From Carcharhinus amblyrhynchos (Eukaryota), in contig OZ336888.1 in NCBI GenBank assembly GCA_965287045.1, positions 15,872,001-15,936,000 on the forward strand: a stretch of 64,000 bases of DNA, given 5' to 3'. This document shows, piece by piece, positions 1 to 64,000 of the stretch; position 1 is the stretch's first letter, and every line of letters starts with the position of its first letter. The translations under genes and the position numbers were made by a program. The notes under the pieces were generated by a model. The model was given only the letters and a program-made list of their open reading frames with translations. It ran no database searches and was not told the DNA's origin.

Positions 1-390
1 CTGATATTCATGTTGAACAATTTGTAATTGAATACTCTGCAGCATTTTTTTTGTTAGCTTGGAGCAGCACCAACTAGGATGATGATAAATCCCATTGTTT
101 CTGAAACTAGGAGTAATGATGGGTGTATTCGTTCACATTGTCACAATAATGTTTCAGTACCTTCAATAATTAGCTTTCACAAGCGAATAACATTTGAAAC
201 TTGTGAAATTTAACATTGTGTACTGAGAGCAGGTCAATGATTTTGTTGTTCCTTCAGGCAACATGGCTGAGGAATTGTTCTGAAGGGAAAGCTCAGAATT
301 TGAGTGAGGGAATTATTGCTGATCTGCGAGATAGTTTATGGGTCATCTTTGATCCTTACTGAGGTGCATGGAATTCCTGGTTAAGAATTT

Positions 391-761
391 AAGAACATAA
401 GAACATAAGAAATAGGAGCAGGAGTAGGCCATCTAGCCCCTCGAGCCTGCCCCGCCATTCAAAAAGATCATGGCTGATCTGTCGTGGCTCAGTTCCACAT
501 TCCAGCCCTCTCCCCATAACCCTTAATCCTCTCTCTTATCAAAAACCCATCAACCCGCGTCTTAAAAATATTTAGCGAGGCAGCCTCCACCACTTCAACG
601 GGCAGAGAATTCCAGAGATTCACCACCCTTTGAGTGAAGAAGTCCCTCCTCAACTCCGTTCTAAACTGCCCCCCCTTTATCTTGAGGCTGTGCCCTCTAG
701 TCCTACTGTCCTTTCTGAGCAGGAAGAGCCTCTCCACCTCTATCCTATCCATCCCATTCAT
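391..761 (-). mobile_element. 5'-truncated CR1-clade LINE fragment (ORF2 C-terminus + 3' UTR)
   Basis: Translation ..[23 protein letters not shown]..; (AAGAACAT)n on + strand is the (ATGTTCTT)n tail; empty site at 18241-18260. Confidence 0.92.
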
Positions 762-867
762 AAGTTCAGTGGGAGTTTAAGATAATGATGCTTATAATTA
801 AACATTTCCTTGGAAATGAATTGCAGTAGTGGTGAATAAATACTGTTCAAATTTCTGTGCTGTTTAG

Positions 868-1070
868 GGCCGACAAGAACTGTAGGAACTGGAGGACCAA
901 TCACTTCAGAGACCACTGTTGGTGGTGAGTTTTGCTTTCATCATACCTGCCACGTTAAATTAATTTGTGTGCTTTGTGGACTAATGGTGTTTCATGTTAT
1001 CTCTGCTCCCTAGGGCCAATGGCAATGACTGTGACAGGTACACTTCCTGTTTCTGAGAGCAGAATTACTG
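868..1070 (+). CDS. Exon doublet A/B: 868-924, 1014-1070
   Basis: AG/GT intact, 89-nt intron; [19 protein letters not shown] + [19 protein letters not shown]. Confidence 0.8.
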
Positions 1071-4000
1071 GTGAGCAGAACTTCTTTCATGTTAGAAGCT
1101 GTTGTTAGTATCATGCAATTTGTGATTTTTAACGCTACGATATGTCTACCGTTACGTTGGACCTGCACCAAGCAGCAGGGCAGTATCTGAGATAGTTTCC
1201 GAAACTGTGATTAACAATGATTGAATATATTCTCAGTGCCATACGATGTTTGTGCTGTCAAAGTGTCCCAGGCAAGGGACATGTTGTTGGTGCGTCATTG
1301 CAGGACACTGTATTTTCAGTCCGTTCAGATTGAAAGGTTTGAATGTGTACCAGTTGCGATGTTCCATATTGCTTTTGGTAAGCATCTTCTTTTTCAAATG
1401 TTGTTGTTTTTGCTTTGTCCTGATGGAAAAATGGTCAACAGATAGGAATGAATGATTGCTTTATTTCAGTTTTCGTACACATTTGCTTCTCAATGCAGAA
1501 ACTGTAAAGACATGCATATTGGTGTTTCACTTTCCTCACTGCTAATTGAGGCATCTTCATGATGATACTGACAGAGCTTTTCACTGAATGGAAGTTGGAA
1601 TATTAAGTGCTAACTGATAGAGTAGATCTCTTGCATTATCAATTGTAACATTCAGAAGAGGACAGTTTTATTGAATATGATAATTAATCATAATACAAGT
1701 TGTGTTACGTGTCCCTGAAGTCAGCTTGAGACTGAATGGCGGCATTTGTGAATTTAAAAAGACATTAATAAGGCAGATTGTCCAAACTTTAATGAGCACT
1801 GGTAGATCCTGGTATTGACATTCTGCATTGCTCTTTTGGAAGTGTAAATTGAAATTTAAAATTTGATATATTTACATTTGCATTTTGAAGAGCTAGGATT
1901 TTGGTGCTATTGATGTTAGATCGCTAAATCCATTTATTCGCATGACTCATGATAGGTAAGGCAACAGGAGATTCGAGATGTGCAGTAATACGTGGTTTGT
2001 CTATAACCGAAAGGCCGAACGGAAAGTATCTCATTTGTAGACTTGCAGAATGACAGAGTCTTTTATTTTGGTTTGGCAGTATGGTAGACCTTGCCAGTGC
2101 AATTTATATGCAGACAGACTGTCATAATTATTCCTTCCAACAGAATAAATTCAAAGCAGTAAATTTCAATACCATAACGAATTCCTGATTGGAAATGCCA
2201 CTTGTTCAGTGGGAGTTTTGAAAGAAACACTTTATTCTTTTGAAAAGAAATGATTTAGTCACCGTTGATATATCACTTTTATTGGCAAATAACATCCAAA
2301 TAATTTTGAGAAAATTTAGTGCCGCATTTACTGACTCTCTGTTAAATTTTTTGTAATTTCCTGAAAAGTAACTGGTTTTTGCGGGCAACTTGGTCGAGGA
2401 CCTGTTGTGCATGGCAAGCGCCGCATTTGTGGGTGGGAATGATCAATTGTAGTTTGCGTTCCAATATTTTCCTTTTCTCTTCCAATTTGGAAACATTTGC
2501 CACTTGAGAGTTTGACTGACATAATGATGCTAAGGGGAATAAAAAAATCTTGGGAAACAATTGCAGCAGTAATGAATAAATATTCTATGCAATGTCCACT
2601 TTTCTTTAGGGCCGACACCATTCATTGGAACTGGAAGACCTACAACTTCAGAGACTACTGTCAGTGGTGAGTATTGTTTTTTGCATCCTCGTCACCTGCA
2701 ATTAATTTATTTGATTGGCATTTTAATATTGTTTAAAATTTTCGCTACTACATAGGGCTAACAGCAATGACTCCATCAGGTGTACCAATTGTCCCTGAGA
2801 CAGCAATTACTGGTGAGTAGATCTCCTTACACATTATAACCTAATATTAAGATTGAGCGATTTGTAATTTAATACCATGGAGCATTTTTTCTGTTACCTT
2901 GGATGGTAGTAACTCCCATTGTTTCTGAAATGAAGAGTAATGATGGGTGTATTCATTCACATTGTCAGAATAGTATTTCAGAAACTATAATAATTAGCTT
3001 TCACAAGCAAACAACATTTGATACTTGTGAACTTGAACATTGTGTTTGCTGAGACCAGGTCAATCCTACTGTTATTCCTTCAGGCTAAGGAACTGTTCTG
3101 AAGGGAAACCTCAGAATTTGAGTGAGATAATTATTGCTGATCTGCGCAATAGTTTATGGGTCACATTTGTTACTTACTGTGGTCAAGGAATTCCTGGTTA
3201 AGAATTTGACTAAGATAATGATGCTTATAACCAAACATTTCCTTTGAAATGAATCACGGTAGTCGTGAATAAATACTCCGTCCAAATTTCTGTGCTGTTT
3301 AGGGCCAACAACAACTGCAGGAACTGGAGGACCAACAACTTCAGAGACCACCGTCAGTGGTGAGCTTTAGTTTTATCGCACTTACTGCATGAAATCAATT
3401 TGTGTGTTTGTGGACTAATGTTATTTCATATTATCTCTGCTCCCTAGGGCCAATGGCAATGACTGTGACAGGTACACTCCCTGTTTCTGAGAGCAGAATT
3501 ACTGGTGAGCAGAGCTTCTTTCGTGTTATAAGCTGCTGTTAGTTTTGTGCTATTTGTGATTTTTAACGATGATTTTTGAATGACACCCTTTATTCTTTGG
3601 AAAACAAATGATTTAGTCAGCTTTAATATTTCACTTTTACTGGCAAATAACATCCAAATCATTTTGAGAAAATTTAATGCCACATTTGCTGACCCCATGT
3701 TGAATTTTTTGTAATTGCCTGAAGAGTAGCTGGTTTTTGAAGGCAACTTCTTCGAGGAACTGTTCTGAATGGTGAGCGCTGCATGTATGGAAGGGAATGA
3801 TTAATTTTATAGTTTGCGTTTGGATATCTTTTTCCCTTCGTAATGTGGAACCATTTGCAACTTGAGGCTTTGAATTACATAATGATGCTAAGATGAATAG
3901 AATGTCTTGGGAAGCAATTTCAGTGGTAATGAATAAATATTCTGTACAAATTCTGCTTCTCTTTAGGACTGACACTGTTCACAGGAACTGGAAAACCTAC

Positions 4001-7000
4001 AACTTCAGAGACTACCATCAGTGGTGAGTATTGTTTTTGGCATTCTCATCACCTGATATTAATTTATTTGATTGGCAGATTAATATTATATCAAATTTGC
4101 TCCACTCCTTAGGACCAACAGCAATGACTCCATCAGGCAGACCAACTGTTCCTGAGACAGCAATTACTGGTGAGTAGATCTCCTTACACATTATAATTTG
4201 ATGTTAATGTTGAGCAATTTGTAATTTAATACTCTGCAGCATTTTTTTCTGTTACCTTGGACAAACACCAGCTAGGGTGACAGTAAATTCTATTGTTTCT
4301 GAAACTGGGAGTAATGATGGGAGTATTCATTCACATTGTCACAATAATATTTCAATAATTCTGAATAATTAACTTTCGTAAGCAAACAACATTTGAAATT
4401 TGTGAAATTTAACATTGTGTTGCTGAGAGGAGCTCTATGATATTGCTATTCCTTCAGGCTGAGGAACTATTCTGAAGAGAAACCTCAGAATTTGAGTGAG
4501 GGAATTATTGCTGATCCACAATTATGGTTCACATTTGATCCTTACTGAGGTGCAAGCAATTCCTGGTTAAGAATTTGACTAAGATAATGATGCTTATCAC
4601 TAAATATTTCCTTGGAAATGAACTGCAGTAGCAGTGAATAAATACTCTGTCCAAATTACTGTGCTGTTTAGGGATAACAATAACTGCAGGAACTGGAGGA
4701 CCAACCACTTCAGAGACCACCGTCAGTGGTGAGTTCCAGTTTTATCATGCTCGGCACAGGAAATGAACTTGCATGCTTTGTGAACTAATATTGTTTGACA
4801 TTATCTGTGCGCCCTAGGGCCAATGGCAATGACAGTGACAGGTACACTTCCTGTTTCTGAGAGCAGAATTACTGGTGAGCAGAGCTTCTTTCATATTATA
4901 ACCTTCTGTTAGTTTTGTGCTAATTGTGATTTTTAACTCTGCCACAAGTCTGCAGAGTTGCTGGACCTGCACCAGGTAGCAGGGCAGTCACTCAGATTAT
5001 TTCCGACGCTGGAATTCACAATGAGTGAATATATTCTCAGTGTCGTATAATTTTTGCACTGCCAAGATGACCGAGCCAAGGGACATGTTGTTGGTGCATC
5101 ATTGCAGTTCACTGTATTTTCAGTGGATTCAGATGCAATGGTATAAATGTGCACCAATTGAGTTGTTCCATATTGCTTTCGGTAAGCATCTTATTGGTTG
5201 AATATGCTTGTTTCTGCTTTGTACTGATAATACTTTCTGATGGGAAAATGGTCAATGGATAGGAATTAGTGATTGCTTTATTTCAGGTTTTGTGCACATT
5301 TACTTCTCAGTGCAGAAACTGTAAACACATACATGTTGGTGTTTTACTTGCCTCACTGCTAATTGATGCATATTCATGTTGACGCTGACAGAGCTTTTCA
5401 TTGAACAGAAATTGGAATAAACATGCTTCCTGAGAAAGTAGATGTCTTGAATTTTGAATAATAATGTTTAGAAGAGGGCAGTGTTATTGGCTATGATTAT
5501 TGAGCAAAATGTAGGCTGACACGATCTTGTGAATATGAACGGCAGCATATTTATATTCAAATGGACAGTAATGAGCAGAACTGTCCAATTTGTAATGGGT
5601 AATGGAAAATGCTGGTGTTGACGTTCTGAATTTGTGTAATGGAAGCGAATATTGAAATTTGGAGTCTGTCCATTTGAGTCATGCATTTGAATTTTGAAGA
5701 CCTTGGAAATTGCTGCCATTCAGTTTGGAAGCTGTATCCATTTATTTGCATGGATGATGATGGCTTAGACAATGATACTTTGAGGAGTACAATAATGCTT
5801 GTTCATTCTGAGAAGGAATAGTCAGGCTCAAAAGTATCCAATTTGTAGAATGCAGCAGAGTGTGATTTGACCCACCTTCCTCCTCCTACGCGCTCTGCCT
5901 GAAAAAAAAGGTGCGATTCTGAATCATGCCGCAGAAGCCTGTGGGTGAGGTTGATCGCCTCTGAAACACTGCAGCTGCGATCGGAGCCTTTAACTGCGTA
6001 AAAGCTTTGAAAAATGCTTCCCCGCTACATCACTCAATAATGGCTCCCACCCCGGGCCCCACAGACATTGCCTGACCTCCACAACGTTACTGACCCCCTT
6101 ATCCTCCCACCCCTTGTTCCCTCCAGACCGATCACAGCCCCCTGCTCATCTTCCCTCCTCCACCGATGTCACGCAGAGTGGCACTTGACTACTCCTTCCA
6201 CTCCGCCCTCACCAGAGAGCGATCTGATCCGCATCCCTCTTCCTCCCTACCAAAGACCGATCTTACTCAGCTGCCTCCTTCCTCACCACCAGTAAGGATA
6301 TGACCAACCTTCGTCCTCCCCCGATCAAAGATCCATCTGACCCGCCACCCCCCACCAGAAATCCATCTGATCCGCCTTCCTTGTCACCCCCCCATCAGAG
6401 ATCCATCTGACCCACCTCCCTCCTTCCCCATCACCAGAGAGCATTCTGGCCTGCCTCCCTCCTCCTCCCCCACCAGAGATCATCTGGCCCACCTCCCTCC
6501 CCCTCACCCTCCTGCTCTGCAACTGCCAATCTCAGTTAGGGAGAGCTGTTGGAAACTCTGAAATTACCTCTTCAGAAGCTGGAGCGCCCGAAACAGATCT
6601 TTGCGGACAATGTCTGTTTCACGCTGAATCTGAATGTGCGAACGCAATGGTAAAGGGGGAAATGCCAGTAAGTTTGGACATCCAACCCATTAAGTCAATT
6701 TAAATGCATTTCAATTGACATTGCGCCTGTTTCGGGCACGGTGCTGATCACGGCCATTTTAGGCGATTGGTAGAGGGGGGATCAGACACGCGGATGGTTG
6801 CAAATCAAGGTACCTGCCTCACGTCTGACTCTACTAAGTTATCATGCTCCAAAATGGGTGCAACCAATTTGTAAAAGCAGGCTCATAATAATGCTGATAC
6901 TAAACATTTCCTTGGAAATGAATTGCAGTAGTAGTGAATAAATACTCTGTACCAATTTCTGTGCTGTTTAGGGCCAACAAGAACTGTAGGAACTGGAGGA

Positions 7001-10000
7001 CCAATCACTTCAGAGACCACTGTCAGTGGTGAGTTTTGGTTTTATCGTAATGGCCACATCAAATTAATTTGTGTGCTTCGTGGACTAACCTTGTTTCATA
7101 TTATCTCTGTTCCCTCGGGCCAATAGCAATGACTGTGACAGGAACACTTCCTGTTTTTGAGAGCAGAATTACTGGTGAGCAGAACTTCTTTCACGTTATA
7201 AACTGCCGTTATTTTTTGTGCAATTTGTGATTTTTAACTCTATCATAGTTCTGCAGTTACATTGGATCTGTACCAGATAGCAGGGCAGTCACTCAGATAG
7301 TTTCAGAAACTTTGATAAACTATGATTGAATGTATTCTCTGTGTCAGATGATGTTTGTGATGCCAAGGTGTCCCAGGCAAGGGACATGTTGTTGGTGCGT
7401 CATTGCAGTTCACTGCATTTTCAGGCCATTCAGATGGAAGGGTTTGAATGTGTACCAGTTGAGTTGTTCCATTTTGCTTTTGGTCAGCATCTTCTTGTTT
7501 GAATGTGCTTGTTTTTGCTTTATCCTGATAGTAAAATGTCCAACAGATAGGAATGAGTGATTGCTTTATTTCAGTTTTTGTACACACTTGCTTCTCAGTG
7601 CAGAAACTGTAAACACATGCATGTTGGTGTTTTACTTGTCTCACTGCTAATTGATGCATATTCATGTTGAGACTGACAGCGCTTTTCATTGAACAGAAAT
7701 TTGAATAGTGCATGCAACCTGATACAGTAGATGTCTTGCATTATCAATTATAATGATTGGAAGAGGACAATGTTATTGATATAATTATTGATCATAATGT
7801 CGGTTGTGTCCACGAAGTCCGCATGAGACCATGAATAGCAGCATTTCTGAATTTCATAAGTTACTAGTGAGACAGACTGTCCAAACTTTAATGAACACTG
7901 GTAGATCCTGCTTTTGACATTCTGTTTTGGAAGCGTATATTGCAATTTAAAATCTAACATATTTGCATTTGCATTTTGAAGAGCTCGGGTTTTGGTGCTG
8001 TTGATTTTAGATTGCTGAATGCATTTATTCGCGTGAATGATGATTATAAAGCATCAGGGGATTTAAGATATATAGTAATGCACAGTTTGTCTGTGACCGA
8101 AAAGCCAAACGGAATGCACCTCATTTGTTGATTTGCAGAATGACGCAGTCTTTTATTTTGATTTGGCAGTATGATATACCTTGCTGGTGAAATTTATATG
8201 CAGACAGACAGACATAATTATTCCTTCCAACAGAATAAATTCAAAGCAGTAATTTCAATATCAAAACAAATTCCTGATTGGAAATGGCAGTTGTTCAGTG
8301 GGATTTTTGACAATCAAACTTTATCCTTTGAAAAACGAATGATTTAATCAGCTTTAAAATTTAACTTTTACTGGCAAATAACATCCAAATCATTTTGAGA
8401 AAATTTAATGCCACATTTGCTGACTCCATGTTGAATATTTTGTAATTACCTGAAGAGTAGCTGGTTTTTGAAGGCAACTTATTCGAGGAACTGTTCTCAA
8501 TGATAAGCGCCGCATGTGTGGAAGGGAATGATTAATTTTATAGTTTGCCTATGGATATCTTCCTTTTTCCTTCAAAATGTGGAACCATTTGCCACTTGAG
8601 GCTTTGAATGACATAACGATGCTGAGATGAATGAAAAATCTTGGGAAACAATTGCAGCGGTAGTCAATAAATATTCTGTTCAAATTCCACTTTTCTTTAG
8701 GGTCGACACCATTTACAGGAACTGGAAGACCTACAACGTCTGAAACCACTGTCAGTGGTGAGTATTGTTTTTAGCATCCTCGTCACCTGCAATAAGTTGG
8801 TTTGAGTGGTGGATTAATATTGTTTGAAATTTTCTGGACTACATAGGGCCAACAGCAATGACTCCATCAGGTGTACCAACTGTTCCCGTGACAGCAATTA
8901 CAGGTGAGTGGATCTCCTTACACATTATAACCTGATATTCATGTTGAACAATTTGTAATTGAATACTCTGCAGCATTTTTTTTGTTAGCTTGGAGCAGCA
9001 CCAACTAGGATGATGATAAATCCCATTGTTTCTGAAACTAGGAGTAATGATGGGTGTATTCGTTCACATTGTCACAATAATGTTTCAGTACCTTCAATAA
9101 TTAGCTTTCACAAGCAAATAACATTTGAAACTTGTGAAATTTAACATTGTGTACTGAGAGCAGGTCAATGATTTTGTTGTTCCTTCAGGCAACATGGCTG
9201 AGGAATTGTTCTGAAGGGAAAGCTCAGAATTTGAGTGAGGGAATTATTGCTGATCTGCGAGATAGTTTATGGGTCATCTTTGATCCTTACTGAGGTGCAA
9301 GGAATTCCTGGTTAAGAATTTAAGAACATAAGAACATAAGAAATAGGAGCAGGAGTAGGCCATCTAGCCCCTCGAGCCTGCCCCACCATTCAAAAAGACC
9401 ATGGCTGATCTGTCGTGGCTCAGTTCCACATTCCAGCCCTCTCCCCATAACCCTTAATCCCCTTGCCTATCAAAAACCTATCAACCCGCGTCTTAAAAAT
9501 ATTTAGCGAGGCAGCCTCCACCACTTCAACGGGCAGAGAATTCCAGAGATTCACCACCCTTTGAGTGAAGAAGTCCCTCCTCAACTCCGTTCTAAACTGC
9601 CCCCCCTTTATCTTGAGGCTGTGCCCTCTAGTCCTACTGCCCTTCCTGAGCGGGAAGAGCCTCTCCACCTCTATCCTATCCATCCCATTCATAAGTTCAG
9701 TGGGAGTTTAAGATAATGATGCTTATAATTAAACATTTCCTTGGAAATGAATTGCAGTAGTGGTGAATAAATACTGTTCAAATTTCTGTGCTGTTTAGGG
9801 CCGACAAGAACTGTAGGAACTGGAGGACCAATCACTTCAGAGACCACTGTTGGTGGTGAGTTTTGCTTTCATCATACCTGCCACGTTAAATTAATTTGTG
9901 TGCTTTGTGGACTAATGTTGTTTCATGTTATCTCTGCTCCCTAGGGCCAATGGCAATGACTGTGACAGGTACACTTCCTGTTTCTGAGAGCAGAATTACT

Positions 10001-13000
10001 GGTGAGCAGAACTTCTTTCATGTTAGAAGCTGTTGTTAGTATCATGCAATTTGTGATTTTTAACGCTACGATATGTCTACCGTTACGTTGGACCTGCACC
10101 AAGCAGCAGGGCAGTATCTGAGATAGTTTCCGAAACTGTGATTAACAATGATTGAATATATTCTCAGTGCCATACGATGTTTGTGCTGTCAAAGTGTCCC
10201 AGGCAAGGGACATGTTGTTGGTGCGTCATTGCAGGACACTGTATTTTCAGTCCGTTCAGATTGAAAGGTTTGAATGTGTACCAGTTGCGATGTTCCATAT
10301 TGCTTTTGGTAAGCATCTTCTTTTTCAAATGTTGTTGTTTTTGCTTTGTCCTGATGGAAAAATGGTCAACAGATAGGAATGAATGATTGCTTTATTTCAG
10401 TTTTCGTACACATTTGCTTCTCAATGCAGAAACTGTAAAGACATGCATATTGGTGTTTCACTTTCCTCACTGCTAATTGAGGCATCTTCATGATGATACT
10501 GACAGAGCTTTTCACTGAATGGAAGTTGGAATATTAAGTGCTAACTGATAGAGTAGATCTCTTGCATTATCAATTGTAACATTCAGAAGAGGACAGTTTT
10601 ATTGAATATGATAATTAATCATAATACAAGTTGTGTTACGTGTCCCTGAAGTCAGCTTGAGACTGAATGGCGGCATTTGTGAATTTAAAAAGACATTAAT
10701 AAGGCAGACTGTCCAAACTTTAATGAGCACTGGTAGATCCTGGTATTGACATTCTGCATTGCTCTTTTGGAAGTGTAAATTGAAATTTAAAATTTGATAT
10801 ATTTACATTTGCATTTTGAAGAGCTAGGATTTTGGTGCTATTGATGTTAGATCGCTAAATCCATTTATTCGCATGACTCATGATAGGTAAGGCAACAGGA
10901 GATTCGAGATGTGCAATAATACGTGGTTTGTCTATAACCGAAAGGCCGAACGGAAAGTATCTCATTTGTAGACTTGCAGAATGACAGAGTCTTTTATTTT
11001 GGTTTGGCAGTATGGTAGACCTTGCCAGTGCAATTTATATGCAGACAGACTGTCATAATTATTCCTTCCAACAGAATAAATTCAAAGCAGTAAATTTCAA
11101 TACCATAACGAATTCCTGATTGGAAATGCCACTTGTTCAGTGGGAGTTTTGAAAGAAACACTTTATTCTTTTGAAAAGAAATGATTTAGTCACCGTTGAT
11201 ATATCACTTTTATTGGCAAATAACATCCAAATAATTTTGAGAAAATTTAGTGCCGCATTTACTGACTCTCTGTTAAATTTTTTGTAATTTCCTGAAAAGT
11301 AACTGGTTTTTGCGGGCAACTTGGTCGAGGACCTGTTGTGCATGGCAAGCGCCGCATTTGTGGGTGGGAATGATCAATTGTAGTTTGCGTTCCAATATTT
11401 TCCTTTTCTCTTCCAATTTGGAAACATTTGCCACTTGAGAGTTTGACTGACATAATGATGCTAAGGGGAATAAAAAAATCTTGGGAAACAATTGCAGCAG
11501 TAATGAATAAATATTCTATGCAACGTGCACTTTTCTTTAGGGCCGACACCATTCATTGGAACTGGAAGACCTACAACTTCAGAGACTACTGTCAGTGGTG
11601 AGTATTGTTTTTTGCATCCTCGTCACCTGCAATTAATTTATTTGATTGGCATTTTAATATTGTTTAAAATTTTCGCTACTACATAGGGCTAACAGCAATG
11701 ACTCCATCAGGTGTACCAATTGTCCCTGAGACAGCAATTACTGGTGAGTAGATCTCCTTACACATTATAACCTAATATTAAGATTGAGCGATTTGTAATT
11801 TAATACCATGGAGCATTTTTTCTGTTACCTTGGATGGTAGTAACTCCCATTGTTTCTGAAATGAAGAGTAATGATGGGTGTATTCATTCACATTGTCAGA
11901 ATAGTATTTCAGAAACTATAATAATTAGCTTTCACAAGCAAACAACATTTGATACTTGTGAACTTGAACATTGTGTTTGCTGAGACCAGGTCAATGCTAC
12001 TGTTATTCCTTCAGGCTGAGGAACTGTTCTGAAGGGAAACCTCAGAATTTGAGTGAGATAATTATTGCTGATCTGCGCAATAGTTTATGGGTCACATTTG
12101 TTACTTACTGTGGTCAAGGAATTCCTGGTTAAGAATTTGACTAAGATAATGATGCTTATAACCAAACATTTCCTTTGAAATGAATCACGGTAGTCGTGAA
12201 TAAATACTCCGTCCAAATTTCTGTGCTGTTTAGGGCCAACAACAACTGCAGGAACTGGAGGACCAACAACTTCAGAGATCACCGTCAGTGGTGAGTTTTG
12301 GTTTTATCGCACTTACTGCATGAAATCAATTTGTGTGTTTGTGGACTAATGTTATTTCATATTATCTCTGCTCCCTAGGGCCAATGGCAATGACTGTGAC
12401 AGGTACACTCCCTGTTTCTGAGAGCAGAATTACTGGTGAGCAGAGCTTCTTTCGTGTTATAAGCTGCTGTTAGTTTTGTGCTATTTGTGATTTTTAACTA
12501 GGATTTTTGAATGACACCCTTTATTCTTTGGAAAACAAATGATTTAGTCAGCTTTAACATTTCACTTTTACTGGCAAATAACATCCAAATCATTTTGAGA
12601 AAATTTAATGCCACATTTGCTGACCCCATGTTGAATTTTTTGTAATTGCCTGAAGAGTAGCTGGTTTTTGAAGGCAACTTATTCGAGGAACTGTTCTGAA
12701 TGGTGAGCGCTGCATGTATGGAAGGGAATGATTAATTTTATAGTTTGCGTTTGGATATCTTTTTCCCTTCGTAATGTGGAACCATTTGCAACTTGAGGCT
12801 TTGAATTACATAATGATGCTAAGATGAATAGAATGTCTTGGGAAGCAATTTCAGTGGTAATGAATAAATATTCTGTACAAACTCTGCTTCTCTTTAGGAC
12901 CGACACCGTTCACAGGAACTGGAAAACCTACAACTTCAGAGACTACCATCAGTGGTGAGTATTGTTTTTGGCATTCTCATCACCTGATATTAATTTATTT

Positions 13001-16000
13001 GATTGGCAGATTAATATTATATCAAATTTGCTCCACTCCTTAGGACCAACAGCAATGACTCCATCAGGCAGACCAACTGTTCCTGAGACAGCAATTACTG
13101 GTGAGTAGATCTCCTTACACATTATAATTTGATGTTAATGTTGAGCAATTTGTAATTTAATACTCTGCAGCATTTTTTTCTGTTACCTTGGACAAACACC
13201 AGCTAGGGTGACAGTAAATTCCATTGTTTCTGAAACTGGGAGTAATGATGGGAGTATTCATTCACATTGTCACAATGATATTTCAATAATTCTGAATAAT
13301 TAACTTTCGTAAGCAAACAACATTTGAAATTTGTGAAATTTAACATTGTGTTGCTGAGAGGAGCTCTATGATATTGCTATTCCTTCAGGCTGAGGAACTA
13401 TTCTGAAGGGAAACCTCAGAATTTGAGTGAGGGAATTATTGCTGATCCACAATTATGGTTCACGTTTGATCCTTACTGAGGTGCAAGCAATTCCTGGTTA
13501 AGAATTTGACTAAGATAATGATGCTTATCACTAAATATTTCCTTGGAAATGAACTGCAGTAGCAGTGAATAAATACTCTGTCCAAATTACGGTGCTGTTT
13601 AGGGATAACAATAACTGCAGGAACTGGAGGACCAACCACTTCAGAGACCACCGTCAGTGGTGAGTTTCAGTTTTATCATGCTCGGCACAGGAAATGAACT
13701 TGCATGCTTTGTGAACTAATATTGTTTGACATTATCTGTGCGCCCTAGGGCCAATGGCAATGACAGTGACAGGTACACTTCCTGTTTCTGAGAGCAGAAT
13801 TACTGGTGAGCAGAGCTTCTTTCATATTATAACCTTCTGTTAGTTTTGTGCTAATTGTGATTTTTAACTCTGCCACAAGTCTGCAGAGTTGCTGGACCTG
13901 CACCAGGTAGCAGGGCAGTCACTCAGATTATTTCCGACGCTGGAATTCACAATGAGTGAATATATTCTCAGTGTCATATAATTTTTGCACTGCCAAGATG
14001 ACCGAGCCAAGGGACATGTTGTTGGTGCATCATTGCAGTTCACTGTATTTTCAGTGGATTCAGATGCAATGGTATAAATGTGCACCAATTGAGTTGTTCC
14101 GTATTGCTTTCGGTAAGCATCTTATTGGTTGAATATGCTTGTTTCTGCTTTGTACTGATAATACTTTCTGATGGGAAAATGGTCAATGGATAGGAATTAG
14201 TGATTGCTTTATTTCAGGTTTTGTGCACATTTACTTCTCAGTGCAGAAACTGTAAACACATACATGTTGGTGTTTTACTTGCCTCACTGCTAATTGATGC
14301 ATATTCATGTTGACGCTGACAGAGCTTTTCATTGAACAGAAATTGGAATAAACATGCTTCCTGAGAAAGTAGATGTCTTGAATTTTGAATAATAATGTTT
14401 AGAAGAGGGCAGTGTTATTGGCTATGATTATTGAGCAAAATGTAGGCTGACACGATCTTGTGAATATGAACGGCAGCATATTTATATTCAAATGGACAGT
14501 AATGAGCAGAACTGTCCAATTTGTAATGGGTAATGGAAAATGCTGGTGTTGACATTCTGAATTTGTGTAATGGAAGCGAATATTGAAATTTGGAGTCTGT
14601 CCATTTGAGTCATGCATTTGAATTTTGAAGACCTTGGAAATTGCTGCCATTCAGTTTGGAAGCTGTATCCATTTATTTGCATGGATGATGATGGCTTAGA
14701 CAATGATACTTTGAGGAGTACAATAATGCTTGTTCATTCTGAGAAGGAATAGTCAGGCTCAAAAGTATCCAATTTGTAGAATGCAGCGGAGTGTGATTTG
14801 ACCCACCTTCCTCCTCCTACGCACTCTGCCTGAAAAAAAAGCTGCGATTCTGAATCATGCCGCAGAAGCCTGTGGGTGAGGTTGATCGCCTCTGAAACAC
14901 TGCAGCTGCGATCGGAGCCTTTAACTGCGTAAAGGCTTTGAAAAATGCTTCCCCGCTACATCACTCAATAATGGCTCCCACCCCGGGCCCCACAGACATT
15001 GCCTGATCTCCACAACATTACTGACCCCTTTATCCTCCCACCCCTTGTTCCCTCCAGACCGATCACAGCCCCCTGCTCATCTTCCCTCCTCCACCGATCT
15101 CACGCAGAGTGGCAGTTGACTACTCCTTCCACTCCGCCCTCACCAGAGAGCGATCTGATCCGCATCCCTCTTCCTCCCTACCAAAGACCGATCTTACTCA
15201 GCTGCCTCCTTCCTCACCACCAGTAAGGATATGACCAACCTTCGTCCTCCCCCGATCAAAGATCCATCTGACCCGCCACCCCCCACCAGAAATCCATCTG
15301 ATCCGCCTTCCTTGTCACCCCCCCGTCAGAGATCCATCTGACCCACCTCCCTCCTTCCCCATCACCAGAGAGCATTCTGACCTGCCTCCCTCCTCCTCCC
15401 CCACCAGAGATCATCTGGCCCACCTCCCTCCCCCTCACCCTCCTGCTCTGCAACTGCCAATCTCAGTTAGGGAGAGCTGTTGGAAACTCTGAAATTACCT
15501 CTTCAGAAGCTGGAGCGCCCGAAACAGATCTTTGCGGACAATGTCTGTTTCACGCTGAATCTGAATGTGCGAACGCAATGGTAAAGGGGGAAATGCCAGT
15601 AAGTTTGGACATCCAACCCATTAAGTCAATTTAAATGCATTTCAATTGACATTGCGCCTGTTTCGGGCACGGTGCTGATCACGGCCATTTTAGGCGATTG
15701 GTAGAGGGGGGATCAGACACGCGGATGGTTGCAAATCAAGGTACCTGCCTCACGTCTGACTCTACTAAGTTTTCATGCTCCAAAATGGGTGCAACCAATT
15801 TGTAAAAGCAGGCTCATAATAATGCTGATACTAAACATTTCCTTGGAAATGAATTGCAGTAGTAGTGAATAAATACTCTGTACCAATTTCTGTGCTGTTT
15901 AGGGCCAACAAGAACTGTAGGAACTGGAGGACCAATCACTTCAGAGACCACTGTCAGTGGTGAGTTTTGGTTTTATCGTAACGGCCACATCAAATTAATT

Positions 16001-19000
16001 TGTGTGCTTTCGTGGACTAATCTTGTTTCATATTATCTCTGTTCCCTAGGGCCAATAGCAATGACTGTGACGGGAACACTTCCTGTTTTTGAGAGCAGAA
16101 TTACTGGTGAGCAGAACTTCTTTCGCATTATAAACTGCCGTTATTTTTTGTGCTATTTGTGATTTTTAACTCTATCATAGTTCTGCAGTTACATTGGATC
16201 TGTACCAGATAGCAGGGCAGTCACTCAGATAGTTTCAGAAACTTTGATAAACAATGAACGAATGTATTCTCTGTGTCAGATGATGTTTGTGATGCCAAGA
16301 TGTCCCATGCAAGGGACATGTTGTTGGTGCGTCATTGCAGTTCACTGCATTTTCAGGCCATTCAGGTGGAAGGGTGTACCAGTTGAGTTGTTCCATTTTG
16401 CTTTTGGTCAGCATCTTCTTGTTTGAATGTGCTTGTTTTTGCTTTATCCTGATGGTAAAATGACCAACAGATAGGAATGAGTGATTGCTTTATTTCAGTT
16501 TTTGTGCACACTTGCTTCTCAGTGCAGAAACTGTAAACACATGCATGTTGGTGTTTTACTTGTCTCACTGCTAATTGATGCATATTCATGTTGAGACTGA
16601 CGGCGCTTTTCATTGAACAGAAATTTGAATAGTGCATGCAACCTGATACAGTAGATGTCTTGCATTATCAATTATAATGATTGGAAGAGGACAATGTTAT
16701 TGATATAATTATTGATCATAATGTCGGTTGTGTCCATGAAGTCCACATGAGACCATGAATGGCAGCATTTCTGAATTTAATAAGATACTAAAAAGACAGA
16801 CTGTCCAAACTTTAATGAACACTGGTAGATCCTGCTTTAGACATTCTGCATTTCTGTTTTGGAAGCATATATTGCAATTTAAAATCTAACATATTTGCAT
16901 TTGCATTTTGAAGAGGTCGGGTTTTGGTGCTGTTGATTTTAGATTACTAAATGCATTTATTCGCGTGAATGATGATTGTAAAGCATCGGGATTTAAGGTA
17001 TACAGTAATGCATGGTTTGTCTGTGACCGAAAAGCCACACGGAAAGCACCTCATTTGTTGATTTGCAGAATGACGCAGTCTTTTATTTTGATTTGGCAGT
17101 ATGATATACCTTGCTGGTGAAATTTATATGCAGACAGACAGACATAATTATTCCTTCCAACGGAATAAATTCAACGCAGTAATTTCAATATCAAAACAAA
17201 TTCCTGATTGGAAATGCCAGTTGTTCAGTGGGATTTTTGAAAGACAAACTTTATTCTTTGAAAAACAAATGATTTAATCAGCTTTAAAATTTAACTTTTA
17301 CTAGCAAATAACATCCAAATCATTTTGAGAAAATTTAATGCCACATTTGCTGACTCCATGTTGAATATTTTGTAATTACCTGAAGAGTAGCTGGTTTTTG
17401 AAGGCAACTTATTCGAGGAACTGTTCTCAATGATAAGCGCCGCATGTGTGGAAGGGAATGATTAATTTTATAGTTTGCCTATGGATATCTTCCTTTTTCC
17501 TTCAAAATGTTGGAACCATTTGCCACTTGAGGCTTTGAATGACATCATGATGCTGAGATGAATAAAAAGTCTTGGGAAACAATTGCAGCAGTAATGAATA
17601 AATATTCTGTTCAAATTCCACTTTTCTTTAGGGTCGACACCATTTACAGGAACTGGAAGACCTACAACGTCTGAAACCACTGTCAGTGGTGAGTATTGTT
17701 TTTAGCATCCTCGTCACCTGCAATAAATTGGTTTGAGTGGTGGATTAATATTGTTTGAAATTTTCTGGACTACATAGGGCCAACAGCAATGACTCCATCA
17801 GGTGTACCAACTGTTCCCGTGACAGCAATTACAGGTGAGTGGATCTCCTTACACATTATAACCTGATATTCATGTTGAACAATTTGTAATTGAATACTCT
17901 GCAGCATTTTTTTTGTTAGCTTGGAGCAGCACCAACTAGGATGATGATAAATCCCATTGTTTCTGAAACTAGGAGTAATGATGGGTGTATTCGTTCACAT
18001 TGTCACAATAATGTTTCAGAACCTTCAATAATTAGCTTTCACAAGCAAATAACATTTGAAACTTGTGAAATTTAACATTGTGTACTGAGAGCAGGTCAAT
18101 GATTTTGTTGTTCCTTCAGGCAACATGGCTGAGGAATTGTTCTGAAGGGAAAGCTCAGAATTTGAGTGAGGGAATTATTGCTGATCTGCGAGATAGTTTA
18201 TGGGTCATCTTTGATCCTTACTGAGGTGCAAGGAATTCCTGGTTAAGAATTTGTTTGAGATAATGATGCTTATAATTAAACATTTCCTTGGAAATGAATT
18301 GCAGCAGTGGTGAATAAATACTGTTCAAATTTCTGTGCTGTTTAGGGCCAACAAGAACTGTAGGAACTGGAGGACCAATCACTTCAGAGACCACTGTCAG
18401 TGGTGAGTTTTGCTTTCATCATACCTGCCACGTTAAATTAATTTGTGTGCTTTGTGGACTAATGTTGTTTCATGTTATCTCTGCTCCCTAGGGCCAATGG
18501 CAATGACTGTGACAGGTACGCTTCCTGTTTCTGAGAGCAGAATTACTGGTGAGCAGAACTTCTTTGATGTTTATAAGCTGCCGTTAGTATCGTGCAATTT
18601 GTGATTTTTAACGCCACAATAGGTCTACAGTTACGTTGGACCTGCAGCAGGGCAGGATCTCAGATAGTTTCCGAAACTGTGATTAACAGTGATTGAATAT
18701 ATTCTCAGTGCCATACGATGTTTGTGCTGCCAAGGTGCCCCAGGCAAGGGACATGTTTTTGGTGCGTCATTGAAGGACACTGTATTTTCAGTCCGTTCAG
18801 ATTGAAAGGTTTGAATGTGTATCAGTTGAGATGTTCCATATTGCTTTTGGTAAGCATCTTCTTGTTTGCTTGTTTTCGCTTTGTCCTGATGGAAAAATGG
18901 TCAACAAATAGGAATGAGTGATTGCTTCATTTCAGTTTTTGTACGCATTTGCTCCTCAATGCAGAAACGGTAAACACATGCTTGTAGGTGTTTCAATTGC

Positions 19001-22000
19001 TTCACTGCTAATTGATGCATTTTCATGTTGACGTTGACACAGCTTTTCACTGAACGGAAGTTGGAATATTAAGTGCTAACTGATAGAGTAGATCTCTTGC
19101 ATTATCAATTGTAATATTCAGAAGAGAACAGTATTATTGAATATGATAATTAATCATAATGCAGGTTGTGCTACGTGTCCCTGAAGTCAGCTTGAGACTG
19201 AACGGCAGCATTTGTGAATTTAAAAAGACAGTAATATGGCAGACTGTCCAAACTTAAATGAGCACTGGTAGATCCTGGTTTTGACATTCTGCATTGCTGT
19301 TTTGGAAGTGTATATTGAAATTGAGAATTTGACATATTTACATTTGCATGTTGAAGAGGTAGGATTTTGGTACTATTGATGTTAGATCGCTAAATCCATT
19401 TATTTGCATGACTGATGATAGATAAGGCAACAGGAGATTCTAGATGTACAGTAATGCATGGTCTGTCTGTGACCAAAAGGCTGAATGGAAAGCAGCTCAT
19501 TTGTAGACTTGTAGAATGACAGTGTCTTTTATTTTGGTTCAGCATTGTGATAGACATTGCTGGTGAAATTTATATGCAGACAGACAGACATAATTATTCC
19601 TTCCAACAAAATAAATTCAAAGTAGTAAATTTCTATATCATAATGAATTCTTGATCGGAAATGCTAATGTTCAGTGGGAGTTTTGAAAGACGTGCCTTAT
19701 TCTTTTGAAAATAAATGATTTAGTCACCGTTAAAATTTTACCATTATTGGCAAATAACATGCAAATAATTTTGAGAAAATTTAGTGCCACATTTGCCTAT
19801 CCTATGTTGAATATTTTGTAATTTTCTGAAAAGTAGCTGGTTTTTGCAGGCAACTTGGTCGAGGACCTGTTCTGAATGACAAGTGCCGCATTTGTGGCAG
19901 GGAATGATGAATTGTAGTTTGTGTCCCAATATTTTCCTTTTTCCTTCCAAACATGGAAACATTTGTCACTTGATAGTATTATGGTAAGATGAATAAAAAA
20001 TCTTGGGAAACGTTTGAGCAGTAATGAATAAATATTCTATACAAAGCCCACTTTTCTTTAGGGCCGACACCATTCATAGGAACTGGAAGACCTACAACTT
20101 CAGAGACTACCATCAGTGGTGAGTATTGTTTTTAGCATCCTCATCACCTGCAATTAATTTATTTGATTGGCTGTTTAATATTCTTTAAAATTTTCTCGAC
20201 GACATAGGGCCAACAGCAATGACTCCATCAGGTATACTGATTGTTCCCGAGACAGCAGTTACTGGTGAGTAGATCTCCTTACGTATTATAAGCTAATATT
20301 AATATTGAGTAATTTGTAATTTAAGACTCTGCAGCATTTTTTCTGTTACCTTGGACCAGCACCAACTTGGATGATAGTAACTCCCATTTTTTCTGAAATG
20401 AAAAGTAATGATGGGTGTATTCATTCTCATTGTCACAACAATATTTCAGAATCTTTAATAATTAGTTTTCACATCAAACAACATTTGATACTTGTGAACT
20501 TGAATGTTATGTTGCTGAGACCAGATCAATGATATTGTTATTCCTTCAGGCAACATGGCTGAGGAACTGTTCTGAAGGGAAACCTCAGAATTTGAGTGAG
20601 GGAATTATTGTTGGTCTATAAGATTGTTTATGGGTCATGTTTGATCCTTACTGAGGCACAAGGAATTCCTAGTTAAGAATTTGATTAAGATAATGATGTT
20701 TATATATAAATACTTCCTTTGAAAAGATTTGCAGTAGTAGTGAATAAATACTCTGTCCAAATTTCTGTGCTGTTTAGGGCCAGTAACAACTGCGGGAACT
20801 GGAGGACCAACAACTTCAGAGACCACCGTCAGTGGTGAGTTTTGGTTTTGTCGCACTCAACACGTGAAATCAATTTGTGTGCTTTGTGGACTAATGTTGT
20901 TTCATCTTATCTCTGCTCCTTAGGGCCGATGGCAATGACTGTGACAGGTACACTTCCTGTTTCTGAGAGAAGAATTACTGGTGAGCAGATCTTCCTTCAT
21001 GTCATGAGCTGCTGTTAATATTGTGCTATTTGTGATTATTAACTCGACAATAGGTCTACAGTTACGTTGGACCTGCATCAGGCAGCAGGGCAGTCATTCA
21101 GATAGTTTCTGAAACTATGATCGACAATGACTGAATGTATTTTCAGTGTCATTAACTCCCATTGTTTCTGAAACAAGGAATAATGAGAGGAGTATTCATT
21201 CACATTGTCACAATAATATTTCAGAACCTTGATTAATCAGCTTTCACAAGCCAAAAACATTTGAAACTTGTGAAATTTAATGTTGTGTTTGCTGAGAGCA
21301 GATCAATTATATTGGCTGAGGAATTGTTATGAAGAGATGCCTCAGAATTTGATTGAGGGAATTATTGTGTTATTCTAGATTGTTTATGGATCTTGCTTGT
21401 TCCTCTGGCAGTGCAAGCAATTCCCAGTGAAGAATTTGTAAGAGATAAGATGCTTATAACTAATCATTTCCTTGGAAATGAAAAGCAGTAGTAATTCATA
21501 AATATTTTGTCCAAATTTCTGTGCTGTTTAGGGCCAACAACAACTTCAGAGACCACCATCAGTGGTGAGTTTTGGTTTTATTGTACTCACCAAATCAAAT
21601 TAATTTGTGTGCTTTGTGGACTAATCTTATTTCATATTATCTCTGCTCCCAAGGGCCAAAGGCAATGACTGTGACTGGTACACTTCCTGTGCCTGAGGGT
21701 AGAATTGCTGGTGAGCAGAGCTTCTTCATGCTATAAGCTGCTGTTAATCCACTGCTATTTGTGATTTTTAACTCTTCCACATGTCTGTGTTTACATTGTC
21801 CTGCAGCTGGTGTTGGTCCAGTCACTCAGATTGTTCTGAAACAGGGATTCACAATGAGTGAATGCATTCTCAGTGTCATACGATATTTGTGATGCCAAGG
21901 TGTCCCAGTGAAGGGATATGTTGGTGCGTCATTGCAGTTCGCTGTATTTTCAGTCCATTCAGATGGAAGGGTTTGAATGTGTACCAGTTGAGTTGTTCCA

Positions 22001-25000
22001 TATTGCTTTTGGTCGGCATCTTTTTGGTTGAATGTGTTTGTTTCTGCTTTATTCTGATTATATTTTCTGATGAGAAAGTGGACAGCAGATAGGAATTAAT
22101 AGGCCCGATTTTACCAAACATTCGGGTGCGAAATCATGGTAAATTTGAGTATCGGGCCTGTAATGTGATCTGCACCCAGTTCCAACAGATCGCGCCTTTA
22201 TTGACACCCGATTTGGGCACAGGTCTAGTCTGCACCCCAATCGGGCGGGCCGACGATTTAAATGCAATAGCATGCATTTAAAACTGATTTACCGAACCAC
22301 GCGCCCAACATTACCGCCACATCCCACTTTACCGTCTTCTGGTCTGTTCTGCATCCACGCTATAAGCGACTTGCTAAGTAAAAGTTGGAAGCCGACGCTT
22401 CCTCAGTGTGGGTTGGCAAGGAGGTAGGTGCGTGGCTTCTGAAAACTCTCCGGTACTTAAGGGTGTGTTGTAGTCGCGGCCATTCTGCTGTCCCAAGTCG
22501 GTGGTGGCTCTGCGACTATGTGGGGCCGGGGGAGGGCTCTTGCTGTTCTCAGTCACCGATGTCTGGCTGGCAGCACGGAGCTGGGGTCCTGCAGTGCACC
22601 TGGGTCCTAGCACCATAGCTCACTTCAGGCTGAGCATAAAATAGTACAGCACAGTACAGGCCCTTCTGCCCTCGATGTTACGCCGAGCTATGTCCGAAAC
22701 CAAGATCAGGCTATCCCACTCCCTATCATTCTGGTGTGTTCCATGTGCCTATCCAATAACTGCTTGAAAGTTCCTAAAGTATCTGACTCCACTATCACAG
22801 CAGGCAGTGTATTCCACACCCCATAGATAGATAAACAATTGAAGTAAGAGACACTGCTGGAACACCGTTGGAAGTAGTGCAGTGAAGTTAATTTTGGATT
22901 GGCTTAGCAAATAACTGACAGATAGGATAGGGAAAATGTTCTCTGTCTGTACTTCTCGTGCCTGTGGTTCTCAGAGTTAATGATAATGTTAACTGACTAT
23001 AGCAGACAATAGTCCAAGCCAGCACTCTTGATTGTATCATATAATTGTTTAATTGGGAACATTAAGAAATTCTCAACAGGTGGATTATTTCAAGCTTATC
23101 TCTGAGGGTTTAATACTGTTCTGCTTTCCCATCCTCTTAGTTTTGTCTCAAACCAACTATCCCAGAGGGCTCCTTCCGAGTTATCTTTTCTTCCTCACTT
23201 TTACCTTGTCGATCTGGTGGTCACAGTTAATTTTTGTTAAAAATGTCTTCAGTCTTTTAAAAAAAATAAAGGAAACAACTTTAACCAAACAGAAAAGCCC
23301 AGTAAAAATATGTTTTAAAAATGTGTTTAATCAATCAGGGTGCGATAGGAGGAATGTGAAGGCGGCAGTGGGTTTGAGTGAGGCAGCATCAGTAGGTAGC
23401 AGGCTAACTTGTCCACTTCTTTCTTTGTCTTTCATGCCCGGGTGCACTGTTTCAGATTTTTTCCAGAGACCTCTGATCATTCCGGCAGCGGTAAGCCCCA
23501 CCCACCGCGCGGACCGGATCGGAGCCGGCAAAAAGCGTATGGGCAGGCTGGAACAAGGATTCCGGGCTCGGATCTGTTTTACGTCCGGATCCGACCCTTA
23601 GCCTCCAATTGTTAAAATCGGGCCCAATGATTGCTTTATTTCAATTTTTGTACGCACTTCCTTCTCAGTGTAGAAACTGTAAACACATGCATGTTGGTGT
23701 TTTACTTGCCTCACAGCTAATTGACGCATATTCATGTTGACATTGACAGAGCTTTTCATTGAAGGAAAATTGGAACATTAGGTGCTACCTCATAGAGTCG
23801 ATGTCTTGCATTTTCAATGATAATGTTTGGAGGAGGACAGTGTTATTGAATATAATAATTGATTATAATGTAGGTTGTGTACTTGAAGTCCGCTTGAAAC
23901 CAGGAATGACAGTATTTATGAATTTAAAAAGCTAGTAATAAGGCAGACTGGCCAAACGTTAATGAGCACTGGTAGACCCTGGTTTTGACGTTCTGCTTTA
24001 CTATTTTGGAAGCGTATATTAAAATTTAAAATTTGACATATTTGCATTTGCGTTTTGAAGAGCTAGGATTTTGGTGCTGTTGATTTCAGATCACTAAATG
24101 CATTTATTCGCATGAATGATGGTAGGTAAGACAACAGGAGACTTGAGATATGCAATAATGCATGGTTTGTCTGTGACCGAAAGGCCAAATGGAAGATATC
24201 GCATTTGTTGATTTGCAGAATGACGGAGTCTTTTGTTTTGGTTTGGCAGCATAATAGATCTTGCTGGTGAAATGAATATGCAGACAGACAGACATAATTA
24301 TTCCTTCGAACAGAATAAATTCAAAGCATTAAATTCCAACGTCATAATGAATTCCAGATTGGAAATGCCAATTGTTCAGGAGGATTTTTGAATGACACCC
24401 TTTATTCTTTGGAAAATAAAGATTTAGTCAGCTTTAACATTTCACTTTTACTGGCAAATAACATCCAAATCATTTTGAGAAAATTTAATGCCACATTTGC
24501 TAACTCCATGTTGAATTTTTTGTAATTGCCTGAAGAGTAGCTGGTTTTTGAAGGCAACTTATTCGAGGAACTGTTCTGAATGGTGAGCGCTGCATGTATG
24601 GACGGGAATGATTTATTTTACAGTTTGCGTATCTTTCTTTTTCCTTCGTAATGTGGAACCATTTGCCACTTGAGGCTTTGAATTACATAATGATGCTAAG
24701 ATGAATAGAATGTCTTGGGAAGCAATTTCAGTGGTAATAAATAAATATTCTGTACAAATTCTGCTTCTCTTTAGGACCGACACCATTCACAGGAACTCGA
24801 AAACCTCCAGCTTCAGCGACTACCATCAGTGGTCTGTATTGTTTTTGGCATTCTCATCACCTGATATTAATTTATTTGATTGGCAGATTAATATTGTTTC
24901 AAATTTGCTCCACTCCTTAGGGCCAACAGCAATGACTCCATCAGGCAGACCAACTGTTCCTGAGACAGCAATTACTGGTGAGTAGATCTCCTTACACATT

Positions 25001-28000
25001 ATAATTTGATGTTAATGTTGAGCAATTTGTAATTTAATACTCTGCAGCACTTTTTCTGTTATCTTGGACAAGCACCAACTCGGGTGACAGTAAATCCCAT
25101 TGTTTCTGAAACTGGGAGTAATAATGGGTATATTCATTCATATTGTCACAATAATATTTTAAGAACTTTGAATAATTAGCTTTTGCAAGCAAACAACATT
25201 TGAAACTTGTGAAATTTAACATTGTGTTGCTGGGAGCAGGTCAACGATATTGTTTCTTAAGTCAACATGGCTGAGGAACTGTTCTGAAGGGAAATCTCAG
25301 AATTTGAATGAGGGAATTATTGCTAGTTTATGGCTCTTGTTTGGTTCTTACTGAGGTGCAAGGAATTTCTGGTTCAGAATTTGATGCTTATAATTAAACA
25401 TTTCCTTGGAAATGAATTGCAGTAGTAGTGAATAGATACTTAGTCCAAATTTCTGTGCTGTTTAGGGCCAACAACAACTGCAGGAACTGGAGGACCAATA
25501 ACTTCAGAGACCACCATCAGTGGTGAGTTTGGGCTTTATTGTACTCACCACATCATATTAATTTGCGTGCTTCGTTGACTAATCTTGTTTAATTTTATCT
25601 CTGCTCCCTAGGGCCAATGGCAATGACTATGACAGGTACACTTCCAGTTCCTGAGATCAGAATTACTGGTGAGCAGAGCTTCTTCATGCTAGAAAATGCT
25701 GTTAATTTACTGCTATTTGTGATTTTTAACTCTTCCATATGTCTGCGTTTACATTGGACCAATGCCAGCTGCAGGGCAGTCACTCAGATTGTTTCTGACA
25801 CTGGGAATCACAATGAGTGAATGTATTCTCAGTGTCATACGATGTTAGTGATGCCAAGTTGTCCCAGCGAAGGGATATGCTATTGGTGCACCGTTGCAGT
25901 TCACTATATTTTCAGTTCATTCAGATGGAAGGGTTTGAATGTGTACCAGTTGAGTTGTTCCATATTGCTTTAGGTAAGCATGTTCTTAACATAAGAACAT
26001 AAGAACATAAGAAATAGGAGCAGGAGTAGGCCATCTGGCCCTTCGAGCCTGCCCCGCCATTCAATAAGATCATGGCTGATCTGTCGTGGCTCAGTTCCAC
26101 TTTCCCGCCCTCTCCCCATAACCCTTAATCCCCTCTCTTATCAAAAACCCATCAACCCGCTTCTTAAAAATATTTAGCGAGGCAGCCTCCACCACTTCAA
26201 CGGGCAGAGAATTCCAGAGATTCACCACCCTTTGAGTGAAGAAGTTCCTCCTCAACTCCGTTCTGAACCGCCCCCCCTTTATCTTGAGGCTGTGCCCCCT
26301 AGTCCTACTGTCTTTTTTGAGCGGGAAGAGTCTTTCCACCTCTATCCTATCCATCCCATTCATCATCTTATACGTCTCAATGAGATCTCCCCTCATTCTT
26401 CTAAACTCTAACGAGTACAAGCCTAGTTTATTCAGCCTCTCCTCATAGCTCAACCCCCTCAACTCCGGTATCAGCCTAGTAAACCTCCTCTGCACTCCCT
26501 CCAAGGCCAAAATATCCTTGCGCAGGTGCGGCGCCCAAAACTGCACACAGTACTCCAGCTGCGGCCTCACCAATGCCCTATACAGCTGCAGCAAGACCTC
26601 CCTACTTTTATATTCAATCCCCCTCGCTATGAAGGCCAGCATCCCATTCGCCTTCCTGACCACCTGCTGCACCTGCAGGCTGGGTTTTTGCGACTCATGC
26701 ACAAGGACCCCGAGGTCCCTCTGCACCGTCGCTTGTTTGAATGTGTTTGTTTCTGCTTTATTCTGATTATAGTTTCTGATGAGAAAATGGACAGCAGATA
26801 GGAATTAGTGATTGCTTTATTTCAGTTTTTGTACACATTTCCTTCTCATGCATGTTGGTGTTTCACATGCCTCACTGCTATTGATGCATATTCATGTTGA
26901 CATTGACAGAGCTTTTCATTGAAGGAATATTGGAATATTAAGTGCTACCTGATAGAGTACCTGATATCTTGAATTTTCAATGATAATGTTTGGAGGAGGA
27001 CAGTGTTATTGAATATAGTTATTGATTATAATGTAGATTGTGTCCTTGAAGTCGCTTGAGAATGGGAATGGCAGTATTTATGAATTTAAAAAGATAGTAA
27101 TAAGGCAGATTGTCCAAACCTTAACGAGCACTAGTAGACCCTGGTTTTGACATTCTGCATTGCTCTTTTGGAAGCATATATTGGAGTTTAAAATTTGACA
27201 TATTTGCATTTGAATTTTGAGGAGCTAGGATTTTCGTGCTGCTGATTTCAGATCACTAAATGCATTTATTCACATGAATGATGATAGGTGAGGCAACAGG
27301 AGATTTGAGATGTGCAATAATGCATGGCTTGTCTGCAATCGAAAGGCCCAATGGAAAGTATTGCATTTGTGGACTTGCAGAACGACTGAGTCTTTTATTT
27401 TGTTTTGGCAGCATATTTTGGTTTGGCAAGATTTTTGAATGACATACTCTATTCTTTGGGAATTAAACAATTTAGTCAGATGTAAAATTTAAGTTTTACT
27501 GACAAATAACATCCAAATCATTTTGAGAAAATTTAATGCCACAAAAATTTCTGACTTTGTGTTGAATTTTTTGTCATTGCCTGAAAAGCAGCTGGTTTTT
27601 GAGGGCAATTTGGTTGAGGAACTGTTTTGAATGGTAAGCGCTGCAGTTGTGGAAGGCAATGGTTAATTTTGTAGCTGGCGAATAGATATTTTCCTTTTTC
27701 TTTCGCAATGCAGAACCATTTTCCACTTGAGGCTTTGACAGAAATAATGATGCTAAGATTTTAAAAAATCTTGGGAAACAATTGCAGCAGTAATGAAAAA
27801 GTATACTGTACAAATTTTGCTTTTCTTTAGGTCTGACACCAATCATAGGAACAGGAAAACCTACAACTTCAGAAACTACCGTTAGTGGTGAGTATTGTTT
27901 TTGGCATCCTAGTCACCTGAAAATAATTTATTTGATGGGTAGATTAATAAAGTTTCAGTATTGCTCCACTACTTGGGGCCAACAGCAATGACTCCATCAA

Positions 28001-31000
28001 GTATACCAACTGTTCCCGAGACAGCAATTACTGGTGAGTAGATCTCCTCACATATTATAACCTGATATTAATATTGAGCAATTTGTAATTTAATACTGTG
28101 CAGCATTTTCTCTGTTACCTTGAACTAGCACCAAATCGAATGATAGTAACTCCCATTGTTTCTGAAACTGTGAGTAATGATGGGTGTATTTGTTCACAAT
28201 GTCACAATAATGTTTCAGAACCTTGAATAATTAACTTTCGTAAGCAAACAACATTTAAATTTGTGAAATTTAACATTGTGCTGCTGAGAGGAGGTCTATG
28301 ATATTGTTATTCCTTCAGGCAACATGGCTGAGGAACTATTCTGAAGGGAAACCGCAGAATTTGAGTGAGGGAATTATTGCTGATCCACAATTATGGTTCA
28401 TGTTTGATCCTTACTGAGGTGCAAGCAATTCCTGGTTAAGAATTTGACTAAGATAATGATGCTTATAACTAAGTATTTCCTTGGAAATGAATTGCAGTAG
28501 TAGTGAATAAATACTCTGTCCAAAATTCTGTGCTGTTTCGGGATAACAATAACTGGAGGACCAACCACTTCAGAGACCACCGTCAGTGGTGAGTTTCAGT
28601 TTTATCATGCTCGGCACAGGAAATGAATTTGCATGCTTTGTGAACTAATATTGTTTGATGTTATCTCTGCTCCCTAGGACCAATGGCAATGACTGTGACA
28701 GGTACACTTCCTGTTTCTGAGGGCAGAATTACTGGTGAGCAGAGCTTCTTTCATATTATAACCTGCTGTTAGTTTTGTGCGAATTGTGATTTTTAACTCT
28801 GCCACAAGTCTGCAGAGTTGTTGGACCTGCAGGGCAGTCAGTCAGATTATTTCCGACACTGGGATTCACAATGAGTGAATGTATTCTCAGTGTCATATGA
28901 TGTTTGCGCTGCCAAGGTGACGCAGCTAAGGGACATGTTGTTGGTGCATCATTACAGTTCGCTGCAATTTCAGTCCTTGCAAATGCAATGGTATAAATGT
29001 ACACCAATTGTGTTGTTCCATCTTGCTTTAGGTAAGCATCCTATTGGTTGAATGTGCTTGTTTCTGCTTTGTACTGATATTCGATTCTGATGGGAAAACG
29101 GTCAACAGACCGTTAGTGATCGCTTTATTTCAATTTTTGTGCACATTTACTTCCCAGTGCAGGAACTGTAAACCATCATATTGGTGTTTTCCTTGCCCCA
29201 CTGCTAGTTGATGCATATTCATGTTGACTCTGACAGAGCTTTTCATTGAACAGAAATTGGAATAGTAAATGCTTCCTGATAAAGCAGATGTCTTGAATTT
29301 TCAAATATAATGTTATTGACTATGATTATTGATCAAAATGCAGGTTGGCACGATCTTGTGAATATGGATGGCAGCACATTTATAGTCAAATGGATAGTAA
29401 TGAGCAGAACTTTCCAATCTGTAATGAGCAATGGAAAATGCTGATGTTGACATTCTGAATTTGTGTTGTGGAAACGTATATTGAAATTTAAAGTCTGTCC
29501 ATTTGAATCATGCATTTGAATTTTGAAGTCCTAGGAAATTGCTGCCATTCAGTTTGGAAGTTGTATCCATTTATTTGCATAGATGTTGATGACTAAGGCA
29601 ACGATAGTTTGAGGAGTACAATAATGCTTGTTCAATTTGAGAATGAATAGTCAGGCTCAAAAGTATCCAATTTGTAGAATGCAGTGGCCAATGTAGTCTT
29701 TTGTTTTGAGACTGGAATATTATCATTGTAAATATAAAATTTCTTTACGGAAATACTGACTAAATAATTCCTTCCACATAAATGAAATCAAAGTGCAGAT
29801 TATCAGAAGAGTTATATGTTTCATTCTGAAATGCGATTTCGTTTTAGTGAGAATTTAAAAAGACATTTAGTTGTCTCAAAGATGAATTTTTTTTAACCTT
29901 TAAAACGGAGTTATCATCAGGAAACAACATCTCAAACTGGAGAAACTGAACTGACAGCAGGTCAATTATATTGTTATTCCTGCAGGTGACATGTCTGAGG
30001 AACTGCTCTGAAGGATCTCTTCAGAATTTGTTTCTTACTAAGGTGCAAGCAATTCCTTGTTGAGAATTTGACTAAGATAGGACCTGATTATTTCATTTTG
30101 ATTCTAAGCGCTGAATCTGAGAGTGTTCCAAATTTGACTTGTAAACCTGTTCTCAGGCAGCCCCAGAGAGTGATCTGACCTGCATCCCTCTTCCCCACCC
30201 CTCCAACCAGAGAGCGACCTGACCCAACTCCCTCCTTCCCCACCACCAGTGAGTGATCTGACCCGCCTCTCCCACTACCAGAGATCCATCTGACCTGCAT
30301 GCCTTGCCTTCCACCCACTAGAGATCCATCTGACCCATTTCCCTCCTTCCCCTCCACCAGAGATCGAATCTGACCCACTTTTCTCCTTCCCTTCCACCAG
30401 AGAGCATTCTGACCCGCCTGCCTTCTCCCATCCCATCCCCCTCCGCAACTGCTGATCTCAGTTAGGGAGCCGCTGGAAGCTCTGAACTTACCTCTTCAGA
30501 AGCTGGAGTGCCCGAAACAGACCTTTGCGGAAAATGTCTGTTTCACGCTGAATCTGGATGGCCGGGCACGATGGTGAAGGGGGAAATGCCAGTAAGTTTG
30601 GACATCCAATCCATTAAGTCAATTTAAATGCATGCAAATGCATTTCAATTGATGTTGTGCCTGTTTCAGGCACGGTGCCGATCATGGCCATTTTAGGCAC
30701 TTGGTAAAGGGGGAATGGGCACGGAGGCGGTCACAGATCAAGGTACTCGCCTCACGTCTGACATTACCAAGTTTTCATGCCTGAAAACAGGTGCAACTTG
30801 ATTGTAAAATCAGGCTCATAAGGATGCTGATATTGAACATTTTCTTGGAAATGAATTGCAGTAATAGTGGATAAATACTCTGGACCAATTTCTGTGTTGT
30901 TAAGGGCCAACAACAACTGCAGGAACTGGAGGATCAACAACTTCAGAGATCACCGTCAGTGGTGAGTTTCGGTTTTATCATAATTGCCACATCAAATTAA

Positions 31001-34000
31001 CTTGTCTGCTTCGTGGACTAATGTTGTTTCACATAATCTCTGCTCCTTAGGGCCAATGGCAATGACTGTAACAGGGACATTCCCTGTTTCTGAGAGCAGA
31101 ATTACTGGTGAGCAGACCTTCTTTCATGTTATAAGCTGCTGTTAGTTTTGTGCTATTTGTGATTTTTAACTCTGCCACAGTTCTGCAGTTAGACTAGACC
31201 TGCACCAAGTAGCAGGGCAGTCACTATGAAAGTTTCTGAAACTTTGATTGACAGTGATTGAATGTATTCTCTGTGTCATGTGATGCTTGTGATGCCAAGG
31301 TGTCCCAGGCAAGGGACATGTTGTTGGTGCATCATTGCAGTTCACTGTATTTTCAGTCCACTCAGATGGAAGGGTTTGAATGTGTATCAGTTGAGTTGTT
31401 CCATGTTGCTTTTGGTCAGCATCTTGTTTTTGCTTTGTCCTGATGGTAAAATGACCAACAGATAGGAATGAGTGATTGCTTTATTTCAGTTTTTGTACAC
31501 ACTTGCTTCTCAGTGCAGAAACTGTAAACTCATGCATGTCGGTGTTTTACCTGTCTCAGTGCTAATTGATGCATATTCATGTTGAGACTGACGGCGCTCT
31601 TCATTGAACAGAAATTTGAATAGTGCATGCAACCTGATACAGTAGATGTCTTGCATTATCAATTATAATGTTTGGAAGAGGACAATGTTATTGAATATAA
31701 TTATTAATCATAATGTAGGTTGTGTCCATGAAGTCTGCATGAGACCATAAATGGCAGCATTTCTGAATTTAATAAGATACTAATAAGACAGACTGTCCAA
31801 ACTTTAATGAACACTGGTAGATCCTGGTTTTGACATTCTGCATTTCTGTTTTGGAAGCGTATATTGCAATTTAAAATTTAACATATTTTCATTTGCATTT
31901 TGAGGAGCTAGGATTTTGGTGCTGTTGATTTTAGATTGCTAAATGCATTTATACGCATGAGTGATGATTGGTAAATATCAGGGGATTTAAGGTATACAGT
32001 AATGCATGGTTAGACCGAAAAGCCGGATGGAAAGCACCTCATTTGTTTATTTGCAGAATGATGCAGTCTTTTATTTTGATCCGACAGTATGATATACCTT
32101 GCTGGTGAAATTGAGATGCAGACAGACAGACATAATTATTCCTTCCAACGGAATAAATTCAAAACAGTAATTTCAATACCAGAGTGAATTCCTGATCGGA
32201 AATGCAGTTGTCCAGTGGGATTTTTGAATGATACCCTTTATTCTTTGGAAAACAAATGATTTAGTCAGCTTTAAAATTTAACTTTTACTGGCAAATAACA
32301 TCCAAATCATTTTGAGAAAATTTAATGCCACATTTGCTGACTCCATGTTGAATGTTTTGTAATTACCTGAAGAGTAGCTGGTTTTTGAAGGCAACTTATT
32401 CGAGGAACTGTTCTGAATGGTGAGCGCTGCATGTATGGATGGGAATGATTAATTTTATAGTTTGTGTGTGGATATCTTCCTTTTTCCTTCGCAATGTGGA
32501 ACCATTTGTCACTTGAGGCTTTGAATGACATAATGATGCTAAGATGAATAAAATATTTTGGGAAGCCATTTCAGCGGTAACAAATGAGTATTCTGTACAA
32601 ATTCTACTTCTCTTTAGGACCAACACCATTCCCAGGAACTGGAAGACCGACAACTTCAGAGACTACCATCAGGGGTGAGTCTTGTTTTTAGCATCCTCGT
32701 CACCTGAAATTAATTCATTTCAATGGTAGATTAATATTGTTAAATTTTTGTTCCACTACATAGGGCCAACAGCAATGACTCCATCAGGTGTACCAACTGT
32801 TCCCGAGACAGCAATTACTGGTGAGTAGATCTCCTTACACATTATAACCTGATATTCATGCTGAATGATTTGTAATTTAGTACTGTGCAGCATTTTTTCG
32901 TTGGACCAGCAGCAACCAGGATGATAGTAACTCCCATTGTTTCTGAAACAAGGAATAATGAGGGGAGCATTCATTCACACTGTCACAATAATATTTCAGA
33001 ACCTTGAATAATTAACTTTGGCAAACAAACAACATTTGAAATTTGTGAAATTTAACACTGTGTTTGCTGCGAGCAGTTCAATTATTTTGTTATTCCTACA
33101 GGCAGTGTACCTGAGGAACTGTTCTGAAGGGAAGCCTCAGAATTTGAGTGACGGAATTATTTCTGATATTCTAGATTATTTAGGGATCTTGTTTGTTCCT
33201 CCTGAGTTGCAAGCGATTTCTAGTTCATAATTTGTCCGAGTTAATGATGCTTATAATTAAACATTTCCTTGGAAATGAATTGCTGTAGTAGTGAATAAAT
33301 ACACTGTCCAAATTTCTGTGCTGTTTAGGGCCAACAACAGCTGCGGGAACTGGAGGACCAACGACGTCAGAGACCACCATCAGTGGTGAGTTTTGGTTTT
33401 ATCGTACTCACCACATCCAATTCATTTGTGTGCTTCGTGGACTAATCTTGTTTCATATTGTCCCTGCTCCCTAGGGCCAATGGCAATGACTGTGACAGGT
33501 ACACTTCCTGTTTCTGAGAGCAGAATTACTGGTGAGCAGAGCTTTTTCATGCTATAAGATGCTGTTAGTTTTGTGCTATTTGTGATTTTTATCTCTTCCA
33601 CATGCCTGCAGTTACATTGGCCAACAAAAGCTGCAAGACAGTCACTCAGATTGTTTCCGACACTTGGGGCCCAATTTTACCATTTTCATTCTGAGTGCTA
33701 AATCTGGGCATAATGCAGATCCGACTTAGAAATATGCTTTCAGGTGCCCCCACACTCACTCAGCCTGAAAAAAAATCTCTAGTCCAAATCACGCTGTGGG
33801 CGGGGCTTAACGCAGTTGAAATGATTGGAGCTCTGAACTGTGCATGCGCAGTTAGAAAAAAACTTGAAAAAGCGAGCCCGTATCAGATCACTCCCGAGCT
33901 GCTGAAAGCAGAGAAAGTGGCCTGGGAGCGACAAGCAGGAGTGATGGCCTCCACAGCCATCACTTACCCTAACCCCCTACTACCCACACGCAGGGCTGTC

Positions 34001-37000
34001 CCCCTTATCCAACCCCCCACTACCCACAGACAGCACTGTCTCCTTTATTCACTCCCCCACTACCCACATATATCGCTGTCCCCCTTATCCACTATCCCAT
34101 TATCCACACACATCACTGTCCCACTTATCCACCCCCCCCCTCCCGCCACCAACACATATCATGGTCCCCCTTATCCACCCCCTGCACTACCCACACACAT
34201 CACTGACCTCATTATCCACCCCCCCCCACCATCCAGACTGATTGCCATCCCTGACCCCCTTCCCCCGCACTGCAGAATGGCAGTGGAACCCCAGCCCCAC
34301 TTTCGTGTCCCCACCAGAGAGATTTCTACCCCCCACCAGACATCCATCTACCTTACTCCCCCCACCAGAGATCCTTCTGCCTCACCCCCCCGCCAGAGAT
34401 CCATCTGTACCCCTCCCAACTGAGATACATGTTACCCGTGTCTCGCTCCACCCCCGACAATGATCTGGCCTCACATCCCCCCTCAGAGAATGGTCTGGCC
34501 TCACTCACCACCCCAAGCCCCCCAGAGGAGAGCATCTGACCCGTCTCCTACTCCTACTCACCAGGCAACAATCAGCTGTCCGCTTTCTGCCCCCCCAACA
34601 GAGATACATTTGACCCGCTTCTGCCTCCCCCTCCTCCTCCCCCTCCACTGCTAATTGATGCATATTCATGTTGACACTGACAGAGCTTTTCATTGAACGG
34701 AAATTGGAATATTAAGTGCGACCTGATAGAGTAGATGTCTTGCATGTTCAATTATAAAGCTTGGATGAGAATAGTGTTATTGGATATGATTATTGATTAT
34801 GATGTAAGTTGTGTCCGTGAAGTCCGCTTGAGACCATGAATGGCAGCATTCATGAATTTAAAAAGATAGTAATAAGGCTGACTGTCCAAACTTTAATGAG
34901 TACTGGAAAATCCTGGTTTTGACATTCTGCATTGCTGTTTTGGAAGCTTTTGTTGAAATTTAAAATTTGACGTATTTGCATTTTGAAGAGATAAGAGTTT
35001 AGCTGCTATTGATTTTAGATTGCTAAATGCTTTTATTCCAACAAATGATGATTGATAAGGCATCAGGAAATTTGAGATGTACAATAATGCATGGTTTGCC
35101 TGTGACCGAAAGTCCTACTGGAAAGCACCTCATTTGTTGACTTGCAGAATGACAGTCTTTTATTTTATTCGGCAGTGTGAGAGATCTTACTGGTGAAATT
35201 TATATGCAGACAGACATGTAATTATTCTTCCACAGAATAAATTCAAAGCAGGAAATTACAATATCATAATGATTTCTTGATCAGAGATTCCACTTGTTCA
35301 GTGGGATTTTTGAATGACAAACTTTATTCTTTAGGAAATAAAACAATTTAGTCAGCTATAAAATTTAACTTGTACTGGCAAATAACATCCAAATCATTTC
35401 GAAAAAATTTAATGCCACATTTGCCGTTTCTGTGTTGAATTGTTTGTAATTGCCTGAAAAGTAGCCGTACTTTGACGGGCAACTTTGTTGAGGAACTGTT
35501 CTGAATGGTAAGCACTACATTTGTGGAAGGGAATGATTAATTTTGGAGTTTGCATATGGATATTTTCCTTTTTCCTTATCAAGGTGGAACGATTTGCCAC
35601 TTGAGGCTTTGACTAACATAATGATGTGAAGATGAATAAAAAATCTTGGGAATCAATTGCAGCAGTAATACGTAAATATTCTGTACAAATTCCACTTTTC
35701 TTTAGGGCCAACACCATTGATAGGAACTGGAAGACCTACAACTTCAGAAACTACAGTCAGTGGTGAGTATTGTTTGTGCATCCTCATCCCCTGCAATTAA
35801 TTTATTTGTTTGATAGATTAATATTGTTTCAAATTTGCTCAATTTCATAGGGCCAACAGCAATGACTCCACCAGGTGTACCAACTGTTCCTGTGACAGCA
35901 ATTACTGTTGAGAAGATCTCCTTACGCATGAAACCTGGTATTAATTTCAAGCAATTTGTAATTTAATACTCTACAGCACTTTTCCTGTTACTTTAGGCCA
36001 GCACCGACTAGGACGATAGTAACTCCACTTGTTTCTGAAACAAGGAATAATGATAGGTGCATTCATTCACATTGTCATAATAATATTTCAGAACCTTGAA
36101 TAATTAGCTTTCACAAACAAACAACATTTGAAACTTGTGAAATTTAACATTGTGTTACTGAGAGCAGGTCAATGATAGTGTTATTCCTTCTGGCAACCTG
36201 GCTAGGGATCTGTTCTGAAGGGAAACCTCAGAATTTGAGTGAGGGAATTATTGCTGATCTGCGAGATAGTTTATGGGTCACGTTTGATTCTTGTTGAGGT
36301 GCAAGCAATTCCTGGGTTAAGAATTTGACTAAGATAATGCTCCTAACTATACATTTCCTTGGAAATGAATTATAGTCGTGGTGAATAAATACTCTGCCCA
36401 AATTTCTGTGCTGTTTAGGGCCAGTAACAACTGCAGGAACTAGTGGACCAACCACTTCAGAGACTACCATCAGTGGTGAGTTTCGGTTTTATCATACCTG
36501 CCACGTTAAATTAATTTGTGTGCTTCGTGGACTAATGTTGTTTCATCTTATCTCTGCTCCCTAGGCCCAGTGGCAATGACTGTGACAGGTACGCTCCCTG
36601 TTTCTGAGAGCAGAATTACTGGTGAGCAGAGCTTCTTTAATGTTATAAGCTGCTGTTAGTTTTGTGCTATTTATGATTTTTAATTTGACCTTACGTCTAC
36701 AGTTAGATTGGACCTGCACCACGTAGCAGGGCAGTCACTCAGATTGTTTCTGAAACTGTTATTAAGAATGAATGAATGTATTCTCATGTTTGCGATGCCA
36801 AGATATCCCAGGCAAGGGACATGTTGTTGGTGCGTCATTGCAGTTCACTGTATTTTCAGTCCATTCAAATGAAAGGGTTTGAATGTGTACCAGTTGATTT
36901 GTTCCCTATTGCTTTTGGTAAACATCTTCTTGTTTGAATGTGCTTATTTTTGCTTTGTGTTGATGGTAAAATGGTGAACAGAAAAGAATGAGTGATTGCT

Positions 37001-40000
37001 TTATTTCAGTTTCTGTTCACAGTTGCTTCTCAGTGCAGAAGCTGTAAGGACATGCATGTTGGTGTTTTCACTTGTCTCACTGCTAATTGGTGTATTTTCA
37101 AATTTACACTGTCAGCAGTTTTCATTGAATGGAAATGGGAACAGTAAATGCTACCTGATAGAATAGATGTCTTGCATTATCAATTATAACGTTTGAAAGA
37201 GTGTTATTAAATGTGATTATTGATCATGATGTAGGTTTGTGACGTGTCTGTGGAGTGCACTTGAGATCATGAATGGCAGCATTTATGATTTTGAAAAGAT
37301 AGAAATAAGGCAGACTGTCCAAATTTTAATGAGCACTGGAAGATCCTGATTTTGACATTTTGCATTGCTGTTTTGGAAGCGTAGATTGAAGTTTAAAATT
37401 TGACCTATTTACATTTGCAATGTGAAGAGCTTGGATTTTGGTGCTATTGATTTTAGATCACTAAATCAATTTATTGGTATGAATGATTATTGATAAGACA
37501 TCAGCAGATTTGAGATGTACAATAATGTATGGTTTGTCTGTGACTGAAAGGCCTACTGGAAAGCACCTTGTATATTGACTTGCAGAATGACATAGCCTTT
37601 TATATTGACTCAGCAGTATGATAGACCTTGCCGGTGAAATTTATATGCAGACAGACAGACATAATTATTCCTTCCAACAGAATAAATTCAAAGCAGTAAA
37701 TTTCAATATAGTAAAAAAATTCCTGATTGGAAATGCCAGTTGTTGAGTCGGATTTTAGAATGACACCCTTTATCCTTTGGAAAACAAATGATTTAGTCAG
37801 CTTTAAAATTTAACTTTTACTGGCAAATAACATCCAAATCATTTTGAGAAAATTTGGTGCCACATTTGCTGACTCCGTGTTGAATTTTTTGTAATTGCCT
37901 GAAAAGAGGCTCGTTTTTGCAGGCAACTTGGTCGAGATCTGTAAGTGCTACATTTGTGGAAGGGAATATTTAATTTTATAATTTGCACATGGATAATTTC
38001 CTTTATCCTTCGCAATATGGAACCATTTGCCCCTTGAGGCTTTGACTCACATAATGATGCTAAGTTGAAGAAAAAGTCTTGCGAAACAATTGCAGAAGTG
38101 ATGAATAAATATTCTGTACAAATTGTGCTTTTCTTTAGGTCCGACACCATTCACTGGAACTGGAAGACCGACAACTTCAGAGGCTACCATCAGTGGTGAG
38201 TATTGTTTTTAGCATCCTCGTCACCTGAAATTAATTCATTTTACTGGTAGATTAATATTGTTACATTTTTGTTCCACTATATAGGGACAACAGCAATGAC
38301 TCCATCAGGTGTACCAACTGTTCCTGAGACAGCAATTACTGGTGAGTAGATCTCCTTACACATTATAACCTGATATTCATGTTGAACAATTTTTTAATTT
38401 AATACTGTGCAGCATTTTTTCTGTTACGTTGGACCAGCACCAACTAGGATGATAGTAACTCCCATTGTTTCTGAAACGACAAATGATGAGGGATGCATTC
38501 ATTCACACTGTCACAATAATATTTCAGATTCTTGAATACTTAGCTTTGGTAAGCAAACAACATTTGAAACTTGTGAAATTTAACATTGTGTTTGCTGAGA
38601 GCAGTTCAATTATTTTGTTATTTCTACAGGCAACATGCCTAGCAACTGTTCTGAAGGGAAGCCTCAGAACCTGAGTGAGGGAAATTATTGCTGATATTCT
38701 AGATTATTTACGGATCTTGTTTGTTCCTCCTGAATTGCAATCAATTCCTAGTTCATAATTTGTCTGAGTTAATGATGCTTATAATTAAACATTTCCTTGG
38801 AAGTGAATTACAATAGTAGTGAATAAATACACTGTCCAAATTTCTGTGCTGTTTAGGGCCAACAACAGCTGCGGGAACTGGAGGGCCAACAACTTCAGAG
38901 ACCACCGTCAGTGGTGAGTTTCGGTTTTATCGTACTCACCACATCCAATTAATTTGTGTGCTTCATGGACTAATGTTGTTTCATATTGTCTCTGCTCTCT
39001 AGGGCCAATGGCAATGACTGTGACTGGTACACTTCCTGTTTCTGAGAGCAGAATTCCTGGTGAGCAGAGCTTTTTCATGCTTTAAGATGCTGTTAGTTTT
39101 GTGCTATTTGTGATTTTCAACTCTTCCACACATCTGCAGTTACATTGGCCAACAAAAGCTGCAAGACAGTCACTCAGATTGTTTCCGACACTTGGGGAAC
39201 AATGCCGACACTCACCGCTCCCCCCACCACATTCCAAGCAATCCCGCCTCCTCCTCCCTCCCAACCAGACAACAATCAGCCCTCCCTCTGCCACCCCCAG
39301 TAGAGATACATCTGACCTGCCTCCACCTCTTTTTCCTCCTCCCCAATCAGACAACAATCTGGCCTCACTCCCCTGCCCCCCCGAACCAGGGAATGATCAG
39401 GCCTGCATTCCCACCCGCGCCGCGCCCCCCCCCCCCCCCCCCCCCCATTGCTCTGAGTCAGAGAGCTGTTGGAAGCTCGGAATGTGCTCTTCAGCAGCTG
39501 GAACGCCCGATTCAGACTTTTATTTTGCAGGTCCATTATGGTGCGGTTCCGGATTGGCAAACATGGTATGTTAAGGGGGGATTGCTGATAAAGTTGGGTG
39601 GGCAAGGTCATTAATTCAATTTAAATGCATGCAAAACAAATTGCCGCCATTCCTGGGTTTTGGTAAAGTGGCAATCTGTGCAGTCGCGGTTATGGATCAC
39701 GTTAATGGCCTCAACACGCGACTTTACCATGTTTTCATGCCCGAAAGTGGGTGCGACACAATGGTAAAATCAGGCCCTTGGATTCACACTGAGCAAATGT
39801 ATTCTCAGTGTAATATGATTTTTGCACTGCCAATGTGACCCAGCGATGGGCCATGTTGTCGGTGCATCATTGCAGTTTGCTGTATTTTCAGTCTATTCAG
39901 ATGCAATGGTATAAATGTGCACCAGTTGAGTTGTTCCATATTGCTTTAAGTAAGCATCTTATTGGTTGAACGTGCTTGTTTGTGCTTTGTACAGATAATA

Positions 40001-43000
40001 GTTTCTGATGGGAAAATGATCAATAGATAGGAATTAGTGACTGCTTTATTTCAGTATTTGTACACATTTACTTCTCAATGCAGAATCCGTAAACAGATGT
40101 ATGTTGGTGTTTCACTTGCCTCACTGCTTACTGAAGCATATTCATTTTGACTCTGACAGAGTTTTTCATCGAATGGAAATTGGATTAATAAATGCTTCCT
40201 GATAAAGTAGACATCCTGAATTATCAATTTTTACGTTTAGAAGAGGACATTGTTATTGAATCTGATTATTGATCATAATGCCGGCTGACTCGATCTTGTG
40301 ATATGAATGGCAATATATTTGTATTCAGATGGATAGCAATGAGCAAAACTGTCCAACTTGTAATGAGCAATGGAAAATCTTGGTGTTGACATTCTGAATT
40401 TGTGTTTTGGAAGTGTATATTGAAATTCGGAGTCTGTCCATTTGAATCATGCATTTGAATTTTGAAGACCTAGGAAATAGCTGTCATTCAGTTTGGAAGC
40501 TATATCCATTTGTTTACATGGATGATGATGGGTAAGGCTACTCATGCTTTGATGAGCAAGATAATGCTTGTTCATTCTGGGAGTGAAGAGTCAGGTTCAA
40601 AAGTATCCAATTTGAAGAATGCTGTGGTCAATGTAAATTTTTGTTTTGACACTGGAATATTATCATCCTTAAAAATAAAATCTCTTTACAGAAATACAGA
40701 CCAAATAATTCCTTCCACACAAGTGAAAGCAAAGTGCAGATTATCGGGAGATTTATATGTTATTGTTCTGAAATGCGATTTTTTTTTAGTGAGATTTTAA
40801 AAACACGTTGGATTGTTTCGAAGATGAATCTTTTCTTTTAGCTTTAAAAATGAGCTATTATCAGCAAACAACATCTCAAACTTGTGGAGAAACTTAATGT
40901 TTTGGCTGACAGCAGGTCAATTATATTGTTACTCCTGCAGGCAACATGTTTGAGGAACTGCTTTAAAGGGATTCCTCAGAATTTCATGTGAAAGAATTAT
41001 TGCTGATATTCAGGAGTGGTTATGCATCTTCTTTATTTCTTAGTCAGGTGCAAGGAATTCCTTATCAGGAATTTGACTAACATGCTGATGCTTATGACTA
41101 AACATTTACTTGGAGATGAATTGCCAAAGTACTGAATAAATACTCTGTCCAAATTTCTGTGCTGTTTAGGGCCAACGACCACTGCAGGAACTGGAGGACC
41201 AACAACTTCAGAAACCACTGTCAGTGGTGAGTTTTGGTTTTATTGTACTCGTCACATCAAATTACTTTGTGTGCTTCGTGGACTAATGTTGTTTCATATT
41301 ATCTCTGCTCCCAAGGGCCAATGGCAATGACTGTGACAGGTACACTTCCTGTTTCTGAAAGCAGAATTACTGGTGAGCAAAGCTTCATCATGCTATAAGT
41401 TGCTGTTAATCTTCTGCTATTTCTGATTTTTTAACTGTTCCATATGTCTGTGGTTACATTGGACGAACACTAGCTTGCAGGACAATCACTCAAATGGTTT
41501 CCAAAACTGGGATTAACAATGAGTGAATATATTCTTCGTGTCATACAATGTTGGCATTTCCAAATTGACCCAGCTAAGGGACATGTTGTTGGCGCATCAT
41601 TGCAAGTTCACTATATTTTCATTCCATTCAGATAGAAGGATTTGAATGTGTGTCATTTGAGTTGTTCCACATTGCGTTTGGTATGCATCTTCTTGGTTGA
41701 ATGTGCTTGTTTCTGCTTTGTTCTGATTATAGTTTTTGGAGGGTAAATGGACCACAGATAGGAATTAGAGATTGCTTCATTTCAGTTTTTGTTCACATTT
41801 ACTTCTCAGTGCAGCAATTGTAAACACATGTATGTTGGTGTTTACTTGCCTCACTGCAAATTGATGCACATTCATGTTGACACTGACAGAGCTTTTCACT
41901 GAATGGAAAGTGGAATATTAAGTGCTACCTGATAGAGTCGATGTCTTGCATTATCAATTATAACATTTGGATGAGGAAAGTGTTACTGGATATGATTATT
42001 GATTATGATGCAGGTTGTGTCCGTGAAGTCCGCTTGAGACCATGAATGGCAGAATTTATGAATTTAAAAAGATAGTAAATAATAAGGCAGACTGTCCAAA
42101 CTTTAATGAACACTGGAAGATCCTGGTTTTGACCTAATGCATTGCTGTTTTGGAAGCATATATTGAAATTTAAAATTTAACATATTTTCATTTGCATTTT
42201 GAAGAGCTCGGAGTTTGGTGCTATTGATTTTAGATCGCTAAATGCATTTATTCACATGAATGATCATTGCTAAGGCATCTGGAGATTTGAGATGTACAAT
42301 CATGCATGGTTTATCAGTGACCAAAAAGCCTACTGGAAAGCCCTTATTTGTAGCCTTGCAGAATGACAGAACCTTTTATTTTGATTTGGCAGTATGATAG
42401 ACCTTGCTGGTGAAATTTATGTGCAGATGGACAGACATAATTACTCCTTCCAGCAGAATAAATTCAAAGCAGTAAATTTCAATATCACAATGAATTCCTG
42501 ATCAGAAATGCCACTTGTTCAGTGGATTTTTGAAAGACACACTTTATTCTTTGGAAAACAAAGATTTAATCAGCTTTGAAATTTCACTTTTACTGGCAAA
42601 TAACATCCAAATCATTTTGAGAAAATTTAGTGCTAGATTTGCTGACTTCATGTTGAATTTCTTGTGATTACCTGAAAAGTAGCTGGTTTTTGAAGGCAAC
42701 TTGATCGAGGAACTGTTCTGAATGATAAGCGCTGCATTTGTGGAAGGGAATGATTAACTTTGTAGTTAGTGAATGGATATTTTCCTTTTTCCTTCCCAAT
42801 GTGGAACCATTTGCCGCTTGAGGCTTTGAATGACATAATGATTTTAAGATGAAGAAAAAATCTTGGGAAACAATTGCAGCCGGAATGAATAAATATTCTG
42901 TACAAATTCTGCTTCTCTTTAGGGCCGACACCATTCAGAGTAACTGGAAGACCTACAACTTCAGAGACTACCGTCAGTGGTGGGTATTGTTTTTGGCATC

Positions 43001-46000
43001 CTTGTCATCTGGAATTAATTTATTTGTTGGATAGATTAATATTGTTTCAAATTTGCTCGATTACGTAGGGCCAACAGCAATGACTTCATCAGGTGTACCA
43101 ACTGTTCCTGAGACAGCAATTACTGATGAGTAGATCTCCTTACACATTATAACGTGATATTAATTTTGAGCTATTTGTAATTTAATGCTCTGCAGCATTT
43201 TTCTCTTACCTTGAACCAGTACCAACTAGGATGATAGTAAATCCCATTGTTTCTGAAACGAAGAGTAATGATGGGTGTATTCATTCACATTGTCACAATA
43301 ATGTATCAAAACCTTGAATAATTAGCTTCCACAAGGAAACAACATTTGAAACCTGTGAAATTTAACATTGTGTTACGTGTTGAGATTTGGATAGACTGAG
43401 TGAGTGGGCCAGGATCTGGCAGATGGAGTATAACGTTGGCAAGTTTGAGGTTATCCACTTTGGAAGGAATAATAGTAAAATGGACTATTATTTAAATGAT
43501 GAAAAATTACAACATGCTACTGTGCAGAGGGACCTGGGGGTCCTTGTGCATGAATCGCAAAAACTCCGTTTGCAGGTGCAGCAGGTGATCAAGAAGGCGA
43601 ATGGAATGTTGGCCTTTATCGCCAGGGGGATGGAGTATTAAAGCAGGGAGGTCTTGCTGTAATTGTACAGGGTACTGGTGAGGCCGCAACTGGAGTACTG
43701 TGTGCAATTTTGGTCCCCTTATTTGCAAAAGGATATATTGGCCTTGGAGGGAGTACAAAGAAGGTTCACCAGGTTGATTCGGAGATGAAGAGGTTAGCTT
43801 ATGAGGGGAGATTGAGTAGATTGGGCCTGTACTAGTTGGAGTTTAGAAGGCTGAGGGGAGATCTTAAAGAGACATATAAGATAATGAAGGGCCTAGACAG
43901 GGTAGAAGCAGAGAGATTATTTCCACTTGGAAAGGAAACAAGAACTAGAGGGCACAGCCTCAAAATAAGGAAGAGTCAATTTAGAACAGAGTTGAGGAGG
44001 AACTTCCTCTCCCAGAGGGTAGTGAATCTTTGGAATTCTCTGCCCATTGGAGCAGTGGAAGCTACATCGTTAAATGTGTTTAAGTCACAGGTAGACAGGT
44101 TTCTGACCAATAAGGGAATTAAGGGTTATGGGGAGCAGCCGGGTAAGTAGAACTGAACCACTATCAGATCAGCCATGATCTTATTGAATGGTGGGGCGGG
44201 CTCGAGGGGCAAGATGGCCGACTCCTGCTCCTATTTCTTATGTTCTTATATGTTGTTGAGAGCGGGTCAATTATATTGCTGTTCCTTCAGGCAACATGGC
44301 TGAGGAATCGTTCTGACGGGAAACCTCAGAATTTGAGTGAGAGAATTATTGCTGATCTGCGCGATAGTTTATGGGTCATGTTTGATCCTTACTGAGGTGC
44401 AAGCAATGCCTGGTTAAGAATTTGACTAAGATAATGATGCTTATAACGAAACATTTACTTGGAAATGAATAGCAGTAGTAGTGAATAAATACTCTGTCCA
44501 AATATCTGTGCTGTTTAGGGCCATCAAGAACTGCAGGAACTGGAGGATCAACCACTTCAGAGACCACCATCAGTGGTGAGTTTTGGTTTTATTATACCTG
44601 CCACATTAAATTAATTTCTGTTCTTCGTGGACGAATGTTATTTCATATTATTTGTGCTCCTAGGCCCAGTGGCAATGACTGTGACAGGTACACTTCCTGT
44701 TTCTGAGAGCAGAATTACTGGTGAGCAGAGCTTCTTTCACATTAAAAGTTGCTATTGGTTTTGTGCTGTTTGTGGTTTTTAGCTCAACCGTACATCTACA
44801 GTTACGTTGGACCTACACGCGGGAGCAGGGCAGTCACTCAGACAGTTTCCAAAACTGTGATTAAGAATGATTGAATCTATTCTCAGTGCCATACGGTGTT
44901 TGTGATGCCAAGGTGTCCCAGCCAAGGGATATGTTGTTGGTGCGTCATTGCAGTTCTCTGTATTTTCAGTCCATTCAGAGGAAAGGATTTGAATGTGTAC
45001 CAGTTGAGTTGTTCCATATTGCTTTTGATAAGCATCTTCTTGTTAGCATGTGCTTGTTTTTGCTTTGTGGTGATGGTAGAACGGTCAACAGGTAGGAATT
45101 ATTGATTGCCTTCTTTCAGTTTTAGTATACATTTGCTTCTCAGTGCAGAAACTGTAAAAACATGCACGTTGGTGTTTCTCTTGTCTTATTGCTAATTGAT
45201 GCATATTCATGTTGACACTGACAGAGCTTTGCGTTGAAGGGAAATTGGAATATTAAATGCTACCTGACAGAGTAGATGTCTTGCATTATCAATTCTAACG
45301 TTTGGAAGAAGATAGTTATTGAATATGATTATTGATGAAAATGTAGGTTGTGCAACATGACCGTGAAGTCAGCTTGAGACTGCGAATGGCAGCATTTATG
45401 GATTTAAAAAAGTAATAATAAGGCAGACTGTCCAAACTTTAATGAGCAGTCATGGATGCTGGTTTTGACATTCTGCATTGCTGTTTTGGAAGTGTATATT
45501 GAAATTTAAAATGTGATATATTTATGTTTGTGTTTTGAAGAGGTAGGATTTTGGTGCTATTGACTTCAGATCGTTAAATCCATTTATTTGCATGAATGAT
45601 GATCGATAAGGCATCAGGGGATTTGAGATGTACATTAATGCATGGTTTGTCTTTGACCGAAAGGCCGAATGGAAAGCACTTCGTTTGTAGTCTTGCAGAA
45701 CGACAGAACCTTTAATTTTGATTTGGCAGTATGGTAGACCTTGCTGGTCAAATTTATGTGCATATATAATTTTGGGAAATCTTAGTGCCTCATTTGCTGA
45801 CCCCATGTTGAAGTTTTTGTAATTGCCTGAAAAGCAGCTGGTTTTTGCAGTCAACTTGGTCAAGGACCTGTTCTGAATGGTAAGCGCTGCATTTGTGGAA
45901 GGGAATGATTAATTTTGTAGTTTCTGTATAGACATTTTCCTTTTTCCTTCGCAATGTGGAAGCATTTGCCATTTGAGGCTTTGACTGACATAGTGATGCT

Positions 46001-49000
46001 AAGATGAATAGAAAATCTTGGGAAACAATTGCAGCATGAATGAATAAACATTCTGTACAAATTCTGCTTCTCTTTAGGGCCGACACCGTTCACAGGAACT
46101 GGAAGACCTACAACTTCAGAGACTACTGTCAGTGGTGAGTATTGTTTTTGGCATTCTCGTCACCTGAAATTAATTGATTTGATTGGTAGATTAATATTGT
46201 TTCAAATTGGCTCCTCTACTTAGGGCCAACAGCAATGACTTCACCAGGTGTACCAGCATTTCCCGAGATGGCAATTACTGGTGGGTGGATCTCCTTACAT
46301 GTTATAACCCGATGTTAATTTCAAGCTATTTGTAATTTAATGCTCTGCAGCATTTTTTCTGTTACCCTGGACCAGTACCAACTTGGATGATAGTAATTCC
46401 CATTTGTTTCAGAAACTGGGAGTAATTATGGCTGTATTCATTCACATTGTCACAATCATATTTCAAAATCTTGAATAATTAGCTTTCAGAAGCAAATAAC
46501 ATTTGAAACTTGTGAAATTTAACATTGTGTTGCTGAGAGCAGGTCAATGATATTGTTGTTCCTTTAGGAAACATGGCTGAGGAAGTGTTCTGAAGGGAAA
46601 CCTCAGCATTTGAGTGAGAGAATTATTGCTGATCTGCAAGGTGGTTTATGGGTCATGTTTGATCCTTACTGAGGTGCAAGCAATACCTAGTGAAGAATTT
46701 GACTCTGATAATAATGCTCATAATTAAACATTTCCTTGGAAATGAAATGCAGTAGTAGTGAATAAATACTCTGTCCATAATCTATGCTGTTTAGGACCAA
46801 CAAGAACTGCAGGAACTGGAGGACCAACCACTTCAGAGACCACCATCAGTGGTGAGTTTCAGTTTTATCGTACTCACCACATGAAATTAATTTTGTGCTT
46901 CATGGACTCATCTTATTTCCCATTATCTCTGCTCCTTAGGCCCAATGGGAATGACTGTGACAGGTACACTTCCTGTTTCTGAGAGCAGAATTACTGGTGA
47001 GCAGAGCTTCTTTCATGTTAAAAGCTTCTGTTAGTTTTGTAGTATTTGTGATTTTTAACGCTACCCTAGGCATACAATTGTGTTGGACCTGCACCAGGTA
47101 GCAGGGCAGTTATTCAGATAGTTTCTGAACCTGTGATTAAGAACGATTGAATGTATTCTCAATGTCATACGACGTTTGCGATGCTGAGGTGTCCCAGGGA
47201 AGGGATATGTTGTTGGTGCGTCATTGCAGTACTTTCAGTCCATTCAGATGGAAGGGTTTGAATGTGTACCAGTTGAGTTGTTCCATATTGCTTTTGGTCA
47301 GCATCTTCTTGTTTGAATGTGCTTGTTTTTCCTTTGTCCTGATGGTAAAATGGTTCACAGATAGGAATTAATGATTTCTTTATTTCAGTTTTTGTACACA
47401 TTTGCTTCTCAATGCAGAAACTGTAAACACATGCATTTTGGTGTTTCACTTGCCTCACTGCTATATGATGCTTATTCATGTTGAAACAAAAGAGCTCTTC
47501 ATAGAAGGAAAATTGGAATATTAAGTGCTACCTGACATAGTAGACGTCTTGCATTATCAATTATGACATTCAGAAGAGGACGGTGTTATTGAATACGATT
47601 ATTAATGATAATGCAGGTTGTGCGGCATGCCCCAAAGTCAACTTGAGACATAAACGGCAGCATTTGTGAATTTGAAAAGATAATGATAAGGAAGGCTTTC
47701 CAAACACTAATGAGCATGGGTATATCTGGTCTTGACATTCTGCATTTCTGTTTTAGAAGCGTATATTGAAATTTAAAATTTGATATATATATACATGTGC
47801 GCTTTGAAAAGCTAGGATTTTGGTGCTATTGACTTTAGATCGCTAAATCCATTTATTCGAATCAGTGATGACTGGTAAGGGATCAGGAGATTTGAGACGT
47901 ACAATAATGCATGGTTTGCTTGTCACCGAAAGGCCGAACGGAAAGCATTTGTAGATTTGCAGAATGACAGAGTCTTTTGTTTTGGTTGGGCAGTGTGTTA
48001 GACCTTGCTGGTGAAAGTTATATGCAGACATACAGACATAATAATTCCTTCCAACAAAATAAATTTGAAGCAGTAAATGTCAATATCATAATGAATTCCT
48101 GATCTGGAATGTCACCTTTGGGATTTTTGAAAGACATGTGTTATTCTTTGGAAAATAAATGATTTAGTCATTGTTAAAATTTAACTTTCACTGGCAAATA
48201 ATATCCAAATAATTTTGAGAAAACTTGGTGACAAATTTGCTGACTGCATGTTGAATGTTTTCTAATTGCCTGAAAAGTAGGTGGTTTTAGAAGGCAACTT
48301 GGTCAAGGACCAGTTCTGAATGGTAAGCGCTGCATTTGTGGAAGGGAATGATTAATTTTGTAGTTAGTGAATGGATATTTTCCTTTCTCCTTTGCAGTGT
48401 GGACCCATTTGTCACTTGAGGCTTTGACTGACATAATGATGCTAAGATGAATAGAAAATCTTGGGAAACAATTGCAGCATGAATGAATAAACATTCTGTA
48501 CAAATTCTGCTTCTCTTTAGGGCCGACACCGTTCACGGGGACTGGAAGACCTACAACTTCAGAGACTACTGTCAGTGGTGAGTATTGTTTTTGGCATTCT
48601 CGTCACCTGAAATTAATTGATTTGATTGGTAGATTAATATTGTTTCAAATTGGCTCCTCTACTTAGGGCCAACAGCAATGACTTCACCAGGTGTACCAGC
48701 ATTTCCCGAGATGGCAATTACTGGTGGGTGGATCTCCTTACATGTTATAACCCGATGTTAATTTCAAGCTATTTGTAATTTAATGCTCTGCAGCATTTTT
48801 TCTGTTACCCTGGACCAGTACCAACTTGGATGATAGTAATTCCCATTTGTTTCAGAAACTGGGAGTAATTATGGCTGTATTCATTCACATTGTCACAATC
48901 ATATTTCAAAATCTTGAATAATTAGCTTTCAGAAGCAAATAACATTTGAAACTTGTGAAATTTAACATTGTGTTGCTGAGAGCAGGTCAATGATATTGTT

Positions 49001-52000
49001 GTTCCTTTAGGAAACATGGCTGAGGAAGTGTTCTGAAGGGAAACCTCAGCATTTGAGTGAGAGAATTATTGCTGATCTGCAAGGTGGTTTATGGGTCATG
49101 TTTGATCCTTACTGAGGTGCAAGCAATACCTAGTGAAGAATTTGACTCTGATAATAATGCTCATAATTAAACATTTCCTTGGAAATGAAATGCAGTAGTA
49201 GTGAATAAATACTCTGTCCATAATCTATGCTGTTTAGGACCAACAAGAACTGCAGGAACTGGAGGACCAACCACTTCAGAGACCACCATCAGCAGTGAGT
49301 TTTGGTTTTATTGTACCTGCCACATTAAATCAATTTGTGTGCTTTGTGGACTAATGTTATTTCATCTTATCTCTGCTCCCTAGGGCCAATGGCAATGACT
49401 GCGACAGGTACACTTCCTGTTTCTGCGAGCAGAATTACTGGTGAGCACAGCTTCTTTCATGTTATGAGCTGCTGTTAGTTTTGTGCTATTTGTGAGTTTT
49501 AACACTACCGTATGTCTGCAGTTACGTTGGACCTGCACCAGGCAGCAGGGCAGTCAGTCAGATAGTTTCCGAAGATGTAACTAACAGTGATTGAATGTAT
49601 TCTCAGTGTCATACAATGTTTGCGATTCCAAGGTGTCCCAGTGAAGGGACATGTTGTCGGTGCGTCATTGTAGTTCACAGTATTTTCAGTCCATTCAGAT
49701 GGAAGGGTTTGAATGTGTACCAGTTGAGTGGATCCATATTGCTTTTTTTCAGCAGCATCTTGTTTGAATGTGCTTGTTTTTAATTTGTGCTGAATGTGAA
49801 ATGGTCAACAGATAGGAATTAGTGATTGCTTCATTTCAATTTTTCTACACATTGACTTCTCAGTGCAGAAGCTGTAAAGACATGCATGTTGGTGTTTCAC
49901 TTGCCTGCTAATTGATGCATATTCATGTTGACACTGAAGGAGTTTTTCATGAATGGAAATTGGAATAATAAATGCTACCTGATAGAGTAGATGTCTTGCA
50001 TTATCAATTATAATGTTTGAAAGAGGCAGTGTTATTGAATATGATTATTGATCATAATTCAGGCCGTCTCTGTGATGTCCGCTTGAGACCATGAATGGCA
50101 GCATTTAGGAATTTAAAAAGATAGTAAATAATAAGGCAGACTGTCCAAACTTTAATGAGCAGTCATAGATGCCGGTTTTGACATTCTGCACTGCTGTTTT
50201 GGAAGCATATATTGAAATTTAAAATGTGATATATTTACCTTTGCGTTTTGAAGAGCTAGTATTTTGGTGCTATTGACTTCAGATCGTTAAATCCATTTAT
50301 TCGCATTAAAGATGATCGATAAGCCATCAGGAGATTTGAGATGTATAGTAATGCACGGTTTGTCTGTGACTGAAAGGACAAAGTTGTAGACTTGTAGAAC
50401 GCCAGACTGTTTTATTTTGATTTGGCAGTATGGATAAACTTTGCTGGTGAAATGTATGTGCAGACAGGCAGAAATAATTATTCCCAACAGAATAAATTCA
50501 AAGCAGTAAATTTCAATATCATAATGAGTTCCTGATGAGAAATGACAGTGGGATTTTTGAAAGACATACCTTATTCTTTGGAAAATAAATGATTTAGCCA
50601 CTGTTAAAACTTCATTTTCACTGGCAAATACTCTCCAAATAATTTTGGGAAAATTTAGTGCCACATTTGCTGACCCCATGTTGAAGTTTTTGTAATTGCC
50701 CGAGAAGTAGCTGTTTTTTGAAGGCAACTTGGTCGAGGACCTGTTCTGAATAGTAAGCGCTGCATTTGCGGAAGGGAATGATTAATTTTGTAGTTTGCGT
50801 ACCGATATTTTCTTTTCTCCTTTGCGATGTGGAAGCGTTTGCCACTGGAGGCTTTGACTGACATAGTGATGCTAAGATGAATTAAAAATCTTGGGAAGCA
50901 ATTTCACAGTTAATGAATAAATATTTTGTACAAATTTTGCTTCTCTTTCGGGCCACCATCATTCACAGGAACTGGAAGACCTCCAACTTCAGAGACTACT
51001 GTCAGTGGTGAGTATTGTTTTTGGCATCCTCGTCATCTGAAATTAATTGATTTTATTTCTAGATTAATATTGTTTCAAATTCGCTCAATTACATAGGGCC
51101 GACAGCAATGACTCCATCAGGTGTACCAGCTGTTCCTGAGACAGCAATTACTGGTAAGTGGATCTCCTTACACATTATAACCTGATGATAATTTTGAGCA
51201 ATTTGTAATTTAATACTCTGCAGCATTTTTTCTGTTACCTTGAAGCAGCAACAAATCAGATGGTAGTAAGTCCCATTGTTTCTGACACTGGGAGTAATGA
51301 TGGGTGTATTAGTTCACATTGTCACAATAATCTTTCCGAATCTTGAATAATTAGCCTTCGCAATCAAACAACATTTGAAACTTGTGAAACTTAACGTTGT
51401 GTTGCTGAGAGCAGGTCAATGATTTTCCTTTAGGAAACATGGCTGAGCAAGTGTTCTGACGGGAAACCTCAGCGTTTGAGGGAGAGAATTATTGCTGTTC
51501 TTGAGAATGTTTATGGGTCATGTTTGATCCATACTGAGGTGCAAGCAATTACTGGTTAAGGATTTGACTAAGATAACGATGCTGATAATTAAACATTTGC
51601 TTGGAAATGAATTGCAGTAGTAGTGAATAAATGCTCTGTCCAAATGTCTGTGCTGTTTAGGGCCAACAAGAACTGCAGAAACTGGAGGACCAACCACTTC
51701 AGAGACCACCATCAGTGGTGAGTTTCAGTTTTATCATACTCACGGCATGAAATTAATTTGTGTGCTGCATGGACTCATCTTGTTTCATATTACTCTGCTC
51801 CCTAGGCCCGATGGGAATGACAGTGACAGGCACACTTCCGGTTTCTGAGAGCAGAATTACTGGTGAGCAGAACTTCTTTTATGTTATAAGCTGCTGTTAG
51901 TTTTGTGCTATTTGTGTTTTTTAACTCAACCGTAAGTCTACAGTTATGTTGGAACTGCACGCTGGAGCAGGGCAGTCACTGAGATAGTTTCTGAACCTGT

Positions 52001-55000
52001 GATTAAGAATGATTGAATGTATTCTCAGTGTTGTATGATGTTTGTGATGCCAAGGTATCCCAGGCAAGGGACATATTGTTAGTGCATCATTGCAGTTCAC
52101 TGTGTTTTCAGTCCATTCAGATGGAAGGGATTGAATGTGTGTCAGTCGAGTTGTTCCATATTGTCTTTGTTAAGCATCTTCTTGGTTGAATGTCCTTATT
52201 TTTGCTTTGTGCTGAATGTGAAATGGTCAACAGACAGGAATTAGTGATTGCTTTATTGCAGTTTTTGTACACATTTGCTTGTCAGTGCACAAACTGTAAA
52301 TACATGCATGTTGGTGTTTCACTTGCCTCGGTGCTAATTGATACATATTCATGTTATCACCGAAGGAGCTTTTCCGTGAATGGAAATTGGAATAGTAAAT
52401 GCTACCTGATAGAGTAGATGCCTTGCATTATCAATTATAATGTTTTATAATCAATTATAATCAATTATAATGGTGCAGCAGGTGATCAAGAAGGCGAATG
52501 GGATGCTGGCCTTTATAGCGAGGGGGATAGAATATAAAAGCAGGGAGGTCTTGCTGCGACTGTACAGGGCAGTGGTAAGGCCGCAGCTGGAGTACTGTGT
52601 GCCGTTTTGGTTGCCGCACTAGCGCAAGGATATTTTGGCCTTGGAGGGAGTGCAGAGGAGGTTCACTAGGCTGATACCGGAGATGAGGGGGTTGGACTAT
52701 GAAGAGAGGCTGAATAGACTGGGTCTGTACTCGTTGGAGTTTAGAAGGATGAGGGGGGATCTTATAGAGACGTATAAGATAATGAAGGGGATGGATAGGG
52801 TAGAGGTAGAGAGATTCTTCCTGCTCAGAAAGGACAGCAGGACTAGAGGGCACAGCCTCAAGATAAGGGAGGGCAGTTTAGAACAGAGTTGAGGAGGAAC
52901 TTCTTCACTCAAAGGGTGGTGAATCTCTGGAATTCTCTGCCCATTGAAGTGGTGGAGACTACCTCGCTAACAATATTTAAGACACGGGTAGGTAGATTTT
53001 TGGTAGGCAAGGGAATTAAGGGTTATGGGGAGAAAGCAGGAAAGTGGAACTGAGCCACTACAGATCAGCCATGATCTTATTGAATGGCGGGACAGGCTCG
53101 AAGGGCTAGATGGCCTACTCCTGCTCCTATTTCTTATGTTCTCATGTTCTTACGTTCTTACGAAAGTGGGCAGTGTTATTGAACGTGATTATTGATCATA
53201 ATGTAGGTTGTGCCCGTGATATCCATGAATGGCAGCATTTATGAATTTAAAAAGATAGTAAGGCAGACTGTCCAAACGTTAATGAGCACTGGAAGATCCT
53301 GGTTTTGACATTCTGCATTGCTGTTTTGGAAGCACGTATTGTAATTTAAAATTTAACATATTTTCATTTGCATTTTGCAGAGCTAGGATTTTGGTGCTAT
53401 TGATTTTAGATCACTAAATGCATTTATTCACGTGAATGATGATTGGTAAGGAATCTGGAGATTTGAGATGTACAATAATGCGTGGTTTGTCTGTGACTGA
53501 AAAGCCTACTGGAAAGCTCCAGATTTGTGGCCTTGCAGAACGACAGAACCTTTTATTTTGATTTGGCAGTATGATAGACCTTGCTGGTGAAATTTATGTG
53601 CAGATGGACAGACATGATTATTCCTTCCAACAAAATAAATTCAAAGCAGTAAATTTCAATATCATAATGAGTTCCTCATCAGAAATGCCGCTTTTTCAGT
53701 GGGATTTTTGAAAGACAAACTTTATTCTTTGGAAAACAAATGATTTAGTTAGCTTTAAAATTTCACTTTTACTGGCAAATAACATCCAAATCATTTTGAG
53801 AGAATTTAATGCTACATTTGTTGACTTGATGTTGAATTTTTTTGTAATTGCCTGAAAAGTAGCTGGTTTTTGAAAGCAACTTGGTAAAGCAACTGTTCTG
53901 AATGGTAGGTGCTGCATTTGTGGAAGGGAATGTTTAATTTTATAGTTTGCATTTGGATATTTTCCTTTTCCCTTCGCAATGTGGAACCATTTGCCACTTG
54001 AGGCTTTGACTGACATCGTGATGCTAAGATGAACAAAAAATTACGGGAAACAATTGCAGCAGTAATGAATAAATATTCTGTACAAATTCTGCTTTTCCTT
54101 AGGGCCGACACCATTCACAGGAACTAGAAGACCTACAACTTCAGAGACTACTGTCAGCGGTGAGTATTGTTTTTGGCACTCTCGTGTCCTGAAATTAATT
54201 TATTTGATGGGGCGATTAATATTGTTTCAAATTTGCCCCACGACTTAGGGCCAACGGCAATGACTCCATCAGGTGTACCAACTGTTCCTGAGACAGCAAT
54301 TACTGGTGAGTAGATCTCCTTACACATTATAGCCTGATATTAATTTCAAGCTATTTGTAATTTAACACTCTGCAGCATTTTTTTCCTGTTACCTTAAACC
54401 AGCATGAACTGGAATGATAGTAAATCCCATTGTTTCTGAAACGAAGAGTAATGATGTATGTATTCATTCACATTGTCACAATAGTATTTCAAAACCTCGA
54501 ATAATTAGTTTTCAAAAGCAAACAACATTTGAAACTTATGAAATTTAATGTTGCGTTTGCTGAGAGCTGGACAATTATATTGTTATTCCTTTAGTCAACA
54601 TGCCTGAGGAATTATTCTGGAGGGAAACCTCAGAATTTGAGTGAGAGAATTATTACTGATCTGCGAGATTGTTTATGGGTCATGTTTGATCCGTACTGAG
54701 GTGTAAGCAATACCTGGTTAAGAATTTGACTAAGATAATGATACTTATAGTTAAACATTTCCTTGGAAATGAATTGCAGTCGTGGTGAATAAATACTCTG
54801 TCCAAATGTCTGTGCTGTTTAGGGCCATCAAGAACTGCAGGAACTGGAGGACCAACCACTTCAGAGACCACCGTCAGTGGTGAGTTTCAGTTTATCGTAC
54901 TCACCACATGAAATTAATTCTTGTGCTTCCTGGACGAATGTTATTTCATATTATTTGTGCTCCTAGGCCCAGTGGCAATGACTGTGACAGGTACACTTCC

Positions 55001-58000
55001 TGTTTCTGAGAGCAGAATTACTGGTGAGCAGAGCTTCTTTCACATTAAAAGTTGCTATTGGTTTTGTGCTGTTTGCGGTTTTTAGCTCAACCGTACATCT
55101 ACAGTTACGTTGGACCTACACGCGGGAGCAGGGCAGTCACTCAGACAGCTTCCAAAACTGTGATTAAGAATGATTGAATCTATTCTCAGTGCCATACGGT
55201 GTTTGTGATGCCAAGGTGTCCCAGCCAAGGGATATGTTGTTGGTGCGTCATTGCAGTTCTCTGTATTTTCAGTCCATTCAGAGGAAAGGATTTGAATGTG
55301 TACCAGTTGAGTTGTTCCATATTGCTTTTGATAAGCATCTTCTTGTCAGCATGTGCTTGTTTTTGCTTTGTGGTGATGGTAGAACGGTCAACAGGTAGGA
55401 ATTATTGATTGCCTTCTTTCAGTTTTAGTATACATTTGCTTCTCAGTGCAGAAACTGTAAAAACATGCACGTTGGTGTTTCTCTTGTCTTATTGCTAATT
55501 GATGCATATTCATGTTGACACTGACAGAGCTTTGCATTGAAGGGAAATTGGAATATTAAATGCTACCTGACAGAGTAGATGTCTTGCATTATCAATTCTA
55601 ACGTTTGGAAGAAGATAGTTATTGAATATGATTATTGATGAAAATGTAGGTTGCGCAACATGACCGTGAAGTCAGCTTGAGACTGCGAATGGCAGCATTT
55701 ATGGATTTAAAAAAAGTAATAATAAGGCAGACTGTCCAAACTTTAATGAGCAGTCATGGATGCTGGTTTTGACATTCTGCATTGCTGTTTTGGAAGTGTA
55801 TATTGAAATTTAAAATGTGATATATTTATGTTTGTGTTTTGAAGAGGTAGGATTTTGGTGCTATTGACTTCAGATCGTTAAATCCATTTATTTGCATGAA
55901 TGATGATCGATAAGGCATCAGGGGATTTGAGATGTACATTAATGCATGGTTTGTCTTTGACCGAAAGGCCGAATGGAAAGCACTTCGTTTGTAGACTTGC
56001 AGAACGACAGAACCTTTAATTTTGATTTGGCAGTATGATAGACCTTGCTGGTGAAATTTATGTGCATATATAATTTTGGGAAATCTTAGTGCCTCATTTG
56101 CTGACCCCATGTTGAAGTTTTTGTAATTGCCTGAAAAGCAGCTGGTTTTTGCAGTCAACTTGGTCAAGGACCTGTTCTGAATGGTAAGCGCTGCATTTGT
56201 GGAAGGGAATGATTAACTTTGTAGTTTCTGTATAGACATTTTCCTTTTTCCTTCGCAATGTGGAAGCATTTGCCATTTGAGGCTTTGACTGACATAGTGA
56301 TGCTAAGATGAATTAAAAATCTTGGGAAACAATTGCAGCATGAATGAATAAACATTCTGTACAAATTCTGCTTCTCTTTAGGGCCGACACCGTTCACAGG
56401 AACTGGAAGACCTACAACTTCAGAGACTACTGTCAGTGGTGAGTATTGTTTTTGGCATTCTCGTCACCTGAAATTAATTGATTTGATTGGTAGATTAATA
56501 TTGTTTCAAATTGGCTCCTCTACTTAGGGCCAACAGCAATGACTTCACCAGGTGTACCAGCATTTCCCGAGATGGCAATTACTGGTGGGTGGATCTCCTT
56601 ACATGTTATAACCCGATGTTAATTTCAAGCTATTTGTAATTTAATGCTCTGCAGCATTTTTTCTGTTACCCTGGACCAGTACCAACTTGGATGATAGTAA
56701 TTCCCATTTGTTTCAGAAACTGGGAGTAATTATGGCTGTATTCATTCACATTGTCACAATCATATTTCAAAATCTTGAATAATTAGCTTTCAGAAGCAAA
56801 TAACATTTGAAACTTGTGAAATTTAACATTGTGTTGCTGAGAGCAGGTCAATGATATTGTTGTTCCTTTAGGAAACATGGCTGAGGAAGTGTTCTGAAGG
56901 GAAACCTCAGCATTTGAGTGAGAGAATTATTGCTGATCTGCAAGGTGGTTTATGGGTCATGTTTGATCCTTACTGAGGTGCAAGCAATACCTAGTGAAGA
57001 ATTTGACTCTGATAATAATGCTCATAATTAAACATTTCCTTGGAAATGAAATGCAGTAGTAGTGAATAAATACTCTGTCCATAATCTATGCTGTTTAGGA
57101 CCAACAAGAACTGCAGGAACTGGAGGACCAACCACTTCAGAGACCACCATCAGCAGTGAGTTTTGGTTTTATTGTACCTGCCACATTAAATCAATTTGTG
57201 TGCTTTGTGGACTAATGTTATTTCATCTTATCTCTGCTCCCTAGGGCCAATGGCAATGACTGCGACAGGTACACTTCCTGTTTCTGCGAGCAGAATTACT
57301 GGTGAGCACAGCTTCTTTCATGTTATGAGCTGCTGTTAGTTTTGTGCTATTTGTGAGTTTTAACACTACCGTATGTCTGCAGTTACGTTGGACCTGCACC
57401 AGGCAGCAGGGCAGTCAGTCAGATAGTTTCCGAAGATGTAACTAACAGTGATTGAATGTATTCTCAGTGTCATACAATGTTTGCGATTCCAAGGTGTCCC
57501 AGTGAAGGGACATGTTGTCGGTGCGTCATTGTAGTTCACAGTATTTTCAGTCCATTCAGATGGAAGGGTTTGAATGTGTACCAGTTGAGTGGATCCATAT
57601 TGCTTTTTTTCAGCAGCATCTTGTTTGAATGTGCTTGTTTTTAATTTGTGCTGAATGTGAAATGGTCAACAGATAGGAATTAGTGATTGCTTCATTTCAA
57701 TTTTTCTACACATTGACTTCTCAGTGCAGAAGCTGTAAAGACATGCATGTTGGTGTTTCACTTGCCTGCTAATTGATGCATATTCATGTTGACACTGAAG
57801 GAGTTTTTCATGAATGGAAATTGGAATAATAAATGCTACCTGATAGAGTAGATGTCTTGCATTATCAATTATAATGTTTGAAAGAGGCAGTGTTATTGAA
57901 TATGATTATTGATCATAATTCAGGCCGTCTCTGTGATGTCCGCTTGAGACCATGAATGGCAGCATTTAGGAATTTAAAAAGATAGTAAATAATAAGGCAG

Positions 58001-61000
58001 ACTGTCCAAACTTTAATGAACAGTCATAGATGCCGGTTTTGACATTCTGCACTGCTGTTTTGGAAGCATATATTGAAATTTAAAATGTGATATATTTACC
58101 TTTGCGTTTTGAAGAGCTAGTATTTTGGTGCTATTGACTTCAGATCGTTAAATCCATTTATTCGCATTAAAGATGATCGATAAGCCATCAGGAGATTTGA
58201 GATGTATAGTAATGCACGGTTTGTCTGTGACTGAAAGGACAAAGTTGTAGACTTGTAGAACGCCAGACTGTTTTATTTTGATTTGGCAGTATGGATAAAC
58301 TTTGCTGGTGAAATGTATGTGCAGACAGGCAGAAATAATTATTCCCAACAGAATAAATTCAAAGCAGTAAATTTCAATATCATAATGAGTTCCTGATGAG
58401 AAATGACAGTGGGATTTTTGAAAGACATACCTTATTCTTTGGAAAATAAATGATTTAGCCACTGTTAAAACTTCATTTTCACTGGCAAATACTCTCCAAA
58501 TAATTTTGGGAAAATTTAGTGCCACATTTGCTGACCCCATGTTGAAGTTTTTGTAATTGCCCGAGAAGTAGCTGTTTTTTGAAGGCAACTTGGTCGAGGA
58601 CCTGTTCTGAATAGTAAGCGCTGCATTTGCGGAAGGGAATGATTAATTTTGTAGTTTGCGTACCGATATTTTCTTTTCTCCTTTGCGATGTGGAAGCGTT
58701 TGCCACTGGAGGCTTTGACTGACATAGTGATGCTAAGATGAATTAAAAATCTTGGGAAGCAATTTCACAGTTAATGAATAAATATTTTGTACAAATTTTG
58801 CTTCTCTTTCGGGCCACCATCATTCACAGGAACTGGAAGACCTCCAACTTCAGAGACTACTGTCAGTGGTGAGTATTGTTTTTGGCATCCTCGTCATCTG
58901 AAATTAATTGATTTTATTTCTAGATTAATATTGTTTCAAATTCGCTCAATTACATAGGGCCGACAGCAATGACTCCATCAGGTGTACCAGCTGTTCCTGA
59001 GACAGCAATTACTGGTAAGTGGATCTCCTTACACATTATAACCTGATGATAATTTTGAGCAATTTGTAATTTAATACTCTGCAGCATTTTTTCTGTTACC
59101 TTGAAGCAGCAACAAATCAGATGGTAGTAAGTCCCATTGTTTCTGACACTGGGAGTAATGATGGGTGTATTAGTTCACATTGTCACAATAATCTTTCCGA
59201 ATCTTGAATAATTAGCCTTCGCAATCAAACAACATTTGAAACTTGTGAAACTTAACGTTGTGTTGCTGAGAGCAGGTCAATGATTTTCCTTTAGGAAACA
59301 TGGCTGAGCAAGTGTTCTGACGGGAAACCTCAGCGTTTGAGGGAGAGAATTATTGCTGTTCTTGAGAATGTTTATGGGTCATGTTTGATCCATACTGAGG
59401 TGCAAGCAATTACTGGTTAAGGATTTGACTAAGATAACGATGCTGATAATTAAACATTTGCTTGGAAATGAATTGCAGTAGTAGTGAATAAATGCTCTGT
59501 CCAAATGTCTGTGCTGTTTAGGGCCAACAAGAACTGCAGAAACTGGAGGACCAACCACTTCAGAGACCACCATCAGTGGTGAGTTTCAGTTTTATCGTAC
59601 TCACGGCATGAAATTAATTTGTGTGCTGCATGGACTCATCTTGTTTCATATTACTCTGCTCCCTAGGCCCGATGGGAATGACAGTGACAGGCACACTTCC
59701 GGTTTCTGAGAGCAGAATTACTGGTGGGCAGAACTTCTTTTATGTTATAAGCTGCTGTTAGTTTTGTGCTATTTGTGTTTTTTAACTCAACCGTAAGTCT
59801 ACAGTTATGTTGGAACTGCACGCTGGAGCAGGGCAGTCACTGAGATAGTTTCTGAACCTGTGATTAAGAATGATTGAATGTATTCTCAGTGTTGTATGAT
59901 GTTTGTGATGCCAAGGTATCCCAGGCAAGGGACATATTGTTAGTGCATCATTGCAGTTCACTGTGTTTTCAGTCCATTCAGATGGAAGGGATTGAATGTG
60001 TGTCAGTCGAGTTGTTCCATATTGTCTTTGTTAAGCATCTTCTTGGTTGAATGTCCTTATTTTTGCTTTGTGCTGAATGTGAAATGGTCAACAGACAGGA
60101 ATTAGTGATTGCTTTATTGCAGTTTTTGTACACATTTGCTTGTCAGTGCACAAACTGTAAATACATGCATGTTGGTGTTTCACTTGCCTCGGTGCTAATT
60201 GATACATATTCATGTTATCACCGAAGGAGCTTTTCCGTGAATGGAAATTGGAATAGTAAATGCTACCTGATAGAGTAGATGCCTTGCATTATCAATTATA
60301 ATGTTTTATAATCAATTATAATCAATTATAATGGTGCAGCAGGTGATCAAGAAGGCGAATGGGATGCTGGCCTTTATAGCGAGGGGGATAGAATATAAAA
60401 GCAGGGAGGTCTTGCTGCGACTGTACAGGGCAGTGGTAAGGCCGCAGCTGGAGTACTGTGTGCCGTTTTGGTTGCCGCACTAGCGCAAGGATATTTTGGC
60501 CTTGGAGGGAGTGCAGAGGAGGTTCACTAGGCTGATACCGGAGATGAGGGGGTTGGACTATGAAGAGAGGCTGAATAGACTGGGTCTGTACTCGTTGGAG
60601 TTTAGAAGGATGAGGGGGGATCTTATAGAGACGTATAAGATAATGAAGGGGATGGATAGGGTAGAGGTAGAGAGATTCTTCCTGCTCAGAAAGGACAGCA
60701 GGACTAGAGGGCACAGCCTCAAGATAAGGGAGGGCAGTTTAGAACAGAGTTGAGGAGGAACTTCTTCACTCAAAGGGTGGTGAATCTCTGGAATTCTCTG
60801 CCCATTGAAGTGGTGGAGACTACCTCGCTAACAATATTTAAGACACGGGTAGGTAGATTTTTGGTAGGCAAGGGAATTAAGGGTTATGGGGAGAAAGCGG
60901 GAAAGTGGAACTGAGCCACTACAGATCAGCCATGATCTTATTGAATGGCGGGACAGGCTCGAAGGGCTAGATGGCCTACTCCTGCTCCTATTTCTTATGT

Positions 61001-62884
61001 TCTCATGTTCTTACGTTCTTACGAAAGTGGGCAGTGTTATTGAACGTGATTATTGATCATAATGTAGGTTGTGCCCGTGATATCCATGAATGGCAGCATT
61101 TATGAATTTAAAAAGATAGTAAGGCAGACTGTCCAAACGTTAATGAGCACTGGAAGATCCTGGTTTTGACATTCTGCATTGCTGTTTTGGAAGCACGTAT
61201 TGTAATTTAAAATTTAACATATTTTCATTTGCATTTTGCAGAGCTAGGATTTTGGTGCTATTGATTTTAGATCACTAAATGCATTTATTCACGTGAATGA
61301 TGATTGGTAAGGAATCTGGAGATTTGAGATGTACAATAATGCGTGGTTTGTCTGTGACTGAAAAGCCTACTGGAAAGCTCCAGATTTGTGGCCTTGCAGA
61401 ACGACAGAACCTTTTATTTTGATTTGGCAGTATGATAGACCTTGCTGGTGAAATTTATGTGCAGATGGACAGACATGATTATTCCTTCCAACAAAATAAA
61501 TTCAAAGCAGTAAATTTCAATATCATAATGAGTTCCTCATCAGAAATGCCGCTTTTTCAGTGGGATTTTTGAAAGACAAACTTTATTCTTTGGAAAACAA
61601 ATGATTTAGTTAGCTTTAAAATTTCACTTTTACTGGCAAATAACATCCAAATCATTTTGAGAGAATTTAATGCTACATTTGTTGACTTGATGTTGAATTT
61701 TTTTGTAATTGCCTGAAAAGTAGCTGGTTTTTGAAAGCAACTTGGTAAAGCAACTGTTCTGAATGGTAGGTGCTGCATTTGTGGAAGGGAATGTTTAATT
61801 TTATAGTTTGCATTTGGATATTTTCCTTTTCCCTTCGCAATGTGGAACCATTTGCCACTTGAGGCTTTGACTGACATCGTGATGCTAAGATGAACAAAAA
61901 ATTACGGGAAACAATTGCAGCAGTAATGAATAAATATTCTGTACAAATTCTGCTTTTCCTTAGGGCCGACACCATTCACAGGAACTAGAAGACCTACAAC
62001 TTCAGAGACTACTGTCAGCGGTGAGTATTGTTTTTGGCACTCTCGTGTCCTGAAATTAATTTATTTGATGGGGCGATTAATATTGTTTCAAATTTGCCCC
62101 ACGACTTAGGGCCAACGGCAATGACTCCATCAGGTGTACCAACTGTTCCTGAGACAGCAATTACTGGTGAGTAGATCTCCTTACACATTATAGCCTGATA
62201 TTAATTTCAAGCTATTTGTAATTTAACACTCTGCAGCATTTTTTTCCTGTTACCTTAAACCAGCATGAACTGGAATGATAGTAAATCCCATTGTTTCTGA
62301 AACGAAGAGTAATGATGTATGTATTCATTCACATTGTCACAATAGTATTTCAAAACCTCGAATAATTAGTTTTCAAAAGCAAACAACATTTGAAACTTAT
62401 GAAATTTAATGTTGCGTTTGCTGAGAGCTGGACAATTATATTGTTATTCCTTTAGTCAACATGCCTGAGGAATTATTCTGGAGGGAAACCTCAGAATTTG
62501 AGTGAGAGAATTATTACTGATCTGCGAGATTGTTTATGGGTCATGTTTGATCCGTACTGAGGTGTAAGCAATACCTGGTTAAGAATTTGACTAAGATAAT
62601 GATACTTATAGTTAAACATTTCCTTGGAAATGAATTGCAGTCGTGGTGAATAAATACTCTGTCCAAATGTCTGTGCTGTTTAGGGCCATCAAGAACTGCA
62701 GGAACTGGAGGACCAACCACTTCAGAGACCACCGTCAGTGGTGAGTTTCAGTTTATCGTACTCACCACATGAAATTAATTCTTGTGCTTCCTGGACGAAT
62801 GTTATTTCATATTATTTGTGCTCCTAGGCCCAGTGGCAATGACTGTGACAGGTACACTTCCTGTTTCTGAGAGCAGAATTACTG
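868..62884 (+). CDS. Internal part of a giant multi-exon mucin-like (PTS-repeat) gene: 92 micro-exon cassettes, one 19-aa repeat per exon; start and stop lie outside the window
   Basis: Recurring (Y)nAG|57 nt|GTGAG cassettes, all phase 1-1. I saw no stop codon or frameshift in any cassette. The split junction codon is G+GN (Gly), with all four N bases seen. The consensus A-B-C-D peptide is 31/76 Thr+Ser and 42/76 Pro+Thr+Ser. Confidence 0.85.
2610..2812 (+). CDS. Exon doublet C/D: 2610-2666, 2756-2812
   Basis: AG/GT intact, 89-nt intron; [19 protein letters not shown] + [19 protein letters not shown]. Confidence 0.8.
3303..3504 (+). CDS. Exon doublet A/B: 3303-3359, 3448-3504
   Basis: AG/GT intact; [19 protein letters not shown] + [19 protein letters not shown]. 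Confidence 0.8.
3967..4169 (+). CDS. Exon doublet C/D: 3967-4023, 4113-4169
   Basis: AG/GT intact; [19 protein letters not shown] + [19 protein letters not shown]. Confidence 0.8.
4672..4874 (+). CDS. Exon doublet A/B: 4672-4728, 4818-4874
   Basis: AG/GT intact; [19 protein letters not shown] + consensus B. Confidence 0.8.
5856..6884. mobile_element. Same TIR-element insertion as 30080-30817, left end deleted
   Basis: Same right junction ..AGGCTC|ATAA and homologous internal sequence. Confidence 0.7.
6200..6520 (+). repeat. C-rich ~35-bp degenerate minisatellite inside TIR elements (also ~15130-15450, ~30160-30450, ~33960-34645)
   Basis: Recurrent CCACCAGAGATCCATCTGACCC(A/G)CCTCCC-like motif. 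Confidence 0.75.
6972..7174 (+). CDS. Exon doublet A/B: 6972-7028, 7118-7174 (B acceptor AG>CG)
   Basis: A intact; B preceded by tccctCG, whereas its twin at 16050 has AG. Confidence 0.7.
8701..8903 (+). CDS. Exon doublet C/D: 8701-8757, 8847-8903
   Basis: AG/GT intact; [19 protein letters not shown] + [19 protein letters not shown]. Confidence 0.8.
9322..9692 (-). mobile_element. CR1 fragment, duplicate of 391-761
   Basis: Same junctions, offset +8931. Confidence 0.92.
9799..10001 (+). CDS. Exon doublet A/B: 9799-9855, 9945-10001
   Basis: Copy of 868-1070 (+8931); AG/GT intact. Confidence 0.8.
11541..11743 (+). CDS. Exon doublet C/D: 11541-11597, 11687-11743
   Basis: Copy of 2610-2812; AG/GT intact. 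Confidence 0.8.
12234..12435 (+). CDS. Exon doublet A/B: 12234-12290, 12379-12435
   Basis: Copy of 3303-3504; AG/GT intact. Confidence 0.8.
12898..13100 (+). CDS. Exon doublet C/D: 12898-12954, 13044-13100
   Basis: AG/GT intact; C = [19 protein letters not shown]. Confidence 0.8.
13603..13805 (+). CDS. Exon doublet A/B: 13603-13659, 13749-13805
   Basis: Copy of 4672-4874; AG/GT intact. Confidence 0.8.
14787..15815. mobile_element. Duplicate of the 5856-6884 TIR element
   Basis: Offset +8931. Confidence 0.7.
15903..16106 (+). CDS. Exon doublet A/B: 15903-15959, 16050-16106
   Basis: AG/GT intact; B = [19 protein letters not shown]. Confidence 0.8.
17632..17834 (+). CDS. Exon doublet C/D: 17632-17688, 17778-17834
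   Basis: Copy of 8701-8903; AG/GT intact. Confidence 0.8.
18346..18548 (+). CDS. Exon doublet A/B: 18346-18402, 18492-18548
   Basis: AG/GT intact, 57 nt each, open frame. Confidence 0.8.
20062..20264 (+). CDS. Exon doublet C/D: 20062-20118, 20208-20264
   Basis: AG/GT intact; D = [19 protein letters not shown]. Confidence 0.8.
20778..20980 (+). CDS. Exon doublet A/B: 20778-20834, 20924-20980
   Basis: AG/GT intact; A = [19 protein letters not shown]. Confidence 0.8.
21532..21710 (+). CDS. Exon doublet A/B: 21532-21564 (33 nt, in-frame 24-nt deletion), 21654-21710
   Basis: AG/GT intact; [11 protein letters not shown] + [19 protein letters not shown]. Confidence 0.75.
22101..23625. mobile_element. 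Non-autonomous DNA transposon (PIF/Harbinger-like ends), 1,525 bp
   Basis: Left end AGGCCCGATTTTACCAA, right end reverse complement GGGCCCGATTTTAACAA; AAT on both sides; sister units show the uninterrupted site; no transposase visible. Confidence 0.8.
22635..22822 (-). mobile_element. Short 3' fragment of a second CR1 family, nested in the TIR element
   Basis: Minus strand reads [27 protein letters not shown] (CR1 ORF2 end), followed by a different 3' UTR. Confidence 0.8.
24775..24977 (+). CDS. Exon doublet C/D: 24775-24831 (weak donor GTCTGT), 24921-24977
   Basis: Open frame; the C donor deviates from GTGAGT. Confidence 0.7.
25466..25668 (+). CDS. Exon doublet A/B: 25466-25522, 25612-25668
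   Basis: AG/GT intact; B = [19 protein letters not shown]. Confidence 0.8.
25988..26731 (-). mobile_element. 5'-truncated CR1 LINE with 211 aa of open ORF2 C-terminus
   Basis: [39 protein letters not shown]..; (AAGAACAT)n tail; possible CTT target duplication. Confidence 0.95.
27831..28033 (+). CDS. Exon doublet C/D: 27831-27887, 27977-28033 (D acceptor AG>GG)
   Basis: C intact; D preceded by acttGG. Confidence 0.7.
28541..28734 (+). CDS. Exon doublet A/B: 28541-28588 (48 nt, acceptor AG>CG), 28678-28734
   Basis: A has a 9-nt in-frame deletion and a broken acceptor; B intact. Confidence 0.7.
30080..30817. mobile_element. Non-autonomous TIR element with internal C-rich minisatellite
   Basis: GGACCTGATTATT..AAAATCAGGCTC flanked by ATA/ATA inside the consensus GACTAAGATAATGATGC. 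Confidence 0.75.
30905..31107 (+). CDS. Exon doublet A/B: 30905-30961, 31051-31107
   Basis: AG/GT intact, open frame. Confidence 0.8.
32618..32820 (+). CDS. Exon doublet C/D: 32618-32674, 32764-32820
   Basis: AG/GT intact; D = [19 protein letters not shown]. Confidence 0.8.
33329..33531 (+). CDS. Exon doublet A/B: 33329-33385, 33475-33531
   Basis: AG/GT intact, open frame. Confidence 0.8.
33667..34645. mobile_element. TIR element, left part (right end deleted), with C-rich minisatellites
   Basis: TTG|GGGCCCAATTTTACCATT start; intron consensus resumes at ~34646. Confidence 0.72.
35706..35907 (+). CDS. Exon doublet C/D: 35706-35762, 35851-35907 (D donor GT>TT)
   Basis: C intact; D followed by TTGAGA. 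Confidence 0.7.
36419..36621 (+). CDS. Exon doublet A/B: 36419-36475, 36565-36621
   Basis: AG/GT intact, open frame. Confidence 0.8.
38139..38341 (+). CDS. Exon doublet C/D: 38139-38195, 38285-38341
   Basis: AG/GT intact, open frame. Confidence 0.8.
38857..39059 (+). CDS. Exon doublet A/B: 38857-38913, 39003-39059
   Basis: AG/GT intact, open frame. Confidence 0.8.
39195..39777. mobile_element. TIR element, right part; same insertion site as 33667
   Basis: Ends TGGTAAAATCAGGCCC|TTG; TTG on both sides. Confidence 0.72.
41170..41372 (+). CDS. Exon doublet A/B: 41170-41226, 41316-41372
   Basis: AG/GT intact; consensus A and B peptides. Confidence 0.8.
42923..43125 (+). CDS. Exon doublet C/D: 42923-42979, 43069-43125 (D donor GT>AT)
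   Basis: C donor GTGGGT; D followed by ATGAGT. Confidence 0.7.
43375..44250 (+). mobile_element. 5'-truncated, degenerate CR1 LINE
   Basis: [26 protein letters not shown]..; broken by a stop and a frameshift; ends ..TTCTTATGTTCTTAT. Confidence 0.93.
44519..44720 (+). CDS. Exon doublet A/B: 44519-44575, 44664-44720
   Basis: AG/GT intact, open frame. Confidence 0.8.
46078..46280 (+). CDS. Exon doublet C/D: 46078-46134, 46224-46280
   Basis: AG/GT intact; D = [19 protein letters not shown]. Confidence 0.8.
46795..46996 (+). CDS. Exon doublet A/B: 46795-46851, 46940-46996
   Basis: AG/GT intact, open frame. Confidence 0.8.
48521..48723 (+). CDS. Exon doublet C/D: 48521-48577, 48667-48723
   Basis: AG/GT intact; near-identical to 46078-46280. 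Confidence 0.8.
49238..49440 (+). CDS. Exon doublet A/B: 49238-49294, 49384-49440
   Basis: AG/GT intact; A ends in A, so the junction codon is AGG (Arg) rather than Gly. Confidence 0.78.
50951..51153 (+). CDS. Exon doublet C/D: 50951-51007 (acceptor AG>CG), 51097-51153
   Basis: C preceded by ctttCG; D intact with GTAAGT donor. Confidence 0.7.
51661..51862 (+). CDS. Exon doublet A/B: 51661-51717, 51806-51862
   Basis: AG/GT intact, open frame. Confidence 0.8.
52472..53161 (+). mobile_element. 5'-truncated CR1 LINE
   Basis: [26 protein letters not shown]..; ATGTTCTT-type tail. Confidence 0.93.
54103..54305 (+). CDS. Exon doublet C/D: 54103-54159, 54249-54305
   Basis: AG/GT intact, open frame. 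Confidence 0.8.
54823..55023 (+). CDS. Exon doublet A/B: 54823-54879, 54967-55023
   Basis: AG/GT intact, 87-nt intron. Confidence 0.8.
56382..56584 (+). CDS. Exon doublet C/D: 56382-56438, 56528-56584
   Basis: Copy of 48521-48723 (+7861); AG/GT intact. Confidence 0.78.
57099..57301 (+). CDS. Exon doublet A/B: 57099-57155, 57245-57301
   Basis: Copy of 49238-49440. Confidence 0.78.
58812..59014 (+). CDS. Exon doublet C/D: 58812-58868 (acceptor AG>CG), 58958-59014
   Basis: Copy of 50951-51153. Confidence 0.7.
59522..59723 (+). CDS. Exon doublet A/B: 59522-59578, 59667-59723
   Basis: Copy of 51661-51862; B donor GTGGGC. Confidence 0.75.
60333..61022 (+). mobile_element. CR1 LINE, duplicate of 52472-53161
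   Basis: Same junctions, offset +7861. Confidence 0.93.
61964..62166 (+). CDS. Exon doublet C/D: 61964-62020, 62110-62166
   Basis: Copy of 54103-54305. Confidence 0.78.
62684..62884 (+). CDS. Exon doublet A/B: 62684-62740, 62828-62884
   Basis: Copy of 54823-55023. Confidence 0.78.
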
Positions 62885-64000
62885 GTGAGCAGAGCTTCTT
62901 TCACATTAAAAGTTGCTATTGGTTTTGTGCTGTTTGCGGTTTTTAGCTCAACCGTACATCTACAGTTACGTTGGACCTACACGCGGGAGCAGGGCAGTCA
63001 CTCAGACAGTTTCCAAAACTGTGATTAAGAATGATTGAATCTATTCTCAGTGCCATACGGTGTTTGTGATGCCAAGGTGTCCCAGCCAAGGGATATGTTG
63101 TTGGTGCGTCATTGCAGTTCTCTGTATTTTCAGTCCATTCAGAGGAAAGGATTTGAATGTGTACCAGTTGAGTTGTTCCATATTGCTTTTGATAAGCATC
63201 TTCTTGTCAGCATGTGCTTGTTTTTGCTTTGTGGTGATGGTAGAACGGTCAACAGGTAGGAATTATTGATTGCCTTCTTTCAGTTTTAGTATACATTTGC
63301 TTCTCAGTGCAGAAACTGTAAAAACATGCACGTTGGTGTTTCTCTTGTCTTATTGCTAATTGATGCATATTCATGTTGACACTGACAGAGCTTTGCATTG
63401 AAGGGAAATTGGAATATTAAATGCTACCTGACAGAGTAGATGTCTTGCATTATCAATTCTAACGTTTGGAAGAAGATAGTTATTGAATATGATTATTGAT
63501 GAAAATGTAGGTTGCGCAACATGACCGTGAAGTCAGCTTGAGACTGCGAATGGCAGCATTTATGGATTTAAAAAAGTAATAATAAGGCAGACTGTCCAAA
63601 CTTTAATGAGCAGTCATGGATGCTGGTTTTGACATTCTGCATTGCTGTTTTGGAAGTGTATATTGAAATTTAAAATGTGATATATTTATGTTTGTGTTTT
63701 GAAGAGGTAGGATTTTGGTGCTATTGACTTCAGATCGTTAAATCCATTTATTTGCATGAATGATGATCGATAAGGCATCAGGGGATTTGAGATGTACATT
63801 AATGCATGGTTTGTCTTTGACCGAAAGGCCGAATGGAAAGCACTTCGTTTGTAGACTTGCAGAACGACAGAACCTTTAATTTTGATTTGGCAGTATGATA
63901 GACCTTGCTGGTGAAATTTATGTGCATATATAATTTTGGGAAATCTTAGTGCCTCATTTGCTGACCCCATGTTGAAGTTTTTGTAATTGCCTGAAAAGCA

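Follow-up and report, generated by a model that had tools for sequence, protein, structure and literature searches.

The 64,000 nucleotides of Carcharhinus amblyrhynchos DNA analysed here (the window; positions 1-64000, i.e., C19:15,872,001-15,936,000 on the + strand of contig OZ336888.1) lie inside a single gene, and the short cassettes that recur in it are probably coding exons. They would make up the PTS domain in the middle of a gel-forming mucin of the MUC19 lineage, the product of a 292-kb shark gene that directly follows LRRK2. We infer that most of the cassettes are spliced into an mRNA with a coding sequence of ~17.8 kb; the spliceosome would join them and would leave out the splice-dead copies and a broken CysD exon. 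An initial annotation of the window had proposed a mucin gene with a PTS domain built of one repeat per exon, and this proposal is supported both by the flanking domains and by the tests of divergence and synonymous change reported below.

A profile scan combined with blastn revealed 92 cassettes on the + strand of the window, the first starting at 868 and the last ending at 62884, which comprise 26 A, 26 B, 20 C, and 20 D copies (91 from the profile scan plus one shortened A). This is exactly the number of 46 doublets (26 A/B and 20 C/D), or 92 micro-exons, of the initial annotation. The usual order is A-B-C-D, exemplified on the + strand by the A cassette at 868-924 (57 nt, phase 1-1, 19 aa) and, from the pattern scan, by B, C, and D cassettes at 1014-1070, 2610-2666, and 2756-2812. 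Median spacers measure 89 nt (A-B and C-D), 1,526 nt (B-C), and 512 nt (D-A), and mean identity is 74% for C vs. A and 66% for D vs. B. Canonical 57-nt cassettes account for 84 of the 92 copies; one further A (21532-21564, + strand) is cut in frame to 33 nt with both splice sites intact, and seven copies are splice-dead. Of the 92 cassettes, all described initially as bounded by a polypyrimidine-AG and GTGAG, 85 have intact splice sites and together encode 1,607 aa, but seven have a broken splice dinucleotide, i.e., five with a broken acceptor (7118, 27977, 28532, 50951, and 58812; the B cassette at 7118-7174 on the + strand, for instance, has CG) and two with a broken donor (35851 and 43069). 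Similarly, the length of exactly 57 nt applies to all bar two A copies, which measure 33 nt (the shortened one above) and 48 nt (near 28532). Every cassette is in phase 1 at both ends, and loss, gain or skipping of a cassette therefore keeps the frame, which makes dead copies tolerable.

The pattern AG-57nt-GTRAG matches the + strand of the window 81 times, and 78 of these matches are related array cassettes with an open phase-1 frame; the - strand has only two matches, and patterns with any other length between 40 and 79 nt match at most 23 times. Since the cassette copies are not independent, this count alone is no test against chance, a role that the selection tests fulfill instead. Tandem Repeats Finder, applied to the window, did not detect the array. 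C-rich minisatellites with periods of 29-40 nt do occur in the array introns (window positions 6202-6500, 15133-15429, 30277-30415, and 33973-34407), and some of them have been copied together with block duplications.

Scanning of 464 kb around the window showed that the whole array occupies 211 kb (C19:15,815,715-16,027,124) and holds 264 cassettes (260 profile matches and four indel copies), i.e., 246 splice-competent and 18 splice-dead ones. Joining of the 246 predicts 4,657 aa with 38% Ser+Thr, 51% PTS, and no Cys, so that the estimate of ~1,600 aa in the initial annotation is accurate for the window but too low for the repeat domain. The split codon at the junctions, which had been considered to stay Gly, does so at 226 of 241 junctions array-wide but not at all of them (two window exons end in A), and this sign of coding is confounded since the conserved junction G's are also favoured by the splice-site consensus. 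The exon-C motif has 26 matches in the 2.92-Gb genome, all of which are located within the array on the + strand.

Self-matches cover nearly the full length of most 10-kb bins in the array, and multi-kb block duplications are 95-99% identical; within the window, the block at 48209-60306 (+ strand) is 95.3% identical, at an offset of 7,861 nt, to a block running from 56070 past the window end and represents a recent tandem duplication. An ancestral two-exon doublet may have duplicated to give A-B and C-D, and the ~2.4-kb ABCD unit would then have been amplified together with its introns, presumably by unequal crossing-over. Diverged, partly decayed cassettes are present at both array ends (L014:7840-8222 and L030:2214-2440, near C19:15,810,166 and 16,028,214), as is expected where unequal crossing-over evens out the middle of an array but not its edges. 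These self-matches and near-identical duplications also suit a quite different reading, in which a long intron contains satellite-like, non-coding repeats and the AG/GT-ended 57-nt units are a by-product of the amplification of a single unit. In an array dominated by self-matching duplications the raw number of 57-nt units proves little, and it is the pattern of variation between copies that makes this reading hardly credible.

Selection was measured by variant counts and by pairwise differences between real copies. To this end, 76 A-B and 56 C-D units were aligned, and after omission of 5 of the 76 A-B units with large deletions and collapse of identical copies, 69 and 53 were used. The comparison of exon and intron divergence and the dN/dS and synonymous-change checks proposed in the initial annotation both came out in favour of coding: between nearest real copies the exons differ by 5.45% (743/13,644) vs. 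9.65% (3,040/31,510) for the introns, and the cassettes have an excess of synonymous variants (83 of 186 possible seen vs. 140 of 444 possible nonsynonymous ones), with a dN/dS-like ratio of about 0.63 (0.62-0.65 by two methods). Control intron windows gave ratios of 0.93-0.95 and the other five frames 0.70-1.0, every one of them with stop variants, although the antisense frame with the ratio of 0.70 had only one vs. 6.1 expected. None of the 18 possible nonsense variants was seen in the cassettes, where 11.3 would be expected from intron rates. The splice dinucleotides of nearest copies differ by 0.62% (GT) and 3.96% (AG). Codon positions 1, 2, and 3 differ by 3.6, 4.2, and 6.0% in A-B units vs. 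8.6% for the inner intron core, and by 6.1, 3.7, and 7.1% vs. 7.1% in C-D units. Synonymous changes themselves also remain under the intron rate (0.72-0.76).

Splice-competent cassettes have three distinct indels, each of a length divisible by three, whereas only one of the 17 indels in the 89-nt introns is of this kind (Fisher p 0.0035, which, like other p-values obtained here, is optimistic because the copies are related by duplication). No stop occurs in any of the 246 splice-competent cassettes. The report of an array free of stops and frameshifts consequently applies to these cassettes, but array-wide two splice-dead copies, both with a dead acceptor, carry 1-nt insertions, one of which leads to a stop. 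Faster divergence of dead cassettes was not seen (3.5 differences in the 14 dead cassettes tested vs. 3.55 in 242 live ones), and a release from selection in these copies therefore lacks support. Rescue of dead acceptors by an in-frame AG at +9 was likewise unsupported, as nearly all D copies have this AG (50/56) and the numbers are too small. Taken together, the cassettes are likely under modest purifying selection, weak on residues and strong on frame and splice sites, which is the pattern expected of a PTS domain. The frame-specific absence of stops, the synonymous excess, the frame-keeping indels, and the conserved GT/AG largely refute an origin as satellite-like intron DNA. Moreover, the gene minus its array would have almost no PTS domain, and its paralogues (see below) share the design with different sequences.

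Exons for the other parts of a gel-forming mucin were indeed found on both sides of the array, on the same strand and in mucin order. On the N-terminal side, 29 exons (C19:15,744,450-15,806,641, + strand), placed with the Mustelus “mucin-19-like” protein as guide, encode 1,179 aa without a stop, i.e., a signal peptide, three VWD-C8-TIL units, and two short PTS exons. The VWD, C8, and TIL domains match Pfam above the cut-off on single exons, and the signal peptide was read by eye and by its match to Mustelus XP_078090731.1 (P0001). An intron in the second VWD unit is of the GC-AG type (C19:15,765,275; L010:3183-3275), the frame being open only with the GC donor. Two exons at the other end (C19:16,031,297-16,031,405 and 16,036,313-16,036,475, + strand; exon prediction and Pfam) encode a cystine knot in frame with the array and are followed by a polyadenylation signal; they match DAN (E 0.0013) and Cys_knot (E 0.0008), each as a half-domain below the curated cut-off. 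The 605-aa open frame in the intron between them (L030:7367-9184, - strand) looks like a LINE reverse transcriptase and is presumably a young insertion. No match to a fourth VWD was obtained between the array and the cystine knot, and no VWC exon was found in the gene. With the CysD exon and the 18 splice-dead cassettes skipped, the joined model has 277 exons, 17,781 nt, 5,926 aa, and no internal stops. Additional small exons close to the 5′ end are not part of this model, nor are a few diverged cassettes at the array edges (15,810,166 and 16,028,214). The span of the model far exceeds the 64 kb that had been put forward as a minimum for the gene. Gel-forming mucins are secreted, are O-glycosylated at Ser/Thr, form dimers via the cystine knot and multimers via D3, and in this way build the mucus gel; by analogy, the predicted shark protein would be secreted and O-glycosylated and would dimerise via its cystine knot and multimerise via D3.

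The closest database protein is the “mucin-19-like” protein of Mustelus asterias (XP_078090731.1), which was the one match among 11 candidates for the first VWD exon (89%) and is identical to the N-terminal part at 1,073 of 1,175 aligned residues (91%). It is the sister of the array gene in trees and its likely orthologue, but the Mustelus model (1,421 aa) has an intact CysD and ends there, without array and without cystine knot. In the shark gene studied here the corresponding exon, between D3 and the array (+ strand, from C19:15,807,110; L014:5110-5400), is broken: it still matches Pfam Mucin2_WxxW (E 0.018), has 85% identity to the Mustelus protein and an intact acceptor, but, as assembled, it carries a frameshift in comparison with Mustelus and its 3′ part is missing. 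A search of the array with XP_078090731.1 gave no match to CysD remnants at E<0.05. In the likely Rhincodon orthologue (P0002), three CysD units are interspersed with repeats bearing a weak resemblance to classes A and C. Comparison of the repeat peptides with 120 relatives resulted in weak matches only, the best family-like one being 12 residues of this same Rhincodon protein (score 46).

Inclusion of the CysD exon would stop translation ahead of the array. The exons flanking it are both phase 1, so that it can be skipped in frame, and such skipping, which a full-length reading frame needs, is what we infer. The frameshifted and truncated CysD exon can also be read as a sign that a formerly coding array now belongs to a gene that is largely silent in this species or has recently become a pseudogene, the signal of selection having been inherited. 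This would fit with the 18 of 264 cassettes that are splice-dead and with the D1-D3 branch of the array gene, which at 0.075-0.085 is about threefold longer than that of Mustelus (0.025-0.028). We nevertheless regard decay of the gene as unlikely, because none of the 29 N-terminal and two cystine-knot exons is damaged and their phases match, 246 splice-competent cassettes do not contain a single stop, and the phase-1 neighbours of the CysD exon allow it to be bypassed.

Alternatively, the intact CysD acceptor and the early stop that follows from inclusion could mean that the gene mainly yields a short, PTS-less protein consisting of D1-D3 and a partial CysD, the array and the cystine knot being confined to a minor isoform. 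The Mustelus model likewise stops shortly after CysD, and Muc19 proteins without PTS have been reported in Xenopus (PMC4948705). However, a short main product leaves unexplained both why 246 cassettes are under purifying selection and why the cystine-knot exons, with their polyadenylation signal, are intact. In addition, a number of database models from this clade break off within the repeats, which suggests a failure of annotation; we deem a short main product highly improbable. A long mucin, produced by skipping of the CysD exon, accordingly remains the reading that we prefer.

The genomic surroundings support the assignment to MUC19. LRRK2 is located directly upstream, with its kinase exon at C19:15,707,435-15,707,593 (PDB match, E 2e-27; Pfam ANK_LRRK2 and Beta-prop_LRRK2); it was found by exon scanning, while a genome search with the COR-A family gave no LRRK2 match on C19. 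Beyond LRRK2 lies a sugar-transporter gene on the - strand (Pfam Sugar_tr), which, given its position, is presumably SLC2A13. In the 190 kb viewed after the mucin cluster described below, exons at C19:17,037,000-17,110,000, at the place of human CNTN1, are presumably laminin-beta-like. The order transporter-LRRK2-mucin in the shark matches SLC2A13-LRRK2-MUC19 of the human order SLC2A13-LRRK2-MUC19-CNTN1 (PMC7019335).

In trees of D1-D3 (FastTree with 48 rows and IQ-TREE with 26 rows), the array gene, its paralogues (six genes in all), and other chondrichthyan proteins join tetrapod MUC19 with a support of 100. These trees contain 42 database rows chosen from 180 listed, with one MUC6 row and no spiggin row, and were midpoint rooted. 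The alternative of a clade with MUC2/MUC5, which was named after the first tree had been seen, is rejected (p-AU 3e-30). The array gene has neither the D1-D3 grouping nor the fourth VWD of the MUC2/MUC5 group. With mammalian MUC19 it shares the absence of a fourth VWD but not that of CysD, given its broken CysD and the CysD matches in paralogues. In view of the presence of CysD together with the grouping with tetrapod MUC19, the array gene belongs to the MUC19 lineage by descent, and not by the domain layout of mammals.

The array gene is the first of six gel-forming mucin genes between 15.74 and 16.95 Mb on C19, each with a cystine-knot end; the five further MUC19-lineage paralogues occupy C19:16,136,000-16,950,000, with gene 6 on the - strand. 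Four genes of this cluster, including the array gene, are of the micro-exon type. A strict detector identified 67, 107, and 20 phase-1 PTS micro-exons, mostly of 45-63 nt and with differing sequences, in genes 3, 4, and 6, respectively. It found none in genes 2 and 5, which have a single large PTS exon instead, with PTS frames that stay open for 1,106 and 688 aa. Paralogues 2, 4, 5, and 6 have VWD/C8-like matches after the PTS. Gene 4 has 28 CysD matches, mostly 3.4 kb apart and with several PTS micro-exons per unit (C19:16,543,000-16,666,000), a CysD+PTS module that was likely amplified recently. NCBI-predicted isoforms in the gene-3 clade differ by clean PTS deletions, which measure 13-17 aa or, as longer blocks, 33-86 aa in all 13 compared from skate and 37-74 aa in four of five from sawfish, the fifth differing by 1 aa; among predicted models of a paralogue, such deletions are what skipping of cassettes would give. 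A second group, with five mucin-type VWD matches, is present at C6:63.15-64.21 Mb. The one gene examined there is MUC6-like (66%); it extends across some 180 kb, contains long open frames, and has no micro-exon array in the 200 kb read (63.53-63.73 Mb).

None of the 12 runs listed for the last exon and 3′ UTR is on record as RNA. Reads of four runs were inspected at the array end and the first cystine-knot exon, where the 15 joints listed out of 553 all fall in interspersed repeats and none at a cassette boundary. The three small runs also cover intronic bins, thus resembling low-coverage DNA. These reads have no bearing on expression. In the DNA-like run X5 the summed depth is about 110-270 over cassette bins vs. 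about 6 in single-copy bins, which gives no copy number but hints weakly that the array is multi-copy in another sample as well. The A-B junction string predicted in the initial annotation has no match in the 464 kb of genomic sequence. In single-nucleus data from dogfish, muc19 (paralogue unspecified) is among the markers given for mucosal cells of the skin (PMC13558645).

The MUC19/spiggin lineage (PMC4948705, PMC2180178) resembles the shark gene in its three VWD-C8-TIL units, PTS, and cystine knot without a fourth VWD, and shares its place after LRRK2 and its position as sister group in the trees. The spiggins of stickleback are a tandem expansion of the same lineage (PMC2180178) and three Muc19 paralogues have been reported for Callorhinchus (PMC4948705); the shark cluster is also tandem-expanded, with six paralogues. 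Unlike this lineage, however, the shark gene has a (broken) CysD, which Lang et al. (2016) regard as a characteristic domain of MUC2/MUC5 (PMC4948705), no VWC was found in it, and its PTS is distributed over about 250 exons. The initial annotation named MUC19-type genes as a precedent for exon-split repeats, but the longest isoform of human MUC19 is reported to have an uninterrupted central exon (PMC13345508).

In the one-exon-per-repeat design each repeat is a separate symmetric exon, and both genomic structure and selection show this arrangement here. Human MUC19 probably has well over a hundred exons. Chicken Muc13 has one exon per 20-aa PTS repeat with EST support, and Lang et al. (2006) proposed that exon-split PTS is ancestral and that its length is set by splicing (PMC1552070). 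That protein is a transmembrane SEA mucin with at least 12 repeats, while the shark gene is of the secreted gel-forming type with ~250 exons of four classes. In SmPoMuc of Schistosoma mansoni an exon has been amplified with its flanking introns as a genomic tandem repeat that undergoes concerted evolution, but the protein is unrelated, its exon has 27 nt, and there are at most about 20 repeats per gene (PMC2576457). The repeats of chicken MUC2, a gel-forming mucin, span exons 32-45 (PMC3549977), although it is from another lineage and has about 10 repeats of 69 aa; Xenopus FIM-C.1, reportedly polymorphic via alternative splicing (PMC7177656), belongs to another lineage as well. The accessible text on these two genes contains no report of hundreds of PTS exons. 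A published description of the shark array or of a cluster of mixed design was not found in a literature coverage that mostly excludes subscription papers. Hence, both the class of protein and the principle of its design have precedents, and what is apparently new, and surprising, is the scale, together with the mixed-design cluster.

It is possible, though on balance doubtful, that the array is a splicing-tuned polymer, in which some 250 frame-neutral exons would yield mucins of variable length and repeat mix, by cell or tissue, from one allele, that the cluster records repeated switches between single-exon and micro-exon designs within one family, and that CysD and D4 were original features of the MUC19 lineage and were lost in mammals. 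Four micro-exon and two single-exon genes, side by side, make the ideas of an ancestral exon-split design and of length set by splicing testable in one locus. The closest database model stops short of the repeats and so lacks four-fifths of the protein, which our results recover; they also illustrate that repeat-like DNA can hide a 292-kb gene with some 277 exons. They bear on the evolution of MUC19 and on the composition of shark mucus.
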